A DNA stretch of 64,000 bases from the NCBI GenBank assembly GCA_963662795.1, contig OY759746.1:1696001-1760000 (forward strand), given 5' to 3'. Of the stretch, positions 1-64,000 are shown one piece after another (positions within the stretch are counted from its first letter, which is position 1; the number at the start of each line of letters is the position of its first letter). The notes beneath the pieces are model-generated. The model was not told where the DNA came from. It saw only the letters and a program-made list of their open reading frames with translations, and made no database searches. Both the position numbers and the translations under genes were made by a program. This DNA is from Spirochaetia bacterium. Lineage in GTDB: Bacteria > Spirochaetota > Spirochaetia > CADAEX01.

Positions 1-116
1 ATGACGGTATATTGATTCTGCCCGGCAGAATAATAAGATTTGTCACACATCTTGATATAAATAAACCGGATATATTAAAAACAGCAGAAGTGATCGGGAA
101 ATATTTTATATCCTGA
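1..116 (+). CDS. 3' end of a probable low-specificity L-threonine aldolase (partial; begins before the window)
   Basis: Frame 3 reads DGILILPGRIIRFVTHLDINKPDILKTAEVIGKYFIS* (TGA 114-116). IRFVTHLDI resembles the LtaE C-terminal motif. Not in the ORF track. Confidence 0.6.
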   Translation, partial: DGILILPGRIIRFVTHLDINKPDILKTAEVIGKYFIS

Positions 117-144
117 TTAAACGGGAATTATATTAACCTGACTG

Positions 145-1362
145 TCAAAAAAAACAATTATCAAAATAATTGTTTATCGAATGGATTGCTCCGCCTAAAA
201 TACTTCCGTTTTTATTAAAAGAGGTGTATTGAATATCATAATATTTCTTCATATTGTTCAGCGAAATGTCAGATATTTTTTCCCTTAATTTTCCAATAAA
301 AAAATCTCCTGCGTCTGCAATTTCTCCTGCAATAATGATCAGTTCAGGATCAATCATCATGCATCCGTTTGATATTCCTATGGCATATAGTTCTGCAAAC
401 TCTTCCATTACCTTCATGGCAGCATGATTTCCATTATTCGAGTCATTAAAAATATCTGAAATTGTAAGTGAATCAGATTCTCCTCTTTTACCGCTTTTAT
501 TGTATAATTTTTTCGCTCTGGAAATAATCCTGTCATACGATATGATATTCTCAAAACACCCTCTTCCTCCGCAGTGACATATTTCTTTTGAAGTAGGGTC
601 AATTCTGATATGGCCAATTTCACCTGCAAGATAATTATTGCCGATGTACATATTCCCTTTTATTATTATTCCGCCACCAACACCTTCAGAACCTGCGGAA
701 AACACAAAAAAATTTTTTGTGTTTCTGGCTTTCCCGATTGCCTGTTCCGCCAGACAGATAAAACGCACCTGGTTATCAAGCCGAAAATTAAAATTCTCTG
801 AAGTTTTTTCTTTGAGTATTTTTATAATCGGTGTTTTATATTTCCAGGAAGGAAACCGCGAAGCAGTGAGTATTTCACCATTTTCAGGATCTGCAACTCC
901 AGGGACTGCAATGGATAGCCCAAGTAATTTTCGTGACTTATGAACAGTATCGGCAGTTACTTCATTAATAAAACCGGCAATTATGGAAGTTACTTTTCCT
1001 ATTGATTCATTTCCGGCAATGGGAATTATCCTGTTAATTTCAATATTTGCGCTTGTATCAGTGGTTGCCAGGCGGATTTTTGTATCTAAAATATGAACAG
1101 ATATTGTATAGCCGTATAAATTGTTTAATCCATAGAGATCAGGTTTTTTCCCGCCTTTATTACTGGAAATTCCTTTGCCTTTAAAAATAATAAGATTATT
1201 CTGAATTAAATGCTCAAATATCTTTATAACTGTTGTTTTACTGAGTTTTATTTTTATTGCCGCTTCGGTAATGGATAAATTTTCATTTTCTCGGAACAGC
1301 TTTAATACCAGTTTCTGATTTTTATTTTTAAGTGACTGCGGTTTTGCTCCGATTGGACTCAT
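145..1362 (-). CDS. ROK family transcriptional repressor (XylR/NagC-like)
   Basis: N-terminal HTH (LSITEAAIKIKLSKTTV), GGKKP linker, GEIGH and CHCGGRGCFE Zn motif; divergent from the sugar ABC operon. Confidence 0.92.
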   Translation of the reverse strand: MSPIGAKPQSLKNKNQKLVLKLFRENENLSITEAAIKIKLSKTTVIKIFEHLIQNNLIIFKGKGISSNKGGKKPDLYGLNNLYGYTISVHILDTKIRLATTDTSANIEINRIIPIAGNESIGKVTSIIAGFINEVTADTVHKSRKLLGLSIAVPGVADPENGEILTASRFPSWKYKTPIIKILKEKTSENFNFRLDNQVRFICLAEQAIGKARNTKNFFVFSAGSEGVGGGIIIKGNMYIGNNYLAGEIGHIRIDPTSKEICHCGGRGCFENIISYDRIISRAKKLYNKSGKRGESDSLTISDIFNDSNNGNHAAMKVMEEFAELYAIGISNGCMMIDPELIIIAGEIADAGDFFIGKLREKISDISLNNMKKYYDIQYTSFNKNGSILGGAIHSINNYFDNCFF

Positions 1363-1425
1363 TCCTGACCTCGTTCAATCTTGATATTATTCAGCATAAA
1401 GCTAAAATTGCAATACGTAAAGACA

Positions 1426-1466
1426 TTTATAAATAAAGTTGACAAACTAAAAAGCTGTGTTATACT
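1426..1466 (+). promoter_or_regulatory. sigma70 promoter of the sugar ABC/iolG operon, overlapping a candidate ROK operator half-site
   Basis: TTGACA 1439-1444, 16-bp spacer, TG-n-TATACT 1461-1466. ACAAACTAA (1442-1450) resembles a XylR-type ROK operator arm. Confidence 0.65.
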
Positions 1467-1496
1467 TATTTTAATAATTCAAATATGGAGGAATTT

Positions 1497-2456
1497 ATGA
1501 AAAAGAAAGTGTTGCTTGTTGCGCTTATCATTTGCGTTCTTATGCCATTTGCAATTTTTGCAGGCGGTAAAAAAGAAGCTGCTGGCGGGAAAATGAAAAT
1601 CGGGTATGTTGTTAAGGATAACACCGGCGATTACTGGAAAATAGTTCAGGCAGGTGCAATGGCTGCAGGAAAAGATTTTGACGTTGAAGTCTTATATAAT
1701 GGACCAAACGCAGAGACAGAAGTAATGCAGCAGGTCGCGATGATGGAAGATATGATTACAAAAAAAGTATCTGCACTTGTAATCGCCCCTTCACAGCCGA
1801 AAGCTGCAATTTCAGTATTCGACAAGGCAGATGCGGCAGGAATACCTGTTCTTCTTGCAGATACTGATGCTGACTGGAGTAAAAAAGTAACATTCCTTGG
1901 AACAGGGAATGAAGCAGCCGGTAAAATCGGCGGTGAATATATTGCAAAAAAACTTGGCCCAGGTGCTGAAATTGTTATCGTAAGAGGAGCTCTCGGCGAC
2001 CTTACACATGACCAGAGAAGCAATGGCGCTGCAAATGCTGCAAAAGCTGCAGGATGTAAAGTAGTAGATATTCAGCCTGCTGACAGCGATATGGCAAAAG
2101 CCATGGATGTTATGGAGAATCTGATTCAGGCAAATCCCAACATCAAGGGTGTATTCTGTACCAGCGATGCCATGGCAATTGGCGCCAACAGGGCTGTGGA
2201 AAAATCAGGCAAGAATATTGTGGTAATCGGTTTTGATGCTATACCTGTTGCGGTTGAAGAAATTATGAAAGGTAAAACATTTATAGGTTCAGTTGCCCAG
2301 AGTCCTTATAATATCGGCTATATGGGTGTTGAAAATGCCATTAAGGCGGCCAAAGGCGAAACTGTTGAAAAGAGAATTGATACAGGCGCGAAAATGATTG
2401 ATGCATCAAACGTACAGGCTTACAGTGACGATCTTAAGAAAATGCTTGGCAAATAA
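1497..2456 (+). CDS. Sugar (probably inositol) ABC transporter substrate-binding protein, RbsB-like
   Basis: Type I periplasmic binding protein motifs (YWKIVQAGA, VIGFD, VAQSPYNIGY). GGAGG RBS precedes ATG 1497; signal peptide ends FAGGKKE. Confidence 0.9.
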   Translation: MKKKVLLVALIICVLMPFAIFAGGKKEAAGGKMKIGYVVKDNTGDYWKIVQAGAMAAGKDFDVEVLYNGPNAETEVMQQVAMMEDMITKKVSALVIAPSQPKAAISVFDKADAAGIPVLLADTDADWSKKVTFLGTGNEAAGKIGGEYIAKKLGPGAEIVIVRGALGDLTHDQRSNGAANAAKAAGCKVVDIQPADSDMAKAMDVMENLIQANPNIKGVFCTSDAMAIGANRAVEKSGKNIVVIGFDAIPVAVEEIMKGKTFIGSVAQSPYNIGYMGVENAIKAAKGETVEKRIDTGAKMIDASNVQAYSDDLKKMLGK

Positions 2457-2485
2457 TAGTAAATTAAGTTACTGATTTAATTTAA

Positions 2486-2515
2486 AAATACCCTTTCCGC
2501 AAGGAAAGGGTATTT
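2486..2515 (+). terminator. Intra-operon stem-loop after the binding-protein gene
   Basis: AAATACCCTTTCC-GCAA-GGAAAGGGTATTT perfect inverted repeat. Confidence 0.7.
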
Positions 2516-2537
2516 AAAATAATCATGGGAGAAAATA

Positions 2538-4046
2538 ATGACTCAACCATTTATTAAACTGGAAAGCATAACGAAAAAATTTCCAGGGGTTGTTGCTCTT
2601 AATAATGTATCTTTGGATCTTTATCAGGGAGAGATTCATGGTCTCATTGGTGAGAATGGCGCCGGTAAATCAACATTTATAAAAGTTCTTACAGGTGTCC
2701 ATACTCCTGAAAAGGGTGAAATAATTTTAAAAGGGAATCCAATAAAAATTGAAAACACAAAGCACGCTATTGATCTTGAGATTGGTTGTATTTATCAGGA
2801 ACTCAATAATATACCGCAGCTTTCTGTAACTGATAATATTTTTCTGGGATGCCAGTTGAAAAAAAAATCCGGATTACTCGATTATGAGACAATGCATAAA
2901 AAAGCAAGAGAACTTCTAAATGATCTGGGACAGGATATTGATCCTACTTTGCCTATTGAAAAACTCGGTATGGGACATCAGCAGATGGTTGAGATTGTCA
3001 AGGCCATTACTAAAGATATTAAAATGCTGATTATGGATGAACCTACTTCCAGTCTTAGTGAGACAGAGGTTAAAGAACTTGTTGACGCTGTCCGGAAACT
3101 GAAGAGCAAGGGAGTTGGTATTCTTTTTGTTTCCCACAAACTGGAAGAGATATTTGAATTATGCGACAAAGTTACTGTCTTCAGGGATGGGCAGCATGTA
3201 ATAACGGGAAATGTTTCTGATTTTACAAATGATCTTCTTATCCAGAATATGGTCGGACGGGAGATAACCCAGCAGTTCCCGAAAATAGAATTTAAAAAAG
3301 GCGAGGAAATACTCAGGGTAGAAAACTTTACACGCTACGGGGTATACCGGAAAATTAATTTTTCTCTTTCAAGAGGTGAAATACTTGGTTTTTCAGGTCT
3401 TGTAGGCGCCGGGCGGACAGAACTTATCCGCGGAATATTTGGCGCGGATCCTATAGATGAAGGTAAATTGTATTTAAACGGAAAGGAAGTGAACATCAAC
3501 AGCCCTGAAACTGCTGTCCGGAATAGATTCGCACTTTTGACAGAAGACAGAAAAACTCAGGGGCTGGTGCTTGGTGCATCAATTCTTTCAAATTTAATAA
3601 TTACCTGCCTTTGCAAATTTAAAAAAGGCCTCTTCCTTGACAACGCCAAAATATGCAAAGCAGTTGATCATAATATTAAATCATTGCAAATCAAGACACC
3701 TGGTCCTGATACACTCGCAGAACAGTTGAGCGGCGGTAATCAGCAGAAAGTTGTTGTCGGTAAATGGCTTAACAGTGATGCGGAAATATATATATTTGAT
3801 GAACCTACCCGGGGCATTGATGTCGGGGCAAAGGTTGAAGTTTATAATCTGATGAATAAAATACTCGAAGAGGATAAAGCTATCATAATGATTTCTTCGG
3901 AGTTGCCTGAGATTCTGGGGATGAGCGACAGGATTATCGTTATGAGAAACGGGAATATTACTGCTGAAATAAAAAGAGGCAGTAAGCAGTTTAATCAGGA
4001 AGATATTATGCATGCATCCTGGGATGACAGCGCCATAAAGGAGTAA
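2538..4046 (+). CDS. Sugar ABC transporter ATP-binding protein (RbsA-like, two NBDs)
   Basis: GENGAGKST, DEPTS, SGLVGAGRTE, LSGGNQQK, DEPTRGIDVGAK. Confidence 0.95.
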   Translation: MTQPFIKLESITKKFPGVVALNNVSLDLYQGEIHGLIGENGAGKSTFIKVLTGVHTPEKGEIILKGNPIKIENTKHAIDLEIGCIYQELNNIPQLSVTDNIFLGCQLKKKSGLLDYETMHKKARELLNDLGQDIDPTLPIEKLGMGHQQMVEIVKAITKDIKMLIMDEPTSSLSETEVKELVDAVRKLKSKGVGILFVSHKLEEIFELCDKVTVFRDGQHVITGNVSDFTNDLLIQNMVGREITQQFPKIEFKKGEEILRVENFTRYGVYRKINFSLSRGEILGFSGLVGAGRTELIRGIFGADPIDEGKLYLNGKEVNINSPETAVRNRFALLTEDRKTQGLVLGASILSNLIITCLCKFKKGLFLDNAKICKAVDHNIKSLQIKTPGPDTLAEQLSGGNQQKVVVGKWLNSDAEIYIFDEPTRGIDVGAKVEVYNLMNKILEEDKAIIMISSELPEILGMSDRIIVMRNGNITAEIKRGSKQFNQEDIMHASWDDSAIKE

Positions 4047-4049
4047 AAG

Positions 4050-5045
4050 ATGAAAAATGCGAATGGTAAAAATATTGATTATAAAGAAGTGCTGTCCAAG
4101 CTTGGACCGCTTCTTGCCCTTGTTCTGGTTAGTATGGCTTTATCGCTTGGTACTGAACAGTTTATGACAGTTGGCAATATCACAAATATTATGAGACAGG
4201 CTTCCATTAACAGCCTGATTGCCGCCGGTATGATGATGGTCATTCTGACAGGCGGTATTGACCTTTCTGTAGGTTCGATAACCGCATTTGCAGCCTGCGT
4301 AATGGGGGTAATGATTAAAAACGGCATAATGAATCCTGTTCTGCTGATTGTGAGCGGATTCGGTGCCGGTACTTTTGTAGGCTATATCAACGGTATTCTT
4401 CTTACAAAGTTAAGATTACCTCATCCTTTTATATCTACAATTGGAACCAGAAATATTTTCAGAGGATTGGCTCTTCTCATAACTGCTGCCTCTCCGATAT
4501 CAGGATTTCCCAAAGCTGTACAGTATCCTGGTACAGGTGACATTTTTTTGGGAATACCGGTAAGTTTTTTAATTGTTATTGTAATGTATATCGGGATACA
4601 TATTTTTTTAAATAATACAGCTTTAGGCCGGCATATTTACGCAGTCGGAGGAAACAAGGAGGCAGCAAGGCTTTCAGGACTCAATGTCAATAAGATTTTG
4701 ATAATAGTATACGCAATATGCGGTTTTATGTGTGCTTTTGCCGCGCTTGTTATGATCGGCCGTCTCAATACAGCTTTCCCTCTTGCCGGTTCAACTGCTG
4801 ACATGGATGCAATTGCTTCCTGCATTATCGGGGGAGTTTCCTTCCTTGGTGGAAAAGGGACAATCTGGGGAACATTGATCGGTTCTCTTCTGATTACAGT
4901 CTTAAGAAACGGCTTGAACCTTATTGGTGCATCTGCAGATATGCAGCTTGTTGTAATTGGACTTGTAATTATTGTTGCGGTTTATGTTGACGTACTTAGA
5001 GCAAGTGCGGAAGCCAAATCAAAAAGACTTGCTGCAAAAAAATAA
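4050..5045 (+). CDS. Sugar ABC transporter permease (RbsC-like)
   Basis: TGGIDLSVGS, GRHIYAVGGNKEAARLSG; hydrophobic. Confidence 0.95.
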   Translation: MKNANGKNIDYKEVLSKLGPLLALVLVSMALSLGTEQFMTVGNITNIMRQASINSLIAAGMMMVILTGGIDLSVGSITAFAACVMGVMIKNGIMNPVLLIVSGFGAGTFVGYINGILLTKLRLPHPFISTIGTRNIFRGLALLITAASPISGFPKAVQYPGTGDIFLGIPVSFLIVIVMYIGIHIFLNNTALGRHIYAVGGNKEAARLSGLNVNKILIIVYAICGFMCAFAALVMIGRLNTAFPLAGSTADMDAIASCIIGGVSFLGGKGTIWGTLIGSLLITVLRNGLNLIGASADMQLVVIGLVIIVAVYVDVLRASAEAKSKRLAAKK

Positions 5046-5101
5046 AAAACAGTGTCCGGCATTTTTTGTGCCGGCTTTATGAATTAACAGGAGATAAGAT
5101 T

Positions 5102-6118
5102 GTGGATAAAATAAAATTAGGTATAATAGGCGCCGGAAGAATTGGCCGTGTACACGCGGAAAGTGTGACATTCCATATTCCTGATGCTGAGGTAGCAGCT
5201 GTTGCTGATCCTTTTATTACTGAGGAAGGTAAAAAGTTTTTTAATAATCTTGGAGTAAAAGAAATTTTCAAAGATTACACGGATATCCTTGCAAGGAAAG
5301 AAATAGACGCAGTCCTGATCTGCTCGTCAACTGATACACATGCAAAGATTACAATCGAGGCTGCAAAAGCTGGAAAGGATATTTTTTGTGAAAAACCGAT
5401 AGATCTTGATATAAGCAGGATAAAAGAAACCTTAAAAGCTGTTAAAGAGGCCGGTGTAAAATTCCAGGTTGGCTTCAACAGGAGGTTTGACCGCAACTTC
5501 AGCGCTTTAAAAAAGAGTGTTGCTGACGGAAAGGTCGGCGATGTACATATAGTGAAAATAACATCCAGGGATCCGGCTCCGCCTCCTGTAGAATATATAA
5601 AAGTTTCAGGAGGGCTCTTCTGCGACATGATGATACATGATTTTGATCTTGCAGGATATCTGTCTGGAAGTGAAGTTGTTGAGGTTTTTGCCAGTGGAGC
5701 TGTTCTTGTTGACCCTGCCATCGGTAAAGCCGGAGATATTGATACAGCAATTGTCACTCTTAAATTCGCCAATGGCGCAATTGGTGTTATTGATAACTCA
5801 AGGCAGGCTGTTTACGGATATGACCAGAGGGCGGAAGTTTTCGGATCGAAAGGATGTGCTGCTGTAGAAAACGAAAAACCTTCAACAAATAAAATCAGCA
5901 ATAAAGACGCAGTATGTGAAGAGAAACCGCTTTATTTCTTTCTTGAAAGATATATGCAGGCTTATGCTGCTGAGGTAGGTGAATTTGTCTCAGCAATAAA
6001 GAACGGAAAGGATGTTCCGGTTGGAGGGGATGCCGGTCTTGCATCAGTTGTAATAGCAAAAGCGGCAATGAAATCACTTAAGGAAAACAGGCCTGTCAAA
6101 ATAAGCGAGATGGAGTAG
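5102..6118 (+). CDS. iolG: myo-inositol 2-dehydrogenase
   Basis: GAGRIG, CEKP, VGFNRRFD, ITSRDP, DMMIHDFD, YGYDQRAEVFG, FFLERY. Start moved to GTG 5102 after AGGAG. Confidence 0.9.
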   Translation: MDKIKLGIIGAGRIGRVHAESVTFHIPDAEVAAVADPFITEEGKKFFNNLGVKEIFKDYTDILARKEIDAVLICSSTDTHAKITIEAAKAGKDIFCEKPIDLDISRIKETLKAVKEAGVKFQVGFNRRFDRNFSALKKSVADGKVGDVHIVKITSRDPAPPPVEYIKVSGGLFCDMMIHDFDLAGYLSGSEVVEVFASGAVLVDPAIGKAGDIDTAIVTLKFANGAIGVIDNSRQAVYGYDQRAEVFGSKGCAAVENEKPSTNKISNKDAVCEEKPLYFFLERYMQAYAAEVGEFVSAIKNGKDVPVGGDAGLASVVIAKAAMKSLKENRPVKISEME

Positions 6119-6119
6119 G

Positions 6120-6911
6120 TTGATGAAATATTCGTTATGTACTGAAATGATGTACGGAAAACTTGATTTTACAGACAGGTTCAAAGCCGCAGCTGATGAT
6201 GGATTTGAATATTGTGAATTCTGGAGATGGGAAGGAAGAGACTGGAATGCAATTACAAAAGCAGTAAAACAATCAGGTCTTAAAGTATCTTCCTTCTCTG
6301 GTGATGACAAATACTCACTTGTTGATCCTGAAGATTCATCTTCCTATCTTGATTTTTTAGGGCAGTCAATTGAGAAGGCTGTATCAATAGGGTGTCCGAA
6401 TCTTGTAATACATACAGATGCTCTAAATCCTGCTGACGGGAGTGCAAAAAAAACCAAATCCGATTTAAGCCCTGAACAGAAACTCATGAATGCTTATGAT
6501 ATGCTTAAAAAGTGTGCGCCCCTTGCTGCTAAGGGCGGGGTTACCCTGGTTCTTGAGCCACTTAATACTTTGGTTGATCATAAAAATTATTTTCTCTCGG
6601 ACCCTGATGTATCTTTTGATCTGATTGAAGCAGTTGCATCCAGAAATATCAAATTATTATTTGATATCTATCATATGCAGATCATGAAAGGGAATATAAT
6701 TGACCGGCTTCAGAAGAATATCGATAAAATCGGGTATATACATGCGGCCGATGTACCAGGGAGGCACGAACCCGGTACGGGAGAGCTTTCATATGGAAAT
6801 ATTTTCATAGCTCTGAAAGAATCCGGATACGCAGGTTTTGTGGGATTTGAACTTTCTCCAATGAGTGACAACGGGAAGGCAATAGAAGCAATCAAACGGA
6901 GTATGGTCTGA
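6120..6911 (+). CDS. Hydroxypyruvate isomerase-family TIM-barrel protein (possible inosose isomerase)
   Basis: LEPLN, LFDIYHMQ, HAADVPGRHEPGTGE motifs. Confidence 0.8.
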   Translation: MMKYSLCTEMMYGKLDFTDRFKAAADDGFEYCEFWRWEGRDWNAITKAVKQSGLKVSSFSGDDKYSLVDPEDSSSYLDFLGQSIEKAVSIGCPNLVIHTDALNPADGSAKKTKSDLSPEQKLMNAYDMLKKCAPLAAKGGVTLVLEPLNTLVDHKNYFLSDPDVSFDLIEAVASRNIKLLFDIYHMQIMKGNIIDRLQKNIDKIGYIHAADVPGRHEPGTGELSYGNIFIALKESGYAGFVGFELSPMSDNGKAIEAIKRSMV

Positions 6912-6936
6912 TAATTTAAAAATAGCTTTTACGTAA

Positions 6937-6965
6937 AGGGCGGTTTTTCGCCGCCCTGATTTTTT
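6937..6965 (+). terminator. Intrinsic terminator
   Basis: AGGGCGG-tttttcg-CCGCCCT followed by a T-rich tract. Confidence 0.65.
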
Positions 6966-7018
6966 GGATTCTGACAGGTATTAAGATGCCGGGCTGCTCA
7001 TGTAAAATCTTATTGTTC

Positions 7019-7047
7019 TTGACAAAACGGTATACCAGTGGCATAAT
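7019..7047 (+). promoter_or_regulatory. Promoter of the iolN-O-M operon containing a candidate GntR operator
   Basis: TTGACA 7019-7024, 17 bp, CATAAT 7042-7047. Box GGTATACCAGTGGCATA (7029-7045) matches 15/17 the box upstream of the gntR gene. Confidence 0.72.
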
Positions 7048-7092
7048 ATTATTAAAGGGCTTTATCTGAAGTCAGATTTCGGGGAGGGTTAA

Positions 7093-8211
7093 ATGCTTAA
7101 GTATGCGATGATCGGAGGCGGCGAAGGCTCATTCATTGGGGATGTCCACAGAAGAGCCATAAGATTTGACGGAAGGGCCAGCCTGGTTGCAGGGTGCTTT
7201 TCAAGGGATGCGGCGAATAATAAAAAAACAGGTGAGTCTCTTTTTTTAAACCCAAAGAGGGTTTATTCCAGCTACGAAGAACTTATCAGAAGCGAAAAAG
7301 AACTTGATTTCATAGCAATTGTAACTCCAAATTATCTGCATTATCCAATTGCCAAAAAATGTCTGGAAAATGGAATTAATGTAGTTTGTGAAAAACCGGT
7401 TACAGTTGCACTTGAGGAAGCACTGGAACTGAAAAAATTAAGTGAAAAAAATAACTGTCATTTTGCTGTTACCTATACATATACAGGGTATCCAATGGTT
7501 AAAGAGATGAAAGTGCTTATTGATGAGGGCAGACTTGGAAAATTACGGTTTGTCAAAGCCGATTGCCCTGAAGCATGGATGGCGGAAAAAGTTGAAGATA
7601 AGGGGAACAGACAGGCACTGTGGAGGGCCGACCCGGCACAGGGTGGAAAAACCAACTGCCTTGGTGACATCGGTATCCATATCGAAAATCTGGTCAGTTA
7701 TGTTACAGGTTTAAAAATCAAAAAAGTGTGTGCTGTTGTTGATAAATTTGTTGAAGGAAGAAAACTGGATGATAATGCAGTTGTTATGGTTGAATATGAG
7801 GAGGGCGCAAAGGGTTTATACTGGCTGTCATATATCGCAATCGGTCAGGGTAATGGCATGAAAATAGAGATCTATGGATCGAAAGGATCTGTTGTGTGGG
7901 TACAGGAGCAGCCGAATGAGCTTATTTATACAGCATTGAATGAACCATCGAGTATTTTAAAAAGGGGTGCCGCCTATTTATCCTCACTGCAGAAGGAAAA
8001 CACCCGTTTACCGGAAGGTCACCCTGAAGGGTATTATGAAGCATTATCAAACATTTATAATTATTTTTTTGATGAGCTGCTGAGGAAAAGCCCCCCTGTC
8101 AGTAATGGGAAATATAAATACCCAACTTTAAGGGATGGCGTGGAAAGTCTTCTTTTTGTAAAGAGGTCACTTGAAAGCGCTGATAACAATTCATGTTGGG
8201 TGAATATATAA
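7093..8211 (+). CDS. Gfo/Idh/MocA family oxidoreductase
   Basis: MIGGGEGSFIG, VTPNYLHY, CEKP, GDIGIH, RLPEGHPEGY. Confidence 0.9.
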   Translation: MLKYAMIGGGEGSFIGDVHRRAIRFDGRASLVAGCFSRDAANNKKTGESLFLNPKRVYSSYEELIRSEKELDFIAIVTPNYLHYPIAKKCLENGINVVCEKPVTVALEEALELKKLSEKNNCHFAVTYTYTGYPMVKEMKVLIDEGRLGKLRFVKADCPEAWMAEKVEDKGNRQALWRADPAQGGKTNCLGDIGIHIENLVSYVTGLKIKKVCAVVDKFVEGRKLDDNAVVMVEYEEGAKGLYWLSYIAIGQGNGMKIEIYGSKGSVVWVQEQPNELIYTALNEPSSILKRGAAYLSSLQKENTRLPEGHPEGYYEALSNIYNYFFDELLRKSPPVSNGKYKYPTLRDGVESLLFVKRSLESADNNSCWVNI

Positions 8212-8243
8212 AAAAATATAAGTTTTATAAGGAGAATAGAGTT

Positions 8244-9215
8244 ATGGGTAAATGGACAATTCCGCCTGAAGGCGGGCACATGGAAAGACCAACAGGTGTT
8301 TATTATCAGACCATGAATGGTCACGAGATTGAGGAGCGGCTTAAGAAGAGTGATATGCTTATTCTTCCTATAGGCAGCACGGAAAATCACGGAAAAAATG
8401 CATGTTCCGGTGAAGATACTTTTCTGGTTACGCGTCTTGCTGAGGCTGTCGCGCAAAAAACAGGATGTACAGTAGCTGAACCTATTTGGTACGGTTCACA
8501 CCCTTTTCATCATCTGGGGATGCCGGGTACAATTGTTATTCCTGAAGAGGATTTATCCGCCTATATTCGTGCAGTTGTAGCAGGATTCTGGAACACGGGG
8601 TTTCGAAAAATCATATTATTAAACGGACATGGTCAGGATTATGTAATTCCTCTGGCAATTCATCAGTTTGCAAAAAAATATCAGGTTCCTGCCATTCTTG
8701 TAAATGTTAACTGGTGGTTTGTTATTCCGGATCATTTAAGAGACAAAGCCCATGGCGGTGTTTTTGAAACTCCGTTTATCCATGCTGATGAAGTTGAGAC
8801 TTCTTTTTCTATGGCGCTTTTCCCGGAACTTATCAATCAGGAATATGCAGAAAAATCCGTACCTGCAAAGATTTTTCCGGAAGGTCATATAAACAAATCA
8901 GGAAGTGTTTACAAAGAAGAATCTCCTATAGATTTCTGGTGTCAGGTCGGCGCTTCAGCGATAGAAGTTGTTTCAACTCCCGAAGGTGTTGTTGGTGATG
9001 CAACACTTGCCGACCCCGAAAAAGCCAAACCAGGAGTGTATGCTATACTTGATTATCTTGAAAAATTGATAAACGATATCATGAAAATGTATCCTGCCGG
9101 AAAACTTCCACCAATTGAATTAATGACAATGAGAGATAAAAAAGAAATTGAAGATGTGATTAAAGGGCCGATTAATGGCGGAAAGCATATTTATACATTA
9201 GGATATCCTACATAG
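8244..9215 (+). CDS. iolN: 3-dehydro-scyllo-inosose hydrolase (creatininase family)
   Basis: MERPTGVYYQTM, GSTENHG, GEDTFLVTR, GFWNTGFRK, ETPFIHADEVETS closely follow Thermotoga IolN as I recall it; adjacent to iolO and iolM. Start ATG 8244 after AAGGAG. Confidence 0.88.
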   Translation: MGKWTIPPEGGHMERPTGVYYQTMNGHEIEERLKKSDMLILPIGSTENHGKNACSGEDTFLVTRLAEAVAQKTGCTVAEPIWYGSHPFHHLGMPGTIVIPEEDLSAYIRAVVAGFWNTGFRKIILLNGHGQDYVIPLAIHQFAKKYQVPAILVNVNWWFVIPDHLRDKAHGGVFETPFIHADEVETSFSMALFPELINQEYAEKSVPAKIFPEGHINKSGSVYKEESPIDFWCQVGASAIEVVSTPEGVVGDATLADPEKAKPGVYAILDYLEKLINDIMKMYPAGKLPPIELMTMRDKKEIEDVIKGPINGGKHIYTLGYPT

Positions 9216-9223
9216 GGGAAAAA

Positions 9224-10045
9224 ATGAAAATAGCAGCCAGCGTTACACCAAATAAGACGAAATTCGGCCCCCTTTTATATCCCGGCGATATTGAGAGGGG
9301 ACTGAAAGAGCTTTCGGAAATGGGTTATGACGGAATTGAATTAAGCCTCAGAACGCCTGACGATATGGAAAAGAAAGAGTTGTTTGGGTTGCTTGATAAA
9401 TATGATATGGAATTGTTGTCTGTTGCAACAGGACAAAGTTTTATTGAGGACTCAGTTTCTCTCTTTACTTTAGACACAGAAAAAAGAAATGAAGCTGTGC
9501 GGAGGATCAGGGGTTATATCGATCTAGTATCTGAGACTGAAGGATGTGTTATTCTTGGCGGAATTAAAGGAAAACTGGAAGGTGCTGATGACAAAAAGCA
9601 ATTTGAGTCAGGCAGCTGCGCTATCGCCGACTGTTTATCCTATGCCGAAAAGGCTGGAGCTGTTCTGCTTCTGGAAGCTATAAACCGGTATGAAACCAAT
9701 TTATTCAATACGGTCGCCTCATGCAATGAATATGTCAAGGCTATGAAGTCTTCACATCTGAAGATTCTTCCTGACACATATCATATGAATATTGAGGAAA
9801 GGTCTTTTCATGATGCCCTGCATGAGGTATCTGATGCTGTAGGTGCGATACATTGTGCAGACAACAACCGTCTGGCCCCGGGGATGGGGCATATTGACTT
9901 TAGAAGTATCCTGAGTCAGGTTAAAACATTTAAAAATCTGAAATACATAGGGGTAGAGGTTCTGCCTCTGCCGGAGAGTAAAGAGTGTGCGCAGACAGCC
10001 ATTAATACAATCAGAGGTTGTTTAAATGAGGAGGTGGTCAAATGA
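9224..10045 (+). CDS. iolO: 5-keto-L-gluconate epimerase
   Basis: ATGQSF, EAINRYET, DTYHMNIEE, HCADNNRLAPGMGH, EVLPLP; context with iolN and iolM. Confidence 0.82.
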   Translation: MKIAASVTPNKTKFGPLLYPGDIERGLKELSEMGYDGIELSLRTPDDMEKKELFGLLDKYDMELLSVATGQSFIEDSVSLFTLDTEKRNEAVRRIRGYIDLVSETEGCVILGGIKGKLEGADDKKQFESGSCAIADCLSYAEKAGAVLLLEAINRYETNLFNTVASCNEYVKAMKSSHLKILPDTYHMNIEERSFHDALHEVSDAVGAIHCADNNRLAPGMGHIDFRSILSQVKTFKNLKYIGVEVLPLPESKECAQTAINTIRGCLNEEVVK

Positions 10046-11238
10046 GAGCATTTTATGTAGAAGCGGACTGGGCGCCCAAGAAAGATTATGTCCTTTCCAG
10101 AAGAGAAGAGGAAACACACAGGTCTGCCAGGGGAAACTCAATCTGGAAAAATATCCGTGGATCTGTAATAGACAGGCCTGAGCCTGTGGCCGGAGATGAA
10201 GAGGTTCTTTTGAAAGTGGGAGCTGCGGGTATTTGCGGTACAGATGCACATCTTCTCCAAATGGATGAGGATGGTTATACAAAATATGATGGACATTCCA
10301 AATACCCGATTATTACTGGACATGAATTTTCAGGTGAAGTAGTCTCGACAGGAAAAAATGTAAAAACTTTAAGAATCGGTGATCTGGTAAGCGTTGAGTC
10401 AATGCACTGGTGCGGCGAATGCGATCCCTGCCGTACCGGCATGTTCAATCAGTGTCAGATGCTTGAAGAGCCGGGCCTTACCTATGACGGCGGATTTGCG
10501 GAATATGTTACTGTAAAAGCGAAGTACTGTTATTTACTGAATGATATCATGAATCTCTACGGGGATAAAATGTCAGCACTGGAGCTTGGATCGATGATTG
10601 AGCCGACAGGTGTGGCATATAACGGATTGTTTGTGAGGGCCGGAGGGGTAAGACCGGGCGGACATACTGTTGTTTTCGGCGGCGGACCGGTAGGACTTGC
10701 TGCTGTTGCTCTTATGAAAACCAGCGGAGCCGGAAAACTGATCTGCTTCGAAACAACTCCTGAAAGAAGGGCTTTGGCAAAAAAAATGGGGGCAGATTAT
10801 GTTTATGATCCGATTGAACTTTCCAATAAATCAGTAAATCCATCGGAATTGCTTATGGATCTGACAAACGGCCGCGGTATATCTCTTTTTGCTGAATGTT
10901 CAGGAGCTACCAATGCGACATACCCTGTAATGGCAGGTTCTATGGCTATCGGCGGAAAAATTGTGCAGATTGGGCATTCAATAGGCAAGACAAGTATTGA
11001 TTTATATCCGATCCAGTTCAATGCCGGTATGCTGTGCGGGTCAAATGGACAATCCGGCCAGGGTATATACACAGATGTAATCGCTTTAATGGCAAGCGGC
11101 CGCATTGATATGAGAAAAATGGTTACATCAAGGGTCCCTCTGGAAAACATTATGGATGGAATGGCTCTTGCCGGTAATCGTGTAGCAGGAAAAGTTCTTG
11201 TCAGTACACAGTATAAAAAAATAGAGCATGTTAAGTAA
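10042..11238 (+). CDS. iolM: scyllo-inosose 3-dehydrogenase (Zn-dependent)
   Basis: N-terminal ADWAPK...W extension typical of IolM, GICGTD, DEDGY insertion, GHEFSG, CGECDPC...C, GSNGQSG. Confidence 0.85.
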   Translation: MRAFYVEADWAPKKDYVLSRREEETHRSARGNSIWKNIRGSVIDRPEPVAGDEEVLLKVGAAGICGTDAHLLQMDEDGYTKYDGHSKYPIITGHEFSGEVVSTGKNVKTLRIGDLVSVESMHWCGECDPCRTGMFNQCQMLEEPGLTYDGGFAEYVTVKAKYCYLLNDIMNLYGDKMSALELGSMIEPTGVAYNGLFVRAGGVRPGGHTVVFGGGPVGLAAVALMKTSGAGKLICFETTPERRALAKKMGADYVYDPIELSNKSVNPSELLMDLTNGRGISLFAECSGATNATYPVMAGSMAIGGKIVQIGHSIGKTSIDLYPIQFNAGMLCGSNGQSGQGIYTDVIALMASGRIDMRKMVTSRVPLENIMDGMALAGNRVAGKVLVSTQYKKIEHVK

Positions 11239-11255
11239 TAGAGGAGAAAAATAAT

Positions 11256-12311
11256 ATGAAAGCTAAAATTGCTTTTCTATACGGTCCGAAGGATTTAAGG
11301 GTTGAAGAAGTGGATCTTCCCGCATTGAGGGATGATCAGGTCTTGATTAAAATGCATGCTGTCGGTATTTGCGGGTCTGATGTTGAATGCTTCGAAGGGG
11401 CATCTGCCGAAGGCCGATATGATATTGCTCCCTATACGCCGGGGCATGAATGGGCGGGAGAGGTAGTCGAGACAGGAAGCAAGGTAACGAGCGTAAAGAA
11501 AGGGATGAAAGTTACCGGTGACTGTGTTATGGCCTGCGGTAAATGTGAAAACTGTAAAAACGGACTTATGCCTTCGGCATGTCTTAATATGCGCGAACTG
11601 GGGTTCAGGCCTGATTCCCCCGGAGCAATGGGTGAATATATGATTCTGGAAGAACAGTATACCCATCCGATTCCTGATGACTGGGATTATGAGCTTGGAG
11701 CCTGGGTTGAAACTTTTTCAGTCGGCTATTGGGGGGTATGGGGAAATGGAGGATATCTTGATGCAAGTGATGATGTTGTTGTATTGGGGGCCGGACCGAT
11801 TGGCCTCTCTGCGACCATGACTGCAAAGGCGTCAAATGCCATGGTTATTGTTGTTGATCCCCTGGCAAGCCGCCGGGAAACAGCGCTGAAATATGGTGCA
11901 GATCATGTTGTGGATCCGTCCGACGGAAAAGTAGTTGAATCAATAAATAAACTGACAAACGGGAAAGGACCCTCTGTGCTTGTTGAATGCTCGGGTAATG
12001 ACAAAGGTATTGCCTCAGTCTTTGATATTGCCGGCCATAGCTGCCGTGTCGGATTTATCGGACACTCGATAGGCCGGAAGGTTTCAGCTGAACTTGGAAA
12101 GGTTATCTGGAAAAACTTAAGGATAGTCGGATCAGGCGGAACAAAAACCTTTATGCCGAGGACAATAAAATTCTTAAGCAGAATTAAGGACAACTATGAC
12201 TTTAAGGCCTTGAATACTCACAGATTCAAATTTGCCGATATTCACAAGGCATTTGATGTCGCATGTCATGATAAGGCTAACGCAAGAAAAGTAATGATTA
12301 AATTTGATTAA
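11256..12311 (+). CDS. Zn-dependent polyol/sugar-acid dehydrogenase (MDR family)
   Basis: GICGSD, GHE, CGKCENC...C, GAGPIG. Confidence 0.88.
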   Translation: MKAKIAFLYGPKDLRVEEVDLPALRDDQVLIKMHAVGICGSDVECFEGASAEGRYDIAPYTPGHEWAGEVVETGSKVTSVKKGMKVTGDCVMACGKCENCKNGLMPSACLNMRELGFRPDSPGAMGEYMILEEQYTHPIPDDWDYELGAWVETFSVGYWGVWGNGGYLDASDDVVVLGAGPIGLSATMTAKASNAMVIVVDPLASRRETALKYGADHVVDPSDGKVVESINKLTNGKGPSVLVECSGNDKGIASVFDIAGHSCRVGFIGHSIGRKVSAELGKVIWKNLRIVGSGGTKTFMPRTIKFLSRIKDNYDFKALNTHRFKFADIHKAFDVACHDKANARKVMIKFD

Positions 12312-12317
12312 TTATTG

Positions 12318-12343
12318 AAAAAGGGGGGAATGACCCCCCTTTT
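12318..12343. terminator. Bidirectional intrinsic terminator between convergent genes
   Basis: AAAAAGGGGGG-AATGA-CCCCCCTTTT. Confidence 0.75.
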
Positions 12344-12417
12344 AAATTTTAAGATGAAAGGAATGCGTATTCCCGGCGGCAGTTACAATCATCAGGTGAT
12401 TGCAGTTGAACAGGTAA

Positions 12418-13074
12418 TTACTGTTTTACTTTTATCCATTGTTCGAGCTGATGTTTTTTACTGGTACGCGAATGTTTTCTCATCGATTTTTCCGCACCGC
12501 TGACATCTTTCTTAAGAATGCATTCGAATATTAAATTATGCTGATCAAGTGATTCATGTGCCCAGTCATCCGTGTAATTTGTCAAATTGATTATTCGTCT
12601 TATATGATCAAATATGGAAATTAAAATACTTTGCAGGAGTTCATTTTTTGATTCTTCAATTATAAATTTATGGAAAACCAGATCAACATTTAAAGCCTCT
12701 TCATACTGCTTCTGGTTTATGGCAGCCATGAGGTTCATGTGAATCTTTTTGATTGTTTCAATTTGCTGATCGTTTATTGACTGGGTAAATGAACGTACTG
12801 CAAGGGCTTCAAGCATTTCTCTGATATCATAGATTTGTGATACCTGCTCAAAGGTAACCATGGAAACAAAGGCGCCGTAATCAGGTTTCAGTTCTACAAA
12901 ATGATCGTTGTAGAGTTTTCGTAATGCTTCCCTGATGGGGGTTCTGCTTGCATTAAGCAAAACACACAATTTCCTTTCTGAAAGGGGAGCTCCCTGTTTG
13001 AGTTTATTCGTGATTATCATTTCTTTAAGCTCACGAAACAGCTTATCTGATATTACTTCTTTTTTTTCAAACAT
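12418..13074 (-). CDS. GntR family regulator (FCD domain)
   Basis: SERKLCVLLNASRTPIREAL wHTH, IREMLE, FH..I, H..I FCD motifs. Start taken at MFEKKE (13074) because the longer ORF overlaps its own promoter. Confidence 0.9.
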   Translation of the reverse strand: MFEKKEVISDKLFRELKEMIITNKLKQGAPLSERKLCVLLNASRTPIREALRKLYNDHFVELKPDYGAFVSMVTFEQVSQIYDIREMLEALAVRSFTQSINDQQIETIKKIHMNLMAAINQKQYEEALNVDLVFHKFIIEESKNELLQSILISIFDHIRRIINLTNYTDDWAHESLDQHNLIFECILKKDVSGAEKSMRKHSRTSKKHQLEQWIKVKQ

Positions 13075-13109
13075 AATATGATAACCCGATGTTTTCTTTG
13101 TTTTAACTA

Positions 13110-13148
13110 TATGCCATTTGTATACCATAAATTATGTACAAACGTCAA
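13110..13148 (-). promoter_or_regulatory. gntR promoter with candidate autoregulatory operator
   Basis: Minus strand TTGACG (13148-13143), then GGTATACAAATGGCATA (13126-13110), 15/17 identical to 7029-7045. Confidence 0.68.
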
Positions 13149-13348
13149 TTATTTATAAATCATTATCCTTGAAGAGAGGGCCTGAATATCAGGACAAAGG
13201 TTTTTGAATTTATATTCCATAAACAGGGCTTGCAAAATTAAAGTAAAAAAACAAGAATATCGTTAACAAATTAAAAATTATCTGTTGTGCAGAATCATCC
13301 GCACAAATGCTGAAAAAGCAAGAACCATTGGAGTGAAAAAAAAGCACA

Positions 13349-14731
13349 GTGAAAAAAAATTTAACCCCGGGTGAGAAAAACATAAGGCATTATTTTAATT
13401 ACGCTTTCTACAACGGGTTCGGAGCCGGGTTTATTGCAAAAGGGCCTGTTATGCTGCTTGCCCTTTACTTCGGTGCATCCAATATTCAGCTCGGGTATCT
13501 TTCCTCCATAATCCACAGCGCAGGTATTTCCCTGCTTCTCCTTCCTGTTATTTTCGGCGGGAAAAATACCGTAAGGGTACATGCGACCATCTGGGTTGTC
13601 CGGGGTATGATATGCATGCTCTATTTTATTCTCCCTTTTGTCGATAAAGGATTTGCCGTATATACGATCATGATTGTATATACCATTTATTGTTTTGCCA
13701 GGGAAATAGGAAGTGTTTTAAATCAGATTACAAGAAAATACATTTCTTCTGCAGATAACACCGGAGAAATTATCGGACTGAGCTCTGTCAGGTTTCACAG
13801 GTCTTCGCTTATCGCACGGGCGGCTTCTTTTTTCTTTACCTCGGTTGAGAAAATCGGAACGCTTACCGCGCTCCTTGTTCTGCAGTTTGTCGGGATAATT
13901 GCAAACACCGCCGCAGCGATGCAGCTTTTTAAACTTAGGTGCCCGGAGAGGATTGAGCCTTATTCAGGCAGAAATATGCTTGATATCCTTAAAGAGTCTG
14001 TCCTCGACAGGGAAAAAAGACTGATTCTGATCCTTAAATGGCTGATCCTCTCTGCCGACATAATGATGGGACTTCTTGTCGCATTTTACAGCAGGGAACT
14101 GCTTTTTGAGACAAATCTTGTTTTCGCTTTTTTAATTCTGCAGAGTTTTGCTGCCATTGCCGCCGCAAAATCGCTTGCCGTGTTCAGTGACAGGACAGGA
14201 AGCTCTCCCCTTATTCTCTTTTCCTCTTCCTCGCTTGCCTGCCTTTCAATACTGTGGATCTTTATATCATCAGGCATTATTTTCCCTCTGTTACTTGGGT
14301 TCATAACCTGTTTCTTTCTTCATTTCAACAACTACCTTGTTATGAGGCTTATAATTAACAAAATGCTTCCCGGAAAGGAAGTTACTTTCATGTCAATGAT
14401 AAATTTTACGGCATCGTTTTTTTCCTTTTTTATCGGCCTTTACAGCGGAGCATTGATAGATCTTTACGATCATTTCTTTCACGGAGCGGGGAACAGTTTT
14501 TCCTTTGTTTTTATTTCAACAGCGGTTATTTCGGTTGTCAATGCGGTGCTTGCTTTAAAACTCTTAAGGATGAAAACGGAAAACCGGGCAGCCGGTTCAG
14601 GTCCACGGAATAGAGCATATGGATTTTCACGGAATGCGGAAGTATCGCCGGAATTGAATGATTCCTCTGCAATTATAAAAAAGAAAAAAAGCCGTAATGT
14701 TGAGTGGTGGGAGCTTACCGGGTACCTTTAA
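13349..14731 (+). CDS. MFS-type membrane transporter
   Basis: About 12 hydrophobic segments, GASNIQLG and SDRTGS loop motifs. Confidence 0.7.
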   Translation: MKKNLTPGEKNIRHYFNYAFYNGFGAGFIAKGPVMLLALYFGASNIQLGYLSSIIHSAGISLLLLPVIFGGKNTVRVHATIWVVRGMICMLYFILPFVDKGFAVYTIMIVYTIYCFAREIGSVLNQITRKYISSADNTGEIIGLSSVRFHRSSLIARAASFFFTSVEKIGTLTALLVLQFVGIIANTAAAMQLFKLRCPERIEPYSGRNMLDILKESVLDREKRLILILKWLILSADIMMGLLVAFYSRELLFETNLVFAFLILQSFAAIAAAKSLAVFSDRTGSSPLILFSSSSLACLSILWIFISSGIIFPLLLGFITCFFLHFNNYLVMRLIINKMLPGKEVTFMSMINFTASFFSFFIGLYSGALIDLYDHFFHGAGNSFSFVFISTAVISVVNAVLALKLLRMKTENRAAGSGPRNRAYGFSRNAEVSPELNDSSAIIKKKKSRNVEWWELTGYL

Positions 14732-14735
14732 ACCA

Positions 14736-14760
14736 GCCCTTTTTTGAAGGGGAAAGGGGC
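14736..14760. terminator. Probable stem-loop between convergent genes
   Basis: GCCCTTTTTT-GAAG-GGGAAAGGGGC imperfect hairpin. Confidence 0.4.
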
Positions 14761-14766
14761 GCAGTT

Positions 14767-15594
14767 CTAAAGTTTTGAAAGCCAGTTAATTACTAATTTT
14801 TCAAATAATTTTTCCTGCTCTATCTGAAGCATGTGTCCCGCGCTGTCCAGAATCACGAAATCTGCCCTCGGATAGTTTTCTATCAGGACAAGGGCGTCCC
14901 TGTAGCCGACTGCCGTATCCTGCCTGCCGGTAATAATGAGGACAGGCTTTCTGAAAGGAGTCCGCTGGACATCAGCATTTTCCCGTAACGGATAGCCGTA
15001 TCTTTTAATTTTTTTGAGCAGTGAAATATCAGCCTTTCTTACACCGCATCTTACCTCGTTTATATACCGCTCCCAGTTTTCCCTGCTCTGGATGGTCAGC
15101 ATGTTGTTGCATGTGTCCTGGTCGTTGGCTGAAAGTGTGTTATAAAAATCAGCATCCCTGTAAAGGATGTTCCTGAAAGGGAGGTCCCGTTCTTCCGGCA
15201 GAGGCACTGTAACCGGGCAGAGCATCATTATCCCCCCGATCCTGTCCTGATGTTTTTTGACAAGCGCCTGCGCGATGTAAGAGCCGTAGGATTCAGAAGC
15301 AATGTAAAAACTCTCTTCCTGTATTGTTTTTCTGATAAAGGCATCGACTATATCTACAATATCATCAGTTGTTGAAATCTCTTTTTTAAGAACCGTGCTG
15401 CCCATCCCCGGCAGATCGAAATAAATTCGTTTAAACTTTTCAGCTTTTCCGGATGTTCCCTGTGATGTGAACATCCTTTCCATGCAGCCGCTCATCAGCC
15501 TGTGGTCGCACCAGTTGCCGTGAATCATGAGCAGGGGCTTACCGCTGCCAATAACTTCTGTATAAACTTCTGCCTGCTCAAGCTTCACAAACAT
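14767..15594 (-). CDS. Alpha/beta fold hydrolase
   Basis: IHG, DLPGMG, nucleophile elbow SESYG, GRQD, AGH. Confidence 0.88.
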   Translation of the reverse strand: MFVKLEQAEVYTEVIGSGKPLLMIHGNWCDHRLMSGCMERMFTSQGTSGKAEKFKRIYFDLPGMGSTVLKKEISTTDDIVDIVDAFIRKTIQEESFYIASESYGSYIAQALVKKHQDRIGGIMMLCPVTVPLPEERDLPFRNILYRDADFYNTLSANDQDTCNNMLTIQSRENWERYINEVRCGVRKADISLLKKIKRYGYPLRENADVQRTPFRKPVLIITGRQDTAVGYRDALVLIENYPRADFVILDSAGHMLQIEQEKLFEKLVINWLSKL

Positions 15595-15600
15595 GACGTG

Positions 15601-15948
15601 TTATTTATCGCCTTCTTCCGGTACAATACAGATAAATGAGAGGTTTCCGCTTCCTGTATTTGTAAACTGGTGTTCCTCACCGGCAGGTATATATGCAGTA
15701 TCGCCTGCCTTGACCGGATTTTCCTTTCCATCAAGGTAGAGGTTTCCGCTTCCTTCTATTACATAATTTACATGGGGCCAGTCATGTATGTGTCTGGGCG
15801 AGAATCCGTCCTTCCCGAGGGTGAAAATCCTCATTACCCAGCCGTCCCAGCCCTGCTGCGGTGAAATTGCAACCTGTTTTGTCACGTTTTTAAGACCCGG
15901 AGCTTTAAGCGGGATTTTCTTCATATCGCTGTTTTTAAGTATTGGCAT
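15601..15948 (-). CDS. Cupin domain protein
   Basis: HIHDWPH...YVIEG and GDTAYIPAGEEH cupin motifs. Confidence 0.88.
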   Translation of the reverse strand: MPILKNSDMKKIPLKAPGLKNVTKQVAISPQQGWDGWVMRIFTLGKDGFSPRHIHDWPHVNYVIEGSGNLYLDGKENPVKAGDTAYIPAGEEHQFTNTGSGNLSFICIVPEEGDK

Positions 15949-16047
15949 TTTTTCTCCCTTATCATCAAGATATTAGCATTTTTCATACTTTATAAGTATT
16001 ATTAAACAAGATTTCATCATTCTTCAAGTGAAGATGGCAAAAATTCC

Positions 16048-16101
16048 TTGACAAAATAAAGCATACAGACATAAAATAGTACAGTCTAATTGTCATACAA
16101 T
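16048..16101 (+). promoter_or_regulatory. Promoter plus FadR-type operator (site 1)
   Basis: TTGACA 16048-16053, TAAAAT 16072-16077, palindrome ATTGTCATACAAT 16089-16101. Confidence 0.75.
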
Positions 16102-16129
16102 AAGAAAATCAATAATATGGGGGAATTCG

Positions 16130-17197
16130 ATGAATGTACCTGAAAAAATGAAGGCTGCGGTTCTTTTTGACTGGAATGACGTAAGAGTGGTCGAAAGGCC
16201 TGTTCCGTCACCCGGTGCGGATGAAGTTCTGATTAAAGTTGAGTCTTGTTCTATATGCGGCGGCGACGTGAAAATAATAACAAGGGGAATGCTTAAACAG
16301 CCTCCCATGGGAGATTTCATCATCGGACATGAATATGCCGGGATTATAGTGAAGAAAGGATCTTCAGTTGATGAGTTTAATATCGGAGACAGGGTAACGG
16401 TTGAGGTTCACAAGGGCTGCGGAAGATGCAAGAACTGTCTCGACGGAAAGCAGACTGCCTGTTTAAACTACGGCAATAAGGAGAAGGGGCATATTGCCAA
16501 CGGTTTTACAACAAACGGCGGTTTTGCCGAATATGCGGTGAATCATGTCAATACAGTAAGTCTTATCCCTGATAATATTTCATTTGACGAGGCTACCATG
16601 ATTACGACCATTGGTACGCCTCTTTTCGGTATTTCACGGAACGGCGGATTTATTGCAGGTGATTCAGTCCTTGTAATAGGGCCCGGTTCCATTGGCCTGA
16701 TGGCTGTTCAGTGCGCAAAAGCGCTCGGCGCCGGAAAAGTAATACTTGCCGGAACCAGAAAGGAAAGACTGGCCCTTGGGAAAAAACTCGGGGCGGAATA
16801 CACAGTCAATGTGAGAGAGGAAGATGCAATCGCATATGTCAAATCCCTTACGGGCGGACACGGCGCAGACCTTGTTCTTATTGCTTCCGGTACAACAGAT
16901 GCATTCCAGCTTGCCTTAAGGACAGTAAGAAAAGGGGGAGATATAACAATTCTCGCCCATTTTGAGGATCCTGTCACTATTGATGTAGGGCTTGCTGTTC
17001 AGAATATGAACAACATTTTTACCATCAGGGGCGAAGGCCGCCAGTGTGTTCACAGGGGACTTGAGCTTATGAGAGAAGGTAAGGTCAGCGGCAAGGAAAT
17101 TATTACCCACTCATTCAGGCTTGATCAGATAAAGGAAGCTTTTGAAGTATTTATGGGAAGAAAAGAAGGCGCCATCAAGGTTGTAGTTCATCCATAA
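16130..17197 (+). CDS. Zn-dependent dehydrogenase, paralog set A
   Basis: ICGGD, GHEY, CGRCKNC...C, GHIANGFTTNGG, GPGSIG, FTIRGEG. Confidence 0.9.
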   Translation: MNVPEKMKAAVLFDWNDVRVVERPVPSPGADEVLIKVESCSICGGDVKIITRGMLKQPPMGDFIIGHEYAGIIVKKGSSVDEFNIGDRVTVEVHKGCGRCKNCLDGKQTACLNYGNKEKGHIANGFTTNGGFAEYAVNHVNTVSLIPDNISFDEATMITTIGTPLFGISRNGGFIAGDSVLVIGPGSIGLMAVQCAKALGAGKVILAGTRKERLALGKKLGAEYTVNVREEDAIAYVKSLTGGHGADLVLIASGTTDAFQLALRTVRKGGDITILAHFEDPVTIDVGLAVQNMNNIFTIRGEGRQCVHRGLELMREGKVSGKEIITHSFRLDQIKEAFEVFMGRKEGAIKVVVHP

Positions 17198-17239
17198 CCG
17201 TCGGATTAAAAAATTTATTATTATTCAGGAGTAAAAAAC

Positions 17240-18160
17240 ATGAGTGATATTTATAGATATATGGATCTTGGTATAGTTCATTTTAAGGCTTTCCCTGAGA
17301 TTGTTGACGGCGGCGGTGCGATTATCGATTCGCTGAAAAAACTTGTCGAAGATGAATTCTGGACTGCTGTAGAGATAGGCTGGATCAAGGATGATAAGAA
17401 AAGAAGCGAAGTCAGAAAACTTCTTGAAATATCGGCCATGAAAGTATGTTATGCCTGCCAGCCGAGGGTATTATCCCAGAAACTTAATTTAAACTCTTTT
17501 GACAAGGCGGAAAGGCGCAAGGCAATTGAGGGTGTGAAAAAAGGTATTGATGAGGCATACCATATCGGTGCGACATCAATCCGCGTACTTTCCGGAAAAG
17601 ACCCGGGAGATGAAAAACGGGAAGAGGCAAAAAAGATTTTTGTTGATTCTCTGTCGGAACTGTGTGAATACAACCGTGACTTTGGCGATGCAATGCTTTA
17701 TATGAAAATTTTTGACAGGGATATTGATAAAAAGGCCCTGATCGGACATTTCAGTGACGCGGCAGATGTAGCGGAAGCGGTTTACTCGAAATACAAAAAC
17801 TTCGGAGTGCTTGCAGATCTTTCCCATTTTCCTCTTTTGAGGGAAAAACCCGAAGAAGCAATTCCTCTTGTTGAGAAATTCCCTATGCATTTTCATCTCG
17901 GCAATTGTATAATGAGAGACCGAAAACATCCCCTGTACGGAGATCTTCAGCCCAGGTTCGGAATTCCCGGCGGCGAGACTGATGTTAAAGAGGTTGCGGA
18001 CTTTTTCAGGCTTCTGCTTAAGAGGAAGCTTGTTTCTCCCGAAAAACGCCCTGTTGTAAGTGTAGAGGTGAGGCCGCTATTGATGGAAGAATACTCCGAA
18101 GCCATTATTGCACAGGCAAAAAGGGTAATTAAGCTTGCATGGGCGGCAGCACAGGAATAA
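17240..18160 (+). CDS. Sugar-phosphate isomerase/epimerase-like TIM-barrel protein
   Basis: AP-endonuclease-2/xylose-isomerase-like pattern: DLSHFPL, HFHLGN, YGD..PRFG, SVEVRP. Confidence 0.75.
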   Translation: MSDIYRYMDLGIVHFKAFPEIVDGGGAIIDSLKKLVEDEFWTAVEIGWIKDDKKRSEVRKLLEISAMKVCYACQPRVLSQKLNLNSFDKAERRKAIEGVKKGIDEAYHIGATSIRVLSGKDPGDEKREEAKKIFVDSLSELCEYNRDFGDAMLYMKIFDRDIDKKALIGHFSDAADVAEAVYSKYKNFGVLADLSHFPLLREKPEEAIPLVEKFPMHFHLGNCIMRDRKHPLYGDLQPRFGIPGGETDVKEVADFFRLLLKRKLVSPEKRPVVSVEVRPLLMEEYSEAIIAQAKRVIKLAWAAAQE

Positions 18161-18261
18161 AAATATTAAGATACCCTTAAATAAACAGAAATTTATGTTT
18201 ATAATAAATAGAAGATAAGCAATATATAAATATTACAATAAACTAACAAAGGAGTTTTTTA

Positions 18262-19260
18262 ATGAAAAATTTTATGAAAATAACAGTTGCAGCAGTTTTA
18301 TTGATTGCATCTGTTTCCTTCGTTTTCGCGGCAGGCGGTAGTGAAGCTGCGTCTGAAGCTGCAGAAACAAGTGTTAAGTTTCCTGAAAAGCCGATAAGCT
18401 TTCTTATCCCGTTCGGAGCAGGCGGAGATGCCGACCTTCTCGGAAGGGCACTTGTAAGTTCAATGGATAAGATAGTAGGCCAGCCGGTTGTTCCTGTAAA
18501 CAGGCCTGGCGCGGGCGGCGGTATAATGTACGGCGAACTTCACAAAGCAGCACCGGACGGATACACAGCCGGATGGAGCTCTACTTCAATTCTTACGACA
18601 ACTATCATGGGCAATGTTCCTTTCCCCTATACCGATTTTGAAAATCTCTGTGTTGTTGGATATACATCCATGCCGATTGCAGTTCTTGCAGACTCACCGT
18701 GGAAAACCACAGATGAACTTGTCGCATGGGCAAAAAAGAACCCCGGCAAGCTTAAAATCGGTAACGCCGGTACAGGAAGCGGAACACACCTTACAGCGGT
18801 AATGTTTCAGCAGGCAACAGGTGTTCAGGCAATCCATGTTCCGCTTGGGGCAGAAAGAAGAATTGCAAGCCTCCTCGGAGGAGAAGTTGAAGCTGTATGC
18901 GTACCTCTTCCTGAAATTGCTCCCCAGGTAAATGCCGGCAAAGCAAGAATCCTCGGAGTATCAACTGCAAAAAGAGATCCGTCATTTCCCGATGTTCCTT
19001 CATTTAAAGAACAGGGCTATGATGTTGTAATGGACCTTTTCAGGGGTGTAAGTCTTCCCAAGGGAACAGACCCTGCTGTCGTAGCCATTCTCGAAAAAGC
19101 TTTCAAGGCTGCTTCAGAGAGCAAGGAATTCCAGGACCTTTCAAACAAAACCGGTTTTGTTGTTGATTTCAAGGGCAAGGCTGATTTTGAAGTAGTCCTC
19201 GCTGATCAGTATAAGAGAGTTTACGCCGCAATGGATGCCGGCGGGTTGATTAAAAAATAA
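18262..19260 (+). CDS. tctC: Tripartite tricarboxylate transporter substrate-binding protein
   Basis: FPEKPI..IPFGAGGDAD, NRPGAGG, PDGYT, GTGSGTH. Confidence 0.92.
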   Translation: MKNFMKITVAAVLLIASVSFVFAAGGSEAASEAAETSVKFPEKPISFLIPFGAGGDADLLGRALVSSMDKIVGQPVVPVNRPGAGGGIMYGELHKAAPDGYTAGWSSTSILTTTIMGNVPFPYTDFENLCVVGYTSMPIAVLADSPWKTTDELVAWAKKNPGKLKIGNAGTGSGTHLTAVMFQQATGVQAIHVPLGAERRIASLLGGEVEAVCVPLPEIAPQVNAGKARILGVSTAKRDPSFPDVPSFKEQGYDVVMDLFRGVSLPKGTDPAVVAILEKAFKAASESKEFQDLSNKTGFVVDFKGKADFEVVLADQYKRVYAAMDAGGLIKK

Positions 19261-19276
19261 TAACCACAATAAATAA

Positions 19277-19329
19277 TTCCGGTTTCAGCACTGTTTAAGC
19301 TTTAAGCTGCCGCAGTGCCGGGCCGGGGA
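19277..19329 (+). terminator. Long stem-loop after tctC
   Basis: TTCCGGTTTCAGCACTG...CAGTGCCGGGCCGGGGA imperfect inverted repeat. Confidence 0.5.
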
Positions 19330-19400
19330 TATTTCAGGTTTATGTCATACAGGCTGAAAAATGCAGTTTTCTTTAAACAGCTTTATATCGGATTATAATA

Positions 19401-19856
19401 ATGAAAAAAATTAATATTATCTTGTCTGCCGTTATTTACCTCTTCGCAATCTTTTATTTCTGGCAGATTCTTATGCTTCCTGACAGAAACATGCCGGGAA
19501 CTTTAAAAAGCAGTTTTATGCCTACCCTGCTTTTTGTATTATTGATGATAGTAAACACAGTTTTCCTTGTTGTTTCTTTAGTCAAACCGTGTCTTGAGAA
19601 ATGTGATTATTTTATACATAAATACGAAATATTGGGTATTTTAAAGGTTGTTTCTCTTATCATCGGCTATATCTTTATGATGCGAATTGTAGGATTTGCC
19701 ATAATCACCCCTGTTATTGTTTTTCTTCTCATGAAAATGATGGGGGCGGTAAAATTAAAAGAGATGATCCTTACGTCTGTCCTGGTCTCTGCGTCAGTAT
19801 ATTTGTTGTTTGTCGTTGTTTTCAGGGTGCAGCTGCCTGGCGGAATGATCATATAG
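19401..19856 (+). CDS. tctB: TTT small membrane subunit
   Basis: 151 aa, four TM segments, C-terminal VFRVQLPGG; between tctC and tctA. Confidence 0.85.
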   Translation: MKKINIILSAVIYLFAIFYFWQILMLPDRNMPGTLKSSFMPTLLFVLLMIVNTVFLVVSLVKPCLEKCDYFIHKYEILGILKVVSLIIGYIFMMRIVGFAIITPVIVFLLMKMMGAVKLKEMILTSVLVSASVYLLFVVVFRVQLPGGMII

Positions 19857-19920
19857 ATAATAATCATATAAATATTTCTGTATGATTATTCCGAATACAA
19901 ATTAATTTAGGTGATAATAC

Positions 19921-21450
19921 ATGTTAGAATATATCTTGGCTTCAATGTTTGAAGTATTGAAATGGCAAAACCTTTTAGCGTCTTTGCTGGGGGTCGCGTT
20001 CGGACTGTTTATCGGGGCAACCCCCGGACTCACAATATCCCTGGGAATGGTGCTGCTGCTTCCAATAACTTTTTCTCTTGATCCTGTTACATCTGTCTGC
20101 CTTCTTCTGGGCCTTTACGCGGCCGGAATGACGGGCGGTTCATTTTCTGCGATACTTCTCAATATTCCGGGAACACCTTCGGCATCGGCGACAGCTATTG
20201 ACGGGCATATTATGGCTCAGCAGGGGAAAGCAGGTCAGGCCCTGGGAACCGCAATTATCGCGTCTTTCATCGGAGGGATAATCGGGCTTTTCTGTCTTTC
20301 AGCGATATCCCCTTTTCTCGCGAAAGCTGCGCTCAAATTCGGAGCGCCTGAACTTTTCGCCCTTGTTCTGCTGGGAATTACACTGATATGCAGCTTCGGA
20401 CAGCAGTCTCTGTCGAAAAGCGTGATAGCAGGACTGATAGGTTTGATAATTATGACAGCGGGTCTTGATTCAATGACGGGAACGCCCCGGTTTACATTCG
20501 GTATGATGGACCTTCAGGCAGGGATCCCTTTCCTTCCTGCAATGATAGGGCTGTTTGCGATTCCTCAGATAATTGCAGGATTGACAAGCAAGTTGAGCGT
20601 CATTCCGAAGTATGATAAAAAAATAACAGGTATACTGCCGAAATTTTCAGATATCGGAAAAAGAATGAGAGCAATACTGACCGGGGCCTTTATCGGAACA
20701 GGTATAGGGGCAATTCCGGGAGCGGGCGGGGCTATCGCTGTTTTTCTCGCTTACGACGCATCAAAAAAGATTTCAAAGGATAAGGAAAATTACGGCAACG
20801 GCTCAGCTGATGGAATTGCGGCGCCTGAGGCTGCCAATAACGCGGTAGGGGGCGGAGCCCTTATACCGATGCTTACGCTCGGAATACCCGGGGATCCCAT
20901 CACCGCGATACTTCTCGGATCACTTATGATTCACGGTCTTATACCGGGTCCCCTTCTTTTTGAAACAAATCCCCAGTTTGTATTTTCAATCTTCTGGGCA
21001 TTTTTAATTGCAAATATTTTTAATCTTGTTGTTTCATTTACCAGCATTAATTTCTGGGTAAGAATCCTGAAAGTACCGCAAAGGATACTCCTTCCAATAA
21101 TTCTTGTTCTCTGTGTTGTCGGTTCCTATTCACTCAGAAATACTTTTTTTGATACAGGTATAATGATATTTTTCGGAATCCTTGCTTTCTTTATGAAAAA
21201 ATACGGATTTCCGGTTGTTCCTTTGCTTCTGGCGCTGATTCTCGGGCCTAACCTTGAAGAACACCTCAGGATGTCTCTTATAATAAGCCAGGGCAATCCG
21301 ATGGTCTTTGTAAGACATCCGATAAGTCTTTTCTTTATTATTGTATCACTAATCTCACTTACCGCTCCTTTTCTCGTGCCTGCCATTAAAAAAGAACTGG
21401 CAAAGGGCGCGGAGAAATGTACGCCGAAGAGTGATGATATAAATAAATAA
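19921..21450 (+). CDS. tctA: TTT large permease subunit
   Basis: GATPGL, ILLNIPGTPS, APEAANNA, LTLGIPG motifs. Confidence 0.95.
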   Translation: MLEYILASMFEVLKWQNLLASLLGVAFGLFIGATPGLTISLGMVLLLPITFSLDPVTSVCLLLGLYAAGMTGGSFSAILLNIPGTPSASATAIDGHIMAQQGKAGQALGTAIIASFIGGIIGLFCLSAISPFLAKAALKFGAPELFALVLLGITLICSFGQQSLSKSVIAGLIGLIIMTAGLDSMTGTPRFTFGMMDLQAGIPFLPAMIGLFAIPQIIAGLTSKLSVIPKYDKKITGILPKFSDIGKRMRAILTGAFIGTGIGAIPGAGGAIAVFLAYDASKKISKDKENYGNGSADGIAAPEAANNAVGGGALIPMLTLGIPGDPITAILLGSLMIHGLIPGPLLFETNPQFVFSIFWAFLIANIFNLVVSFTSINFWVRILKVPQRILLPIILVLCVVGSYSLRNTFFDTGIMIFFGILAFFMKKYGFPVVPLLLALILGPNLEEHLRMSLIISQGNPMVFVRHPISLFFIIVSLISLTAPFLVPAIKKELAKGAEKCTPKSDDINK

Positions 21451-21478
21451 TTCTTAAAAATATTGTGGAGGATGAAAA

Positions 21479-21937
21479 ATGAGCTGTGATAAATGTGATG
21501 AATGCCTGAAATACTACAACAGCGGAAGTACCGGAGGGTATAACTGTGCTGAATCAACCCTGTACGGGCTTGCAAAATATCTGGAAATTGACAGTACCCT
21601 GATTCCCAGAATTGCCACCCCCTTCGGCGGCGGTTTCGGCAGGAACGGTATGATGTGCGGAAGTCTTGCCGCAGGCGGAATGGCCCTCGGTATTGTATAC
21701 GGCCGCGACAGTATTGATGAAGAAAGGGCGCCTGCCTATGAAGCTGTCGACAGGCTTCTTGCGAAATTCAGGGATAATATCGGGAATATAAACTGTCTTG
21801 ATATTACAGGCCTTGACCTCAAGAAAACTCAGCCGACCGATGATGAAAAACTTAAAGTCCATGAAAACATATGCAAACCGCTTGTCCGGAAAGTCTGCGA
21901 ATGGGTAATCGAAGATATTGAGGAACACCGTAAATGA
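21479..21937 (+). CDS. C_GCAxxG_C_C family putative redox protein
   Basis: YNCAES, FGGG, CGSLAAG, NC, C pattern. Confidence 0.85.
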   Translation: MSCDKCDECLKYYNSGSTGGYNCAESTLYGLAKYLEIDSTLIPRIATPFGGGFGRNGMMCGSLAAGGMALGIVYGRDSIDEERAPAYEAVDRLLAKFRDNIGNINCLDITGLDLKKTQPTDDEKLKVHENICKPLVRKVCEWVIEDIEEHRK

Positions 21938-23655
21938 AAAGAGAAAAGCTGCTTGTAATCGGAGGTGTCGCCGCGGGGGCAAAAACCGCGGCAAAAGCCA
22001 GGAGAGAAAATCAGTCGCTTGATATTACAATCCTGTCCAATGAAGATATGATCTCCTATGCCGGGTGCGGGCTTCCTTATTATATCGGCGGTGTTATTGA
22101 GACAGAAGAAGCGCTTAAAATTGTCAAAGCCGAATCTTTTGAAAAAGTGCGGGATATAAAGGTAGAGCTTAATACAGAAGCAAAAGATATTGATCCGGTT
22201 AACAAGACAGTAGCCGCCATTGATTTACTAACAGGTAAAAATAAAAAATATGAATATGATACTCTGGTCATTGCCACCGGTGCAATTCCTTTTCCTCTTC
22301 CGCTCCCGGGGGCAGACCTCCCCGGGATATTTAATCTCAGAACTATCAGGGACTCCAATAAGATAAAAGACGCGGCGGTAAAGACAGCTGCAAAAAAAGG
22401 CCGGGCCCTTGTGATAGGTTCCGGTTTTATAGGAATTGAAACCGCGGAAAACCTTTTTGATATGGGAATTGAGACTGTTATTGTTGAGATGAAGGACCAG
22501 ATTCTGCCGGGTTTTGATTACGATGTATCCCTTTACATCAGGTATTTCATGGAGCAGAAAGGTGTACAGATAAAGACAGACGAAATGGTTACCGGTTTTA
22601 TTTCCCTGGGAAATGGAAAATTAAGAGTATCACTTCGTGATTCAGATGATATTGATGTGGATTTTGTCGTTTCAGCAGCCGGTGTTAAAGCCAATACATC
22701 AATTGCGGTCAATTGCGGAATAAAAACAGGTATTGCCGGCGCCATCAAGGTTGATGATAATTTTGAAACAAATATCAAAGACATATTTGCTGTAGGCGAT
22801 TGTGTTGAAATGAAAAACCGTATTACCGGTAAAGAGTGCTGGGTCCCGCTCGGTTCTACTGCAAACAAGATGGGCAGGATCATGGCGGAGAAACGGTTCG
22901 GAGGGTCTTCAGAGATTTTCCCCGGAGTCCTTGGCACAATGATAATCAAGGTTTTCGAAATGACAGCAGGAAAAACCGGTCTGACCGAAAGGGATGCCAA
23001 AGCCGCGGGATTCGATTATGATACTGTAATAGTTCCCGGAAACGACAGCGCCGGATACTATCCGGGATTCAAAGAGATAATAACCAAACTTATATATGAG
23101 AAAAAAAGCGGAAGGGTTCTCGGCGGGCAGGTGTTCGGCTGGGGAGTTGTTGATAAACCGGTAGATATCCTTGTTACGGCAATAAGCTTTAACGCTACAA
23201 TATTTGATCTTTCAAATCTTGATCTTGCCTATGCCCCCCCGTTTTCCAACGCTATGGCATCAACTATCGCATCCTCCAATACCGGAAGAAATAAACTTAC
23301 GGGAAGGGTTAAAACAATACATCCTGTAGATCTTTTTTCAGCTGAGAAAAACAGAAGTGTTACAATCCTTGATATCAGAACAGATGATGAGGTTGCTGAA
23401 TGGTCCATACCGGGTTCAATCCATATTGAAAATACTTACCTCACGGAAAGAATCGGCGAACTTGATAAAAATAAAGAATATGCCATCCTCTGCAGAAGGG
23501 GAATAAGGGCGTATAACGCCTATAAGATTCTTGAAAAAGCAGGTTTTGAAAAAATTGCGGTTTTATCCGGAGGAACTGTGTTTTCCGCACACTTCTGGGA
23601 AAAACTCAGGCAGGATACAGTGCTGCAAAAAGGCACCCCTTCGGGTAAAGGATGA
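21934..23655 (+). CDS. CoA-disulfide reductase/NADH oxidase family flavoprotein fused to a rhodanese domain
   Basis: GGVAAG, SYAGC redox Cys, GSGFIG, AVGD, LAYAPPF, C-terminal rhodanese CRRGIRA. Confidence 0.9.
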   Translation: MKREKLLVIGGVAAGAKTAAKARRENQSLDITILSNEDMISYAGCGLPYYIGGVIETEEALKIVKAESFEKVRDIKVELNTEAKDIDPVNKTVAAIDLLTGKNKKYEYDTLVIATGAIPFPLPLPGADLPGIFNLRTIRDSNKIKDAAVKTAAKKGRALVIGSGFIGIETAENLFDMGIETVIVEMKDQILPGFDYDVSLYIRYFMEQKGVQIKTDEMVTGFISLGNGKLRVSLRDSDDIDVDFVVSAAGVKANTSIAVNCGIKTGIAGAIKVDDNFETNIKDIFAVGDCVEMKNRITGKECWVPLGSTANKMGRIMAEKRFGGSSEIFPGVLGTMIIKVFEMTAGKTGLTERDAKAAGFDYDTVIVPGNDSAGYYPGFKEIITKLIYEKKSGRVLGGQVFGWGVVDKPVDILVTAISFNATIFDLSNLDLAYAPPFSNAMASTIASSNTGRNKLTGRVKTIHPVDLFSAEKNRSVTILDIRTDDEVAEWSIPGSIHIENTYLTERIGELDKNKEYAILCRRGIRAYNAYKILEKAGFEKIAVLSGGTVFSAHFWEKLRQDTVLQKGTPSGKG

Positions 23656-24041
23656 AAATATTTTCCGCGCTTGCGCTTGCCTCGGTAATTGCTTTTGCAA
23701 GTGAACTGTTATCCGGATTGCTGCTTCCCATGATACCGGGAAGCGTAATCGGGATTATAATTATGACAATCCTCCTTTATTCAAAGAGTATAAAGTATAA
23801 AACCATTGAGGAAGTCTCGGGATTTTTTCTTGATAATCTGGTTTTTTTTCTGATTCCTGTTGTTGTAAGCTGCGCTGATATAGGCAGATATGCCGGCAAA
23901 TATCTTTTTAAAATATTACTGCTGATAGCTGCCGGAACAATTATCGTAATGCTGGTTACCGGAATAACATCCCAGATTTTAATGAAGCTTTTTCACGGGC
24001 ATGAGACAGCGGGCCCCGGACGCGGAACGGACGGGAAATGA
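23652..24041 (+). CDS. CidA/LrgA family membrane protein
   Basis: PGSVIG, FFLIPVVV; paired with LrgB. Confidence 0.85.
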   Translation: MKIFSALALASVIAFASELLSGLLLPMIPGSVIGIIIMTILLYSKSIKYKTIEEVSGFFLDNLVFFLIPVVVSCADIGRYAGKYLFKILLLIAAGTIIVMLVTGITSQILMKLFHGHETAGPGRGTDGK

Positions 24042-24730
24042 AAGCTGTATCATCCGACCCTTTGTTCGGTCTGTTTATAACCATTACTATGTATGTTTTA
24101 TTTAAAAAATTATATCTGAAGACAGGGAAAATATATCTTCAGCCGGTAATCACGGCAAGCGCATCGATTATAATTATCCTTTATATTACGGGAATTTCTG
24201 TAGACAGTTATATGAAAGGGGGAGGAATAATTTTCGCTTTTCTTCCAATGGCAACGCTTTTTCTTTCAGTTCCGCTCTATCTTAAACTGGCCTCTGTACG
24301 AAGATACCTGGCTGTAATGATTATTTCCATTGTTCTTGGAAGCGCCTCCGGAATTGTCGCGGTAGTGTGGCTCGGCAGGATTATGGATATTCCTTTAGAT
24401 ATCTATATATCGCTTGTCCCTAAATCAGTAACAATGCCCCTTGCTGTCGGAATTGCTGAAAAAATCGGCGGTTTAAAGGAGCTTGCCGCGGCCGGGGTTG
24501 TATTTACCGGTATGACAGGACTTTTTATAGCTGATCTGATGTTTAAAATATTCAGAATAAAAAATCCTGCAGCGAAAGGACTTGCACTTGGTACTTCGGC
24601 CCATATCCTCGGTACCGGCCGTGCTGTGGAGATGGGGATGCTTGAAGGATCTGTCAGCAGCATGGCTATGGTAATAGCCGGTATAATTACAGCCCTTATA
24701 ACTCCGGTAATCCTCTATTTTCTTCTTTAA
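24038..24730 (+). CDS. LrgB family membrane protein
   Basis: VPLY, PKSVTMP, GLALGTSAHILGT. Confidence 0.92.
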   Translation: MKAVSSDPLFGLFITITMYVLFKKLYLKTGKIYLQPVITASASIIIILYITGISVDSYMKGGGIIFAFLPMATLFLSVPLYLKLASVRRYLAVMIISIVLGSASGIVAVVWLGRIMDIPLDIYISLVPKSVTMPLAVGIAEKIGGLKELAAAGVVFTGMTGLFIADLMFKIFRIKNPAAKGLALGTSAHILGTGRAVEMGMLEGSVSSMAMVIAGIITALITPVILYFLL

Positions 24731-24771
24731 ATAATTTATTCCTCAGTAACTACTCCTTTCTTTTTTTATTC

Positions 24772-24815
24772 TTGACATCCGGTAAAGCCGTGCTAAAATA
24801 ATATTGTAATACAAT
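24772..24815 (+). promoter_or_regulatory. Promoter plus FadR-type operator (site 2)
   Basis: TTGACA 24772-24777, TG-c-TAAAAT 24794-24799, ATTGTAATACAAT 24803-24815. Confidence 0.75.
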
Positions 24816-24839
24816 CTAACAGACTAAAAGGAGAAATTT

Positions 24840-26102
24840 ATGAGGAGACATGTGAAATTTCAATCTCTTCTTCTGACAGCAGTGATGCTGCTTACTGCAG
24901 TATTTAATGTATCTGCAGGAGGGAAAAAGGAAGCTGATAATCCGACAGAATTTAAAATGGGATTCATGACTTCACTAAGCGGTACTTTTGCTGCGGTAGG
25001 TGAGACACAGAGAATGGGTACGCTTCTTGCTGTTGAAGAAATCAACGCGAAAGGCGGCCTTGACATGCCATGGGGAAAAGTAAAAGTCACAACAAGCATT
25101 AAAGATGATGAGGCCAAGCTTGATGTTGGTGTCAGAAGATACAGAGAGCTTATGGGTGAAGGGATAAATGCGCTTACAGGTACAGCATGGAACCCTATGG
25201 CGGCGGCTATCAATGAAGAAGGAAAAATTACCCCGATTCCATATCTTGCCGGATGCGTTCCTGCTCTTGATTCTTTTAAAAAGGGTAATCCTGCAATAGG
25301 AACATTCTCAGTAGCATTTACTCCATGGAGTATCGGCTATCTGGCAGGAGCTTCGGTTATCAAGCAGATGGGCAAAAAAACCATCTTCTATGTATCAAGA
25401 GCTGATTCATGGGGAAGCACAATATATGAAGGACTTAAAGCTGCAATTGCTGAATACGGCGGGGAGATTGTAGGCTTTGCTGAATATCCTCTCGGGAATG
25501 TGGACTTTTCAGCCGCAATAAACAAAGCGCTGGAAGTTAAACCCGATGTATTCATGGCCTGCCAGTTTGGAGGAGATGCCATTGCGATATTCAAACAGGC
25601 TTATGATATGGGTCTTCACAAAGAGTCTCTTATGTTTAATACATGGACAACAAATGTAGTAGGGAAAGGAATTCCTCCAGCCGCTCTTAAAGAACTTTAT
25701 GCTCTTAATTTCTATTATTACAATCTTGAAGGTTTCGGAAATCCGGAACTTGAGAAGAAAGCAAAAGCATATACTGACGCTCACGTGAAAATGTTTAACC
25801 AGCCGCCTGATGCATACGGAACAATCTCCTACATGGCTGCCAAAATTATTTTTGAGGCAGTAGAAAAAACCGGTACATTTGATCCTGTAAAAGTATCAGA
25901 ATATATTAAAACTGCAACATTCGATACTGTAAAGGGCAAGATGGCATTCAGGGAGGATAATGAACTTCTCGGTGATTACATGGCATTCATAGTAAAGGGA
26001 AAGGCTAAAGAGGAAATGAAAGATCCCAGCGATGTATGGAAAGTAACCGGTTCTTTCGGCGGACCCACAACTCTGCCGTCGCTTAAATCACTTGGTTATT
26101 AA
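24840..26102 (+). CDS. LIV-type (HAAT) ABC substrate-binding protein 1
   Basis: SLSGTFAAVG, LAVEEINAKGG, DFSAAINKA; leader SAGGKKE. Confidence 0.88.
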   Translation: MRRHVKFQSLLLTAVMLLTAVFNVSAGGKKEADNPTEFKMGFMTSLSGTFAAVGETQRMGTLLAVEEINAKGGLDMPWGKVKVTTSIKDDEAKLDVGVRRYRELMGEGINALTGTAWNPMAAAINEEGKITPIPYLAGCVPALDSFKKGNPAIGTFSVAFTPWSIGYLAGASVIKQMGKKTIFYVSRADSWGSTIYEGLKAAIAEYGGEIVGFAEYPLGNVDFSAAINKALEVKPDVFMACQFGGDAIAIFKQAYDMGLHKESLMFNTWTTNVVGKGIPPAALKELYALNFYYYNLEGFGNPELEKKAKAYTDAHVKMFNQPPDAYGTISYMAAKIIFEAVEKTGTFDPVKVSEYIKTATFDTVKGKMAFREDNELLGDYMAFIVKGKAKEEMKDPSDVWKVTGSFGGPTTLPSLKSLGY

Positions 26103-26144
26103 TTCCCGGTACTGGCCGGATTTTACGGATATGTAAAACTTTTT

Positions 26145-26184
26145 AAAACAGCATTCCGTAGTTTATCGGGATGCTGTTTTTTTT
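26145..26184 (+). terminator. Intrinsic terminator between the two binding-protein genes
   Basis: AAAACAGCATTCCG-tagtttat-CGGGATGCTGTTTT followed by TTTT. Confidence 0.75.
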
Positions 26185-26215
26185 ACTTTGCTTAAAAATT
26201 ATTTCAGGAGGAAAT

Positions 26216-27463
26216 ATGAAGAAAATACTTATTTTTTCACTTGCTCTTTTATTGACTGCTGCTGTGCTATTCGGCGGCGGCAAAAAAGAAACTGAAAATC
26301 CTTCAGTTTTCAAGATCGGATTTTCATCATCACTCAGCGGAACATTTGCCGGCGTAGCTGAAACACAGCGCAAGTCATTTGTCCTTGCAGTTGAAGAAAT
26401 CAATGCTGCCGGGGGTCTGAAGATGCCGTGGGGTAAAGTTCCTGTTGAATCCTTAATTGAAGATGACCAGGCAAAACTTGATGTGGGGGTGAGAAAATTC
26501 AGGGAAATGATGGACCAGGGAATGGATGCTCTTACAGGCGGAATCTGGAACCCGATGTCTGCCGCGCTTAATGAAGAGACAAAAATCAATCCTGTTATTT
26601 ATGTTCCCGGCTTTGTTCCGTCAAAAGATGCTTTCCTTGAAGGAAATCCTTCTGTCTGCACATATACTCCTACATTTACGCCCTGGAGCATCGGATATAT
26701 CACAGGAAAATCCATTGCCAAAAATCTCGGTAAAAAAACAATTTTTTATCTGAAGAGGGCGGATTCCTGGGGCACTGTAATCCAGGAAGGACTTGAGGCT
26801 GCATGCAAAGAATACGGAGCGCAGATTATAGCTGTTGAAGAGCTCCCTGCCGGTACAGTTGATTATTCAGCTGTTATAAATAAGGCGCTCAGAGCAAAAC
26901 CGGATGTGTTTGTAACTACAATGTTCGGGGGCGATGCAATCGCAAACCTTAAACAGGCATATGATATGGGCCTTTATGATGTAACTACAATCTTTAATGT
27001 ATGGACAGCCAATATTGTTGCCAAAGGAATTCCTGAGAATGCACTTGCCGGCCACTATGCTCTTGCGTGGTTTTACTATGACCTGACAGGATTCAAGGAT
27101 AAGGAAGTAGCTGATAAAACAAAAAAATATACTGATGACTACAGGGCAAGATGGAACGAGCCGCCTGATAACATGGGAACAGCCGCTTATCTGGCTGCAA
27201 AACTGATTTTCGGCGCGGTTGAAGAGGCAGGCACATTTGACCCTGCAAAGGTGAGCAAGGTTTTTGAAACCAAAAAAATTGACACAATAAAAGGAAGTTA
27301 CATATTCAGAAAGGACAGGCAGCCGCTTAATGATCACACAGCTTTCCTTTTAAAAGGGAAAACACCTTCAGAGAAAAAAGATGCATGGGATTTTTTCACA
27401 GTTGTTGATTCCTTCGGCGGAGAAGAAGTCCTGCCGCCGCTTTCTGTAATGGGTTACAAATAA
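26216..27463 (+). CDS. LIV-type ABC substrate-binding protein 2 (paralog of 24840)
   Basis: Shares MPWGKV, AKLDVGVR, FTPWSIGY, RADSWG, FGGDAIA, KQAYDMGL with SBP1. Start ATG 26216 after AGGAGG. Confidence 0.88.
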   Translation: MKKILIFSLALLLTAAVLFGGGKKETENPSVFKIGFSSSLSGTFAGVAETQRKSFVLAVEEINAAGGLKMPWGKVPVESLIEDDQAKLDVGVRKFREMMDQGMDALTGGIWNPMSAALNEETKINPVIYVPGFVPSKDAFLEGNPSVCTYTPTFTPWSIGYITGKSIAKNLGKKTIFYLKRADSWGTVIQEGLEAACKEYGAQIIAVEELPAGTVDYSAVINKALRAKPDVFVTTMFGGDAIANLKQAYDMGLYDVTTIFNVWTANIVAKGIPENALAGHYALAWFYYDLTGFKDKEVADKTKKYTDDYRARWNEPPDNMGTAAYLAAKLIFGAVEEAGTFDPAKVSKVFETKKIDTIKGSYIFRKDRQPLNDHTAFLLKGKTPSEKKDAWDFFTVVDSFGGEEVLPPLSVMGYK

Positions 27464-27474
27464 GGAGTTTTAGT

Positions 27475-27852
27475 ATGGTACCAAAATATGAGGTCAGGAA
27501 AAAAATCAGTGATGTTCCATGGGAAGAGCATTTCATGGATGACGGCGGAAGTAAAATTAAATGGATATATACCCGGGAAAAGGACGGAACACCTATAACT
27601 GTAATGCTTATAGAACTCAGGGAAGGACTTTCGCTCCCTGAGCATGTACACCGTGACCAGCCTGACCTGATTCATGTACTTGAAGGCGAGGCAACAATGT
27701 TTATTGAAGGCGAAGGGGAATTCCCCCTTGAAGCAGGAATGGTAATCATGGTGCCGCCAAATACCAGGCATACAATAAAAAACATTAAAAAAACTGTAAG
27801 GCTTTACAATGTTTTTGCACCGGCCATGCCGTATATGCCGGCAAAAAAATAG
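27475..27852 (+). CDS. Cupin domain protein
   Basis: PEHVH...D..HVLEG, VPPNTRH. Confidence 0.85.
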   Translation: MVPKYEVRKKISDVPWEEHFMDDGGSKIKWIYTREKDGTPITVMLIELREGLSLPEHVHRDQPDLIHVLEGEATMFIEGEGEFPLEAGMVIMVPPNTRHTIKNIKKTVRLYNVFAPAMPYMPAKK

Positions 27853-27855
27853 TTT

Positions 27856-28884
27856 ATGAATGCAATGGTCCTGAGGGAGTATAATAATTCCCTCGTAATG
27901 GAAAAAGTTTCTGATCCCTGTCCCCTTCCGGACGAAGTGGTCGTTAAGGTTCACGGGGCGGGGATGTGTTATACAGACATCAAAATTGTTGCGGGTCAGC
28001 TTTCGAAATTTATAAAGCTTCCGCATATTCCTGGACATGAAATAGCCGGTGAGATTGTTGAAACCGGTAAAAACGTGAAGAATTTAAAACCGGGGCATAA
28101 GGGGGTTGTCTATTCCATAATTGGATGCGGCGACTGTCTTTACTGCCGCAGCGGCAAAGAGAATCTATGCATTAATACCAGGAGGATAGGATTTGAGGAA
28201 AACGGAGGATTTGCCGAATATGTAAAACTTCCCGCCTATAATTTCTGCCCGTTTAACAGCAGTATGCCTTTTGAAAAAATGGCAATACTGCCGGATGCTG
28301 TAGGAACTCCGTATCATGCATTCAAGGAAATTGCAAATCCCGGTTCGGCTCAGTCTGTGTTGATTGTAGGTGCCGGAGGTCTGGGTATACATGCTGTTCA
28401 GCTTGCAAAACATAAAGGATCATATGTCATTGTATGTGATATAAAAAATGATGCGCTCGAACTTGCAAAAAAATACGGGGCAGATGTATGTTTTAATCTG
28501 AAAAATGAAAACGATATAGTAAGTGCTGTTTATAACGCTACTGCCGGTCTTGGGGCGGATATTGTTCTTGAGGGAGTCGGGAAGGAGATAACCTTCTCGT
28601 GGTCGTTAAGATGTCTTAAAAAAGGGGGAACTTTAATTGTTATGGGCTATGATCCTGTCAATAAAGTTCCTGTTCCCTTCATTGATATGCATAATAATGA
28701 ATGGAAAATAGCAGGGACAAAGATTACGACAAAGCAGGATCTGCTTGAAGTAATTGATCTTGTGGATAACGGTATTATAGATCCGGTTGTTACCAGGGTG
28801 ATAAATCTTGGTGAAATCAACAGCGGCCTTGATCTTGTCCGTAATCATGAAATACCCGGCAGGGTTTGTGTGAAAATTGAATAA
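27856..28884 (+). CDS. Zn-dependent dehydrogenase, paralog set B
   Basis: MCYTD, LPHIPGHE, CGDCLYC...C, GAGGLG, Asp after the Rossmann beta-B strand (VCDIK). Confidence 0.9.
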   Translation: MNAMVLREYNNSLVMEKVSDPCPLPDEVVVKVHGAGMCYTDIKIVAGQLSKFIKLPHIPGHEIAGEIVETGKNVKNLKPGHKGVVYSIIGCGDCLYCRSGKENLCINTRRIGFEENGGFAEYVKLPAYNFCPFNSSMPFEKMAILPDAVGTPYHAFKEIANPGSAQSVLIVGAGGLGIHAVQLAKHKGSYVIVCDIKNDALELAKKYGADVCFNLKNENDIVSAVYNATAGLGADIVLEGVGKEITFSWSLRCLKKGGTLIVMGYDPVNKVPVPFIDMHNNEWKIAGTKITTKQDLLEVIDLVDNGIIDPVVTRVINLGEINSGLDLVRNHEIPGRVCVKIE

Positions 28885-28903
28885 AACTATTCAAAGAGGA
28901 AAA

Positions 28904-29971
28904 ATGAAAACACCGGTTTATATGGCTGCCGCAATAGTTAAAAGCTCTAATAACGTTCAAATTGAAAAAATACCTGTTCCCGTTCCGGGACCGGAGGAAG
29001 TCCTGATAAAGGTTGAATCCTGCGCAGTATGCAGCACAGATTTAAGTCTTATAACTCAGCCGGGTCCGGGGCAGCCTGCATTCGGATCTTTTATCCCCGG
29101 CCATGAATATTCCGGTACAATAGCCGCAAAGGGAGAATCTGTTGATGAAGTTGAGATAGGTGACCGGGTCGCGGTTGAAGTCCACAAAGGGTGCGGAAGG
29201 TGCATTAACTGCAGAAACGGTTATTATACATGCTGTCTGAACTGGGGAAATAAAAAAAGGGGACACAGGGCAAACGGAATGACTACATATGGAGGATTTG
29301 CCCAGTATGCAGTCAATCATATCAGTACTGTTTATAAAATATCTGAAAATGTATCATTTGATGAAGCTTCACTGATTACAAATGCCGGTTGTGTATTATA
29401 CGGTTTTGAAATAAGCGGAGGTTATTTTGTAGGTGATCAGGTTGCTGTTATCGGAGATGGTCCGCTTGGCCTTATTTCTCTTCAGATTGCAAAAACTCTT
29501 GGCGCGGATAATGTTTCGCTTGTCGGCCTTGACGATTTCAAGATGGATATTGCCAGAAATCTTGGGGCCGATAGTGTAATTGATGTTAAAAAAAACGATC
29601 CGGTAAGCATATTGAAACCTGCCTTTAATCTGGGTGTAGACCTTGCAATTGAAGCTTCAGGATCCGAAGCCGGCATCAGAACCGCTCTTAAAATACCGAA
29701 GTGGGCGGGAAAGGTCCTTCTTCTGGGTATCCCGTCAGGTGAAATCAGGACTGACCTCAGGGAATTTGCCCGCGGAAACAAATATCTCTTTACTGTCAGG
29801 GGCGAGGGGTTGTCCAATTGCGGGAAAGCTGTCTCTCTTCTTAAAAATAAAAAACTTTCACTTGAAAGTCTGATTACGCACAGGTTTGATCTTAAGGATT
29901 TAAATAAAGCCCTTGAAGTGCATAATTCATCTGAAATAAAATCAATTAAAGTCGTAGTCAACCCATCCTGA
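28904..29971 (+). CDS. Zn-dependent dehydrogenase, paralog set A
   Basis: VCSTD, GHEY, CGRCINC, GHRANGMTTYGG, FTVRGEG. Start ATG 28904 after AGAGGA. Confidence 0.9.
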   Translation: MKTPVYMAAAIVKSSNNVQIEKIPVPVPGPEEVLIKVESCAVCSTDLSLITQPGPGQPAFGSFIPGHEYSGTIAAKGESVDEVEIGDRVAVEVHKGCGRCINCRNGYYTCCLNWGNKKRGHRANGMTTYGGFAQYAVNHISTVYKISENVSFDEASLITNAGCVLYGFEISGGYFVGDQVAVIGDGPLGLISLQIAKTLGADNVSLVGLDDFKMDIARNLGADSVIDVKKNDPVSILKPAFNLGVDLAIEASGSEAGIRTALKIPKWAGKVLLLGIPSGEIRTDLREFARGNKYLFTVRGEGLSNCGKAVSLLKNKKLSLESLITHRFDLKDLNKALEVHNSSEIKSIKVVVNPS

Positions 29972-29993
29972 AAAAATGATAAAAATCATTTGA

Positions 29994-30037
29994 TTGACAT
30001 TGTATATAACTATGCTATAATTTTACTGTATTACAAT
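29994..30037 (+). promoter_or_regulatory. Promoter plus FadR-type operator (site 3)
   Basis: TTGACA 29994-29999, TG-c-TATAAT 30016-30021, ACTGTATTACAAT 30025-30037. Confidence 0.75.
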
Positions 30038-30085
30038 CTGACAAATGAATAATGATTCTTTATAATTTTATATCGGGAGCATTAG

Positions 30086-30847
30086 ATGAGCGATGTGTTA
30101 ATAGAAACAAAAGGTGTATCCAAGATTTTCGGCCTGTTCAGGGCAGTCCATGATGTTGATTTCAGTGTCAGGGAATATGATGCTGTCGGCATTATCGGCC
30201 CTAACGGGGCAGGCAAAACTACATTTATCAATATCCTGACCGGCGAGTATGTTCCGGAAGAAGGAACTGTTTTATTCCGGGGAGAAGATATTACGAATCT
30301 GAAGAGCGAAAAAAGGGTTGCAAAAGGGATTATCAGAACATTTCAGCTTGTTCATGTTTTTGACAGCATAACAGTCTTTGAAAACCTGGCACTTTCAGTA
30401 TACAGAAAAAGAGAAGGAAAAGCTTTTCCTTCTAATCTTTATACTACAGTATTCAGTAAAAACAGGGCGATTACTGATGCTGCCGAAAAAGCGCTTGAAG
30501 TTTTTGACCTTAAGAAAGACAGGAACCAGCTGGTAGGAAATCTTTCGCTCGGCAGCCAGAAAAGGCTTGAAATAGCGATGGTCTGGGCTGCAGACCCTGA
30601 GGTTTTTATTCTTGATGAACCTTTTGCAGGAATCAGTGATCATGAAATTGATGATATTATTGCGATTCTTAAAAAACTTGTGCATAAAAAAACCATTATC
30701 ATAGTAGAGCATAAGCTTTCAAAGCTTACGGAAATTGTTGATACATTATGTGTAATGCATGAAGGAAAAATGATTGCTTCAGGACCATGCGAGGAAACAT
30801 TAAATAACCCGATAGTGAGAAAATCCTACTGGAAAATCGAAGAGTGA
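30086..30847 (+). CDS. LIV-type ABC ATP-binding protein (LivG-like)
   Basis: GPNGAGKTT, RTFQ, LDEP, VEH. Confidence 0.92.
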   Translation: MSDVLIETKGVSKIFGLFRAVHDVDFSVREYDAVGIIGPNGAGKTTFINILTGEYVPEEGTVLFRGEDITNLKSEKRVAKGIIRTFQLVHVFDSITVFENLALSVYRKREGKAFPSNLYTTVFSKNRAITDAAEKALEVFDLKKDRNQLVGNLSLGSQKRLEIAMVWAADPEVFILDEPFAGISDHEIDDIIAILKKLVHKKTIIIVEHKLSKLTEIVDTLCVMHEGKMIASGPCEETLNNPIVRKSYWKIEE

Positions 30848-30879
30848 TTTTTGATATATAATTATTCATGGAGTGATAG

Positions 30880-31575
30880 ATGAATCAGGAAAATAAACTT
30901 CTTAATGTTGATAAATTGAATGTCTGTTACGGAAAACTTGCTGTAGTATTTGATGTTTCTGTAAATGTTAACGCCGGAGAGGTTGTTTTTCTTGTCGGCA
31001 GAAACGGGGCAGGCAAGACAACGCTATTAAGAACGATTGCCGGGTTTCTCCAGCCAGCCTCCGGAGAAATTGAATTTAACGGTAAAAATCTCAATAAAAC
31101 AGGTGCCTATAAAACAGCCAGAATGGGACTCAAATATATCCACCAGGATAAACAGGTTTTCGGTGATCTTACAATCAGGGAAAATCTTGAGTTAAGCAGT
31201 TATGCGACAAAGGATTATGACTGGGAACCGGTGTTTAAAATGTTTCCTAAACTTAAAACAATTATTGAAAGAAAAGCAGGTAATTTAAGCGGCGGAGAAA
31301 AACAGATGCTCCTGATAGCAATGGCAATGATAGGAAAACCAGCTCTTGTTATGCTGGATGAGCCGACAGAAGGTCTTGCTCCTCATGTTATCAAGGATCT
31401 TGCTGAAATTTTTAAGGAAATAAGCAAAACCACAACATTGTTTATTGTTGAACAGAATCTGCCTCTGATCGCTGCGATTGCTGACAGGGTTTACTGCATG
31501 AAGGAAGGTAAAGTTGTAAATGAGATTACCAGCAGGGACGATATCGGCAACCTGTGTTTTGAACAATACTTATAA
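30880..31575 (+). CDS. LIV-type ABC ATP-binding protein (LivF-like)
   Basis: GRNGAGKTT, LSGGEKQML, LDEPTEGLAP, VEQN. Confidence 0.93.
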   Translation: MNQENKLLNVDKLNVCYGKLAVVFDVSVNVNAGEVVFLVGRNGAGKTTLLRTIAGFLQPASGEIEFNGKNLNKTGAYKTARMGLKYIHQDKQVFGDLTIRENLELSSYATKDYDWEPVFKMFPKLKTIIERKAGNLSGGEKQMLLIAMAMIGKPALVMLDEPTEGLAPHVIKDLAEIFKEISKTTTLFIVEQNLPLIAAIADRVYCMKEGKVVNEITSRDDIGNLCFEQYL

Positions 31576-31592
31576 AGGTAACAGGAGCTTTT

Positions 31593-32582
31593 ATGAAACT
31601 AAAAAAACTTGAAATACTAGGGCCGGTTTTTATAATACTCGGTCTTTTGATTAGCCGTTATCTGTTTCCAAACAAGATAACCTTTTTTACAGAAATTTCA
31701 ATTTATACAATCTATGTTATGGGAAATAACATCCTGATGGGTTATATGGGATATACCTCGTTCGGGCAGCCGTTTTATTTAAGCTGCGGTGCGTATTCCG
31801 CTGCCATTTATCTTGCATATATCGGCGGCAATGTATTTATCGCGATATTTATTGCATTTCTGGTCGGACTTGCTCTTTCTTTTATTCTGGGGCCAAGTCT
31901 TATGAGGCTGAAAGGGAGCTACTTTACCCTGATAAACGCGTCACTTTGCGCAATAGGAGTCTTTATGTTTGAAAGACTTCTTATCGATATTACCAACGGC
32001 AACGACGGGCTCTGGTACAGGTCAAACATGCACAAAACGCCGTTTCTTGATATCAGGCTTCCGCAGAATTATTTCTTTTTCATACTGATTGTTCTGCTTA
32101 TCGCCCTATACCTTTACAGAAAAATTGACAAATCAGCTCTTGGAACAGTGCTGAAGGCGGCAAGTACCAATCCGAGAAAAATGAGATTTCTCGGATATAA
32201 TGTTTTTGGAATCAGATGGCTGGCTTTTACAATTTCAGTCGTTTTTTCCACGGTAGCTGGTGCTCTTTACTCGGTTAACTTCGGATTTGTCAATCCGAGC
32301 CTCGGGGAAAATTCAAGGGCAATTGAGGTTCTGCTTGCAACTCTTATCGGCGGAATCGGAACAGTATACGGCCCTTTCTTTGGTGCGCTGGGTTTTCTGG
32401 GCATGAAGGATTTTGTCAGCAGCTTTCTCTCAAGATGGGAGTTTGTTGTTGGAATAATGACCCTGATTGTTCTTTTTAGATTCAACAGGGGCCTCTGGGG
32501 AATGATTCAGGATGCAGGAAGTTTTCTTGCAGATACAGGCAGAAAATTTAAAAAGAACAGCATCAAAACTGCAGCAAAATAA
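31593..32582 (+). CDS. LIV-type ABC permease (LivM-like)
   Basis: GYMGYTSFGQ, RLKGSYF, TNGNDG, IGGIGTVYGP. Confidence 0.9.
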   Translation: MKLKKLEILGPVFIILGLLISRYLFPNKITFFTEISIYTIYVMGNNILMGYMGYTSFGQPFYLSCGAYSAAIYLAYIGGNVFIAIFIAFLVGLALSFILGPSLMRLKGSYFTLINASLCAIGVFMFERLLIDITNGNDGLWYRSNMHKTPFLDIRLPQNYFFFILIVLLIALYLYRKIDKSALGTVLKAASTNPRKMRFLGYNVFGIRWLAFTISVVFSTVAGALYSVNFGFVNPSLGENSRAIEVLLATLIGGIGTVYGPFFGALGFLGMKDFVSSFLSRWEFVVGIMTLIVLFRFNRGLWGMIQDAGSFLADTGRKFKKNSIKTAAK

Positions 32583-32598
32583 ATATTGAGAGGAAATT

Positions 32599-33474
32599 AT
32601 GGAAACCTGGTTTACAGCGGTTATATACGGCCTTAGCACAAGCGGAATATTGTTTCTTGTTTCACTTGCATTATCTATCGGTTATGGACTTATGAGAATC
32701 GTCAATATGGAAGCTATGCTCTATTATTCTTTCGGAGCATATGTCACCTATTCAATAGTTACACTGACTGGCAGTTTTTTCCTCGGCGCAGCAGGAGCTA
32801 CTGTTGTCGGGGGTTTGCTGGGCCTTATTGTTGAGACAACACTGCTCAGAAAAGTCTACCACCGGAATATGATGTTTACCATGGTAGTAACATTCAGTGT
32901 TTTTATGATAGGGATTGGAGTTATTCAATTTATTTACGGCCTTGATCCAAAGCCGCTTGCTTCCCCGACTTCGGCAATTATCAGATTCATGAATGTTCAG
33001 ATTCCCCTGTACAGGCTGATTATCATAGTAGTAGCAGTGGTTGCCTATATTCTTATACAGCTGCTTATGAATAAGACAATAACCGGCAAGGCGCTCCGGG
33101 CAGGAATTGAGAACCGCGAAAATGTCGAAGGCCTGGGTGTAAATATCAACAGAATTTTTACAACTACATTTGTAATTGCAAGTGCTTTTGCCGGACTTGG
33201 CGGAGCTCTAAATGCGCCTCTGGTTATGGTAGGCCCCTATATGGGTTTTGATATGCTCCTGACAGCATTTATAACAGTTATTCTTGGCGGCCTCGGAAGT
33301 ATAAAGGGAACCATGGTGGCGGCCCTTATTCTGGGGCAGGTTGTCAGTGTAGGCGGAACGATCTGGGCGCCTCTCGCGTTTGTTGGTCCTTTCATAGTCA
33401 TGTTTATCACTATTCTTATAAGACCTACAGGTCTTTACGGAGTTAAGGGAACAGCATTCGGATTCAATGATTAG
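32599..33474 (+). CDS. LIV-type ABC permease (LivH-like)
   Basis: YGLMRIVN, GKALRA, ILGGLGSIKG, RPTGL. Confidence 0.9.
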   Translation: METWFTAVIYGLSTSGILFLVSLALSIGYGLMRIVNMEAMLYYSFGAYVTYSIVTLTGSFFLGAAGATVVGGLLGLIVETTLLRKVYHRNMMFTMVVTFSVFMIGIGVIQFIYGLDPKPLASPTSAIIRFMNVQIPLYRLIIIVVAVVAYILIQLLMNKTITGKALRAGIENRENVEGLGVNINRIFTTTFVIASAFAGLGGALNAPLVMVGPYMGFDMLLTAFITVILGGLGSIKGTMVAALILGQVVSVGGTIWAPLAFVGPFIVMFITILIRPTGLYGVKGTAFGFND

Positions 33475-33534
33475 ATAAACCTCCCTGCTGTAACAGCAGG
33501 CGGGAGTAAATAATAAAAATACGGGAGTGAGAAA

Positions 33535-34575
33535 GTGGATAAAACAATGAAGGCCTTTGTCCTTGAAAGATATAACAGCCCATTGGTGTTGAAAGATGTT
33601 CCAATGCCGCAGATCGGCGATGATGATGTTCTTGTAAGGGTGAGGGCCGCAGGCATTTGCGGCACAGATTTGAAGATATATACAGGCAAACTTGACGGTA
33701 TTATAAAACTGCCGCATATACCGGGTCATGAAGGGGCAGGTGAGATAGTTAAAACTGGAAAGAATGTTAAAAACATAAAACCCGGGGACCGCGGGATTGT
33801 ATACCACTACATCCCGTGCAGGGACTGTGAGCTCTGCAGAACAGGAAAAGAGAATATCTGTTTTGAAATCAAAAGGACAGGGTTTGAACTTGACGGCGCT
33901 TTCGCTGAGTATATGGCAATCCCGGCATACAATTTCTGCCCTGTTGATGATGAAAAAATGTCATGGTCTGAAATGGCAGTTCTCCCTGATGCGGCCCTTA
34001 CCCCGTATCATGCGTTAAAAACCCTTGGCAAGGTGAAAAAAGGGGCTAAAGTATTAATTATCGGGCTTGGAGGACTTGGCCTTCATGCGGTTATGCTTGG
34101 TAAAATGCTCGGCGCTGATGTTGCCGGCGCTGATATCAGGGATAACTCTCTCACTGAGGCTTTAAAGTATAAAGCGGATATTGTTTTTAACCCTGTTTCA
34201 CAGGACCCAGTTTCTGTGATCAGGGAATGGACAGGCGGACACGGCGCTGATGTTGTGCTTGACGGGGTCGGAACCGGTTCCACATTTCCATGGGCTCTCA
34301 AAAGCCTTAAAAAAGGCGGCAAGCTTGTTTTAATGGGATATGATCCGATTAATCCGGTCCCTCTTGACGCTCTTGGGATGCACTATAACGAATGGGAGAT
34401 AATTGGGGCCCGGCTTGGCACAAAGCAGGAATTAATTGAGCTGATAAATTATACAAAAAATGGTACTTTAAAACCGATTGTTTCGTCTGAGTTTGAAATG
34501 GCCTCGCTTAACCGGGTTTTTACAGAATCGCTGCTTGACAGCATTTACGGAAGGATAGTCTTTAAGGGGCTTTGA
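33535..34575 (+). CDS. Zn-dependent dehydrogenase, paralog set B
   Basis: ICGTD, LPHIPGHE, CRDCELC, GLGGLG, GYDP, MHYNEW shared with 27856. Confidence 0.9.
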   Translation: MDKTMKAFVLERYNSPLVLKDVPMPQIGDDDVLVRVRAAGICGTDLKIYTGKLDGIIKLPHIPGHEGAGEIVKTGKNVKNIKPGDRGIVYHYIPCRDCELCRTGKENICFEIKRTGFELDGAFAEYMAIPAYNFCPVDDEKMSWSEMAVLPDAALTPYHALKTLGKVKKGAKVLIIGLGGLGLHAVMLGKMLGADVAGADIRDNSLTEALKYKADIVFNPVSQDPVSVIREWTGGHGADVVLDGVGTGSTFPWALKSLKKGGKLVLMGYDPINPVPLDALGMHYNEWEIIGARLGTKQELIELINYTKNGTLKPIVSSEFEMASLNRVFTESLLDSIYGRIVFKGL

Positions 34576-34658
34576 TTTTGTCGGATTCCCTGCATCAGAC
34601 AGTGCGAATGGTAATCCCTGTTCTTCCGCCTTTGCTGACAGGGCTGATATTATTCAGC

Positions 34659-34703
34659 TTGACAATTCTGTAAAATGATGGTACAGTAGTATTGTCATAC
34701 AAG
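34659..34703 (+). promoter_or_regulatory. fadR promoter plus autoregulatory operator (site 4)
   Basis: TTGACA 34659-34664, 17 bp, TG-g-TACAGT 34682-34687, ATTGTCATACAAG 34691-34703. Confidence 0.75.
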
Positions 34704-34720
34704 GTATAATTTTAAAAAAG

Positions 34721-35422
34721 GTGATGATAATGGATTTTAAAAAAATTGACCGCGTGAGTATGTCAGAAGAGATTGTTGAATATCTCAAAAATGAAATTTT
34801 AAGCAGAAAACTTAAATCAGGGCAGCGACTTCCTGCTGAAGAATCTCTGGCGGAAAGTATGGGAGTGGGCCGCGGAACTGTACGTGAAGCGCTAAAGGTT
34901 CTGATCCATATGGGGCTTGTAGAAAGAAAAAGAAACGGGACCTTTGTAACAGAGGGTAAACTGAAGCCCGATGTAGAGTTCAGACTTGATGAATACAGGG
35001 ATCTGGTTGAGATAATTGAAGTCAGAAAAGTCATTGAACCTGCGCTTGCCGGTTTTGCGGCTAAAAGGGCAGATAAAAAAACTATTGATAAAATTGCCCT
35101 TGAACTGGATGAAATGAAAAACGGTACAAAAAATGTTGAAGATTTTATACTTCATGACAGCCGTTTCCATGATTTTATTTTTGATGCATCAGGAAATACA
35201 ATTCTTGAGAATTTTATAAAAAGTTTTAAAGACCTTATGATGAAAAACCAGGCAGTAGTTCTTATGGAAAGGTACAGCAATATAATGCCTAAATCCCTGG
35301 ACTATCATGAAAAAATATACAAGGCAATAAGTATTGGAGATGAACATCTGGCTTTTTCATATATGTATGAGCATATTGTGGATGTCGAGAATGAGTTCAA
35401 GATAATAATTGAAGGAGAATAA
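34721..35422 (+). CDS. FadR/GntR family transcriptional regulator
   Basis: RLPAEESLAESMGVGRGTVREAL, GTFV, EVRKVIE, D..FH, H..I. Confidence 0.93.
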   Translation: MMIMDFKKIDRVSMSEEIVEYLKNEILSRKLKSGQRLPAEESLAESMGVGRGTVREALKVLIHMGLVERKRNGTFVTEGKLKPDVEFRLDEYRDLVEIIEVRKVIEPALAGFAAKRADKKTIDKIALELDEMKNGTKNVEDFILHDSRFHDFIFDASGNTILENFIKSFKDLMMKNQAVVLMERYSNIMPKSLDYHEKIYKAISIGDEHLAFSYMYEHIVDVENEFKIIIEGE

Positions 35423-35428
35423 AATCTG

Positions 35429-36505
35429 ATGGTTAATATACCTGAACATATGAAAGCGGTAGTTCTTATGGGGCCTGACAAACTTGAGGTTAGGGACATG
35501 AAGGTTCCCGTTCCCGGGCCTGTGGATGTCCTTATCAGGGTCCAGTCATGCGCATTGTGCGCTTCGGATACAGGGCTGATACACAAGCCTTTTCCGGGCC
35601 AGCCTCCATACGGGGAATTTATTATCGGACATGAGTATTCAGGTACAGTTGCAGCCCTTGGCGGGACTGTTGATGAGTTTGCAGTGGGCGACAGGGTAAC
35701 GGTGGAAGCGCATAACGGATGCGGAAGGTGCAGAAACTGCCGTCTTGGAAACTATACAGGCTGTCTTAATTACGGGGATACCGCCAAAGGCCACAGGGCC
35801 AACGGATTTACAACAAACGGCGGCAATGCCCAGTATGTGATAAACCATATAAATACGGTTCACAAAATAGCGGATAATGTCTCATTCGATGAAGCTTCCC
35901 TTGCGACAAACCTGGGATGTGTATTATACGGATTTGAGACGCTCGGCGGATTCATAGCGGGCGATACAATTGTTATTGTCGGCCCGGGTCCTTTGGGCCT
36001 TAGCGCTGTACAGGCTGCAAGGGCACTTGGTGCCGGGAAGATAATACTGCTTGGAACAAGGGACTCAAGACTCAGGATTGCAGAGAATACAGGCGCCGAT
36101 ATTATCATCAATACAAAAAAACAGGATCCCATGGAAGTAATAATGAGGGAAACAGGCGGAAAGGGGTGCGATATCGCGATAGAGGCATCCGGTTCCGAGG
36201 CAGGACTTGGGCTTTCAATCAAATCAACAAAGAGAATGGGAAAAATCCTGCTTCTGGCTTTCCCCCATAAACCCTTTCCTGCTGATTTTGAAGACCTTGC
36301 GCTTAACAATAAACATATCTTTACAGTAAGAGGGGAAGGATGGGCGAATGTAGGAAGGGCGGCTGTCTTTTTGAATAAGGGCATTGTTGACCTTAAACCG
36401 CTCATTACACACACATTTCCTCTTGCAAAAATAAATGAAGCGTTTGACACATTCAACAACAGAATTGACGGCGCGATAAAAGTAATTTCAAAACCCCAGG
36501 AGTAG
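35429..36505 (+). CDS. Zn-dependent dehydrogenase, paralog set A
   Basis: LCASD, GHEY, CGRCRNC, GHRANGFTTNGG, FTVRGEG. Confidence 0.9.
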   Translation: MVNIPEHMKAVVLMGPDKLEVRDMKVPVPGPVDVLIRVQSCALCASDTGLIHKPFPGQPPYGEFIIGHEYSGTVAALGGTVDEFAVGDRVTVEAHNGCGRCRNCRLGNYTGCLNYGDTAKGHRANGFTTNGGNAQYVINHINTVHKIADNVSFDEASLATNLGCVLYGFETLGGFIAGDTIVIVGPGPLGLSAVQAARALGAGKIILLGTRDSRLRIAENTGADIIINTKKQDPMEVIMRETGGKGCDIAIEASGSEAGLGLSIKSTKRMGKILLLAFPHKPFPADFEDLALNNKHIFTVRGEGWANVGRAAVFLNKGIVDLKPLITHTFPLAKINEAFDTFNNRIDGAIKVISKPQE

Positions 36506-36510
36506 GTGTA

Positions 36511-37743
36511 ATGTCTTCTGTTTTACTTATTGCAACCCTTGATACCAAATCGGAAGAAGCCGCCTACGTCAGGGCTCAGATTGAAAGCCATGGAGAGCAG
36601 GTGATACTTGCGAATACAGGTGTTTTTCTCCCTTTTGAGGAAAATGCCGAAATAAAAGGGGCAGAGATAGTCAAAGCAGGATGCGGACTTACGATAGAAG
36701 AACTTAAGGCGAGGGGAGACAAGGGACTGAGCATTGAAGCGATTACTAACGGAATAAAGATAATCACTAAAAAACTGCATGAGGAAGGAAAGATCGCGGC
36801 AGTTCTTTCGATAGGCGGGGCTCAAGGAACTGATATGGGAACAGCTGCGATGAGAGAGCTTCCGTTCGGGGTTCCCAAATTCATGGTCTCAACTGTTGCC
36901 TCCGGCAAAGCCACTTTCGGCCCGTTTGTCGGGACAAAAGATATTATCATGATGCATTCGGTATGCGATATTCAGGGACTTAATATAGTCACAAGAAGTG
37001 TTTTTGACAATGCGGCATCCGCAGTATGCGGTATGGTTAAAAACAGGAAGAAGAATCAGAATAAAAGAGCGGGAAGGGCAGGATCAATCGCGGTAAGCAT
37101 GCTTGGAACGACAACCCCCGGAGCCCTTTATGCCAAGGAACTTATTGAAAAAGAGAACTATGATTTTGTAGCGTTCCATCAGAATGGAACAGGCGGTATT
37201 GCCATGGAGGAAATGATTGAAGAGGGGCTCTTTAAAGGGGTTCTTGATATCAACCTTCATGAAATCGGCGACAGGTATTTCGGGGGGCTGCACGGATCGG
37301 TAAGGGAAGGGCGTCTTGAAAGCGCAGGAAAAACCGCTCTTCCCCAGGTTATCGCCCCGGGGAGCATCAACTATACAGTACAGGGCCCGTATGCTGAAGT
37401 AAGCGAAGAACTTAAAAAAAGGCAGCACATTATACATAATTCATTTCTCACCCTTGTAAGACTTACCCCTGATGAACTTTCCGGGGTAGGGAAAATTACA
37501 GCAGAAAAAATAAATCTTTCAAGAGGCAAGGTGCATGTTTACATACCTCTTAAAGGATTTTCATTTCCTGATTCGGCCGGAAGGGAACACTGGGACCCGG
37601 AAGGGAACGCTGCTTTTACAGACGCTCTGAAGAAGAACTTAAGGAAAGATATTCCGTGTGACGAACTTGATTTACACATAAACGATACGGAATTTATTGA
37701 TATTGCGGTTAATAAGCTTTTCAGTTTTATAAAGGAAAAGTGA
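36511..37743 (+). CDS. Tm-1-like ATP-binding domain protein (UPF0261)
   Basis: ATLDTK, GGAQGT, LPFGVPKFMVSTVASG, SVCDIQGLN, GTTTP, FHQNGTGG..ME, HIND. Confidence 0.9.
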   Translation: MSSVLLIATLDTKSEEAAYVRAQIESHGEQVILANTGVFLPFEENAEIKGAEIVKAGCGLTIEELKARGDKGLSIEAITNGIKIITKKLHEEGKIAAVLSIGGAQGTDMGTAAMRELPFGVPKFMVSTVASGKATFGPFVGTKDIIMMHSVCDIQGLNIVTRSVFDNAASAVCGMVKNRKKNQNKRAGRAGSIAVSMLGTTTPGALYAKELIEKENYDFVAFHQNGTGGIAMEEMIEEGLFKGVLDINLHEIGDRYFGGLHGSVREGRLESAGKTALPQVIAPGSINYTVQGPYAEVSEELKKRQHIIHNSFLTLVRLTPDELSGVGKITAEKINLSRGKVHVYIPLKGFSFPDSAGREHWDPEGNAAFTDALKKNLRKDIPCDELDLHINDTEFIDIAVNKLFSFIKEK

Positions 37744-37778
37744 TTTACTTTAAAGCGGATAATATGCCAGGAGGAATA

Positions 37779-38675
37779 ATGAGCAAGGCTAAGGAAATGC
37801 TTTCAGGGGTCTACTCCCCGATGTGTACTCCATTTAAAAATGATGAAGTAGACTATGCAGGAATGGAAAAAAATGTTGATTTGATGAATTCATCCGGACT
37901 CAAGGGTTATTTTGTACTTGGAACAAACGGTGAGTTCAAAACAATGTCAGAAGAGGAAAAATTCAAGCTGCTTGGTGTTGTAATAAAAAGAGCGGCGAAA
38001 GACAAGGTCGTAATGGCAGGAACCGGAGCAGAAAGCACCAGGGAAACAATCAGGCTCACAAAAAAAGCGGCAGATTTGGGGGCGGTTATGGTAAGCCTTT
38101 TGATGCCCAGTTTTTTCGCGAAGAAAATTACGGATGATGTGATAATAAGGCATATCACAGAGATTGCAGAGGCATCCCCTGTTCCTGTAGTGCTTTACAA
38201 CAATCCTTCGGTGGCGGCGGGAGTCACAATAAGACCTGCTGTTATCAAGGTTGTATCGCAGCATTCCAATGTCGCGGGAATCAAGGATTCAAGCAAGGAA
38301 ACATGGCCTTTAAACGTAGTTTTTAACAGCAGCGGTTTTTCCGTACTGGCAGGCAGCGCGGGGTACTTTTTTGACCTGCTTGACAAGGGCGGTACAGGCG
38401 GAGTGCTGTCTCTCGCGAATGTTTTCCCCGATGCGTGCGCAAAGCTTTACAACCTTTATATTTCAGGTAAAAAAGCGGAAGCGGCAGAGCTTAACAATAA
38501 GCTGCTTGATCTCAATAAAAAAGTATCAGGTACTTACGGAGTGGCGGGAGTAAAATACGCGATGGACCTTGCGGGCTTTGCAGGGGGAGTAATGCGCAGA
38601 CCGCTCGGTACCCTGAATGCTGAACAGAAAAAAACACTTGAAGCTGACCTTAGGGGCAGCGGGTTTTTAAAATAA
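37779..38675 (+). CDS. DHDPS/N-acetylneuraminate-lyase family aldolase (HOGA-like)
   Basis: GTNGE (not DapA GTTGE), VLYNNP, GIKDS Schiff-base Lys. Start ATG 37779 after AGGAGG. Confidence 0.85.
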   Translation: MSKAKEMLSGVYSPMCTPFKNDEVDYAGMEKNVDLMNSSGLKGYFVLGTNGEFKTMSEEEKFKLLGVVIKRAAKDKVVMAGTGAESTRETIRLTKKAADLGAVMVSLLMPSFFAKKITDDVIIRHITEIAEASPVPVVLYNNPSVAAGVTIRPAVIKVVSQHSNVAGIKDSSKETWPLNVVFNSSGFSVLAGSAGYFFDLLDKGGTGGVLSLANVFPDACAKLYNLYISGKKAEAAELNNKLLDLNKKVSGTYGVAGVKYAMDLAGFAGGVMRRPLGTLNAEQKKTLEADLRGSGFLK

Positions 38676-38701
38676 TAATTATAACCAATGGAGGTTAACA
38701 G

Positions 38702-39580
38702 ATGTCATCAGACGGAATGAAAAGAGGCAAAAGTCAGAATATCCTGGATCTCGGATATACAGATGTAAGGGAACATCTTAAGAAAAACGATACAATTATC
38801 GTAAGTATGGGATCGATTGAAAAACATGGAGCGCACTGCCCGCTGGGAACAGACAGTTTTACAGCAATGGGTGTTATTGAAGAAGCTGCCAGATTAACAG
38901 ACACACTTTATACACCTTTAATACCTGTCGGATATTCCCCCCACCACATGGGAAGACAGGGCGAAGGAACAGGAACACTCACTTTTTCAGGAGATACTTA
39001 CAGAAGAATAGTATATGATCTTGCGAAAAGCCTTATATACCACGGCTACAACAAACTGGTTTTTGTTACACATCATGGAAGCAACTCCAAGGTAATTGAT
39101 GATGTACTTAGAAAAATCAGGTATGAAACCGGATGTTTTGTCGGATGGTTTAAAACTCCGACAGAAAGAAATTACAGATTTATCGCAGATATCCTTGAGG
39201 GAACACCTGAGGAAACACCGGGCTGGCACGCAGGGGAGCTTGAGACATCAACAGCATGGGCATACAATCCTGAATCTGTTGCAATGGAACTCGCAAAAGA
39301 AGACAGAACACATGCGCCGAAGTGGATGACAAAAGAGTTTACAAAACATGACGGGTCAGGTTTTGTAACATTCAGGGGCGATGAATGCATGTGGGTACCG
39401 ATGGAACACCATGAATATTCAGATACAGCAACAATTGGAAATCCTTTAAGAGCTTCCAGGGAAAAGGGAGAGAAAATCCTTAAGAGAGGCGGAGAACTTC
39501 TCGCGGCTCTTATCGAAGAAATTAAAAAATTCGATATCAAGGTTCCGGAAGAAAAAAGAGCTTTCAACAACCGCGCGTAG
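38702..39580 (+). CDS. Creatininase-family metallo-hydrolase
   Basis: GSIEKHG.H.PLGTD, GYSPHH, HHGSN, HAGELETS. Confidence 0.9.
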   Translation: MSSDGMKRGKSQNILDLGYTDVREHLKKNDTIIVSMGSIEKHGAHCPLGTDSFTAMGVIEEAARLTDTLYTPLIPVGYSPHHMGRQGEGTGTLTFSGDTYRRIVYDLAKSLIYHGYNKLVFVTHHGSNSKVIDDVLRKIRYETGCFVGWFKTPTERNYRFIADILEGTPEETPGWHAGELETSTAWAYNPESVAMELAKEDRTHAPKWMTKEFTKHDGSGFVTFRGDECMWVPMEHHEYSDTATIGNPLRASREKGEKILKRGGELLAALIEEIKKFDIKVPEEKRAFNNRA

Positions 39581-39611
39581 TAATCGAGGTTTTTGTAAAT
39601 AATCGACAATA

Positions 39612-39644
39612 CAGATACCCCGAGCCGCAAGGTCGGGGTATCTG
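39612..39644 (+). terminator. GCAA-tetraloop stem-loop in an intergenic spacer
   Basis: CAGATACCCCGA-GCC-GCAA-GG-TCGGGGTATCTG; no U-tract. Confidence 0.55.
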
Positions 39645-39775
39645 ACTGTTAAGAGGCATATCTTTCAGCCGGTCAGATATACTTTAAAAAATCCTGATTC
39701 AACTTGCCGAACCGGTGAGGATTTATATAGATGAATCCTGGTTAATCTTTAAGAAAATATCCTTAGGAGAAAAAT

Positions 39776-40546
39776 ATGAAAAGACTTGAAGGAAGGGTTG
39801 CAATTGTAACCGGATCAGCGCAGGGAATGGGTCTTGCCATCGCAAAAGCGCTTGGCAATGAAGGCGCAACAATAATAATAACAGACATAAACAGCGAACA
39901 GGTTCAAAAAACTGTTTCAGCTCTTAAAACAGAAGGATATACCGCAGACGGATACAGCATGAACGTTACTGTTGATGCGCAGGTTGGGGAAGTATTTGAC
40001 GCGGTTAAAAATAAATACGGCAAACTGGACATTCTGGTTAATAACGCGGGAGGTGCGCTTAACACCCCGTACAAACTAAATGAGATAGAGGAAAAACACT
40101 GGAATCTTGTCCTTGATGTAAACCTTAAAGGGGCTTTTTTCTGCTGCAGAAAAGCCATCAATATAATGGCAGAGCAGGGAGGCGGCGCAATTGTAAACAT
40201 TTCAGCTCTTGCGGCTCACTACAGGGCAAGCCTCGCAGGCGTCCAGTATACAGCAGCAAAGGCCGGGGTTGAAGGACTTACGAGGCAGCTTGCCTACGAC
40301 TGGGGCGAAAAAAATATCCGGATAACCGGAGTCGCGCCGACTATCACCATGACAGGGGCGCGGGTTAAAGGGCTCTGGGATGACAAGGGTAAGGATGAGC
40401 AGGATAAGACACTTAAAAATATCCCGCTCCGCAGGCTCAGCACACCGCAGGAAATCGCAGCTGCTGTTGTATTCCTGGCATCTGATGAAGCATCATACAT
40501 AACAGGAATTACACTTGATGTCAGCGGCGGCAGATATCTCAGATAA
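39776..40546 (+). CDS. Short-chain dehydrogenase/reductase (classical SDR)
   Basis: TGSAQGMG, NNAG, YTAAK, YITG.TL.VSGG. Confidence 0.92.
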   Translation: MKRLEGRVAIVTGSAQGMGLAIAKALGNEGATIIITDINSEQVQKTVSALKTEGYTADGYSMNVTVDAQVGEVFDAVKNKYGKLDILVNNAGGALNTPYKLNEIEEKHWNLVLDVNLKGAFFCCRKAINIMAEQGGGAIVNISALAAHYRASLAGVQYTAAKAGVEGLTRQLAYDWGEKNIRITGVAPTITMTGARVKGLWDDKGKDEQDKTLKNIPLRRLSTPQEIAAAVVFLASDEASYITGITLDVSGGRYLR

Positions 40547-40572
40547 CATAAGTCAATAATGGAGTCAAATAA

Positions 40573-41553
40573 ATGAGCGGAAAACACAAGGTATTGCTTC
40601 CTCAGCCTATTGAAAAGGAAGCCCATGATTATCTTCTTGATAACAATTTTGAAGTTGTTGTATGTTCAAAATGTGAACATGATGAAGTTGCTGAAAAAAT
40701 CGCCGATGCGGAAGCTGTGGTTTTAAGAACAGGAATTAAAATAACCCGCGATCTTATGGAAAGAGGAAAAAAACTTAAAACAATCAGCCGGACAGGCGCG
40801 GGAGTGGATAACGTTGATCTTGATGCTGCAACTGACGCCGGAGTGGTTGTTACGTCAAGCCTCGGGGCAAATACCACAAGCGTTATTGAGCATGCGCTCA
40901 TGTTTATTCTTTCTCTTTCAAAGAATACCATAAAAATTGATTCCGAAGTTCGTAAAGGCAATTTCAGGGTGAGGTATCAGAACCTCTCGAGCGATGTAAG
41001 GGAAAAGACACTTGGACTTATCGGGTTCGGGAGAATAGGATCAGGGCTTGCCAAAATTTGCCGCGACAGTTTTGCGATGAAAATAGTTGCGAATGATGAT
41101 TTTCTCCCGCCGGAAGCCAAGAAAACATTTTCCGACTGGGTTGAATTTACAGATATTGATACAGTGCTTGCCAAATCAGATTATATATCAATCCATGTAC
41201 CGCTTACAAAGGAAACAAAAAATCTTCTTGACTATGACAGAATCAAAAAAATGAAGAAAAACGCTTTCCTGATAAATACTTCAAGAGGCGGCATAATAAA
41301 TGAAAAAGACCTGGTTAAAGCGCTGAAAGAGGGCATAATCGCCGGAGCAGGGCTTGATGTATTTGAAAATGAACCCATCGAGATGGAAAGTGAGCTGCTT
41401 AAAATGGAAAGTGTAATTCTTTCTCCCCACACTGCGGCTCTTACTGTAGAATGTACACTCAGAATGGCAATGGAAGGGGTAAAGAGGGTTGTAAAGTTTT
41501 TTAACGGAGAGAAGCCGGAAAACGTTGCCAATACTGCGGTTTTGGATTTATAA
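40573..41553 (+). CDS. D-isomer-specific 2-hydroxyacid dehydrogenase (SerA-like, no ACT domain)
   Basis: RTGAGVDNVD, GFGRIG, HVPLT, INTSRG, LDVFENEP, SPHTA. Confidence 0.92.
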   Translation: MSGKHKVLLPQPIEKEAHDYLLDNNFEVVVCSKCEHDEVAEKIADAEAVVLRTGIKITRDLMERGKKLKTISRTGAGVDNVDLDAATDAGVVVTSSLGANTTSVIEHALMFILSLSKNTIKIDSEVRKGNFRVRYQNLSSDVREKTLGLIGFGRIGSGLAKICRDSFAMKIVANDDFLPPEAKKTFSDWVEFTDIDTVLAKSDYISIHVPLTKETKNLLDYDRIKKMKKNAFLINTSRGGIINEKDLVKALKEGIIAGAGLDVFENEPIEMESELLKMESVILSPHTAALTVECTLRMAMEGVKRVVKFFNGEKPENVANTAVLDL

Positions 41554-41612
41554 TAAAAATCTGTTAAATCATATTTCTTTTGGAAATAAATACTAAAAAT
41601 TACGGAGTCATA

Positions 41613-42161
41613 ATGGGATGCACCTGCTGTAAGAACGGTAATTCTGCGCTTAATGCCGAAGCAAAAGACATTATCAGCATTACCGGAAAAGAAAAAGAGA
41701 AGACTATACCCATATTACAGGAAATTCAGAGCAGAAAAGGGTATATACCTGAAGATCTTCTAAATGAGGTTTCTGAAGTTACGGGGATTGCTGTAAGCGA
41801 CTTTTACAGTGTTGCTACATTTTATTCACAGTTCAGATTTACACCGCTCGGAAAACACCTTATCAGGGTCTGCAACGGAACTGCCTGTTTTGTTTCAGGT
41901 GCGGATATACTGTTTGATACACTTTCTGATCTTCTGAAAGTCGGTGACGGCGAGACAACCGAAGACGGGCTTTTTACTCTTGAAACTGTTGCATGCCTGG
42001 GCTGCTGTTCGCTTGCCCCTGTTGTGATGATAAGCGGAAGGGTTTACGGCAAGCAGAACTCTGACAGCATCCGGAAACTTGTCAATTCAATAATAGCTGA
42101 TGAGGCAAAAGGTGAAAAAGCAGCGGCAGCCGCCGCCGGACAAACAGGAGGGACAGCTTGA
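41613..42161 (+). CDS. NuoE/HydC-like [2Fe-2S] subunit
   Basis: VATFY, CNGTAC, ACLGCC. Start ATG 41613 after GGAG. Confidence 0.92.
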   Translation: MGCTCCKNGNSALNAEAKDIISITGKEKEKTIPILQEIQSRKGYIPEDLLNEVSEVTGIAVSDFYSVATFYSQFRFTPLGKHLIRVCNGTACFVSGADILFDTLSDLLKVGDGETTEDGLFTLETVACLGCCSLAPVVMISGRVYGKQNSDSIRKLVNSIIADEAKGEKAAAAAAGQTGGTA

Positions 42162-43951
42162 ACAATCAATTGCTGAAAGTCGGACTCGGTTCATGCGGAA
42201 TAGCGGCCGGTGCCCAGGATGTCTACAATTATCTCTTGTCAGACATTGATAAGGAAAATTATCCCGGACTGGACCTCGGAAAAACTTCATGTATAGGACT
42301 CTGTTTTGCCGAGCCTATTGTGGAGTTTCATGACGGTGATAAAAGAATTGTCTACGGCAACGTTGATGTAAAGCTCGCGGAAAAAATTCTGAAAGGGATT
42401 TCCGCCGGTTCGCTTCCTGAAGAAAACAGAATTCTTGAAGAAAAAGGTGAGGGCAACCGGGTTGCGGCTGATGATAATATTGTGAAATATACAGGCCGCC
42501 AGGTAAAACTTGCCCTTAAAAACTGCGGAATAATTGATCCTGAAAGCATTGACGAATATACAGCAAGGGGCGGCTACAAGGCGCTTGAAAAGGCTGTTGC
42601 TTCAATGCAGGGGCAGGAAATTATTGATGTAATGAAAGAATCAGGTCTTAAGGGAAGAGGCGGCGCCGGCTTCCTGACCGGGCAGAAATGGGAATTCCTC
42701 CTTAGGGCAAAGGGAGATAAAAAATACCTTGTCTGCAACGCGGACGAAGGGGACCCCGGAGCTTTTATGGACAGGGCTATCCTTGAGGGAGATCCTCATG
42801 TGGTTATCGAAGGGATGATAATCGCGGCAAAAGCGACAGGCGCCTACAAAGGGTATATCTACTGCAGGGCGGAATATCCGCTTGCCGTAAAAAGGCTCCA
42901 CAAGGCAATTGCCGACGCTAAAGAAAAAAACTTTTTAGGTGAAAATATATTCGGATCAGGTTTTTCTTTTGACATAATAGTCAAGGAAGGCGCCGGTGCG
43001 TTTGTCTGCGGAGAGGAAACAGCGCTGATTATGTCAATACAGGGCGGAAGGGGAATGCCTAACTTAAGGCCTCCGTTTCCGGCGGAATCGGGGATCCATC
43101 AGTCTCCGACAAATATTAATAACGTAGAAACATACGCGAATGTTCCGGGGATAATACTTAACGGACCGGAATCTTTCAACAAATATAAATCAGGCAACAG
43201 CACGGGAACAAAGGTTTTTGCGCTTGCCGGAAAGGTTAAAAGGGTTGGTCTTGTAGAAGTGCCGATGGGACTTACTATCCGCGAGGTAGTTGAAGAAATT
43301 GGAGGAGGCTCATCAACGGGACTTCCCCTTAAAGCTGTGCAGATGGGAGGTCCTGCCGGAGGGTGTATCCCTGAATCAATGTTTGATACTCCAATCAATT
43401 ATGATTCAATCAACGCAACCGGGGCGATAATGGGTTCCGGCGGGCTTATTGTTATGGACGCAAGTTCCTGTATGGTAGATGTAGCGAGGTATTTCCTTCA
43501 GTTTACGCAGAATGAATCATGCGGAAAATGTACTTTCTGCAGAATAGGAACAAAGAGGATGCTTGAAATCCTTGAGCGCATTACTACAGGCAGCGGCACT
43601 CTCAAAGACATCGACATGCTTGAGGAACTCGCCAACCACGTGAGAAAAACATCGCTGTGCGGACTCGGCCAGCTTGCGCCGAATCCTGTTCTTACTACAC
43701 TTAAATATTTCAGGGATGAATATCTTGCCCATGTAAACGATAAAAAATGTTCGGCAGGGGTCTGCAGATCTCTCATCGAGATTAAAATAGACCCTGACAA
43801 GTGCACAGGGTGTACGTTGTGCGCAAGAGTGTGTCCTGTTAATGCCATAACGGGTGAGAGAAAAATGACACATGTCATAGACAGCGGTATATGTACCAGA
43901 TGCGGTATGTGTATTCAGAAATGCAAATTCGACGCAATATACAGGATTTAA
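42158..43951 (+). CDS. NuoF/HydB-like FMN/NAD-binding subunit, electron-bifurcating architecture
   Basis: GRGGAGF, NADEGDPGAFMDR, FVCGEETAL, ESCGKCTFC, KKCSAGVC, C-terminal 2x[4Fe-4S]; N-terminal thioredoxin-like domain. Confidence 0.92.
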   Translation: MNNQLLKVGLGSCGIAAGAQDVYNYLLSDIDKENYPGLDLGKTSCIGLCFAEPIVEFHDGDKRIVYGNVDVKLAEKILKGISAGSLPEENRILEEKGEGNRVAADDNIVKYTGRQVKLALKNCGIIDPESIDEYTARGGYKALEKAVASMQGQEIIDVMKESGLKGRGGAGFLTGQKWEFLLRAKGDKKYLVCNADEGDPGAFMDRAILEGDPHVVIEGMIIAAKATGAYKGYIYCRAEYPLAVKRLHKAIADAKEKNFLGENIFGSGFSFDIIVKEGAGAFVCGEETALIMSIQGGRGMPNLRPPFPAESGIHQSPTNINNVETYANVPGIILNGPESFNKYKSGNSTGTKVFALAGKVKRVGLVEVPMGLTIREVVEEIGGGSSTGLPLKAVQMGGPAGGCIPESMFDTPINYDSINATGAIMGSGGLIVMDASSCMVDVARYFLQFTQNESCGKCTFCRIGTKRMLEILERITTGSGTLKDIDMLEELANHVRKTSLCGLGQLAPNPVLTTLKYFRDEYLAHVNDKKCSAGVCRSLIEIKIDPDKCTGCTLCARVCPVNAITGERKMTHVIDSGICTRCGMCIQKCKFDAIYRI

Positions 43952-43960
43952 GGGAAAAAC

Positions 43961-46015
43961 ATGAGTGATGTACTTGTTAAAATAAACGGGGCTGATGTAT
44001 CGGTTCCTGAAGGTTCTACAATACTGGAAGCCGCCATAAAGGCAGGCTATGACATACCGACTCTTTGTAACGCTGAGGGGTTAAAGCCTTTTACAAGCTG
44101 CTTTGTCTGCGCTGTAAAGGTTGAGGGCGGCAGGGGAAACCTTGTTCCCTCCTGCGCCACAAAGGTAAGGCCCGGCATGAGCGTTACTGTCGAATCGGAA
44201 GAAGTTGATTCCGCGAGAAAGATGTGTATAACGCTGCTTGTGTCAGACCACTGCGGCGACTGTCTTCCCCCGTGCCAGAGCGAATGTCCTGCCTCAATCG
44301 ATATTAAGGGATTTCTTGCTGCAATCGCGGACAGAAAACCGGAGAAGGCGGCGGAAATAATAAGGGACAAGGCGCCGATTCCAGGCACTCTGGGAAGGAT
44401 CTGCCCAAGGCCGTGCGAAGATCAGTGCAGAAGAACAAGGGTTGAGAAACCGATTGCCATCTGCAACATGAAACGCTTTGCTTCGGATATGGAGATAGAG
44501 AAATACGGAGAGATAAGGCTTCCTTCACCCGCCCCTGATACAGGGAAAAAAGTTGCGGTAATCGGAGCAGGACCTGCCGGAATGACCGCGGCATATTATT
44601 TAAGGCAGGCAGGGCACGCTGTAACTGTTTTTGAGAAAAACAGCAAGTCAGGCGGTATGCTGAGGTATGGAATCCCTTTTTACCGGCTTCCGGATAAGAC
44701 CCTTGCCCTTGAAATGGGCGCGATAGAGAAAACAGGCGTAAAGGTAAAATACGGCGTTGAAATCGGAAAGGATATTGATGTCAAATCGCTTGAAAAAGAC
44801 TATGACGCGCTCATGATAGCAATCGGCGCCCAGGGTGCCTCTTCAATGAGAATTGAGGGTGAGGATACTGAAGGAGTTTACGCCGGTATAGAATACCTCG
44901 GGAAAGTAGCGAGAGGCGAAAATCCGCATGTGGGCAATAAGGTACTTGTTGTCGGCGGAGGGAATACTGCCATTGATGCTTCAAGAACATCGCTCAGGGC
45001 CGGCGCCGATGTAACAATACTGTACAGAAGAACAAGGGCGGAAATGCCTGCAAGCGACTTCGAAATTGAAGAAGCCGGGGAAGAAGGGGTGAAAATTGAT
45101 TACCTTGTTGCTCCGGTTTCAATAACCAGAAGCGGTAAAATACTCAAGGTAAAATGCATAAGAATGGCTCAGGGCGAACCTGACGCATCAGGGAGAAGAA
45201 GACCGGTTCCGGTTGAAGGCTCTGAATTCGAGATAGAAGCTGATACTGTTATCGGCGCAATCGGCCAGAGAGTTATGCCTGACTGCATCAAGCCACTCGG
45301 TATTGAAATAGACAGAAGCGGCAACATTGTCGCAAACCCTGACTCTTTTGTCACAAGCCGCCCCGGCATATTTGCCGCGGGTGACTGCCAGACCGGAGCA
45401 GACATGGCGGTCCGCGCTGTCGGCAACGGAAGAAAAGCGGCAGCCGCCATAAACCAGTACATAACAGGCGAACAGGCAGCCGGCGAGAAGAAACTATTTA
45501 ATTCGAAAATGGGGCCGCTTGAAAGCGTGCCTGAATCCCTCTTCGAAGGCGTTGAAAAGGCAGACAGGATACAGATGCCCCTTATTGAGCATTCTGTAAG
45601 AGTCGGCACTTTCGATGAGATAGAAAAAGGGTTTGACTATGAAAAGGCGGTTGAAGAGGCGAAAAGATGCCTTAAGTGCGGATGCGACAAGATCGACGAC
45701 TGCAAGCTGAGGGCCTACGCAACCAGATATGATGTTGATCAGAACCTTTTCGGAGGCGACATGAGGACATATTCAAGCGATACAAGCCGGAGCGACATCA
45801 AGATGGAACAGGGCAAGTGCATAAGCTGCGGTTCCTGCGTCAGGGCCTGCGCCGAAATTAAGGGGCTTAATGTGCTTTCATTTGTCAACAGGGGATTCGC
45901 GACACGGATGACTGTTCCTTTCGGAAAGTCGCTTGTAGATTCTACCTGTGACGGATGCGGGGAGTGCGCAAAGGTGTGTCCCACCGCTGCGATAATGAAA
46001 AAAGATATCAAATAG
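43961..46015 (+). CDS. Fe-S flavoprotein: HydA-type N-terminal Fe-S domains with an inserted GltD-like FAD/NADPH module (StnC/NfnA-like, no H-cluster)
   Basis: IPTLC..SCFVC..SC, HCGDC, CQSECP, GRICPRPCE, GAGPAG, GGGNTAID, YRRTR, EAKRCLKCGC, CISCGSCVRAC, CDGCGECAKVCP. Confidence 0.85.
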   Translation: MSDVLVKINGADVSVPEGSTILEAAIKAGYDIPTLCNAEGLKPFTSCFVCAVKVEGGRGNLVPSCATKVRPGMSVTVESEEVDSARKMCITLLVSDHCGDCLPPCQSECPASIDIKGFLAAIADRKPEKAAEIIRDKAPIPGTLGRICPRPCEDQCRRTRVEKPIAICNMKRFASDMEIEKYGEIRLPSPAPDTGKKVAVIGAGPAGMTAAYYLRQAGHAVTVFEKNSKSGGMLRYGIPFYRLPDKTLALEMGAIEKTGVKVKYGVEIGKDIDVKSLEKDYDALMIAIGAQGASSMRIEGEDTEGVYAGIEYLGKVARGENPHVGNKVLVVGGGNTAIDASRTSLRAGADVTILYRRTRAEMPASDFEIEEAGEEGVKIDYLVAPVSITRSGKILKVKCIRMAQGEPDASGRRRPVPVEGSEFEIEADTVIGAIGQRVMPDCIKPLGIEIDRSGNIVANPDSFVTSRPGIFAAGDCQTGADMAVRAVGNGRKAAAAINQYITGEQAAGEKKLFNSKMGPLESVPESLFEGVEKADRIQMPLIEHSVRVGTFDEIEKGFDYEKAVEEAKRCLKCGCDKIDDCKLRAYATRYDVDQNLFGGDMRTYSSDTSRSDIKMEQGKCISCGSCVRACAEIKGLNVLSFVNRGFATRMTVPFGKSLVDSTCDGCGECAKVCPTAAIMKKDIK

Positions 46016-46041
46016 ATTTTTATCAGCGAGTTAATAAATAT

Positions 46042-46099
46042 AAGCCTTCTGCTGTGCCATTCTCCCTGCGGGAATGAAAACACAGCGGAAGGCTTTTTT
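46042..46099 (+). terminator. Intrinsic (likely bidirectional) terminator
   Basis: AAGCCTTCTGCTGTG...CACAGCGGAAGGCTT followed by TTTT. Confidence 0.75.
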
Positions 46100-46122
46100 A
46101 ATAGCACAAGGGAAAAGTCATT

Positions 46123-47133
46123 TTAATAGTGATACATCACACTTTCTCTGACTATCAGCCTTGGTTTTATCGGGTTGATTGATCCTGTTTTATTTTCTTC
46201 AGGATTGAGAATTATATTTAAAGCTTTTTGAGCGATCTGATTTATTGGTATTTCAATTGTAGATATTTTAGGATAAAACAGCTCAGTTAAATTGATATTA
46301 TCATATCCCAATACAGAAATATCTTCAGGGACCCTAAGTCCTACTTCATTGATGGCAAGAATTGCGCCTATAGCCATCATATCGTTTAATGCAAATATCG
46401 CTGTAAAGTCCCTGCTTTCTTTCAGTAAATCCAGAATAAGTTCTCTTGACCTATTAATCAGATAATCACCATAAACCAGAATTTGATCCTCAAAAGATAT
46501 TCCTTTAGACTCATATTTACTTTTAATACCTGATAATCTGTTATTAGTCGATTCAAGATTTTTTGGACCAGCGACAATTGCAATTCTAAAGTGCTGGTTA
46601 TCGAATAGATACTGTGTTCCTATCTCGCCGCCTGCAAAATCATCTGCAATAACTTTATTTCCATTGTAATTTTCAATTTTTTCATCAAGAAGTATTATGT
46701 TTGTATTCGGATTATTTTCATTTAACTGTGCAAGTTCTTCGTTTGAAAGGCCGCTGCTACATAAAAATATTCCTGAGACTTTCTGCTGGAGAAGTGTTTT
46801 TATGTACTCCTTCTCTGTATCGATGCTGTAATCAGTAGTGCAGATATAAGTAAGATAGCCGGCTTTAAAGAGTGTAGATTCAATGGAATTTGCAAGCTGG
46901 GCATAGTATAGGTTTGTATTGGTTGGCAGGATTAGTCCAATTACTCTGGTTTTGCCTGTTCTCATGGCAGAAGATATTCTGTCTGTGGTATAATTATTTT
47001 CTGAAATTATATTTTTTACCTTTATATAGGTCGCTTCGCTCATATTGCCTTTAATTTTTTCGTTGAGCACATGAGAGACTGTTGCAGTGGAGACATTTGC
47101 CATTTTTGCTATATCAGTTATTCTAAGTTTCAT
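46123..47133 (-). CDS. LacI family transcriptional regulator
   Basis: ITDIAKMANVSTATVSHVLN, FALNDMMAIG, VPEDISVLGYD. Start at MKLRI (CAT 47131-47133). Confidence 0.95.
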   Translation of the reverse strand: MKLRITDIAKMANVSTATVSHVLNEKIKGNMSEATYIKVKNIISENNYTTDRISSAMRTGKTRVIGLILPTNTNLYYAQLANSIESTLFKAGYLTYICTTDYSIDTEKEYIKTLLQQKVSGIFLCSSGLSNEELAQLNENNPNTNIILLDEKIENYNGNKVIADDFAGGEIGTQYLFDNQHFRIAIVAGPKNLESTNNRLSGIKSKYESKGISFEDQILVYGDYLINRSRELILDLLKESRDFTAIFALNDMMAIGAILAINEVGLRVPEDISVLGYDNINLTELFYPKISTIEIPINQIAQKALNIILNPEENKTGSINPIKPRLIVRESVMYHY

Positions 47134-47186
47134 TCTTACTTTTATTATAAAGAATAACAAATAAAATTTAAATACCATTTGATAAA

Positions 47187-47360
47187 AACTTAAACGATTT
47201 AACATAAAAATATAATAATGCGATAAAAAAAGCTTGACAAATAGAAATTACCGTAGTTTAATAACTTAAACGTTTAAGTTAAAAAGGCTTTTTAATATCT
47301 TATAAGGTTAATAAATATATTCTATGAATATGTGAAGCACTAAAAGCTTAAACGTTTAAA
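47187..47360. promoter_or_regulatory. Three LacI-type operators and the promoter of the aldolase/aminotransferase operon
   Basis: Perfect palindrome TAACTTAAACGTTTAAGTTA 47262-47281; variants AACTTAAACGATTTAA 47187-47202 and CTTAAACGTTTAAA 47347-47360; TTGACA 47234-47239, 17 bp, TTTAAT. Confidence 0.85.
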
Positions 47361-47391
47361 TATAAGTTTTTAAAGATAAACAATAAGGAGT

Positions 47392-48195
47392 ATGAACTTG
47401 AGAAAAAGCATTGTCCTTGAAAAAATAAAAAAAAAGGAACCTGTTTTGGCTGTAATAACCGAGTTGTGTGACCCATGCGTAATAGAACTTGCTTCCCTTA
47501 TGGGTTTTGACGCCCTCTGGCTTGATCTTGAACATCATGCCTTAAGCGTTGAGAAAGCACAGGATCTGATGAGAGCCGCCAGAATTGGAAAATCAGATAT
47601 CATGGCGCGGCCTGGCAAAGGTGAGTTCATGAGAATGAGCCGGCTTCTTGAAGCAGGAGCACAGGGTATCATGTATCCGAGAGTCGAAAGTGTAGAAGAG
47701 GCAAAAGAGGTTGTCAAGTGGGCAAAGTTTTATCCTGAAGGTGAAAGAGGTGTAGATGGAGCAAATCCTGATGTTCCTTACGGTTCACTTCCTTATTCAA
47801 AATATATAAAAATTGCAAATCAGGAAACATTTCTTGTTGTGCAGATAGAAGATAAAAAAACTCTTAAAATTGCACCTGAAATTGCTGATATTTCCGGTGT
47901 TGATGTTATTTTTCTCGGGCCTCTTGATTTTTCAGTTTTAAACGGCTATCCGGGGGATACGACCCATAAGGATATTTTAGATGCGTTTAAGATTATGAAT
48001 AAAGCGGCAAATGATGCAGGAAAAATTTGGGGCACACTGGCTGGTTCACTTGATTATGTAAAACTTGCAAGAGAAAACGGGGCATCTTTTATATGCTACG
48101 GAGAAGATTTCATGTTTGTTAAAGAAGGGTTTGAAAAAATACAATTTGACTGCTTAAAACTTGGATTTTCATTTAAAAACTGTTTGATTCAGTAA
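47392..48195 (+). CDS. HpcH/HpaI (class II pyruvate) aldolase family protein
   Basis: WLDLEH, LEAGAQGIMYP, YPEGERG, VQIE, FLGPLDFS. Confidence 0.9.
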   Translation: MNLRKSIVLEKIKKKEPVLAVITELCDPCVIELASLMGFDALWLDLEHHALSVEKAQDLMRAARIGKSDIMARPGKGEFMRMSRLLEAGAQGIMYPRVESVEEAKEVVKWAKFYPEGERGVDGANPDVPYGSLPYSKYIKIANQETFLVVQIEDKKTLKIAPEIADISGVDVIFLGPLDFSVLNGYPGDTTHKDILDAFKIMNKAANDAGKIWGTLAGSLDYVKLARENGASFICYGEDFMFVKEGFEKIQFDCLKLGFSFKNCLIQ

Positions 48196-48248
48196 CATTT
48201 TTTCAGTTATTGAATAACTGAATTATTTATATTTCAGAGGAGAATAAA

Positions 48249-49679
48249 ATGAATGTTTTAAAAAGTGATTTTGCAAAATACAGAGAGAGACTTAAAACAA
48301 CAGATGCAGATTTGTTTAAAAAGGTAGACGCGTCTCCTTTTGATTTTAAAACAAAGGAACTGGCAAAAAAAGCAATTAAATACGAATCAACCGGATCTAT
48401 AGGATATGCGATCTATAATATGCCTCCTGTAATTGAAAGTGGTAAAGGTGCATATTTGTATGATGCTGATGGAAAAGAATATATAGATTTTCTGGTAGGC
48501 TTCAGTGTATCAGCGCTTGGTAACAATAATCCGGAAGTTACAAAGATTATTCAAAGACAGGCCGAAAAATTAACCCATTTTTTTGATTTCCCTCACATAG
48601 AAAGGGTTAGTTTTGCTGAAGATCTCTGCAAAAACTCAAAAATGTCGGGGGATACGAAAGTTGTCTGGGGAGTTACAGGTTCTGATGCCATCGAACTTGC
48701 AACAAGGGCCGCAAGGTATTACACAGGAAAACCTTATATTCTGACTGCGTATGGTGATTATCACGGTGTAACCTATGGAACCATGGGTCTTACAAGTAAA
48801 GGTGGAATGCAGCCCTATTTTTATCCTGTAAGACCGATCAGTGATGTCGGATATTTCAACTTTCCGCATGACTACAGAAAACCAGGCGATAAATACCCTG
48901 GTTACGGTATGGAAGCAATAAAGATGCTCGAAAGGTCTCTTGACGGGAAAGAAACACCTTTCGGCGACGGCTGCAACAAGATTAATAATGTAGCAGCAAT
49001 ACTCGTAGAACCGTTTCAGAGTTCAGCAGGCTATTATATTCCTCCTGTTGCGTATCTCCAGGAGCTTAGAAGGATCTGTGACAAGTTTGGTATCCTTTTG
49101 ATAGTTGATGAAATTCAGGCAGGACTTGGAAGAAGCGGAAAGTTGTGGGCTTTTGAACATGCCGGAATTGAACCGGATATGATTTGTACTTCAAAGGCTC
49201 TTGGCGGAGGGTTGCCTCTTGCTGCTGTTATTTCAAGGGCTGAAATATTAAGTGAATGGGGAGCCGGAGCTCATGTTTCAACACAGGCAGGAAATGTACT
49301 TGCATGTGCTGCCGGGCATTATGTCTTTAATCAGATAAACAATGAGAAATTCCTTGCGAATGTAAATGAAATGGGCGCATATTTCCGTGATGGACTTAAA
49401 GCACTTCAGGAAAAGCATAAAATCATCGGTTATATCGATAATCAGGGTTTATACACAGGAATTGAGCTTATTAAAGACAGAGATACAAAAGAACCTGCAA
49501 TTGAAGCTACAACCTATGTAAGGGATGCAAGTCTCAGGGAAGGCCTCCTCTTTGAAAAAGGCGGCTATTATCACAATAGACTTCAAATTATACCTCCTCT
49601 CAACGTAACAAAAGAAGTTCTTGATAAAGCATTGGCAATTTTTGACAAGGTTTTCGGCGAAGCCGGAAAACTGATATAG
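48249..49679 (+). CDS. Class III PLP aminotransferase (GabT-like)
   Basis: GKGAYLYDADGKEYIDF, TGSDA, YHG, EPFQ, DEIQAGLGRSG, SKALGGG. Confidence 0.92.
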   Translation: MNVLKSDFAKYRERLKTTDADLFKKVDASPFDFKTKELAKKAIKYESTGSIGYAIYNMPPVIESGKGAYLYDADGKEYIDFLVGFSVSALGNNNPEVTKIIQRQAEKLTHFFDFPHIERVSFAEDLCKNSKMSGDTKVVWGVTGSDAIELATRAARYYTGKPYILTAYGDYHGVTYGTMGLTSKGGMQPYFYPVRPISDVGYFNFPHDYRKPGDKYPGYGMEAIKMLERSLDGKETPFGDGCNKINNVAAILVEPFQSSAGYYIPPVAYLQELRRICDKFGILLIVDEIQAGLGRSGKLWAFEHAGIEPDMICTSKALGGGLPLAAVISRAEILSEWGAGAHVSTQAGNVLACAAGHYVFNQINNEKFLANVNEMGAYFRDGLKALQEKHKIIGYIDNQGLYTGIELIKDRDTKEPAIEATTYVRDASLREGLLFEKGGYYHNRLQIIPPLNVTKEVLDKALAIFDKVFGEAGKLI

Positions 49680-49691
49680 GGGGGACGAACT

Positions 49692-50699
49692 ATGAAAAAA
49701 TTCATGAATAAACCTGAAAAATTTGTTGATGAAATGCTTGAAGGAATTCTTTCGGCATATCCAAAACAACTTAATCATGCCGGCAACGATCTGAGATGCA
49801 TAATAAAAAAGAATGCAGGAAACAAAAAGAAGGTTGGACTTGCGTCAGGCGGCGGCTCAGGGCATCTTCCTGTGTTTATGGGATATGTCGGAGAGGGGAT
49901 GCTTGACGGATGTGCTGTCGGAGGTGTTTTTCAGTCTCCCAGCGCCGAGCAGATGCTTGAAGTAACCAAAGCAGTTGATGCCGGTATGGGTGTTGTATAT
50001 ATCTACGGGAATTACAGCGGAGATATCATCAATTTTGAAATGGCTCAAGAAATGGCTGAAATGGAGGATATAAAGATAAAGCATGTTCTCGGGGCAGATG
50101 ATGTTGCTTCAGCACCAAAAGGTGAAGAGAAAAAACGCCGCGGGGTTGCCGGTATATTTTACATTTTTAAGATTGCCGGAGCGCTGGCTGATGAAGGGGC
50201 GGATATTGATGCTGTAACAGCTATTGCGGAAAAAACCGGCAAACATGTCAGAACAATGGGTGTGGCTCTAACCCCATGTATTATTCCGGAAGTAGGAAAA
50301 CCATCATTTATACTCGCTGAAAATGAGATGGAAATAGGTATGGGTATCCATGGTGAGCCTGGAATCCGGCGCGGAAAACTCATGCCCGCTGATGATGTTG
50401 TTGATGAGATGATGGATGCAATACTTTTTGACCATGAACTTTCTGATGGCGATGAGGTTTCGGTACTTGTAAACGGTCTAGGTGGAACACCAAAAGAGGA
50501 ACTCTTCATCATATATAGAAGAATTAATCAGATCTTAAGCAAGAAAAAAATCAGTGTTTTTAATGTGTATTCAGGTGAATACGCAACATCAATGGAAATG
50601 GCGGGATTTTCAATTTCAATTTTGAAACTTGATTCCCAGTTGAAAAAATATCTTTCAAAGCCTGCCAATACACCTTTTTTTACGCAGATACAGCTTTAA
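49692..50699 (+). CDS. dhaK: Dihydroxyacetone kinase-like substrate-binding subunit
   Basis: SGGGSGHLP, NYSGD, RRGVAG, GMGIHGEPG, VNGLGGTP. Confidence 0.9.
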   Translation: MKKFMNKPEKFVDEMLEGILSAYPKQLNHAGNDLRCIIKKNAGNKKKVGLASGGGSGHLPVFMGYVGEGMLDGCAVGGVFQSPSAEQMLEVTKAVDAGMGVVYIYGNYSGDIINFEMAQEMAEMEDIKIKHVLGADDVASAPKGEEKKRRGVAGIFYIFKIAGALADEGADIDAVTAIAEKTGKHVRTMGVALTPCIIPEVGKPSFILAENEMEIGMGIHGEPGIRRGKLMPADDVVDEMMDAILFDHELSDGDEVSVLVNGLGGTPKEELFIIYRRINQILSKKKISVFNVYSGEYATSMEMAGFSISILKLDSQLKKYLSKPANTPFFTQIQL

Positions 50700-50718
50700 G
50701 TATCAGGGAAGGCTGGAT

Positions 50719-51351
50719 TTGACAGTTATTGGAATTAAGGAAACAAAAGAGATTATCAGGCGGATTAGTTTGATCATGATTGAGAAAAAAAATTTCCTGA
50801 TCGAACTTGACAGTGTTGTGGGGGATGGAGATCTGGGCATTACAATGGAAAAGGCCTTTTTATCTGCTGATGCGCTGCAATGCGATGAGGAAAAATTCCC
50901 AGGCAGGTATTTTATGCAGGCTGGTATTGCTATGGCCAAGGCTGCCCCTTCTACAATGGGCACATTGGTCGCTACAGGGTTTATGCGGGGAGGCAAGGCT
51001 GTAAAAGACAAAGAAAAGCTTTACAGTGACGATTTGTATTATTTCTTTAAGGCTTTTATGGATGGAATAATGGAAAGGGGAAAAACAAAAACAGGTGAAA
51101 AAACAATTGTTGATGTCCTGGAGTATATTGTAAAGGCTTTAAAAGAGAACATTGATAAAACACTTGAAGAATCGTTATCCGCTGGAATAGCTGCTGCTGA
51201 AACCGGCCTTGCGGCTACAAAAAGCATGATGGCACAACATGGAAAGGCAGCAGTATTCAGAGAGAAAACAATAGGTCTGCAGGACCAGGGTGGAACTGCA
51301 TGTCTTTATATATTTCAGGGATTTAAAGAAGCAGTTCTTGAACAGGAGTAA
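50719..51351 (+). CDS. dhaL: Dihydroxyacetone kinase-like nucleotide-binding subunit
   Basis: LDSVVGDGDLG, PSTMGTL, GEKTIVD, HGKA, DQG. Confidence 0.9.
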   Translation: MTVIGIKETKEIIRRISLIMIEKKNFLIELDSVVGDGDLGITMEKAFLSADALQCDEEKFPGRYFMQAGIAMAKAAPSTMGTLVATGFMRGGKAVKDKEKLYSDDLYYFFKAFMDGIMERGKTKTGEKTIVDVLEYIVKALKENIDKTLEESLSAGIAAAETGLAATKSMMAQHGKAAVFREKTIGLQDQGGTACLYIFQGFKEAVLEQE

Positions 51352-51354
51352 AAG

Positions 51355-51858
51355 ATGATGAATGAAATCAGGGTTGAAGTGATATCGAAAGATTCATTTT
51401 CAGGTCTTGGCTTTGGAACAGTAATTGAAGCAGGGGATATCAGGGCGGATACGGAAACAGGACAGTTTAACTGGTGGAATAAGCTCGCCGTTATCACACA
51501 TAAGGAATGTTCTCTTGGAATGGTAGAGGCCCAGCCTGTAGAAAAGGTTAAAAACAGCTCTTTCGAACATCATGGAAAAACAACAGAGATGTTGATACCG
51601 ACAACTACTGATGTATATCTTTTCCTTGGTAAGGGGAAAAGCGGGAAAAAAGAGGAATTGGACCTTAAAAGTGTCAAAGCTTTTAAGCTTAAGGCGGGGC
51701 AGGCTGTAGTTCTTGATCCATATATCTGGCACTGCGCTCCGATCGCCGGGGAAAAAATACCTACCAGAATATTTGTTCTTTTTGAAAACGGTACACCTGA
51801 AGATGATTTTTTTGCCTACAATACAGCTGAAAAAGAAAATATTGTTTTTAAAATATAA
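51355..51858 (+). CDS. Ureidoglycolate lyase-like cupin
   Basis: F..FG.VI, EHH..T.E, WHCAP pattern. Confidence 0.7.
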   Translation: MMNEIRVEVISKDSFSGLGFGTVIEAGDIRADTETGQFNWWNKLAVITHKECSLGMVEAQPVEKVKNSSFEHHGKTTEMLIPTTTDVYLFLGKGKSGKKEELDLKSVKAFKLKAGQAVVLDPYIWHCAPIAGEKIPTRIFVLFENGTPEDDFFAYNTAEKENIVFKI

Positions 51859-51877
51859 TTCATAAGGAGTAAACGGC

Positions 51878-53038
51878 ATGTATAGTTTTGATATTACATC
51901 CCCTACAAGAATAATTGCTGAAAAAAATGGTTATAAAAAAATTGGTGAAATAACGAAAAAATATGGAGCCGAAGCACTCCTGGTCACAGGCCGGAGTTCA
52001 CTTAAAAAAAGCGGTTTGGAAGCTGAAATAATTAAGCTTCTTGAATCCAGCGGAATCAGCATCACCCTTTTTGACGGTGTTGAGACAAATCCGACAAGAC
52101 AGAAAATGAATGAAGGCGGTAAAACTGCAAAGAAAGCGGGAATAGATGTTGTTGTCGGCGTCGGAGGCGGGAGTGTTCTTGATACTGCTAAAGGAATTGC
52201 TGCAATTGCAGGAATGGGATTGGAAGATGTATGGGATTTTGTCGGAGGGAAAAAGGCGACTGATGAGGTTTTACCGATAGTCGCAATTCCGACAACAGCC
52301 GGAACAGGAAGCGAGGTGACTCCCTATACGGTAATCAGTGATTTTGAACTTGAGTTGAAAGAGGGTTTTATGAGTCAATACACTATTCCCAAAGTTGCAA
52401 TTCTTGATCCTCTTGTTATGAAATCAGCAACACCTGAGCTTACAGCAAATGCAGGAATTGATGCCTTTGCCCACGCTGCTGAATCATACCTTACAAAGCT
52501 TGCCCATCCGCTTTCAGATATGTATGGAATGCAGGCCGTTAAGCTTATCTTTGAAAATCTTGAAAAAGCTTGCAAAGACCCTGATGATCTTGATGCTAGG
52601 ATGAATATGGCCCTGGCAAGTACTCTGGCGGGAATTGCGATTTCCTATGTTGATGTAATTATTGCCCATCATGCAAGTGAAGCAATAGGAGCAGTTTTTC
52701 ATACCCACCATGGTTTGACGGCGGGAATTCTGCTTATTCCTGCAATTGAATTTAATTATGAAGAATGTAAAGAAAAACTCTATTCATTGGGTGTCGCTAT
52801 TGATCCGTCGATTTCAGCATTGACTGTTGAGGACGGTGCGCACAGGACCATAAAATTAATTAAAAATTTATATTCAAAGATTGGAATTCCTGAAAATCTG
52901 GGATCTATTGGCGTTAACAGCGGCCAGAAAGCTAAAATTATGGCAATCATGGAAAACCGGATGGGAGACCTGAAAGCGGGAAATCCAAAAGAGATGAATA
53001 TGAAGAGTATCGATCAATTTATAACTAAAGTACTTTAA
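51878..53038 (+). CDS. Iron-containing alcohol dehydrogenase
   Basis: NPT, GGGSVLDTAK, PTTAGTGSEVT, DAFAHAAE, HH..., HHG. Confidence 0.93.
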   Translation: MYSFDITSPTRIIAEKNGYKKIGEITKKYGAEALLVTGRSSLKKSGLEAEIIKLLESSGISITLFDGVETNPTRQKMNEGGKTAKKAGIDVVVGVGGGSVLDTAKGIAAIAGMGLEDVWDFVGGKKATDEVLPIVAIPTTAGTGSEVTPYTVISDFELELKEGFMSQYTIPKVAILDPLVMKSATPELTANAGIDAFAHAAESYLTKLAHPLSDMYGMQAVKLIFENLEKACKDPDDLDARMNMALASTLAGIAISYVDVIIAHHASEAIGAVFHTHHGLTAGILLIPAIEFNYEECKEKLYSLGVAIDPSISALTVEDGAHRTIKLIKNLYSKIGIPENLGSIGVNSGQKAKIMAIMENRMGDLKAGNPKEMNMKSIDQFITKVL

Positions 53039-53066
53039 GTGCTTTGAATATTTTAGGAGGAAGGAA

Positions 53067-54068
53067 ATGAAAAAATTATTGCTGATTATGCTGGTTTTTC
53101 TGCTGACATTTGGTTCTGTCTTTGCAGGCGGGAAAAAAGAAGAAGCACAGGGAGGGCTTGATAAAATAACCCTGCGAACAAACTGGCTTTGGTACGGGTC
53201 ACATTCGGTATTTTTCCTCGGAATAAATAAAGGCTTTTATGAGGAAGAGGGAATTGATCTGACAGTAAAACAGGGGAATGGTTCCGGAAGCACAGTAAGG
53301 CTTGTCGCAAATAAGGACAGTACATTTGCGTATGCTTCAGCAGGGGCTTTAATTAACCTTGCCGCTACAGGAGCTCCTGTTGTTTCAATCGCAACAATCG
53401 ACGCTACAGGAGTTGATGCTGTTATTGCAAGGCCTGATTCAGGAATTAAAACTCCGAAAGATCTTGAAGGTAAAAAAATATTGACTACTGCGTCAGCCGG
53501 TGTAAACTTATTCTTTCCGCTTTTCTGTAAAAATGCCGGTGTTGATATAAATAAAGTTCAGTTGACCAATGTAGCTGACAGCGCAATTGTCCCCAGTTAC
53601 TTGCAGAATCTTGCCCCTGCAATTCTCGGAGGACTGGATGACAAACCAGCTGAAATAGTGGCAAATGGAGGAGCTGAACCTGTTACTTTTAATTATGCGG
53701 ATTATGGTGTAGATCAGCCGGGATATGCTCTTGTAGCACATACTGATATGGTTAAAAACAATCCTGATCTTGTACAGAGATTTGTGAGAGCAACCCTTAA
53801 ATCTGTTGCATATGCTGAAAAAAATCCGGACGAGGCAATTGACGCACTTATTGACTGGTCAGCAAATACAGGGGAAAATAAAACTCAGGCCAGAAGGGTT
53901 CTTGATGTGACCTTGTCTATTTTGTACTCGAATAATAATAAAGATAAAAAACTTGGTTTGAACGTACCAGCAGACTGGGAAAGCGCTGTTAAACTGATGA
54001 AAGAATATAATGATCTTAAAACCGATAGAAAAGTTACAGATTTTTACACAAATAAATTTATCAAATAA
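53067..54068 (+). CDS. NMT1/THI5-like ABC substrate-binding protein
   Basis: W...GSH, GFYEEEG, GNGS, TPKDLEGK; leader FAGGKKE. Confidence 0.85.
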   Translation: MKKLLLIMLVFLLTFGSVFAGGKKEEAQGGLDKITLRTNWLWYGSHSVFFLGINKGFYEEEGIDLTVKQGNGSGSTVRLVANKDSTFAYASAGALINLAATGAPVVSIATIDATGVDAVIARPDSGIKTPKDLEGKKILTTASAGVNLFFPLFCKNAGVDINKVQLTNVADSAIVPSYLQNLAPAILGGLDDKPAEIVANGGAEPVTFNYADYGVDQPGYALVAHTDMVKNNPDLVQRFVRATLKSVAYAEKNPDEAIDALIDWSANTGENKTQARRVLDVTLSILYSNNNKDKKLGLNVPADWESAVKLMKEYNDLKTDRKVTDFYTNKFIK

Positions 54069-54074
54069 TTACAT

Positions 54075-54106
54075 GAGGGCTGGGGTTGTTTCCCCGGCCC
54101 TCTTTT
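54075..54106 (+). terminator. Stem-loop with U-tract after the binding-protein gene
   Basis: GAGGGCTGGGG-ttgttt-CCCCGGCCCTC-TTTT. Confidence 0.7.
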
Positions 54107-54122
54107 AGCAGGTGGTTGAGAA

Positions 54123-54893
54123 ATGGAGAAAGGGTACATACAAATAGAAGAGTTACAGAAGATTTACAAGACAAGACTGGGCCCTGTTCATGCTCTTGGT
54201 CCGGTATCAATGAACATTGCTGAAGGAGAATTTGTTTCATTCCTGGGTCCTTCAGGATGCGGTAAAAGTACTCTTCTCATGATGATTGCAGGGCTTTTAA
54301 GTCACTCGGAAGGTAAAATTACAATAAATAATAAGGTTGTAAAGGATCCTCAGATTGATGTTGGAATAGTCTTTCAAAAACCAGTGTTGGTTGACTGGAG
54401 GGATGTTATCGGGAATGTAATGCTTCAGATTGAGATGCGCAAGCTTGACCGTGAAAAATATCTGCCAAGGGCAAAAGAGCTGCTGACATCAGTGGGTCTC
54501 GCTGATTTTATGACAAACAGGCCGTATGAACTTTCAGGCGGTATGCAGCAGAGAACTTCTTTCTGCAGGTCCTTGGTGCATGATCCTCCAATGATTTTAA
54601 TGGATGAACCGTTAGGCGCGCTTGATGCAATGACCAGAAACCAGCTTAGAGGGGATCTTGAAAAATTGTGGATGGATACCAAGAAAACATTATTGTTTGT
54701 TACACACGATATTGCTGAGGCAATACAACTGTCCGACAGAATAATTATTATTACACCTCGTCCTGGTAAGGTAGGAAAAATAATTGATATAAATCTTCCG
54801 CGGCCAAGAGACCTGGAAGTCAGGACTAGTAAGGAATTTATTGAATACGAAAAAGAGATAACAGATATTTTCATGAGCTATGGAGTTATGTGA
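54123..54893 (+). CDS. ABC ATP-binding protein (TauB/SsuB-like)
   Basis: GPSGCGKST, LSGGMQQR, MDEPLGALDA, VTHD. Confidence 0.93.
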   Translation: MEKGYIQIEELQKIYKTRLGPVHALGPVSMNIAEGEFVSFLGPSGCGKSTLLMMIAGLLSHSEGKITINNKVVKDPQIDVGIVFQKPVLVDWRDVIGNVMLQIEMRKLDREKYLPRAKELLTSVGLADFMTNRPYELSGGMQQRTSFCRSLVHDPPMILMDEPLGALDAMTRNQLRGDLEKLWMDTKKTLLFVTHDIAEAIQLSDRIIIITPRPGKVGKIIDINLPRPRDLEVRTSKEFIEYEKEITDIFMSYGVM

Positions 54894-55672
54894 TGGATTA
54901 TTTTCATAGAATATTAGGAAAAACAAAGGAATCCGGCGCGACAATAATTCTTTTTATAGCTCTCTTTTTCTTTTGGGAGTTTTATGTCAGAATATTCAAT
55001 GTTCAGCTCTATATTTTACCTCCGCCTTCGCTGATATTTTCAGGTCTGATAGAAAATATTGCTCTTATCTGGGAATATTCACTTGTCTCTATGACTGAAG
55101 CTTATACGGGTTTTTTTATAGCGCTTTTCATATCAATCCCTTTGTCTTTGATGATTGCCTTTTCCAAACTGTTAATGAGTACTGTATTTCCTTCGTTTGT
55201 AACACTTGAAATGGTACCAAAGATTGCTTTTGCGCCGTTGTTTATAATATGGTTTGGACTGGGGTCTCTGTCTAAATTACTTGTTGTTTTTTTGGTCTGT
55301 TTTTTCCCGATAATAATCAATGGAATTTTCGGATTTTCTTCATTGTCACAGGATCATGAATATCTTATTACATCAACCGGAGCAACTAAAATAAATGCTT
55401 TTTTTAAAATACGGCTTCCGGCAGCACTGCCGAGTTTATTTGTAGGCATTAAAGGGGCGGCTATTGCTGCTACTATCGGTGCTACAATTGCTGAATGGGT
55501 AAGCGGCAATTCAGGTCTTGGATATTATATTCAGGTTTCTTCGTCAAATTTTAAAATGGATATGGCAATAGCTGCTATTATTATGCTGACGATTATAGGG
55601 CTTGTATTATACTGGTTCGTACTAATGGTTGAAAAGCTGATAATTCCATGGCATGAATCTCAGAGAAGGTAG
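54893..55672 (+). CDS. ABC permease (TauC/SsuC-like) 1
   Basis: ILPPPS, PKIAFAPL..WFG, FFPI, KIRLPAALP. Confidence 0.92.
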   Translation: MDYFHRILGKTKESGATIILFIALFFFWEFYVRIFNVQLYILPPPSLIFSGLIENIALIWEYSLVSMTEAYTGFFIALFISIPLSLMIAFSKLLMSTVFPSFVTLEMVPKIAFAPLFIIWFGLGSLSKLLVVFLVCFFPIIINGIFGFSSLSQDHEYLITSTGATKINAFFKIRLPAALPSLFVGIKGAAIAATIGATIAEWVSGNSGLGYYIQVSSSNFKMDMAIAAIIMLTIIGLVLYWFVLMVEKLIIPWHESQRR

Positions 55673-55681
55673 GTTAAAATA

Positions 55682-56482
55682 ATGGAAGCAGCTAAAAAAA
55701 TAAAGTTATGGTTTGAAGAAAAAAATATAGTAATAATCTTTACGATACTATTCTTCCTTATATGGGAGATTGCAGTATTTGTTTTTAAATTACCTTCTTA
55801 TATTTTACCCTCTCCGATACATATATTGATTGAGCTTAAGAATAATATATCTATATTGATGCAGTTCACTTTTGTTACAGCCTATGAATCTTTTTTGGGA
55901 GTTTTTCTGGCTGCAATCATAGGAGTACCGCTGGCATTGTTAATAACATTTTCAGACTTTCTGAAAAAAACGGTTTATCCTCTTGTTGTTTCAATCCAGC
56001 TTGTTCCTAAAATTGCGCTTGCTCCTTTATTTGTAACCTGGTTTGGGTATGGACTTGCACCAAAGATAATCATAGTTTTTTTGTTATGTTTCTTTCCGAT
56101 TATTTTAAACAGCCTGCTTGGTTTTATGTCCATTAATAAAGAGTATGAAACATTTATCAAGTCTACAGGGGCAGGCCCCATAACCGCATTTTTCAAAATT
56201 AGATTTCCATTTGCTCTTCCTTATATATTTCTAGGGTTCAGGTGGGCTGCTGTCAATGCAACTGTTGGGGCAACAATAGGAGAATGGATCGGAGGAGATG
56301 CGGGATTGGGCTATTACATGCAAATTGCAACCGGCGACTTGAGAATGAATCTTGCTTTTGCAATTATTATCATGCTTGCGATCCTGGGATTAATTCTCCT
56401 TGAAGCAGTAAAATATCTGGAAAAAAAGGTAATCCCATGGCATTCTTCCCAGAGAAACAAAGAAGAAAAAAGATTAGTGTAA
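55682..56482 (+). CDS. ABC permease (TauC/SsuC-like) 2
   Basis: ILPSP, PKIALAPL..WFG, KIRFPFALP; paralog of the preceding permease. Confidence 0.92.
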   Translation: MEAAKKIKLWFEEKNIVIIFTILFFLIWEIAVFVFKLPSYILPSPIHILIELKNNISILMQFTFVTAYESFLGVFLAAIIGVPLALLITFSDFLKKTVYPLVVSIQLVPKIALAPLFVTWFGYGLAPKIIIVFLLCFFPIILNSLLGFMSINKEYETFIKSTGAGPITAFFKIRFPFALPYIFLGFRWAAVNATVGATIGEWIGGDAGLGYYMQIATGDLRMNLAFAIIIMLAILGLILLEAVKYLEKKVIPWHSSQRNKEEKRLV

Positions 56483-56502
56483 TCAAACAAGGAAATAAAT
56501 AC

Positions 56503-57252
56503 ATGAAAAATAGACTATCAGACAACAAACTACTACAGCTTAAAAGATGGAATACTCCGACAATTTACAATGGCTGGGAAATAATTACAAAGAGGGACAG
56601 AACAAAGGGTTTTAACCTTGAGGAGACACATGATTTTATGCCGAGCCTTGGGGTAATGGTCGGTTATGCTGTGACTGTCGTTTGTGAACCGTCGAATCCT
56701 GAGCATTCTAAAAAGGAAGGGGTCTGGAGCGAGTATAGAAAATATATCGCAGGCATACCCGGGCCGAAAATTGTTGTTGTTCAGGATTTGGATAAACCCG
56801 CTGTAATCGGGTCTTTCTGGGGGGAAGTGAATGCCAATACTCACAGGGCATTAGGTTGTGTCGGTACAATAACTGATGGTGCTGTAAGGGATGTTGAAGA
56901 AATGACAAATGCCGGATTTAAAGGTATCGCACGAAGAATGTGTGTGGGACATGCCTATGTAACACCGGTCAGATGGGGCTGTGAAGTTGATGTTTTTGGA
57001 TGTAAAATCAAACCCGGGGATCTCATACATGCCGATAAACATGGGTTTCTTGTTATACCGGACGAAGATCAGGAACATATAGTTGAGGCGTCTCTGTTTA
57101 TGGACAGCAATGAGTGCAATTCCGTAATTCCTGCCGCCAGATTTTCACAGTGTAAATCAAAAGATGAAGTGCTTGAAAGTCTAGATGAGGCAGATCGGAA
57201 ATTTGATAAAGCTGTAATGGATAAATTCGGAAAGGAAGGGGAGTGGAAATAG
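56503..57252 (+). CDS. RraA/HMG-aldolase family protein
   Basis: TPTIYN, GYAVT, WGEV, TDGAVRD, PGDLIHADKHG. Start ATG 56503 after AAGGA. Confidence 0.85.
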   Translation: MKNRLSDNKLLQLKRWNTPTIYNGWEIITKRDRTKGFNLEETHDFMPSLGVMVGYAVTVVCEPSNPEHSKKEGVWSEYRKYIAGIPGPKIVVVQDLDKPAVIGSFWGEVNANTHRALGCVGTITDGAVRDVEEMTNAGFKGIARRMCVGHAYVTPVRWGCEVDVFGCKIKPGDLIHADKHGFLVIPDEDQEHIVEASLFMDSNECNSVIPAARFSQCKSKDEVLESLDEADRKFDKAVMDKFGKEGEWK

Positions 57253-58209
57253 GTGAAAGCAGTTATTCTTGACGGGTTTACACTGAATCCCGGCGATATT
57301 GGATGGGGAGACCTTGAAAATGTATGCGACTTTACAATCCATGACAGAACCGATGCCGCTGATGTTGTCGAAAGATCAAAAAATGCAGAAATAATACTTA
57401 CAAATAAGACACCAATTTCAGGTGCAGATATGCAAAGACTTCCGGCGCTTAAATATATATGTGTACTTGCAACTGGATATAATGTAATAGATGTTAAAGC
57501 AGCAAAGAACAGGGGTATTATTGTTGCCAATATTCCAGCCTATGGCACACCCGCTGTTGCCCAGATGACTTTTGCACTTCTGCTTGAGTTGTGTCATCAT
57601 GTACAGAGACACTCTGATACAGTAAAGGATGGAGACTGGTCAAGAGGGCCTGATTTTTGTTATTGGAATTATCCTCTTATTGAATTAATCGAAAAAACTA
57701 TTGGAATAATCGGCTTCGGGAAAATAGGGCAGAATGTTTCGAGAATTGCAACTGCGTTCGGTATGAAAGTTATTGCCTATGATCAGGTCAGATTTGACGT
57801 AAAATCTATTGAATTTGAATGGGTAGATATTGATGCGATTTTCAGGAAATCCGATGTCCTGTCGCTTCATTGTCCGCTCTTCCCTGAAACGGAAAAAATT
57901 GTAAATAAAAAAAATATTGATAAAATGAAGAAAAGCGCTTTCCTGATCAATACCTCAAGGGGAGCACTTGTAAATGATTTTGATCTTGCTGATGCCCTTA
58001 ATAATGAAATTATTGCAGGTGCAGCCCTTGATGTTTTATCAGACAGGGAACCACCTGATATCAATAATCCTTTAATGAAGACTAAAAACTGCATAATTAC
58101 ACCGCATATTTCATGGGCGGCAAAAGAAGCCAGAATCAGGCTTTTAGATATTGCAATAAAAAATGTAAAATCATACCTTAATGGTGTGCCAATCAATACA
58201 GTAACTTAG
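57253..58209 (+). CDS. D-2-hydroxyacid dehydrogenase (glycerate dehydrogenase/hydroxypyruvate reductase type)
   Basis: LDGFTLNPGD, ATGYN, NIPAY, DFCYW, LHCPL, TPHISWA. Confidence 0.92.
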   Translation: MKAVILDGFTLNPGDIGWGDLENVCDFTIHDRTDAADVVERSKNAEIILTNKTPISGADMQRLPALKYICVLATGYNVIDVKAAKNRGIIVANIPAYGTPAVAQMTFALLLELCHHVQRHSDTVKDGDWSRGPDFCYWNYPLIELIEKTIGIIGFGKIGQNVSRIATAFGMKVIAYDQVRFDVKSIEFEWVDIDAIFRKSDVLSLHCPLFPETEKIVNKKNIDKMKKSAFLINTSRGALVNDFDLADALNNEIIAGAALDVLSDREPPDINNPLMKTKNCIITPHISWAAKEARIRLLDIAIKNVKSYLNGVPINTVT

Positions 58210-58224
58210 GCAAGAGCCTCGAAC

Positions 58225-58685
58225 ATGATACTTGATTTACTTGAAAATCTTGACAGGTATAAATCTGTAGTACCGTTTACTGATAAGATATCGTTATATC
58301 TTAAGGGAAATGATATTAATATTCTTCCTGAAGGTAAATATCAGATTGAAGGAGAATCGATTTTTATTTTGATTCAGAAATATGATAGTCAGCCTGAATC
58401 AGAAAGAGAGGGGGAATCCCATAGGAAATATATTGATATCCAGTTTGTTCTAAACGGAGAAGAATATATTGCATATTTCCGATCCAGTATCTTGAGATCA
58501 GAGATTCGTATAATGCTGAAGAAGATATAATCATATATCAGAATGATAATAAAAACAGAAGTAAGACGTACATGACAAAGGATATCTTTGCTGTATTTTT
58601 TCCGGATGACGCTCATAAACCCGGTATTCTTGCCGGCAGGGAAAGTGCAGTAAAAGAGGCTGTAATAAAAGTAGCAGTAAAATGA
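58225..58685 (+). pseudogene. YhcH/YjgK/YiaL family gene with a 1-nt frameshift near 58476
   Basis: The first frame has ESHRKYIDIQ..L.GEE. The -1 frame continues FPIQYLEIRDSYNAEEDI...FAVFFPDDAHKPG...AVKEAVIKVAVK* (TGA 58683-58685). Joined length is 153 aa. Confidence 0.82.
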
Positions 58686-58730
58686 TTTTCTGCTGTCGCT
58701 ACTGGTTGCAGAAGATCTTAGTTTAAAAAT

Positions 58731-59300
58731 TTATTCAATTATCAGGTCTTCAAGTCTTCTTTTGGGAACATGGTGTATCCACTTGTCATCCCGCCAGTAC
58801 TTGATTTCCCTGGGGTCTTTTACCTCGTCAAGCACAACTGTTTCCTTCGGCTTTCCAAGCGCTATTACAAGAATCAGTTCAAACCTGTCAGTAATTCCAA
58901 GTTCCTTTTTGAGGCCTTCCCTGTCGATTGAGCCGAACATGCATCCGCCGAAACCCTTTTCAACAGCACCCAGAAGAATGCTCTGGCAGGCTATTCCATG
59001 GTCCCAGAAGTGGTTGGCGCTGATTTCACTGTCGCCGAGCATGACAATGTAGGCTGAAGGTTTTTCCCCGTCTTTCGGCCCGTCCCAGTCCTTTAAGTAT
59101 CCTGCCCACCTGAGGTACGGGAATATCAGGCTGTTTTTCTTTTCATCACAGGAAAGGATATACTTAAGCGACTGAAGGTTTCCGCCTGTAGAGGAAAGCC
59201 TGGCAAGCTCTATAAACTCAAGGAGATCATCCCTCGGGATTTTTACATCCTGGTAAAACCGCCTGTATGTCCGGTTTTTTAAAATCAGATCCTTTATCAT
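58731..59300 (-). CDS. Nitroreductase family protein
   Basis: NRTYRRF, GGNLQSLKY, WAGYLKDW, DHGIA, VPKR. Confidence 0.9.
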   Translation of the reverse strand: MIKDLILKNRTYRRFYQDVKIPRDDLLEFIELARLSSTGGNLQSLKYILSCDEKKNSLIFPYLRWAGYLKDWDGPKDGEKPSAYIVMLGDSEISANHFWDHGIACQSILLGAVEKGFGGCMFGSIDREGLKKELGITDRFELILVIALGKPKETVVLDEVKDPREIKYWRDDKWIHHVPKRRLEDLIIE

Positions 59301-59427
59301 ATAAAAACCTCACTTAATTAAATATAATCCTGATCGGCAGAATAAGTTACTAAAATGTTTCCAGTTTTAATTAATACAGATTGTTTATCTCTTCTGGAGT
59401 TTTTCCTGCACTCTTAGGGAATTTTTC

Positions 59428-59985
59428 TCAATTCCAGCGGTTGTAGAAAAGCACTTCATCTATCGGTTTCCGGTCCCTGGGAGCTGTTTCAGAGAGAAGA
59501 TGCTTTTCATTAAGATGTTCTGTGCTGTCTCCTTTTACGCCGAGCGCAATCAGTGCTATTACTATATAAGCATCAGACACCCTGAATATTTCCTTGATTT
59601 TAAACGGATCAAAACCCGCCATGGGGTGGGCGATTAGTCCTTCTTTCTCCGCCTGCAGCATTATATTCATCACGGCAAGTCCGGTATCAAACAGTGCATA
59701 ATCCCGTCTGTCTGAAAGGCTGCACCCGAGAGAAATCTCAGTAAGGACTGCGATTATTGCCGGGCTTTTTCCTGCCCAGTAATTTGCCCCGGTAAGTGCT
59801 TCGTGAACTTTGCCGAGTGTTTCAGGATCATCCGCGGCAATAAATCTCCATGGCTGCCTGTTGAAGCAGGAAGGGGCAAGGGTAGCGGCTTTTATAAGAG
59901 TGTTTATTGTTTCCCGTGAGATTTTCTCTTCTTTTAACTTTCTTGAAGATCTTCTTTCGTAAATTTCTTTTAATATATTATTCAT
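59428..59985 (-). CDS. Nitroreductase family protein
   Basis: RRSSR, APSCFNRQPWRF, DTGLA. Confidence 0.9.
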   Translation of the reverse strand: MNNILKEIYERRSSRKLKEEKISRETINTLIKAATLAPSCFNRQPWRFIAADDPETLGKVHEALTGANYWAGKSPAIIAVLTEISLGCSLSDRRDYALFDTGLAVMNIMLQAEKEGLIAHPMAGFDPFKIKEIFRVSDAYIVIALIALGVKGDSTEHLNEKHLLSETAPRDRKPIDEVLFYNRWN

Positions 59986-60016
59986 ATATTAATATTAGCA
60001 CATTTTTTACCGGCCG

Positions 60017-60367
60017 CTACATATTTCTTGTCGCGACTATATTTACTCCCGTACCGAATATGTCCGCAATAACTATATCGCCCATTTTTACGGGAGAAGT
60101 AAGTTCCACCTTGTTTACAAGTTTCATAATCTCAAGCTTGTATTTTTCAGGTATCGGTTTATCTGTTTTCACAGGGATGACCTTGTGGATTCCCCCTTTT
60201 ATCTTCACGGTTGAACAGATCATCCTTGTAGGATTGGTTATTTCGTCTACCGCATAGCCGATTCCCCTTTTACATTTGTTCCCCGTTATCTGAAGATTGT
60301 CAACTTCCCCAGTTATTTTAAGCCTGCACCCGATAGGGCAGACAATACATACCAGTTCTTTTTCCAT
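60017..60367 (-). CDS. DUF1667 (CxxC) protein
   Basis: CIVCPIGC, GNKCKRG, P.R...STV. Confidence 0.88.
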   Translation of the reverse strand: MEKELVCIVCPIGCRLKITGEVDNLQITGNKCKRGIGYAVDEITNPTRMICSTVKIKGGIHKVIPVKTDKPIPEKYKLEIMKLVNKVELTSPVKMGDIVIADIFGTGVNIVATRNM

Positions 60368-60369
60368 GG

Positions 60370-61629
60370 TTACACTAACCCCTCTGTTTCAAGTTTGATC
60401 CCGATATTGCCTGCAGCATTTTCAAATACGGATTTTTTAACTGTCTGTTTTATCATCTCGCCGGGAGTGAGATTTTTATGCCGGAACCTGGCAAGTTCCT
60501 TTTCCGAATCGCGTATAACTATCCAGGAGTCAGGATATACCTTGTCAACACGCATGAATAAATCAAGTTTTTCCAGCATGGCCGAGTATCTCAGCCTGTG
60601 AGGCACACAGTATGTCAGTCCGCCAGATACTGATGTATACATATACTCAGACTCGGTTTTTATCTCTCCCTTTACAAAACGGGCGGCATTGGCGCCGGCC
60701 CTCATGCTTTCCTCTGTAACAAAGTCAACCAGGTCGTGGACATGAACAACATTTCCGCACGCGAAAATTCCGGGGACCGATGTCTCCATGCTCTCGTTTA
60801 CTACCGGCCCGCCTGTTTTCCTGTCTATTTCTATACCCGCAAGGCGGGAGAGTTCGTTTTCCGGGATAAGCCCTACAGAAAGGAGAACAGTGTCGCATTC
60901 ATATTCTTTTTCAGTTCCCTTTATTACCTCTTTTTTAGCGTCAGTTTCCGCGATTACTACGCTTTCAACCCGCTCTTTGCCCTTTATTTCTATTATGTTG
61001 TGGTTTAAGAGCAGAGGAATATTGTAATGGTCGAGGCACTGGACAACATTGCGGGTGAGCCCTTTCGCGAATGAACTCCGTGCTATTACCGCGATAACCT
61101 CTCCCCCCTCAAGTACTATGCGCCTGGCCATAATCATCCCGATATCTCCTGACCCGAGGATTATTACCTTTTTCCCGACCATATAGCCTTCGATGTTGAT
61201 GTATCTCTGTGCTGTTCCCGCGGTAAAGATGCCGGCCGGCCTGTCTCCCGGAATAGCGATTGCTCCCCTTGTCCTTTCCCTGCACCCCATCGCAAGCACA
61301 ATTGCCCCGGCGCTTATGTTTACTATGCCGCTGCTGTTCATCGCCTTTATTTTTCTGTCTTTTGATATTGAAGTCACTATTGTGTCAAGCATTATATCGA
61401 TGTTGTCTTCATTAGCCATGTCTATGTAGCGCTGCGCGTACTCGGGGCCGGTAAGTTCTTCCTTGAATATATGAAGACCGAAGCCGTTGTGAATACACTG
61501 CTGGAGTATTCCTCCCGGTTCGACATCCCTCTCTATGATAAGTACCCTGGAAAGGCCGTTCTTTTTCGCCTCTATCGCGGCGCCGAGCCCTGCAGGCCCT
61601 CCGCCTATAACTACCGCATCGTAATCCAT
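60370..61629 (-). CDS. NAD(P)/FAD-dependent oxidoreductase (partner of the G3P dehydrogenase-like subunit)
   Basis: GGGPAG, GGILQQCIHNGFG, TGPEY, GCRERTRG, GNVVHVHDLVD. Start 61629 after AGAGG. Confidence 0.9.
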   Translation of the reverse strand: MDYDAVVIGGGPAGLGAAIEAKKNGLSRVLIIERDVEPGGILQQCIHNGFGLHIFKEELTGPEYAQRYIDMANEDNIDIMLDTIVTSISKDRKIKAMNSSGIVNISAGAIVLAMGCRERTRGAIAIPGDRPAGIFTAGTAQRYINIEGYMVGKKVIILGSGDIGMIMARRIVLEGGEVIAVIARSSFAKGLTRNVVQCLDHYNIPLLLNHNIIEIKGKERVESVVIAETDAKKEVIKGTEKEYECDTVLLSVGLIPENELSRLAGIEIDRKTGGPVVNESMETSVPGIFACGNVVHVHDLVDFVTEESMRAGANAARFVKGEIKTESEYMYTSVSGGLTYCVPHRLRYSAMLEKLDLFMRVDKVYPDSWIVIRDSEKELARFRHKNLTPGEMIKQTVKKSVFENAAGNIGIKLETEGLV

Positions 61630-61642
61630 TATGCCTCTCCTG

Positions 61643-63070
61643 TTATTTTGTTTTTCCTGTGAGGATATATGAGTGTTTTTTTTCAAGAACAACTTCCTCA
61701 AGCGGTTTTTTAAGTTCCCGTGAGATTATCTCCTGAACCCTCGGTCCGCAGAAGCCGCCCTGGCATCTTCCCATGCCGGCCCTGCACCTTCTTTTTACCC
61801 CGTCAACAGTTGTAGCTCCGGGACTGCGCCTGATCGAATCCACAATATCGCCTTCCGTGATATTCTCGCACCTGCATATAATCCTTCCGTAAAGGGGGTT
61901 TCCCCTGATTAATGCAGACTGGGCGCTTTCACTCATGTCAATGAAAAGCTTCCGTTTCACCAGCGGGTTAAAGTTTTTCTTTGCTGTAAAGGCGATGCCG
62001 GATTTTTTCATGATTTCAATCATGTAAAGCGCAACCGCGGGCGCCGCTGTAAGTCCTGGAGACTTTATTCCTGCGGCGTCAAAGAACCCGGGAGTCCCTT
62101 CCGCTTCCCTTATTATAAAATCCCCCGCGTCAGGCTCTGCCCTCATGCCCGCGAACGTTCTTATGCTGTTTCTTGTTGTAAGTTTCGGTACAAGAAGCTT
62201 TGCCCCGATTCTCGCTTTTTCAAGCAGCTCATCTGTAGTTGACAGGTCTTCCGGGTCATCAAGGTCATCGGATGACGGGCCGATCAAAAGATTTGTATGA
62301 ACTGTCGGGGTAACAAGTGTCCCTTTTCCCATCTTCGTGGGGCAGGGAAAAACCACTGAGTTTACAATATTGCCGTCGATTTTATCGAGGAGAAAGTACT
62401 GTCCCCGCCTCGGTTTGATTTTGAAAGAGGGTTTTGCCGCCATATTGTGCACTTTGTCGGCGAAAACTCCTGCGGCATTTATCACATACTTTGCCTCAAT
62501 TTTCTCACCGCCGCTTTCCAGAATATAAACTCCGCCCTCGTTTTTAATCGATTCTATATCAAAATTCAGCCTGTATTCGGCGCCGTTTTTAACAGCGCTT
62601 TCCATCATTGAAATTGTAAGGAGCATAGGGTCGATAATCCCGGCAGATTCCGCAAGCAGAGCCCCTTTCGCCTCCGGGTTCAGGGCCGGTTCCCTTTTAA
62701 GAAGTTCTTCCTGAGACAGTATGCTTAAAGCCGGTACGCCGTTATTTATCCCTCTCTGCATCAGTTTCCTGATATGGAGAAGCTGTTCATCGTCAAAGGC
62801 CACAACAAGCGAACCGTTGCGGCGGAATGGAACATCGAGTTCGGCGCAGAGTGTGTCAAACATCGCGTTTCCCTCAACATTTAATTTTGCCATCAGCGTG
62901 TTTTCTTCGGCATCATAGCCTGCATGGATTATGGCGGAATTGGCTTTTGATGTTCCGCAGGAAATATCATTTTCCCTGTCAAGGACAATAATCCTGAAAT
63001 TATATTTTGAAAGTTCTCTCGCAATTGCAGCCCCTGTTACGCCTGCGCCTATAATTGCAATATCGTACAT
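61643..63070 (-). CDS. FAD-dependent oxidoreductase with a C-terminal BFD-like [2Fe-2S] domain (glycerol-3-phosphate dehydrogenase-like)
   Basis: GAGVTG, TSKANSAIIHAG, GIKSPGLT, CRCE...GRCQGGFC. Confidence 0.88.
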   Translation of the reverse strand: MYDIAIIGAGVTGAAIARELSKYNFRIIVLDRENDISCGTSKANSAIIHAGYDAEENTLMAKLNVEGNAMFDTLCAELDVPFRRNGSLVVAFDDEQLLHIRKLMQRGINNGVPALSILSQEELLKREPALNPEAKGALLAESAGIIDPMLLTISMMESAVKNGAEYRLNFDIESIKNEGGVYILESGGEKIEAKYVINAAGVFADKVHNMAAKPSFKIKPRRGQYFLLDKIDGNIVNSVVFPCPTKMGKGTLVTPTVHTNLLIGPSSDDLDDPEDLSTTDELLEKARIGAKLLVPKLTTRNSIRTFAGMRAEPDAGDFIIREAEGTPGFFDAAGIKSPGLTAAPAVALYMIEIMKKSGIAFTAKKNFNPLVKRKLFIDMSESAQSALIRGNPLYGRIICRCENITEGDIVDSIRRSPGATTVDGVKRRCRAGMGRCQGGFCGPRVQEIISRELKKPLEEVVLEKKHSYILTGKTK

Positions 63071-63091
63071 TTTGAAGCCTCCTCAGGGCAT

Positions 63092-63157
63092 AAAAAAACC
63101 AGATAAAAAGACACCGAACCCGTTGTCGTTTTATCTGGCTCTCTTTTATCTCCAGCC
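63092..63157 (-). terminator. Leader terminator of a probable antitermination (GlpP-like) system
   Basis: Minus strand: GCTGGAGATAAAAGAGAG-CCAGATAAAA...TTTTATCTGG-TTTTTTT, between the promoter and the ATG at 63070. Confidence 0.72.
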
Positions 63158-63184
63158 ATTTTTATATTCTTTATGCTTATAAAT

Positions 63185-63214
63185 ATTCTATAATAATCTG
63201 TATCTCTTTGTCAA
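63185..63214 (-). promoter_or_regulatory. sigma70 promoter of the G3P dehydrogenase-like operon
   Basis: Minus strand TTGACA 63214-63209, 18 bp, TAGAAT 63190-63185. Confidence 0.6.
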
Positions 63215-63286
63215 TTAATAATATACTCAAATAAACCAAAAGCGGTAAATGTTTTAACATGCATTTCCGGAAAACGGGGATTTTAC

Positions 63287-64000
63287 ATGGCTTTATTAAC
63301 TGCATCAATTATGTTCCTTATTTATCTTTATACGGTTATTTTTTTAATCAGTCATATTTTTGTCATTGCCGGGCTTCTTTCCTCATTCAGAAGGGAAAGG
63401 AATGCCGGCAGGGCTGTTATGCCTGATGTGAAAGTATCTGTGATTGTCCCTGCGAGGAATGAGGCAGAAACACTGCCCGCTCTTTTCACTTCCCTGCTCA
63501 GCCAGAGTACGGATAATTTTGAGATAATTCTCATTAATGACAGGTCGGATGACAACACCCTTGATGTGATGAAAAGTTTCAGGGATGCCAATCCGTCCCG
63601 TGTAAAGGTCATTGAAAACAGAAAGTCCTTTACCGGCAAAAACCCGAAGCAGATGGCGCTTTCTCTTGCCGAGACAATCGCCGATGGTGAAATATTCCTT
63701 TATACAGATGCTGACTGCCAGGTCCCTGTAAAATGGGTTGAATATATGATTAAGCCTTTCAGCAGACCTGAAACAGGGCTTGTTTTTGGAACTGTGACTG
63801 TAAATAACGATAAAACCCTGCTGGAAAGGTTTCAGCAGTATGATCACCTTTTGAGATACCACTATACAGCCGCCTCTGCGGGGCTTAACATTCCTACCGG
63901 CGGTTTCGGCAATAATCTTGCGGTGAGAAAAAAAGCGCTTGATGATATCGGAGGGTTCGGCGCACTTGAGTATACCGTTACAGAGGATGCCCAGCTGATT
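63287..64000 (+). CDS. Family 2 glycosyltransferase with N-terminal TM segment (partial; runs off the window)
   Basis: MALLTASIMF...VSVIVPARNE...INDRSDDNT...YTDADC...GNNLAVRK...TED; no stop before 64000. Not in the ORF track. Confidence 0.88.
   Translation, partial: MALLTASIMFLIYLYTVIFLISHIFVIAGLLSSFRRERNAGRAVMPDVKVSVIVPARNEAETLPALFTSLLSQSTDNFEIILINDRSDDNTLDVMKSFRDANPSRVKVIENRKSFTGKNPKQMALSLAETIADGEIFLYTDADCQVPVKWVEYMIKPFSRPETGLVFGTVTVNNDKTLLERFQQYDHLLRYHYTAASAGLNIPTGGFGNNLAVRKKALDDIGGFGALEYTVTEDAQLI

Follow-up and report, generated by a model that had tools for sequence, protein, structure and literature searches.

What compound do the genes of this stretch break down, and do they form a single system? 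Every family listed in a preliminary description of the window (the whole stretch analysed, 64,000 nucleotides) was present and co-directional in a family search of 29 proteins: five Zn-dependent dehydrogenases (ADH1 to ADH5), the TctCBA transporter, a LIV/Urt-like ABC transporter with two binding proteins, an AP_endonuc_2 TIM barrel, a cupin, UPF0261, DHDPS, Creatininase, SDR and 2-Hacid_dh proteins, and a NuoE/NuoF/GltD-like trio (Table 1). Operon 1 also has a C_GCAxxG_C_C protein, a CoA-disulfide-reductase-rhodanese fusion and LrgA/LrgB, which were not on that list. The explanation that we favour, and place slightly on the probable side, is a four-operon, GntR-repressed regulon for catabolism of a ring-shaped, sugar-like acid, following Iol-like logic with distant paralogues of the Iol enzymes.

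Table 1. Features of the regulon, in window coordinates.
Feature	Position	Strand	Basis or remark
Promoter P1, TTGACA-18-TAAAAT	16048..16077	+	11/12
Operator O1, ATTGTCATACAAT	16089..16101	.	11 nt 3' of -10; box match
ADH1, Zn-dependent dehydrogenase, distant IolM/Tdh relative	16130..17197	+	IolM 200 bits, cut-off 450
TIM barrel, ketose-3-epimerase-like (IolO/UlaE-like)	17240..18160	+	Pfam AP_endonuc_2; IolO 38 bits, cut-off 300
TctC 18262-19260, TctB 19401-19856, TctA 19921-21450	18262..21450	+	tripartite tricarboxylate-type (TTT) transporter
Weak box, TTATGTCATACAG	19340..19352	.	between tctC and tctB; 9-nt core same as O1, O4
C_GCAxxG_C_C protein	21479-21937	+	family match
CoA-disulfide-reductase-like flavoprotein fused to rhodanese (CoADR)	21934-23655	+	family match
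LrgA/LrgB-like membrane pair, possible organic-acid carrier	23652..24730	+	family match
Promoter P2, TTGACA-16-TAAAAT, with O2	24772..24815	+	11/12
Operator O2, ATTGTAATACAAT	24803-24815		box match, just 3' of P2
SBP1 24840-26102, SBP2 26171-27463	24840..27463	+	Peripla_BP_6 binding proteins
Hairpin and T-run	26145-26180		between SBP1 and SBP2 genes
Cupin 27475-27852, ADH2 27856-28884, ADH3 28877-29971	27475..29971	+	family match
Promoter P3, TTGACA-16-TATAAT, with O3	29994..30037	+	12/12
Operator O3, ACTGTATTACAAT	30025-30037		box match, just 3' of P3; kept in L001 at 1323
ABC ATPases	30086-30847, 30880-31575	+	LIV/Urt type
ABC permeases	31593-32582, 32599-33474	+	LIV/Urt type
ADH4	33535-34575	+	family match; last gene of 30086..34575
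Promoter P4, TTGACA-17-TACAGT with TG, with O4	34659..34703	+	10/12
Operator O4, ATTGTCATACAAG	34691-34703		box match, just 3' of P4, ahead of GntR gene
GntR-family regulator with FCD domain	34721..35422	+	likely start ATG 34730, after AGGTGA
ADH5, Zn-dependent dehydrogenase	35429..36505	+	G-T-R motif
UPF0261 (Tm-1/MarK family), putative ATP-dependent kinase	36511..37743	+	9mpy E 5e-60; L-D-T-K13
DHDPS-family class I aldolase, nearest human HOGA1	37740..38675	+	3s5o E 3.5e-52
Creatininase-family metallohydrolase, putative ring-opening enzyme	38702..39580	+	family match
SDR	39776-40546	+	resembles gluconate 5-dehydrogenase
D-2-hydroxyacid dehydrogenase (2HADH)	40573-41553	+	resembles glyoxylate/hydroxypyruvate and phosphoglycerate dehydrogenases
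NuoE-like 41580-42161, NuoF-like 42158-43951, 2Fe2S-GltD-2x4Fe4S 43961-46015	41580..46015	+	Stn/Nfn-Bfu-type trio
Long hairpin then T-run, end of operon 4	46042..46099	.	read from sequence

A scan of the + strand from 15500 to 35400 with the pattern TTGACA-16/18-TAnnnT gave P3 (29994, 12/12), P1 (16048, 11/12) and P2 (24772, 11/12) as the three top promoters; P4 (34659; 10/12 plus an extended TG) comes further down, and + strand sites at 30038 and 31609 also reach 11/12. The palindrome described earlier just 3' of the -10 at four promoters was recovered: the box ATTGTnnTACAAT lies 3-11 nt 3' of the -10 of the sigma-70-like promoters P1-P4, and ATTGTNNTACAAT, allowing one mismatch, matches at 16089, 24803, 30025 and 34691 (7 strand matches vs 1.8 expected; at least 7 in 0 of 100 shuffles). 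The 19/22 identity of O1 and O4 (GTACAGT-nnn-ATTGTCATACAA) is correct on reading both sequences, and the weaker box reported ahead of tctB is present as TTATGTCATACAGG at 19340; a genome-wide count of its 9-nt core, TGTCATACA, gives 27 copies in both orientations, three of them in the regulon. The hairpin scan had a loop limit of 8; the hairpin at 46042..46099, between the convergent last gene of operon 4 and a LacI gene, is outside the scan matches and was read from the sequence directly.

Another reading takes the boxes for AT-rich palindromes that lie near promoters by chance, or assigns them to a different one of the genome's 12 FCD regulators. The host genome (3.93 Mb, 39.7% G+C) has the box with at most one mismatch at 81 places, four of them inside a 19-kb stretch, and similar boxes with promoter geometry adjoin other transport operons at 880193 and 536754. 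We nevertheless give this reading almost no credence: the shuffles did not reach the observed count, all four boxes are positioned alike with respect to strong promoters, and box and regulator are conserved together between species. It precedes regulator orthologues at 8 of 12 loci (L006 and L032 carrying the same box) vs 6 of 226 control windows, and the orthologues that keep it are only 42-49% identical; it also lies 5' of SBP1 and ABC orthologues in L001, L012 and L013. A recognisable box is absent from 4 of the 12 orthologous regulator promoters, which counts against the favoured explanation. In a genome-wide weight-matrix scan (at least 12 bits), the four regulon sites stand apart among the best 60 of 87 places, with no further place among those 60 combining at least 16.8 bits and a promoter of at least 10/12; the matrix was built from the four sites, making the score ranking circular, but not the promoter geometry.

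Box statistics, promoter geometry, a box in the regulator's own promoter and conservation thus support the earlier suggestion of a single regulon, with the four operons under a putatively autoregulated FCD-type GntR repressor. The name FadR, also given earlier, suits the subfamily but not the protein: the best named models are NanR (101 vs 260 bits) and LldR (98 vs 311), and the regulator is far under every named cut-off. With the FadR-subfamily repressors of sugar-acid regulons (NanR, LldR, ExuR, UxuR) it shares a GntR wHTH, an FCD domain, a TGT-N3-ACA core palindrome overlapping the promoter and, by prediction, autoregulation. The operator type of the subfamily is said, in work of Rigali and colleagues from 2002, to be TnGTnnnACnA. 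As there are 12 FCD regulators in all, and boxes of similar sequence at other promoters, the box is assigned to the local GntR by proximity and conservation only, which counts against the favoured explanation. In the repression model, derived from box geometry, autoregulation and conservation, a GntR dimer would occupy ATTGTnnTACAAT at the transcription start of P1-P4 or shortly beyond it, and would leave on binding the substrate or a pathway intermediate.

Do the genes keep company in other genomes? They do, as judged from 41 loci, each 8 kb or longer, that were collected with the hydrolase as seed. UPF0261 accompanies it in 30, DHDPS and SDR in 24 each, 2HADH in 22, ADH1 in 18, TctA in 15, GntR in 14 and the TIM barrel in 12, counts that overstate independence (L004 equals L020; L039/L041, L046/L047 and L073/L083 are identical rows). 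SBP1 orthologues adjoin the hydrolase in 6 of 41. In L048, ADH1-TIM-ADH5-UPF0261-DHDPS-hydrolase-SDR-2HADH form a single row, and L029 has TctCBA-GCAxxG-CoADR-GntR-ADH5-DHDPS-hydrolase-SDR, with the GCAxxG-CoADR pair after TctCBA; GCAxxG also adjoins L073/L083. A second architecture (type-B) runs LacI-hydrolase-UPF0261-class II aldolase-ADH1-TIM-TctCBA, with the aldolase after UPF0261 in 8 of 10 loci examined and with ADH1, TIM and TctCBA, here in operon 1, as direct hydrolase neighbours. Because their genes co-occur across these loci, operons 1 and 4 are regarded as one system. The hydrolase (62-99% identity) is the most conserved gene and defines both architectures.

Another possibility is that the regulator gathers TTT, two-SBP ABC and five-ADH modules for several related substrates, which partly converge on a hydrolase-kinase-aldolase core. 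Three binding proteins and five Zn-dependent dehydrogenases would fit this, as would a second copy 82 kb away (ADH4-ADH5-UPF0261-DHDPS-hydrolase-SDR, 98-99% identical) whose binding protein (48%) and regulator (48%) differ and whose box is related without being the same: one set of enzymes for different inputs. ADH2, ADH3, the cupin and LrgAB are seldom or never beside the core elsewhere: CoADR-rhodanese, cupin and ADH3 each accompany it in 1/41 loci, the Stn genes in 3/41 (close relatives only) and LrgAB in 0/41, that pair being specific to the source lineage. LrgAB, CoADR-rhodanese, cupin, ADH3 and Stn are not conserved with the core, which also counts against the favoured explanation. A set of substrates seems unlikely, given that the type-B neighbours place at least operons 1 and 4 in one pathway, and it is compatible with the favoured explanation, not opposed to it.

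The earlier statement that no described pathway has this set does not hold: the Thermotoga-type IolM/IolN/IolO route is an obvious template, and a bona fide copy is found a little 5' of the regulon in the same window (5066-11238; IolG 470, IolN 526, IolM 530 bits, all above cut-off). The oxidative inositol pathway of T. maritima, reportedly described by Rodionova and colleagues in 2013, runs IolG-IolM-IolN-IolO; the logic is oxidation to a beta-diketone, hydrolytic ring opening and keto-acid epimerisation. In searches with the Iol models (NCBIfam NF041097, NF041098 and NF041099), ADH1/ADH5, the hydrolase and the TIM barrel had IolM, IolN and IolO among their top named models, and all three families occur together in both cluster architectures. 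As in Thermotoga, a Zn-dependent dehydrogenase, a creatininase-family hydrolase and an AP_endonuc_2 epimerase would work together. The regulon proteins, however, miss the equivalog cut-offs (200 vs 450; 79 vs 245; 38 vs 300), the hydrolase shares 27% identity with the true IolN of the window, and all three are only distant paralogues of IolM/N/O. Further differences are the absence of an IolG-type (GFO/IDH/MocA) dehydrogenase from the regulon, uptake by TTT and LIV-like ABC here and by a sugar ABC there, a GntR-type instead of a ROK-type regulator, and the addition of the UPF0261 putative kinase, HOGA-like aldolase, SDR and 2HADH. The set does not map wholly onto a characterised pathway. Named-enzyme matches in the regulon are all far under curated cut-offs, and the TTT transporter implies a carboxylate, which none of the known inositol substrates is; both count against the favoured explanation.

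The first proposal, in which a polyhydroxylated and probably anionic or cyclic compound is oxidised, opened by ring hydrolysis and cleaved by an aldolase, is still the best reading. The analysis itself shows the boxes, the promoters, the gene families and their co-occurrence; all chemical steps, their order and the substrate we infer. Two uptake systems are predicted: TctCBA would import a carboxylate (the nearest PDB entry to TctC is 4x9t, the terephthalate-binding BugD), beside the LIV/Urt-like ABC with its two binding proteins (57% identical to each other). ADH1 and ADH5 would oxidise ring hydroxyls of the substrate, probably a carboxylated cyclitol or sugar-acid lactone, with ADH2-4 and SDR as helpers or stereoisomer enzymes. 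The metallohydrolase would then open the ring with water: its metal ligands are invariant across 12 diverse members, and since its creatininase, IolN and MftE scores are alike (87, 79 with cut-off 245, and 75 bits), they do not distinguish C-C, C-N and C-O hydrolysis. The TIM barrel would epimerise beside the keto group; its AF2 model (pLDDT 88.7) matches T. maritima TM0416 best in Foldseek (2zvr, E 3e-12), further matches being tagatose/psicose 3-epimerases and UlaE. UPF0261 would phosphorylate the product with ATP, and the HOGA-like class I aldolase (DapA model 169 bits, cut-off 206) and 2HADH would yield pyruvate and a C2/C3 acid.

A kinase step departs from the preliminary description, which saw no sugar kinase or CoA ligase. 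Canonical families of either kind indeed have no match among the 29 proteins, but UPF0261 is the MarK kinase family, which makes the claim of no kinase doubtful and the protein a putative kinase. MarK (Saro_1862) of Novosphingobium aromaticivorans is an ATP-dependent kinase and the only UPF0261 protein known to have a shown activity (PMC12624787); it acts on phenolic lignin monomers, works with a carboxylase and has a lysine tied to ATP binding. The protein here has the same two-domain architecture, matches the MarK structure 9mpy at E 5e-60 and natively has the lysine (DTK13), but it is accompanied by polyol dehydrogenases, aldolases and a hydrolase, not by a carboxylase. The label "non-phosphorylative" conflicts with this lysine and with the class II aldolase after UPF0261 in type-B loci; going by model names, the named members of that aldolase family use phosphorylated sugars as substrates. 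Counting against a kinase step are the only activity known to be shown in UPF0261, on phenolic aromatics and not sugars, and the absence of UPF0261 from 7 of 24 DHDPS-type loci; the window's regulon has no class II aldolase, which counts against the favoured explanation. In support of a kinase step, a paralogous DHDPS/2HADH/Zn-ADH/TRAP module in the same genome has an FGGY kinase in place of UPF0261.

Might the acid instead be linear? Otn systems handle tetronates (NCBIfam OxoTetrIsom, OxoTetrPhDc) and Ula/Yia systems ascorbate and 2,3-diketogulonate (UlaE, UlaF). If the regulon encoded an Otn/Oia- or Ula/Yia-like pathway, TctCBA would bring in a sugar acid or its lactone, and the hydrolase would serve as a lactonase and not a C-C hydrolase. 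The keto group would be shifted by a dehydrogenase together with the TIM-barrel isomerase/epimerase, UPF0261 would stand in for a DUF1537 or FGGY kinase, and triose-level products would come from an aldolase or decarboxylase. The type-B row resembles such clusters, with dehydrogenase, AP_endonuc_2 barrel, kinase, PF00596 protein and organic-acid transporter together, and its aldolase scores highest, though always below cut-off, with the models for L-ribulose-5-P 4-epimerase, FucA and 3-oxo-tetronate-4-P decarboxylase. The UlaE match of the barrel, the acid-suited TTT transporter and the resemblances of SDR and 2HADH (Table 1) point the same way. The creatininase-family hydrolase, however, is a constant core here, and its conservation suggests a committed step, not a helper; we know of no lactonase activity in the family, and a literature search found none. 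No lactonase would be needed if the carrier imports the open acid, a UlaD-type decarboxylase is absent, and the regulon swaps the class II aldolase for the class I HOGA-like aldolase, SDR and 2HADH. A linear route is possible, but we hold it only as a tentative alternative.

A route for cyclic amides or ureides (resembling creatinine, hydantoin or a lactam), with Urt-like ABC uptake and the hydrolase as an amidohydrolase, seems very unlikely. Cyclic amide hydrolysis is the founding activity of the creatininase family, the ABC components have UrtD/UrtE/UrtC/UrtB as best named models, the binding proteins weakly match UrtA and solved urea-binding proteins, and aminotransferases adjoin some related clusters (L006, L064, L092). 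All Urt scores are, however, far under cut-off, the regulon has no ammonia- or urea-handling gene, and the constant partners (polyol-type dehydrogenases, ketose epimerase-like barrel, kinase, aldolases) fit carbohydrates, not N-heterocycles.

The Fe-S flavoprotein trio that ends operon 4 appears by its subunit make-up (NuoE-like, NuoF-like, 2Fe2S-GltD-FeS) to be a Stn/Nfn-Bfu-type transhydrogenase. StnABC is an electron-bifurcating transhydrogenase of Sporomusa ovata in which an FdhF-like C-terminal domain mediates StnC tetramers (PMC10482914), and NfnABC is the Nfn-Bfu electron-bifurcating transhydrogenase (PMC12018979). The GltD-type subunit matches StnC (8oh5_C, E 3.8e-169; residues 1-683 vs 1-676 of 1172) and NfnA (9n5u), but is without the ~490-residue FdhF-like domain; unlike Stn/Nfn-Bfu, the trio is co-transcribed with a catabolic operon, in close relatives only (3/41 loci). 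The complex would rebalance NADPH, NADH and ferredoxin from up to eight dehydrogenases, a role that the G-T-R motif of ADH1 and ADH5, where NAD-type relatives have an acidic D/E, may favour. The pathway itself is kept in several bacterial phyla.

Four operons, all co-directional over the 29 genes scanned, carry one palindromic box: a pattern search for ATTGTNNTACAAT with at most one mismatch places it downstream of the -10 element at each of their promoters, as the preliminary description had claimed, with sites 1 and 4 identical at 19 of 22 positions. Seven strand matches were found against 1.8 expected, a count that none of 100 shuffles reached. The promoters are strong and sigma-70-like; in a scan of 15500-35400, three of them are the three best plus-strand matches, and the fourth (34659, 10/12, extended TG) is outscored by two further sites with 11/12, at 30038 and 31609. 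Across the whole genome (3.93 Mb, 39.7% G+C, a single contig of which the window covers 1696001-1760000) there are 81 one-mismatch matches, four of them inside the 19 kb of the regulon. The genome scan that had been proposed was run with a weight matrix derived from the four boxes, and therefore circular for their own scores: among the best 60 of 87 places of at least 12 bits, none of the 56 others combines at least 16.8 bits with a promoter of at least 10/12. The weaker copy noticed earlier ahead of tctB is also present; its 9-nt core, TGTCATACA, has 27 copies in the genome, three of them in the regulon.

Positions and content of the features discussed (window numbering unless marked as genome or locus)
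Feature	Position	Strand	Content or context
Inositol cluster	145-12311		ROK regulator (-), sugar ABC system, IolG, two TIM barrels (one Hyi/OtnI-like), second GFO/IDH/MocA dehydrogenase, IolN, IolO-like epimerase, IolM, further Zn-ADH
Second FCD-type GntR regulator	12418-13128	-	between inositol cluster and regulon
Alpha/beta hydrolase and cupin	14767-15948	-	divergent from operon 1, common intergenic region
GTACAGT motifs	16079-16085; 34681-34687		3 nt upstream of boxes O1 and O4
Box O1, operon 1	16089	+	TTGACA-18-TAAAAT, 11 nt from -10 to box; ADH1, AP_endonuc_2 TIM barrel, TctC/B/A, C_GCAxxG_C_C protein, CoA-disulfide-reductase-like flavoprotein-rhodanese fusion, LrgA/LrgB
Box O2, operon 2	24803	+	TTGACA-16-TAAAAT, 3 nt; two Peripla_BP_6 binding proteins (SBP1, SBP2; 57% identical), cupin, ADH2, ADH3
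Hairpin (14 bp), then T-run	26145-26180		between the two binding-protein genes; may be an internal attenuator favouring SBP1 over the genes downstream
Box O3, operon 3	30025	+	TTGACA-16-TATAAT, 3 nt; LIV/Urt-like ABC ATPases and permeases, ADH4
Box O4, operon 4	34691	+	TTGACA-17-TACAGT, 3 nt; GntR/FCD regulator, ADH5, UPF0261, DHDPS-family aldolase, creatininase-family hydrolase, SDR, D-2-hydroxyacid dehydrogenase (2HADH), NuoE/NuoF/GltD-fusion trio
UPF0261 protein	36511-37743	+	putative kinase
Aldolase	37740-38675	+	class I, DHDPS family
Hydrolase	38702-39580	+	creatininase family
Long hairpin and T-run	46042-46099		terminates operon 4; convergent LacI gene opposite
Catabolic island	46123-58530		after the convergent LacI gene: HpcH/HpaI aldolase, class III aminotransferase, DhaK/DhaL, Fe-ADH, NMT1-like binding protein and ABC system, RraA-like protein, 2HADH, DUF386
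Duplicated segments	35403-40569; 33514-34565		copies at genome 1649388-1654554 and 1648230-1649281 (L096)
ACTGTTAAACAGT palindrome	L096:6734-6786 (genome about 1642734)		TTGACA-17-TATACT, then 5 nt
Paralogous module (L098)	genome 1822001-1840000		FCD regulator-DHDPS (67%)-2HADH (57%), divergent from FGGY kinase-Zn-ADH-TRAP DctPQM-LarA-like
ATTGTAATACAAA box	genome 880193	-	ahead of TAXI-type TRAP binding protein, fused permease, cupin
CTTGTATTACAAC box	genome 536754	-	ahead of split transketolase, 3-hydroxyisobutyrate-dehydrogenase-like gene, TRAP DctQMP; FCD regulator near, at 529456
UPF0261 and PEP_hydrolase-like TIM barrel (PF09370)	L062:4526-6900		few kb from a type-B cluster

The FadR of the preliminary description has an N-terminal GntR winged helix (PF00392, 65 bits) and a C-terminal FCD domain (PF07729, 77 bits), which places it in the wider type and not as FadR proper. 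TGT-N3-ACA-type palindromes are the operator consensus of FadR/FCD-subfamily GntR regulators, and a palindrome with this core, the predicted operator, is carried by the regulated promoters, the regulator's own included. The box travels with the regulator: it is found (at most two mismatches, at most 160 nt upstream) at orthologous regulator genes in 8 of 12 loci, some of them near-duplicates (the same box stands in L006 and L032), against 6 of 226 random windows from the same loci, and the orthologues that keep it are as little as 42% identical. Boxes also precede orthologues of SBP1 or the ABC genes in three loci (L001, L012, L013). That the four boxes are not a shared operator at all is scarcely credible beside these counts.

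GTACAGT, which accompanies O1 and O4, is the reverse of the half-site ACTGTAC, a motif that also adjoins the box in L005 and L007; it may mark an additional half-site, to be used by a second dimer. The upstream region of the second FCD-type regulator in the window holds no ATTGTnnTACAAT box. The genome encodes 12 FCD-domain regulators, that of the regulon among them, and although ATTGTAATACAAA and CTTGTATTACAAC share the promoter geometry of the four boxes and were considered as extra regulon members, they are not attributable to the window regulator over the other 11.

Do the genes keep company elsewhere? Loci were fetched around homologues of the hydrolase (15 from genomes, 80 from metagenomes) and searched with the window proteins by tblastn, with counts taken over the 41 loci that span 8 kb or more, of which L004 and L020 are one contig and L039/L041, L046/L047 and L073/L083, with identical rows, likely duplicates. 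In three G+C-rich loci (L005, L007, L013) greedy ORF calling gave spurious antisense frames, and these were covered by tblastn only, outside the Pfam scan. The expected co-occurrence in other genomes was borne out: UPF0261 is present in 30 of the 41 loci, the DHDPS-family aldolase and the SDR in 24 each, 2HADH in 22, ADH1 in 18, TctA in 15, the GntR regulator in 14, the TIM barrel in 12, ADH5 in 8, SBP1 in 6, the Stn (NuoF) subunit and the C_GCAxxG_C_C protein in 3 each, the cupin and the flavoprotein-rhodanese fusion in 1 each, and LrgAB in none. The gene families and their shared direction had been described accurately, with the C_GCAxxG_C_C protein, the fusion and LrgA/LrgB omitted. Close relatives of the window proteins are in Spirochaetota assemblies.

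The gene order follows one of two recurring architectures. Type A, spirochaete-like and seen in 24 loci, reads GntR-ADH5-UPF0261-DHDPS-hydrolase-SDR-2HADH, UPF0261 being missing from seven of the 24; type B (17 loci without a DHDPS gene) reads LacI-hydrolase-UPF0261-ADH1-TIM-TctCBA, with a hydrolase 62-68% identical to that of the window and a UPF0261 that is a 35% paralogue. Since ADH1, TIM and TctCBA, all operon 1 genes, directly adjoin the hydrolase in type B, operons 1 and 4 form one functional system; two loci, L048 (ADH1-TIM-ADH5-UPF0261-DHDPS-hydrolase-SDR-2HADH) and L029 (TctCBA-GCAxxG-CoADR-GntR-ADH5-DHDPS-hydrolase-SDR), bridge the types. That the regulon instead serves several converging substrates is rather improbable. 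Two type-B clusters (L069 and L076) have unrelated alpha/beta hydrolases divergently upstream. In L062, the separate pair of UPF0261 and PF09370 genes corresponds, in bacterial form, to the halves that make up Tm-1 in plants.

Read ORF by ORF, type B has a gene of about 200 residues 3' of UPF0261 in 8 of 10 loci, and all eight products belong to the class II aldolase family (PF00596), their best sub-threshold matches being L-ribulose-5-P 4-epimerase, FucA and 3-oxo-tetronate-4-P decarboxylase. The window regulon, unlike Otn/Ula-type phosphorylative acid-sugar pathways, has no PF00596 gene beside the kinase, and the PF00596-like genes of this genome lie elsewhere. Its own aldolase has human 4-hydroxy-2-oxoglutarate aldolase as closest solved relative (3s5o, E 3.5e-52), against E 1e-41 for the best DapA-named entry (2yxg) and a DapA model score of 169 bits against a cut-off of 206; by these scores it has a DHDPS fold and is HOGA-like, as first described, and closer to 4-hydroxy-2-oxoglutarate aldolase than to DapA. 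Reasoning alone yielded no convincing single intermediate for both a DHAP-type class II and a pyruvate-type class I aldolase to cleave, so types A and B may part ways once the kinase has acted.

What is observed is the regulatory architecture and the co-occurrence; all of the chemistry we infer. Weakest in the preliminary description was the word non-phosphorylative. The UPF0261 protein matches the structure of MarK (9mpy, E 5e-60), has both domains of the family (PF06792 and PF23189), and reads L-D-T-K13 at the D-T-K nucleotide site, K13 being equivalent to MarK position 16 by alignment offset (query residue 3 = chain residue 6). MarK of Novosphingobium is an ATP-dependent, ADP-forming kinase of phenolic monomers, from a family previously without function; a Glu-to-Lys change at its position 16, which corresponds to Lys20 of Tm-1, made it about 1600-fold more active, and UPF0261 proteins, for which one activity has been shown so far, occur in every domain of life and also in plants (PMC12624787). 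The paralogous module L098 has an FGGY kinase in the place of UPF0261; it adjoins a 2-oxoacid:ferredoxin oxidoreductase. The Iol (IolC/IolJ), Otn and Ula pathways include a kinase in their logic. It is because three independent contexts, the class II aldolase of type B, the FGGY kinase of L098 and this shared logic, point to a kinase role for UPF0261 that the non-phosphorylative reading is the weakest.

Nor did the statement that no described pathway has such a gene set hold. The neighbouring cluster exceeds the NCBIfam cut-offs for IolG (470 bits; cut-off 355), IolN (526; 245) and IolM (530; 450), its IolO-like epimerase reaching 234 bits against 300, so there is already a described pathway in which a Zn-ADH works with a creatininase-family hydrolase and a TIM-barrel epimerase. 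By the model names (scyllo-inosose 3-dehydrogenase, 3-dehydro-scyllo-inosose hydrolase, 5-keto-L-gluconate epimerase), the cluster is a complete set for the Thermotoga-type inositol route, reportedly the subject of work by Rodionova and colleagues in 2013. The regulon is like this route in encoding the same three kinds of enzyme together, the epimerase being of the AP_endonuc_2 type, and unlike it in that its proteins fall below the equivalog cut-offs: 200 and 202 bits for ADH1 and ADH5 against 450 (168-202 for the five Zn-dependent dehydrogenases ADH1-5 on the IolM model), 79 against 245 for the hydrolase, which is 27% identical to the window's own IolN, and 38 against 300 for the TIM barrel. 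Among the regulon's 29 proteins there is no GFO_IDH_MocA (IolG-type) and no Peripla_BP_4 (sugar-type inositol transporter). Judged by such scores, its Iol-like genes are distant paralogues of the Thermotoga-type route; the cut-offs rule out the regulon as a true inositol cluster, that being its neighbour. The TIM barrel was modelled with AlphaFold from a 13-sequence alignment (pLDDT 88.7), and the best Foldseek match to the model was T. maritima TM0416 (2zvr), followed by ketose 3-epimerases and UlaE. The phloroglucinol pathway was also rejected: its ring-opener, DPGC, belongs to the 'cyclase' and not the creatininase family, and its partners, a BKACE lyase and a 3-hydroxyacyl-CoA dehydrogenase, are absent.

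The hydrolase belongs to a subfamily of 693 proteins at E <= 1e-20, the best 120 clusters being 63-95% identical and about 287 aa long, from sources labelled Spirochaetota, Firmicutes, Pseudomonadota, SAR324 and Thermodesulfobacteriota. None of these relatives has a name beyond 'creatininase family', and the ESM Atlas likewise gave only clusters of that name. Twelve diverse members all have E40, H42, D51, H124/H125 and E179/E181, which going by creatininase structures are presumably metal ligands. Neither this subfamily nor the hydrolase-UPF0261 cluster was the subject of any paper found in the literature covered, most subscription journals and supplements lying outside that coverage. As clues to substrate, the solved relatives of SBP1, SBP2 and TctC had generic or unliganded names only, and those of the SDR, ADH5 and hydrolase were generic.

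What, then, is being degraded? The TTT system points to a carboxylate, the IolM/N/O-like trio to a ring that undergoes oxidation before it is opened, and the kinase, like the aldolases, to a sugar-like chain after ring opening. The regulon would serve the oxidative and hydrolytic breakdown of a cyclitol or acid sugar, controlled by a repressor of the GntR type, and is not a categorically new system. One tentative possibility is an anaerobic pathway, not described before and widespread by source labels (Spirochaetota, Bacillota, Thermodesulfobacteriota, SAR324 and Pseudomonadota), in which this distinct creatininase-fold subfamily would hydrolytically open an oxidised carboxylated cyclitol or similar carbocycle (for example a quinate/shikimate-type plant acid) as the committed step, UPF0261 would be the first sugar-acid kinase of its family, and in spirochaetes the route would be wired to an electron-bifurcating transhydrogenase. 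There is a modest probability that the hydrolase is a lactonase in a linear acid-sugar pathway, and a cyclic amide as its substrate is quite unlikely.

The transhydrogenase of the carbocycle-opening pathway would be the Fe-S trio of operon 4, where HydC/NuoE-like, HydB/NuoF-like and GltD-containing subunits are encoded together. All 684 residues of the third align with the first 676 of StnC (8oh5_C, E 3.8e-169), and it also matches 9bov_A and archaeal NfnA (9n5u), which makes the trio a probable Stn/Nfn-Bfu-type transhydrogenase. StnC forms tetramers through an FdhF-like C-terminal domain, residues 683-1172 (PMC10482914); the window subunit is without this domain, ending at the alignment with StnC residue 676. 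After the dinucleotide-fold strand, ADH1 and ADH5 have G-T-R, against Asp or Glu in ADH2, ADH4, IolM and the ADH at 11256. ADH1 and ADH5 may therefore depend on NADP, which would give a reason for a transhydrogenase.

Part of the regulon has recently been duplicated as segments, with 99.2% identity over ADH5-UPF0261-DHDPS-hydrolase-SDR and 97.9% over ADH4. Between these blocks the copy (L096) lacks the regulator gene and its promoter; its locus encodes a separate cupin (92%), a binding protein (48%), an ABC system and an FCD regulator (48%). ACTGTTAAACAGT heads a DAO/BFD - Pyr_redox_2 - DUF1667 - DAO/BFD operon that precedes the duplicated core; it is a distinct though related box, which perhaps belongs to the paralogous regulator.

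For the discovery of new functions the regulon is an attractive target: with its defined operator, its repressor and three binding proteins, it offers direct experimental handles on the substrate, through ligand screens and EMSA. The Stn/Nfn-type complex, encoded within a catabolic operon, allows the idea that redox balancing is tied to one substrate to be tested. Once identified, the substrate would give functions to two families that are poorly understood, and would add a route by which cyclic acids from plants or sediment are turned over anaerobically. If the carbocycle-opening pathway is real, it would provide a physiological function for UPF0261/Tm-1-like proteins and for this hydrolase subfamily.

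Follow-up and report, generated by a model that had tools for sequence, protein, structure and literature searches.

What do the zinc dehydrogenases that crowd this stretch of a spirochaete genome do, and do they work as pairs? The initial annotation had described five of them in two paralog sets, here called A and B, and proposed that an A and a B enzyme together invert a stereocentre. We examined the sequences of these proteins, the gene neighborhoods of their relatives, and the distribution of both sets among genomes. The whole 64-kb stretch is referred to below as the window; surveyed loci and genomes carry L and G numbers, respectively.

Zinc dehydrogenase genes in the window

The five open reading frames are intact, and each contains both PF08240 and PF00107. 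However, counting all Zn-MDR genes in the window gives seven rather than five. The five genes of sets A and B are as follows:

16130 to 17197, plus strand: A1, set-A Zn-MDR of the A1-type clade, G-T-R after beta-B
27856 to 28884, plus strand: B1, set-B Zn-MDR, ADH-like, Asp after beta-B
28904 to 29971, plus strand: A2, set-A Zn-MDR, G-L-D after beta-B, without the NADP-type triad
33535 to 34575, plus strand: B2, set-B Zn-MDR, Asp after beta-B, final gene of an ABC importer unit
35429 to 36505, plus strand: A3, set-A Zn-MDR, G-T-R after beta-B, first enzyme gene of a conserved operon

The remaining two are gene 10042, which is IolM (529.9 bits with the NCBIfam model; cut-off, 450), and gene 11256, which is unassigned. 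The annotated start of A2, ATG 28904, is the better choice, having an AGAGGA ribosome-binding site just upstream, and leaves a 19-nt spacer after the B1 stop. Across the whole genome there are 14 MDR matches, 10 of them inside 94 kb. The multiplicity in the window results from paralogy (A1-, A2-, and A3-types; B1 and B2) and from recent segmental duplication. Positions 33521 to 34568 (B2) and 35403 to 40572 (A3 to the SDR gene) have a copy 80 kb upstream, with 98.0% and 99.2% DNA identity, respectively. This 6.2-kb duplication created a further B-A copy, which has no GntR gene between B and A.

Two subfamilies with different cofactor-type signatures

Identity is 44 to 52% among the A paralogs, 50% between B1 and B2, and 25 to 32% between A and B. 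By alignment, the likeness within each set is homology rather than chance, and A and B fall into different zinc MDR subfamilies. The best alignments of A were to TDH and ketose reductase, while those of B were to tetrameric ADHs. For the predicted A3 model (pLDDT 92.0), the nearest solved folds, none above 31% identity, were TDH, sorbitol dehydrogenase, and unassigned MDRs; for B2 (pLDDT 95.5), they included the NAD-dependent tetrameric ADH 1rjw (TM 0.92).

All motifs quoted for the two sets were recovered in the alignment, and these motifs are family traits. Set A carries GHIANGFTTNGG in A1, GHRANGMTTYGG in A2, and GHRANGFTTNGG in A3, as well as FTIRGEG in A1 and FTVRGEG in A2 and A3. Both set-B proteins carry IKLPHIPGHE, GYDP, and either MHNNEW (B1) or MHYNEW (B2). 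All seven aligned MDRs share, without exception, the catalytic Cys/His/Glu and the four structural-zinc Cys; the third zinc-ligand positions differ between A and B, with Asp in B.

The end of beta-B also reads as annotated: Asp follows it in B1 (VCDIK) and B2 (GADIR), G-T-R in A1 (AGTRKER) and A3 (LGTRDSR), and GLDD in A2 (VGLDDFK). The sets are real families, and the cofactor-type signatures are conserved family-wide in 121 relatives of each set. G-(T/S)-R occurs in 119 to 120 of the 121 set-A relatives (G, 120; T/S, 119; R, 120), in which GHRANGFTT is almost invariant and R-G-E is universal (121/121). Asp is present in 108 of the 121 set-B relatives and absent from 13. A1 is unusual in having GHIANG, where every other examined family member has GHRANG; the Ile is shared by its 99%- and 95%-identical orthologues. 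The G-L-D subtype of A2 was seen only in the window and in two near-identical relatives.

Some NADP-dependent MDRs carry a Gly-Ser/Thr-basic triad, which in Thermoanaerobacter brockii ADH is Gly198-Ser199-Arg200. According to a comparison of class VIII ADHs, a Gly223-Ser/Thr224-Gln/His225 triad contacts the 2'-phosphate in the NADP-dependent enzymes, and Asp223 is the mark of NAD dependence (PMC4028059). Like these NADP-dependent enzymes, A1- and A3-types carry G-(T/S)-R at this position in the alignment, with Gly for the acidic residue of NAD-dependent relatives; the Gly of A1 aligns with the Glu of SEPSD in Pyrococcus horikoshii TDH (2d8a). Set A nevertheless differs from them in substrate pocket and subfamily, and its member A2 has G-L-D. 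Thus, A is built like an NADP user and B like an NAD user, and we infer the corresponding cofactor use from sequence.

A conserved catabolic module

A and B belong to one conserved, still uncharacterized catabolic module of a spirochaete and many other anaerobes. The module consists of a Liv-type ABC or Tct importer, B, GntR, A, a UPF0261 kinase, a HOGA-like DHDPS-family lyase, a creatininase-family hydrolase, an SDR, and a 2-hydroxyacid dehydrogenase. The other relevant genes of the window are as follows:

17240 to 18160, plus strand: AP_endonuc_2 gene (xylose-isomerase-like TIM barrel), travels with A1-type genes
18262 to 21450, plus strand: TctC, TctB, and TctA, tripartite carboxylate-type importer downstream of A1, in a conserved arrangement with A1
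24840 to 27463, plus strand: two Peripla_BP_6 (Liv-type) substrate-binding proteins
27475 to 27852, plus strand: small metal-binding-type cupin, recurs directly before B or DHDPS-B
30086 to 33474, plus strand: two ABC ATPase and two permease genes (Liv type)
34721 to 35422, plus strand: GntR/FCD regulator between B2 and A3
36511 to 37743, plus strand: UPF0261-family protein, putative ATP-dependent kinase
37740 to 38675, plus strand: DHDPS-family lyase, start overlapping the UPF0261 stop by 4 nt
38702 to 39580, plus strand: creatininase-family hydrolase, paralogue of IolN
39776 to 40546, plus strand: SDR, Asp after beta-2 (ITDIN)
40573 to 41553, plus strand: D-2-hydroxyacid dehydrogenase family protein (2HADH), Asp after beta-B (VANDDF)
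41580 to 46015, plus strand: NuoE-like, NuoF-like, and 684-aa GltD-like iron-sulfur flavoprotein genes, putative NAD(P)H-ferredoxin complex like Stn/Nfn-Bfu

A sigma-70-like site (12/12 match) lies at 29994 to 30021. The nearest solved relatives of TctC are carboxylate binders by name (BugD and a terephthalate-binding protein). The best solved relative of the UPF0261 protein is the UPF0261 entry 9mpy (5.3e-60), and that of the lyase is human 4-hydroxy-2-oxoglutarate aldolase (HOGA; 3s5o, 3.5e-52). The sole NCBIfam match of the AP_endonuc_2 gene is a weak one to IolO (37.9 bits; cut-off, 300).

The order GntR-A3-UPF0261-DHDPS-creatininase-SDR-2HADH recurs exactly or nearly so in L005 to L012, L019, L035, and L036. 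B comes last, behind the permease genes, in L005 to L008, L010, L011, L019, and L023, and B-GntR-A is kept in L005 to L008, L011, L019, and L038. Loci seeded with B have the same neighbors as those around A. The cupin directly precedes B or DHDPS-B in L043, L049, L051, L055, L056, and L061, and a 92%-identical copy precedes the upstream B-A duplicate. In L006, the cupin and ATPase genes have no B1-A2 pair between them. The pair of A1 and AP_endonuc_2 is kept in L009, L019, L026, L027, L031, L033, and L034, and L026, L027, L034, and L053 combine creatininase-family, MDR, and AP_endonuc_2 genes in the manner of IolN, IolM, and IolO. Downstream of the operon in L009 and L011 are transaldolase-like, RpiB, and transketolase genes, which point to sugar-phosphate products.

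Transhydrogenase-like genes

The initial annotation had tied a transhydrogenase-like complex to the A/B pairs, and its interpretation is partly supported. The NuoE/NuoF/GltD-like genes begin 27 nt after the 2HADH gene. In L006 (G151), a 94%-identical relative, NfnA/NfnB-type genes hold their position, as one would predict were NADP(H)/NAD(H) balancing important to the operon; there is no close NfnB in G000 and no close copy of the window's NuoF in G151. This swap supports a link of the operon to NADP(H) balancing. However, such genes adjoin the operon only in close relatives (A3 identity of 79% or more) and are not adjacent in L009, L011, L012, and L035.

The published account of the Sporomusa-type Nfn (Stn) and Nfn-Bfu transhydrogenases describes NuoE-like, NuoF-like, and GltD-like NADPH-binding subunits from consecutive genes, as in the window (PMC7483475). 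StnC combines GltD-like and NuoG-like parts in a single 126-kDa fusion (PMC7483475), whereas the window's third subunit, at 684 aa, terminates in a 2x[4Fe-4S] domain and lacks a large NuoG/molybdopterin-like part.

Do A and B act as a couple?

Checking A and B for co-occurrence, as had been suggested, we found them only in the same 3 of 151 genomes sampled from the phylum, spanning three families. Across several phyla, B frequently lies beside A or in a neighboring operon, including distant lineages (L043, L049, L061, L062, L067, L074, L075, and G120, where the order is B, A, UPF0261) and the upstream copy. Such a pattern would suit a redox epimerase or isomerase couple, in which B oxidizes a hydroxyl with NAD+ and A uses NADPH to reduce that carbonyl again from the opposite face, turning an imported stereoisomer into that of the core pathway while a Stn/Nfn-type complex repays the NADPH. 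The family-wide NAD- and NADP-type signatures agree with this, as does the finding that close relatives have either of two NADP-linked bifurcating-type complexes at the end of the operon. Paired dehydrogenases that interconvert stereoisomers via a ketone, some with NAD versus NADP preference, are known from Bacillus subtilis IolG/IolX/IolW, of the GFO/IDH/MocA family, and from HpsO/HpsP; these enzymes belong to families other than those of A and B. Similarly, the co-encoded dehydrogenases LgnH and LgnI, which Escherichia coli IdnD/IdnO resemble, invert one sugar-acid stereocentre by oxidation and re-reduction, with a kinase and aldolase following. In contrast, no enolase- or IlvD-type dehydratase gene was seen in the module, and A and B are not obligate partners.

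Several observations show that pairing is not obligate. Complete A3-type operons occur in G155 and G157 with no B at E ≤ 1e-60, and among other A-bearing genomes, G159 and G162 have no B match and G161 only a weak 38% match, although all five genomes may be incomplete. B stands alone directly before the UPF0261 gene in seven loci (L044, L046, L047, L048, L052, L066, and L085). A1 itself is without a B partner; A1-type genes travel with the TIM-barrel isomerase-like gene and TctCBA, with B within the stretch only in L023, and are frequently present as a pair of G-T-R paralogues (L020, L021, L025, L030, and L032). Within the window, A2 is the sole A directly adjacent to a B; because it has G-L-D and no Arg, the B1-A2 pair shows no NAD/NADP split. 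Furthermore, the cupin and AP_endonuc_2 proteins, with non-redox isomerase/epimerase-type folds, could supply epimerization, and the NAD-type SDR or 2-hydroxyacid dehydrogenase could equally partner A. Recurrent neighborhood and contrasting signatures thus stand from the original proposal, but we consider a dedicated couple unlikely.

It is less probable still that A and B are interchangeable alternatives for one step, both kept for redox flexibility or a wider substrate range. The loci with B alone before UPF0261 place it in what is elsewhere A's slot, and in L053 B replaces A1 within creatininase-UPF0261-[MDR]-AP_endonuc_2-TctCBA. Yet both are conserved together in many loci, and the low identity between the sets, the different zinc-ligand positions, and A's own invariant loop (GHRANGFTT) argue against equivalence. 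Least probable is that functionally unrelated dehydrogenases from separate operons piled up in a catabolic island: the window is pieced together from at least five transporter/regulator units, the genome's MDR matches are clustered, and A1 sits in its own unit with Tct, but A and B share a presence pattern in 151 genomes as well as UPF0261, creatininase-family, DHDPS-family, SDR, and 2HADH neighbors in Spirochaetota, SAR324, deltaproteobacterial, and metagenomic contigs.

Two proposed redox steps of one pathway

We favor, at a probability of roughly 50%, the reading that A and B are separate subfamilies performing different redox steps of one conserved catabolic pathway, rather than a dedicated epimerase. 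A close parallel is the Thermotoga maritima-type oxidative inositol pathway IolG-IolM-IolN-IolO, reportedly described by Rodionova et al. in 2013; Iol family names and functions used here are those of NCBIfam models NF041097, NF041098, NF041099, and TIGR04380. The window itself contains a true copy at 5066 to 11238, with iolG, iolN, and iolM above cut-offs and an IolO-like gene at 234.2 (cut-off, 300). That pathway resembles the module in combining an MDR dehydrogenase with a creatininase-family hydrolase and an AP_endonuc_2 epimerase, and in placing two dehydrogenases in succession ahead of the hydrolase. The module is nonetheless distinct. Set A scores 184 to 202 bits with the IolM model (cut-off, 450) and has an NADP-type triad where the window's IolM has Glu; the module's first dehydrogenase is an MDR (B), not a GFO-family enzyme; and it adds the UPF0261 kinase, HOGA-like lyase, SDR, 2HADH, and Liv-type or Tct importers. 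Its hydrolase scores 78.8 bits with the IolN model (cut-off, 245), no better than with the creatininase model, and is 27% identical to the window's IolN, so that ring opening is proposed by analogy.

For the UPF0261 family, the sole reported catalytic activity is that of the kinase MarK from Novosphingobium aromaticivorans, an enzyme of an aerobic lignin-monomer pathway that phosphorylates aromatic ketone monomers (PMC12624787). In the module, which belongs to anaerobes, the gene of this domain family instead neighbors sugar-acid-like enzymes.

Importers of the Liv and Tct types point to a substrate that is amino-acid-like or a carboxylate, and away from a neutral cyclitol, which counts against our reading. 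We also counted against it the set-B relatives without Asp, the sugar-phosphate genes in L009 and L011, and the limitation of transhydrogenase-type adjacency to close relatives. NADP-type enzymes often act reductively, and oxidation by A with NADP+ would be unusual; this fits the direction in the initial annotation, with A reducing.

From the observed gene content and order, conservation, motifs, and fold class, we infer the substrate class and the order and direction of the steps. The substrate would be a hydroxylated, probably carboxylated, and possibly cyclic compound. B (NAD-type, ADH-like, and last in the importer operon) most likely oxidizes the imported compound, and A (TDH/polyol-dehydrogenase-like, with the NADP-type G-T/S-R triad, and first in the GntR-controlled core operon) would carry out a second redox step. 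The carbonyl product may then be opened or hydrolyzed by the creatininase-family enzyme, on the model of IolG, IolM, and IolN, whose genes lie 20 kb upstream in the window. The SDR and 2-hydroxyacid dehydrogenase would act on the resulting product, which the UPF0261 kinase would phosphorylate and the HOGA-like lyase would cleave. For this spirochaete lineage, we propose that the co-located bifurcating-type complex balances A's NADP(H), whether consumed or produced, against NADH and ferredoxin.

Two dehydrogenase subfamilies in a mosaic of catabolic genes

The host genome is a single contig of 3.93 Mb, and among public genomes its nearest relatives are uncultured Spirochaetia. According to an ORF listing and Pfam scans, the window is a mosaic of catabolic units with almost all genes on the plus strand. 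The initial annotation described five Zn-dependent dehydrogenase genes of the MDR superfamily, which fall into two sets of paralogs, A and B:

16130..17197, A1
27856..28884, B1
28904..29971, A2
33535..34575, B2
35429..36505, A3

All five genes are intact, but the window holds seven such genes when those starting at 10042 and 11256 are added. Each of the seven carries PF08240 and PF00107 (E <= 1e-19, above the gathering scores). Genome-wide, we counted 14 MDRs at E <= 1e-20, 10 of which lie inside 94 kb. The two additional genes sit at the end of an operon whose gene set corresponds to the IolG, IolM, IolN, and IolO NCBIfam models:

145-12311, inositol operon: ROK regulator, sugar ABC importer, IolG, IolN, IolM, IolO-like gene, second GFO-family gene, and Zn-MDR 11256

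IolG (469.8 bits versus 355), IolN (526.4 versus 245), and IolM (10042; 529.9 versus 450) score above their cut-offs, and the IolO-like gene scores below (234.2 versus 300). Another catabolic unit (47392-58530) follows a LacI regulator. It comprises an HpcH-family aldolase, a class-III aminotransferase, Dak1/Dak2, a ureidoglycolate-lyase-like protein, an Fe-ADH, an NMT1-type ABC importer, an RraA-like protein, a second 2HADH, and a short DUF386 ORF (101 aa, spanning model positions 1-83 of 145).

In an alignment of the seven MDRs, C43, H67, E68, C97, C100, C103, and C111 (A1 numbering) were invariant; all seven keep the catalytic Cys/His/Glu as well as the four cysteines of the structural zinc. 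D152 is invariant across the B family. Every motif string quoted in the initial annotation was present in this alignment, and its start codon for A2, the ATG at 28904, is the likely one, with AGAGGA just upstream; a TTG at 28877 was dropped in its favor. Identity was 44-52% among A paralogs and 50% between B1 and B2. Between A and B it was only 25-32%, so that either set is as distant from the other as from the remaining MDRs of the window.

Set A aligned best with threonine dehydrogenases and a ketose reductase, and set B with tetrameric NAD-dependent alcohol dehydrogenases. Confident structure predictions agreed with these relatives. Both models have the MDR fold, with 5vm2 as the top match for A3 (pLDDT 92.0, TM 0.88) and 1rjw matching B2 (pLDDT 95.5, TM 0.92). 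Confidence in the A3 model was lowest in two A-specific loops (approximately residues 121-130 and 301-310).

Attempts to name A or B from curated models or solved structures failed. No NCBIfam model reached its cut-off, and solved structures offered generic relatives at no more than 35% identity. For the L-threonine 3-dehydrogenase models TIGR00692 and NF003808 (cut-offs of 458 and 380 bits), scores were 221.5 and 207.5 for A1, 193.3 and 193.7 for A2, and 183.1 and 183.9 for A3. None of the five reached the 450 bits of the scyllo-inosose 3-dehydrogenase model IolM (NF041097; A1, 199.8; A2, 184.4; A3, 201.9; B1, 168.6; B2, 178.0). Source names of homologs were similarly generic ("alcohol dehydrogenase catalytic domain," "L-iditol 2-dehydrogenase," and "bacteriochlorophyllide A dehydrogenase"). 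At E <= 1e-30, each subfamily had about two thousand relatives among the 8000 database candidates scored. The A and B enzymes represent new subfamilies within a superfamily that is very well known.

Cofactor signatures

Cofactor preference in MDRs can be predicted from the residues that follow strand beta-B. According to a study of vertebrate ADHs, the NADP-dependent class VIII enzymes have Gly223-Ser/Thr224-Gln/His225, which contacts the 2'-phosphate, and Asp223 indicates NAD dependence (PMC4028059). We aligned each query with its 120 best database relatives (121 sequences each). In the A family, the corresponding positions hold Gly (120/121), Thr or Ser (119/121), and Arg (120/121). In the B family, Asp occupies the first of them in 108 of 121 sequences, the rest having Ala (9), Ser (3), or Thr (1). 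Other motifs also characterize the families: GHRANGFTT is near-invariant and R-G-E fully so (121/121) in A, where GGxAEY has Gln instead of Glu in 105/121; among the 121 B sequences, the LPH His occurs in 104, GYDP in 87, and MHYNEW in 75.

Within the window, beta-B is followed by Asp in B1 (VCDIK) and B2 (GADIR), by G-T-R in A1 and A3, and by G-L-D in A2. The NADP(H)-type pattern of an acidic residue replaced by a small one, followed by Ser/Thr and a basic residue, is thus present in A1 and A3 but not in A2. When A1 is aligned with P. horikoshii TDH by HMMER, its Gly stands opposite the Glu of SEPSD. The sequence signatures behind the cofactor split proposed in the initial annotation are family traits. 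At the level of sequence the dichotomy is real, and it is reasonable to predict NADP-type A1 and A3 enzymes and NAD-type B enzymes. The SDR and 2HADH encoded alongside them both have Asp after the second strand, as read by eye from the alignment, so that A would be the only NADP-type enzyme of its gene module.

When 43 A-type ORFs of related loci were placed in a tree with A1, A2, and A3, two clades emerged, one A1-type (G-T-R, GGFAEY) and one A3-type (G-T-R, mostly GGxAQY), alongside a small A2-type group (G-L-D) containing only the window's gene and two near-identical relatives. In A1, the Arg of GHRANG, present in all other family members examined, is replaced by Ile. The Ile is shared by 99%- and 95%-identical orthologs and so has been maintained, and the replacement suggests an altered substrate contact.

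Distribution of A and B across genomes

The dehydrogenases belong to a module that also comprises a Liv-type ABC or Tct importer, a GntR regulator, a UPF0261 protein, a DHDPS-family lyase, a creatininase-family hydrolase, an SDR, and a 2HADH. The initial annotation proposed that A/B pairs form a redox epimerase system, and gene order offers some support. The two dehydrogenases are encoded together in the window (B1 and A2 are spaced 19 nt; B2 and A3 are parted by GntR only), and their adjacency was seen again in other genomes. Paired-dehydrogenase epimerase systems include IdnD/IdnO, IolG/IolW, and HpsO/HpsP. LgnH/LgnI is likewise a known epimerase or isomerase couple (PMC12632266).

Part of the module has been duplicated recently, about 80 kb upstream:

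window 33521-40572 versus genome 1648236-1654557 (L001/L002), segmental duplication

The copies share 98.0% DNA identity over B2 and 99.2% over A3-UPF0261-DHDPS-creatininase-SDR. No GntR gene separates B from A in the upstream copy, and the pair there follows a 92%-identical cupin gene. Upstream of the duplicate are DAO/Fer2_BFD, Pyr_redox_2, and DUF1667 genes and two split transketolase pairs.

We then examined 33 genome-contig loci seeded with A3. A lies directly before UPF0261 in 13 of them, most of which continue with DHDPS-creatininase-SDR-2HADH. In 7 of these 13, B was inside the fetched stretch, always last after Liv-type permeases and mostly with GntR between B and A. The companions of A1-type genes are an AP_endonuc_2 gene and TctCBA, with creatininase-family and UPF0261 genes ahead of A1 in four loci (L024, L026, L027, and L034). 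B was within the stretch of only one A1-type locus (L023), which argues against A and B being obligate partners. Units of the A1 and A3 types are often neighbors (L009, L019, L036, and L033 with L007).

A second set, found with a B alignment, comprised 80 metagenome loci. A B-type ORF with at least 43% identity to B1 or B2 was present in 38 of these. A also occurred in 12 of the 38. Just 10 of the 38 are flanked on each side by 1.5 kb or more, and A is present in 4 of these 10. In 7 B-seeded loci, B stands immediately before UPF0261 with no A between, and in L053 it occupies the slot of A1 (creatininase-UPF0261-[MDR]-APE-TctCBA). The B-only arrangements before UPF0261 also count against an obligate couple. 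Overall, the module ranges over Spirochaetota, SAR324, deltaproteobacterial and other anaerobe genomes, and many sediment-type metagenome contigs.

Co-occurrence was also examined across whole genomes. In a phylum sample of 151 genomes, using thresholds of our own (A at E <= 1e-80, B at E <= 1e-75), A was found only in the host genome (G000), G022, and G120, and B in exactly these three, which represent three families; the gene order in G120 is B, A, UPF0261. We searched nine further A-bearing genomes, all lacking B at the A locus, for B elsewhere at E <= 1e-60. It was present in four (G154, G156, G158, and G160; in G158 just past the fetched stretch), and G161 had only a 38% match. In the remaining four (G155, G157, G159, and G162), B was not found at E <= 1e-60, although these genomes may be incomplete. 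Partners thus do not always co-occur, a standard that is ours rather than a published one. G155 and G157 have complete A3-type operons despite having no B at that threshold. Taken together, the data establish A and B as parts of one conserved pathway, a positive outcome for the co-occurrence check that the initial annotation had suggested.

Sites and genes of other kinds were noted around these units. A promoter and terminator scan did not exceed shuffled sequences overall (44 sites versus 36.3 +/- 7.5). A2 and the first ABC ATPase gene are 115 nt apart, and the gap contains one 12-of-12 sigma-70-like site (29994-30021) that includes an extended -10 TG. This site suggests, as a hint only, that ATPase-permease-B2 may be transcribed apart from SBP-cupin-B1-A2. 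Between the Tct and Liv-type units (21479-24730) are genes for a C_GCAxxG_C_C protein, a CoA-disulfide-reductase-like flavoprotein with a C-terminal rhodanese domain, and LrgA/LrgB-like membrane proteins; the first two likewise follow TctA in L033. Upstream of A1, a gene at 13349-14731, flanked by a GntR/FCD regulator on one side and a divergent hydrolase-cupin pair on the other, encodes an apparently polytopic 460-aa membrane protein with no Pfam or NCBIfam match.

Other enzymes of the module

The window's UPF0261 protein has both domains of its family (PF06792, 183.6 bits; PF23189, 208.1 bits) and matches the solved UPF0261 protein 9mpy at 5.3e-60. The first catalytic activity in this family was reported only in 2025. 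The one demonstrated activity is that of the ATP-dependent kinase MarK (PMC12624787). The window's protein shares the same two domains, and a kinase role is predicted for it. For the DHDPS-family protein, human 4-hydroxy-2-oxoglutarate aldolase is the nearest relative (3.5e-52), ahead of the best DapA (1.1e-41). The creatininase-family protein has 27% identity to the window's IolN, and the IolN model is not favored over the creatininase model. The binding proteins SBP1 and TctC gave no specific substrate clue from their nearest solved relatives, which are unassigned branched-chain/urea-type proteins (1e-19 or weaker) for SBP1 and Bug and terephthalate binders for TctC.

A putative bifurcating-type complex at the operon end

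Three consecutive genes begin 27 nt past the 2HADH gene:

41580-46015, three-subunit set: NuoE-like; NuoF-like with two extra [4Fe-4S] motifs; GltD-like

This series of NuoE-, NuoF-, and GltD-like genes fits the pattern of the Stn/Nfn-Bfu electron-bifurcating transhydrogenases, and the first passes the NuoE model NF005722 (153.4 versus a cut-off of 141). The third subunit, at 684 aa, matches PRK12814 over its full length but under the cut-off (753.6 versus 916 bits). In contrast, PMC7483475 describes StnC as a 126-kDa GltD-like/NuoG-like fusion and lists StnC-type large subunits of about 900-1240 aa. The window's complex is therefore a shorter relative of Stn. The "transhydrogenase-like complex" of the initial annotation, here a candidate transhydrogenase, resembles Stn in its subunit set but has no StnC-type large subunit.

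The same genes follow the operon in L005 and, after two inserted genes, in L007. However, a locus whose A3 is 94% identical (L006) has 295-aa and 495-aa proteins in their place:

L006 14237-16608, NfnA/NfnB-type genes, in the position counterpart to window 41580-46015

These proteins pass PRK06222 (402.4 versus 220) and TIGR01316 (629.4 versus 471.75), model names that we read as NfnA and NfnB type. Searching the host genome for the L006 NfnB returned nothing closer than 41%, and searching the L006 genome (G151) for the window's NuoF returned nothing closer than 49%. One NADP-linked bifurcating-type system has been replaced by another at one operon end. Operons of more distant relatives have other genes behind them. 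In L012 and L035, these are unrelated genes. Transaldolase-like, RpiB, and transketolase genes lie directly after the A3-type operon in L009 (14360-16878) and L011 (14112-16562), which hints that the pathway products enter sugar-phosphate metabolism.

Probable roles of A and B in one pathway

A-only operons and genomes, B-only arrangements, A1-type genes almost never having B nearby, an A2 without the NADP-type triad, and three other candidate partners or isomerases within the module all weigh against an obligate couple. We therefore favor, with a probability of about 0.5, a reading in which A and B catalyze different, probably successive, redox steps of one pathway. B would be a feeder enzyme linked to uptake and A the first enzyme of the core pathway, followed by creatininase-type hydrolysis, phosphorylation, and aldol-type cleavage. 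This step logic is modeled by analogy on IolG, IolM, and IolN, which are encoded nearby. The pathway seems to be a new variation on the oxidize-hydrolyze-phosphorylate-cleave scheme. Our literature search, which covered few subscription journals, found no published account of the module.

The epimerase mechanism is one option among several and not the best supported; despite the recurrent adjacency of the genes, we consider an A/B epimerase or isomerase couple unlikely. Also unlikely is a reading in which B-A would be a portable NAD+-oxidation/NADPH-reduction cassette that inverts or relocates a hydroxylated-carboxylate stereocenter, giving the compound entry to a new UPF0261-kinase/creatininase-type hydrolase pathway. 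The operon's own bifurcating transhydrogenase (Stn/Bfu-like, or NfnAB in the sister genome) would pay for the NADPH in this spirochaete lineage. If true, such an arrangement would amount to a cofactor-balancing device dedicated to one catabolic route.

That two unrelated NADP-linked complexes of bifurcating type replace each other at one operon end is a hint that some anaerobes tie cofactor balancing to one catabolic pathway. Assigning A and B would name two MDR subfamilies and probably also expose a new catabolic route.

Follow-up and report, generated by a model that had tools for sequence, protein, structure and literature searches.

The taurine:pyruvate aminotransferase (Tpa) pathway combines its transaminase with alanine dehydrogenase (Ald), a sulfoacetaldehyde reductase and the TauABC importer. 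The operon described here, which lies in a 64-kb stretch of DNA from a Spirochaetia bacterium (the window), resembles this pathway in its class III enzyme, predicted to transfer the amino group of a small primary amine to pyruvate, in an iron-type alcohol dehydrogenase (Fe-ADH) next to the transaminase and in an ABC importer that also belongs to the NitT/TauT family; alanine dehydrogenase genes are adjacent in relatives of the locus. Unlike the Tpa system, the window has no sulfonate-specific step, the product would pass to a DhaK/DhaL kinase, the genome lacks alanine dehydrogenase (no AlaDh_PNT_C match), and the solved taurine:2-oxoglutarate transaminase is a distant relative of the enzyme (153 bits, against 251 for the best solved match). 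The dha regulon for anaerobic glycerol use (GldA-DhaKLM) likewise contains a two-subunit Dak1/Dak2 kinase with conserved catalytic segments and an iron-type ADH. In contrast to it, the window pair has no DhaM gene nearby, misses both equivalog cut-offs, shows 44% identity to the canonical set of the same genome (DhaK comparison) and differs in the DhaK segment that follows the first catalytic His, and entry would occur by deamination, not by glycerol oxidation.

Escherichia coli GabT and the omega-amino-acid:2-oxoglutarate transaminases share the fold, the PLP lysine and the cofactor contacts of the window enzyme, which differs from GabT in carrying Val for Arg at position 141, Ser for Glu at 211 and Gln for Arg at 398. 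Sugar acids are degraded by the D-glucarate/galactarate branch GarL-GarR-GarK and by non-phosphorylative routes. The window shares with these an HpcH-family pyruvate aldolase, whose best NCBIfam match is GarL, and a reductase for a C3 oxo product, and one related locus (L132) has a glycerate kinase beside its RraA-like and 2-hydroxyacid dehydrogenase (2HADH) genes. However, the HpcH protein reaches 127 bits against a GarL cut-off of 407, the reductase belongs to the 2-Hacid_dh family and is not GarR-type, a dehydratase is absent, and the classical route has no place for an RraA-like protein. Finally, PbfA, in the part of its published description used here, is a class III protein with altered key residues that was found by genomic context and acts on a beta-hydroxy amine as a lyase, not a transaminase (PMC8154272). 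The window enzyme, also found through its context, has altered key residues as well, but it scores 242 bits with the PbfA model (cut-off 525), no phosphonate gene accompanies it, and the alanine dehydrogenase linkage of its family argues for transamination.

Operon organization and regulator

ORF and Pfam analysis showed 13 tightly packed genes on the + strand (47392-58685), separated by -4 to 54 nt and flanked by a divergent LacI-family gene (46123-47205, - strand; Pfam LacI and Peripla_BP_1/3). Every domain call of the earlier note, which had described one co-directional run, was confirmed with Pfam profiles, with the addition that the terminal yhcH gene is frameshifted. None of the 14 proteins (13 operon products and LacI) reached an NCBIfam equivalog cut-off, and the only NCBIfam model passed among them was the YhcH subfamily model TIGR00022. 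The G+C content of the operon is 0.34-0.42 compared with 0.45-0.51 just upstream, and the operon was probably acquired horizontally.

LacI genes with 40-44% identity adjoin the aminotransferase gene in 10 of 47 related loci, counted as those with a full-length aminotransferase match. A 12-nt palindrome has exactly two copies in the 64-kb window, both inside the 186-nt lacI-hpcH spacer, compared with a chance expectation of 0.39 matches per whole window with one mismatch allowed. The first copy forms the core of a perfect 20-nt palindrome (47262-47281) and the second lies at 47348-47359; both are candidate LacI operators. Four other loci (L015, L017, L018, L122) have palindromes of a similar, CG-centred kind upstream of the gene for the aminotransferase or the Fe-ADH.

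The class III enzyme

The aminotransferase gene (48249-49679; Pfam Aminotran_3, 317 bits) encodes a protein for which all 69 NCBIfam matches shown or counted were below cut-off, including the GABA-transaminase equivalogs (234-270 bits, cut-offs 507-725). The PLP Lys and the Asp, Gln and Thr contacts are retained. GabT positions 141, 211 and 398, which we take to be substrate-recognition residues, with Arg binding the alpha-carboxylate, are replaced family-wide: R141 by Val in 46 of 46 aligned members, E211 by Ser and R398 by Gln in 44 of 46. Since the Arg for the alpha-carboxylate is replaced, keto-acid binding is not assured; an invariant Arg two residues upstream of the R398 position could take over this role. 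The closest solved relatives, racemases included, keep the canonical Arg and act on alpha-amino acids, and the top-scoring solved proteins (227-251 bits) are racemases and an epimerase. More than 120 clusters of unnamed orthologues share 62-96% identity with the protein. Judged from its sequence, the enzyme is not a plain GABA/ornithine (GabT/ArgD-type) transaminase and represents a distinct family (P0001), probably of amine:pyruvate aminotransferases.

The DhaK/DhaL pair and its linkage to the aminotransferase

The adjacent pair (49692-51351) comprises DhaK (49692-50699; Pfam Dak1, 405 bits) and DhaL (50719-51351; Pfam Dak2, 130 bits), which score 396.4 and 123.7 bits with their NCBIfam equivalogs (cut-offs 406.25 and 138.3). 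A canonical dhaK-dhaL-dhaM set is present elsewhere in the genome. Three catalytic segments of DhaK and the Asp-rich Mg/nucleotide segment of DhaL are conserved, and the segment after the first catalytic His is altered in all 13 aligned aminotransferase-linked DhaKs relative to the genome's canonical DhaK and the solved E. coli and L. lactis proteins. By these sequence features, the operon DhaK belongs to a non-canonical subfamily. This subfamily occurs in 9 of the 12 phylum genomes with the aminotransferase versus 18 of the 388 without it, an association that is confounded, since a single family accounts for 11 of the 12. In sister genomes it lies near FGGY kinases, SDRs and xylose-isomerase-like TIM barrels, and a DHDPS-type aldolase and TctCBA accompany it in L118 and L126.

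At the locus level, DhaK is encoded no more than 10 kb from an aminotransferase orthologue (61-71% identity) in 12 of the 47 loci, plus the fragment L057, or in 10 of 24 clusters at 90% identity, window included. These loci are spread over Spirochaetota, Actinomycetota, Bacillota MAGs and metagenomes, and in a quick tree the DhaK-linked aminotransferases cluster, with FGGY-linked ones in other clades. Genome searching added a further case, L122, with aminotransferase, CUT1 ABC, HAD, DhaK and DhaL genes. L122, L001 and L019 are minimal, consisting of transporter, aminotransferase, DhaKL, regulator and a single SDR or HAD gene; the kinase product thus seems to need no extra dedicated enzyme, as would be the case for a triose phosphate. 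L015 retains Fe-ADH, aminotransferase, DhaK, DhaL, RraA-like (66% identity) and 2HADH (57%) genes together. The remaining 35 of the 47 loci lack DhaKL, so the aminotransferase family is not bound to this kinase; among them are a marine clade in which a CUT1 ABC and an SDR are the sole companions, and loci with FGGY, isomerase and M20 genes. Alanine dehydrogenase adjoins the aminotransferase in 6 of the 47 loci, 5 of which are among the 12 linked to DhaK, and in two fragments. It shares a transcription unit with the aminotransferase in L004, L007 and L008 and lies beside the regulator in L017 and L018. This linkage suggests that pyruvate accepts the amino group.

Cupin, alcohol dehydrogenase and importer

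The cupin gene (51355-51858; P0004) matches PF04115 (Ureidogly_lyase, E 1.3e-8) and DUF4867 (E 1.2e-7), and its Atlas neighbours carry PF04115. Cupins with 30-35% identity adjoin same-subfamily DhaK-DhaL genes in aminotransferase-free sugar-ABC operons (L086/L115, L105/L120). The cupin thus recurs alongside DhaKL pairs of this subfamily, and it may be a small-sugar isomerase serving the kinase. The Fe-ADH (51878-53038) has ErcA and lactaldehyde reductase as best NCBIfam matches (about 250 bits, under cut-off); genes 47-49% identical immediately precede that of the aminotransferase in L007, L008, L015 and L026. The NitT/TauT-type importer (53067-56482; Pfam, NCBIfam) consists of an NMT1 binding protein (53067-54068), an ATPase (54123-54893) and two BPD_transp_1 permeases (54890-55672 and 55682-56482), and binding-protein orthologues with 59-61% identity occur in L007, L008 and L026. 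As a separate observation, the closest solved relatives of the binding protein are 4nmy and the pyrimidine-precursor binding protein 3ix1, a kinship that speaks against amino-alcohol import.

Aldolases, hydroxyacid dehydrogenase and YhcH

The first gene (47392-48195; Pfam HpcH_HpaI, 99 bits) encodes an HpcH/HpaI-family class II pyruvate aldolase, which scores 96-127 bits with the GarL, HpaI and RhmA equivalogs (cut-offs 369-441). Among solved proteins, HpaI and YfaU come closest to it (about 100 bits), and its best match among 400 phylum genomes is 37% identical. Relatives of HpcH, the cupin and YhcH were found in none of 53 aminotransferase-related loci (E <= 1e-3), so a tie of these three to the amine is at most putative; HpcH is an addition specific to the window.

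The RraA-like protein (HMG/CHA-aldolase/oxaloacetate-decarboxylase fold; Pfam, 76 bits) is encoded at 56437/56503-57252, most likely from 56503, as the alignment with relatives begins only near residue 23. Proteins 32% identical occur in L007, L008 and L026. Of 400 phylum genomes, 4 encode orthologues (61-71%), which lie in gene clusters for hydroxy acids or sugar acids. The next gene (57253-58209; Pfam 2-Hacid_dh) encodes a predicted D-2-hydroxyacid dehydrogenase resembling glycerate/glyoxylate reductases, with 5tx7 (339 bits) and the glycerate dehydrogenase 6p2i (164 bits) as solved relatives. It adjoins the RraA orthologue in L015 and also in L132 (56%), where the pair lies near a 2-hydroxycarboxylate transporter and the glycerate kinase, with no aminotransferase or DhaK. 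The window genome has two MOFRL-type glycerate kinases, outside the operon. L007 and L008 have both the RraA-like protein and alanine dehydrogenase, so the former does not simply stand in for the latter.

In the last gene (DUF386/YhcH, 58225-58685), frame 0 ends with a stop at 58530 and gives 101 aa that match profile positions 1-83 of 145; the remainder lies in another frame (58494-58685), and the frameshift is located between about 58459 and 58494. Exactly the same letters are present in contigs from the runs of two studies, and the source sample may be among these. In L135, an intact 149-aa YhcH lies two genes from the RraA orthologue, with a URO-D-like gene between.

Discussion

We propose, at about even chances, that this is a LacI-repressed, probably acquired operon of three recurrent modules, with a core that converts an amino-diol through a triose to a triose phosphate. 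The core module recurs across the loci above, and its chemistry can be pictured as follows. The NMT1/TauA-family system would import a small primary amine with vicinal hydroxyls, most likely a C3 amino-diol (3-amino-1,2-propanediol or serinol) that occurs free or derives from a conjugate. The class III enzyme would move the amino group onto pyruvate, and the triose product, glyceraldehyde or dihydroxyacetone, would be phosphorylated by the dedicated DhaK/DhaL and enter glycolysis as GAP or DHAP. In the second module, the cupin may convert the small sugar between its aldo and keto forms (or between D and L), and the Fe-ADH may keep the reactive aldehyde in equilibrium with its alcohol. In the third, the RraA-like protein and the 2HADH, joined here by HpcH and the decayed yhcH, would act in hydroxy-acid or sugar-acid catabolism, yielding pyruvate, with an oxo-acid co-product reduced to glycerate or glycolate. 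This pyruvate could serve as the amino acceptor in a genome that has no alanine dehydrogenase for recycling it. The role of the RraA-like protein is the weakest step. Serinol and 3-amino-1,2-propanediol would be equally possible substrates: serinol via DHA to DHAP, named in the earlier note as the simplest route, is possible and no better supported than 3-amino-1,2-propanediol to glyceraldehyde. The aldolase partners of the DhaKL subfamily and the aldose-ketose isomerases in sister loci lean slightly towards an aldehyde product. To our knowledge, little is documented on where free C3 amino-diols occur in nature.

The single tight operon with its single LacI gene could instead encode one linear pathway, in which a nitrogen-containing polyhydroxy acid is deaminated and then cleaved by HpcH and/or the RraA-like aldolase to pyruvate or hydroxypyruvate and a triose, the triose going to DhaKL and the oxo-acid to 2HADH. 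The gene set kept together in L015, the pyruvate aldolases near DhaKL in L118 and L126, and the use of alpha-amino acids by the enzyme's solved relatives fit this. It is nevertheless unlikely, as 9 of the 12 loci with a linked DhaK have no recognisable aldolase in reach, whether RraA, HpcH or another, HpcH has no counterpart in the 53 related loci, and the RraA-2HADH pair stands by itself in L132. The earlier note's deaminate-then-cleave interpretation is therefore partly supported: aminotransferase and DhaK/DhaL do co-occur elsewhere, but HpcH, cupin and YhcH do not accompany the aminotransferase in the 53 related loci, and the placing of two aldolases in line with the aminotransferase was not supported. 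As the cupin travels with DhaKL (L120, L115) and the RraA-2HADH pair with glycerate kinase, the operon appears to be a mosaic of modules. A quite improbable reading makes the class III protein a PLP-dependent ammonia-lyase, racemase, epimerase or other off-shoot acting on an amino-alcohol or amino acid, with the kinase taking the deaminated or epimerised product. The family-wide loss of the GabT Arg/Glu pair, the racemase and epimerase matches and the PbfA precedent, as far as described (PMC8154272), point that way; against it, racemases themselves retain the canonical Arg, the upstream Arg could bind a carboxylate, and the alanine dehydrogenase linkage makes sense only if alanine is a product.

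DhaK-family erythrulose kinases exist, and near its active site the subfamily departs from every solved DHA kinase; in sister genomes it keeps company with FGGY kinases, SDRs and TIM barrels. The pair might thus be a tetrulose kinase acting on the product of a C4 amino-triol and leading to erythrose 4-phosphate, not triose phosphate; with no tetrulose-phosphate isomerase candidate in the window, L001, L019 or L122, we regard this as distinctly improbable. Assimilation of taurine or a C3 amino-sulfonate, with a TauABC-like importer, an amine:pyruvate transaminase and an Fe-ADH reducing a sulfo-aldehyde, as in taurine-to-isethionate nitrogen assimilation, is very improbable. Besides the NitT/TauT family membership and the alanine dehydrogenases of related loci, it draws on below-cut-off matches of the ATPase to the taurine ATPase model (201 bits), the binding protein to SsuA_fam (81 bits) and the Fe-ADH to sulfoacetaldehyde reductase SarD (187 bits). 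However, the binding protein reaches 25 bits with the taurine binding-protein model and is nearer to ThiY-like proteins, the solved taurine transaminase is distant, other loci have sugar-type CUT1/CUT2 importers and LacI regulators, the operon encodes no desulfonating enzyme, and DhaKL, the most constant partner, would have no place.

Our literature search found no paper with this gene set, in line with the earlier note, whose author knew of no described pathway with it. Under the proposed modular reading, a small amino-alcohol would probably be fed into glycolysis by a route not found in print, through an aminotransferase-kinase pairing that recurs in several phyla.

Organization of the operon

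The operon consists of 13 ORFs on the plus strand, extending from 47392 to 58530 or 58685, with intergenic gaps of −4 to 54 nt in the ORF listing. Their Pfam domains occur in the order HpcH_HpaI (47392–48195), Aminotran_3 (48249–49679), Dak1 (49692–50699), Dak2 (50719–51351), a Ureidogly_lyase/DUF4867 cupin (51355–51858), Fe-ADH (51878–53038), an NMT1 binding protein, an ABC ATPase and two permeases (together 53067–56482), RraA-like (ending at 57252), 2-Hacid_dh (57253–58209), and DUF386/YhcH, a set identical to the domain calls made in the earlier note. The most likely start of the RraA-like gene is 56503 and not 56437. All enzymes of the operon belong to known superfamilies, and none of 14 proteins reaches any NCBIfam equivalog cut-off; the aldolases, Fe-ADH, transporter, and dehydrogenase score far below, and DhaK and DhaL narrowly below.

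A LacI-family gene (46123–47205) is oriented divergently from the operon. A perfect palindrome of 20 nt lies in the 186-nt spacer between lacI and hpcH, where its 12-nt core is repeated once more; the core occurs nowhere else in the 64 kb. CG-centered palindromes of a similar kind are found upstream of orthologous genes in four related loci (L015, L017, L018, and L122); the exact operator core is absent from the other loci outside the organism's own genome. A scan of 45900–59500 for promoter and terminator consensus sequences gave counts no higher than those of shuffles, and the public sequencing runs listed as carrying the operon stretch include no RNA-type dataset.

The final gene, yhcH, is interrupted. 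Its first 101 codons end at a stop at 58530 and the C-terminal part lies in another frame (approximately 58494–58685), with the frameshift in the DUF386/YhcH gene (58225–58685) located within 58459–58494. Contigs from the runs of two studies, among which the source sample may be, agree letter for letter over this stretch, so yhcH is probably a true pseudogene and not the result of an assembly error. The G+C content of the operon is 0.34–0.42, compared with 0.45–0.51 in the genes just upstream, and an aminotransferase orthologue was not found in the 40 nearest genomes, both of which fit acquisition by transfer.

The operon is flanked by further metabolic genes. Upstream lies a second large catabolic cluster (27856–41553), which contains four Zn-type alcohol dehydrogenases, a branched-chain-type ABC system, a GntR/FCD regulator, UPF0261, a DHDPS-family aldolase, a creatininase-family amidohydrolase, an SDR, and another 2-hydroxyacid dehydrogenase. 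Three consecutive genes (41580–46015), which are NuoE-like (2Fe-2S thioredoxin-like), NuoF-like (Complex1_51K), and GltD-like (Fer2_4, Fer4_20, and Pyr_redox_2), lie immediately between the two catabolic clusters; this layout is that of a predicted NADH/ferredoxin-linked oxidoreductase. The minus strand at 58731–63070 encodes two nitroreductase-family proteins and, after them, a Pyr_redox_2 protein and a DAO and BFD-like [2Fe-2S] protein. We take the latter pair to resemble anaerobic glycerol-3-phosphate-dehydrogenase-type gene sets, and such a set would suit a triose or glycerol neighborhood.

A distinct family of class-III enzymes

The aminotransferase belongs to PF00202, with 317 bits against a gathering score of 30.5. 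In an alignment of 12 family members with Escherichia coli GabT, taken from the K-12 record, the equivalents of K268, D239, Q242, and T297 (the PLP lysine and cofactor contacts) are kept in all 12. GabT Arg141, which binds the distal carboxylate, and Glu211 and Arg398, which form the Glu/Arg switch, are replaced in the same 12 proteins by Val, Ser, and Gln. Regular-expression counts over 46 sequences gave V at position 141 in 46, S at 211 in 37, and Q at 398 in 44, the sequences outside the last two counts being simply unmatched by the expression. One Arg is invariant in the family two residues before the replaced Arg398 position.

All GabT and ArgD models of NCBIfam score below cut-off. Together with the residue replacements, these scores rule out a plain GABA or ornithine transaminase, an identity that would have spoken against the interpretation in the earlier note. 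The LeuMetRace model (282 bits, cut-off 800) and the alanine/serine racemase family (249 bits, cut-off 639) likewise fall short. Among solved proteins, the top-scoring relatives are archaeal amino-acid racemases, isoleucine 2-epimerase, and GABA transaminases (210–251 bits), of which the racemase and epimerase PDB matches reach 227–251 bits at about one-third identity. The canonical Arg is present in all five best PDB alignments, which represent four distinct proteins, and is absent from the window family. Among the matches listed in a large protein collection were more than 120 orthologue clusters, 62–96% identical, none of which has an informative name; they are labeled only as GABA-transaminase-like.

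Genomic neighborhoods of the aminotransferase

We examined nine orthologous loci from species-representative genomes together with 44 usable loci from metagenomes, using one scan each and excluding own-genome loci and two 29%-identical paralogues (L010 and L059). Neighbors were counted if the tblastn match covered at least half of the query, with the 47 loci that have a full aminotransferase match as the base. DhaK is a neighbor in 12 of the 47 (DhaL in 10), and the fragment L057 adds one more DhaK case; the co-occurrence elsewhere on which the earlier note depended is thus borne out. Other neighbors are SDRs (13/47), LacI relatives (10/47), ArgE/DapE-type M20 deacylases (9/47), FGGY pentulose-kinase-like proteins (6/47), and alanine dehydrogenase (6/47, plus two fragments). 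Fe-ADH and RraA-like proteins are each found in four of the 47, in both cases L007, L008, L015, and L026, while orthologues of the NMT1 binding protein are found in three and a 2-hydroxyacid dehydrogenase only in L015. HpcH, the cupin, and YhcH had no match in the 53 loci even at an E-value of 1e-3, absences that are weak evidence because many of the loci are short.

The 46 full-length aminotransferases form 24 clusters at 90% identity, 10 of which, including that of the window, are DhaK-linked. In a quick tree, the DhaK-linked proteins form one group, within which a marine clade is nested, and the FGGY-linked proteins fall in separate clades. This marine metagenome clade (L038–L048, L046/L047/L056) has an aminotransferase 61–65% identical to that of the window, accompanied by a CUT1 ABC system, an SDR, and GntR and by no kinase; it may represent a version for a different amine or for nitrogen scavenging only.

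According to Pfam and NCBIfam, the importers in these loci vary (NMT1-type, CUT1, CUT2, or Opp-like), as do the genes preceding the core, which encode an M20 deacylase, a GFO/MocA oxidoreductase with a TIM-barrel protein, or an SbnB/OCD-like protein. The minimal loci L001 and L019 contain a transporter, the aminotransferase, DhaKL, a regulator, one SDR, and nothing more. The layout closest to that of the window is L015, with LacI, Fe-ADH, aminotransferase, DhaK, DhaL, RraA (66% identical), and 2-hydroxyacid dehydrogenase (57%). ORFs of 160 aa that follow alanine dehydrogenase in L004 and L008 were considered as cupin homologues; they show no similarity and are probably spurious.

Corrinoid methyltransferase genes are found in the aminotransferase loci L023 and L005. 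More generally, parts of such systems (MTTB, a B12-binding protein, and a URO-D-like protein) adjoin the aminotransferase or an RraA orthologue in several loci (L023 4570–6749; L005 5563–5976; L001 8081–8875; L019 12522–13787; L135 527–1645), which hints at N-methylated amines as the incoming form of some substrates, with demethylation as the first step. Upstream of the L008 cluster lies a BhcB-like 3-hydroxyaspartate dehydratase (5788–6753; 439 bits, below cut-off), and the L018 cluster, which has an Opp-type importer, includes an SbnB/OCD-like protein (5068–6195). Either protein could act in freeing amines from conjugates.

A non-canonical branch of DhaK/DhaL kinases

The window DhaK scores 396.4 bits against TIGR02363 (cut-off 406.25) and DhaL 123.7 bits against TIGR02365 (cut-off 138.3), with the Asp-rich Mg/nucleotide segment present in the latter. 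The three segments corresponding to the E. coli catalytic residues, which we take to be His56, Asp109, and His218, are conserved in all 13 aminotransferase-linked DhaKs. All 13 also have two common substitutions just after the first catalytic His, neither of which is seen in the canonical DhaK of the genome or in the solved E. coli and L. lactis proteins. The canonical dhaK-dhaL-dhaM set lies 1.6 Mb away in the same genome, and its DhaK is 44% identical to that of the window. At this locus (dhaK-dhaL at 134592–136619 of contig C1), the DhaM-type domain is part of an 866-aa open frame that presumably encodes a PTS protein of several domains. No DhaM gene is present in the operon or in annotated related loci, and the one dha_pts match in the genome is that of the distant canonical set. 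Membership in the PTS-dependent DhaKLM type was therefore rejected, as no DhaM accompanies the kinase, which might still use the distant DhaM in trans.

In a search of 400 genomes of the same phylum, 27 other genomes contain a match to the window DhaK at 48–66% identity. The substituted segment recurs in 20 of the 29 DhaK loci returned, the other nine being unmatched by the expression. In these loci, DhaK and DhaL follow an RbsB-type sugar ABC system and a cupin, sometimes with a PfkB kinase (L120, L115, and L117); LacI, a DHDPS-type aldolase, and TctCBA (L118 and L126); or the aminotransferase, a CUT1 ABC system, and HAD (L122). In six further loci, an FGGY kinase and an isomerase-like TIM barrel stand beside DhaKL. 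From these varied contexts, we conclude that the branch is a general end-kinase that serves several small-sugar and sugar-acid routes, and that the cupin, which in L120 is 35% identical to that of the window, is a partner of the DhaKL branch and not of the aminotransferase. Since the pyruvate aldolases in these contexts release aldehydes, we lean toward glyceraldehyde as the kinase substrate. The L120 operon (4593–12255; sugar ABC, cupin, DhaK, DhaL, PfkB) and the L118 operon (4384–11496; LacI, DHDPS aldolase, TctCBA, DhaK, DhaL) are compact, carry the non-canonical DhaKL branch and no aminotransferase, and represent uncharacterized routes in their own right.

Among the phylum genomes, 9 of the 12 that have the aminotransferase also carry the branch, versus 18 of the 388 that do not, a contrast confounded by the membership of 11 of the 12 in one family. 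In ten aminotransferase loci fetched from these genomes, the neighbors are FGGY, SDR, M20, TIM, or HAD proteins and not DhaK.

The aldolase, dehydrogenase, and transporter genes

HpcH belongs to its family at the Pfam level only, as it scores 96–127 bits against the GarL, HpaI, and RhmA equivalogs (cut-offs 369–441), and a close orthologue was not found in the 400 phylum genomes, where the best matches are 35–37% identical. The RraA-like protein is a Pfam RraA-like member and matches PDB 3noj at an E-value of 1e-4; it reaches 39.9 bits against the HMG/CHA aldolase–oxaloacetate decarboxylase (LigK/PcmE) equivalog, far from the cut-off of 304.5. Atlas look-ups of this protein and of the cupin returned family names and nothing more specific. 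Window-type RraA orthologues, 61–71% identical, are present in 4 of the 400 genomes. In L132, a class-I glycerate kinase, an AtuA-like gene, and a 2-hydroxycarboxylate transporter are divergent from an RraA–2HADH pair (56%). L133 combines DHDPS, HpcH (25% identical to the window protein), and RraA, L134 an SDR, TctCBA, a TIM barrel, 2HADH, DHDPS, and RraA, and L135 RraA, a URO-D-like gene, an intact YhcH, and DHDPS. A pyruvate aldolase is thus typical of the RraA orthologue loci, and YhcH occurs once. These contexts identify the RraA–2HADH pair as an independent module of hydroxy-acid or sugar-acid catabolism. The window genome has two glycerate kinases of the MOFRL type but none of class I; alanine dehydrogenase is also absent from it.

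Proposed pathway and alternative functions

The comparisons support the conversion of amine to carbonyl to phosphate ester as the most constant and most parsimonious chemistry of a mosaic operon, and we give an even chance to a route from a small hydroxy-amine to triose phosphate via DhaKL. The importer would bring in a small primary amine with neighboring hydroxyls, the aminotransferase would hand its amino group to pyruvate, an acceptor suggested by the alanine dehydrogenase linkage in relatives, and the dedicated DhaKL would trap the resulting free triose. Serinol, which would give DHA, and 3-amino-1,2-propanediol, which would give glyceraldehyde, fit equally well. We lean slightly toward an aldehyde product because in four loci Fe-ADH immediately precedes the aminotransferase, the DhaKL branch has aldolase partners, and FGGY-type sister loci contain a RhaI/XylA-like isomerase. 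The cupin may act as an isomerase and Fe-ADH as an aldehyde/alcohol buffer, while the RraA, HpcH, and 2HADH genes may supply pyruvate and reduce an oxo-acid co-product; the role of RraA is the weakest of these steps.

Other readings were weighed against the hydroxy-amine route. One linear amino-polyhydroxy-acid pathway, the form favored in the earlier note, would join all the closely spaced genes; we consider it unlikely, and the RraA–2HADH pair stands as a module of its own in other genomes. The replaced key residues leave transaminase chemistry unassured, and a non-transaminase activity of the class-III enzyme, which keeps the PLP lysine and cofactor contacts, appears quite unlikely to us; in PbfA, a class-III protein, altered key residues accompany lyase activity (PMC8154272). 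A tetrulose in place of the triose is very unlikely, as the minimal loci need nothing after the kinase, which favors the triose. A literature search for erythrulose kinases returned yeast papers only. The logic of the operon is similar to that of the taurine Tpa-Ald module. Sulfonate assimilation is highly improbable, and the importer was rejected as a taurine TauABC system, with all components below the equivalog cut-offs (binding protein 25 versus 304, ATPase 201 versus 357, permeases 73–80 versus 342 bits).

Beyond the single operon, the class-III family could be the signature enzyme of an undescribed, widespread free amino-polyol catabolism in which length-matched kinases capture the sugars, a generalization that we regard as possible but rather doubtful. 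In this family, the usual carboxylate-binding Arg is displaced by two residues and the Glu/Arg switch is lost. The amino group would pass to pyruvate, and the carbon skeleton would be returned as a free sugar of matching length: at C3 to a non-canonical, DhaM-independent DhaKL triose (probably glyceraldehyde) kinase with the cupin isomerase, at C5 to an aldose-ketose isomerase and an FGGY pentulose kinase. Release of the amine from conjugates would fall to upstream deacylases, opine-type oxidoreductases, or corrinoid demethylases, and the hosts would include Spirochaetota, Actinomycetota, Bacillota, and a marine clade.

Full-text literature, mostly without subscription journals, yielded nothing relevant on this gene pairing, on serinol or amino-alcohol catabolism through DhaK, on the use of serinol for nitrogen, or on the breakdown of cysteinolic acid. 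The constant pairing lends itself to a simple coupled screen, in which amine, pyruvate, and ATP would give alanine and triose phosphate. If the proposal is true, it would name a large, entirely unannotated class-III enzyme family, recognize a second, non-canonical branch of DhaK/DhaL kinases, and correct their routine mis-annotation as GABA transaminase and dihydroxyacetone kinase. Small amino-polyols would then be a nutrient class for which the literature searched holds no catabolic route.
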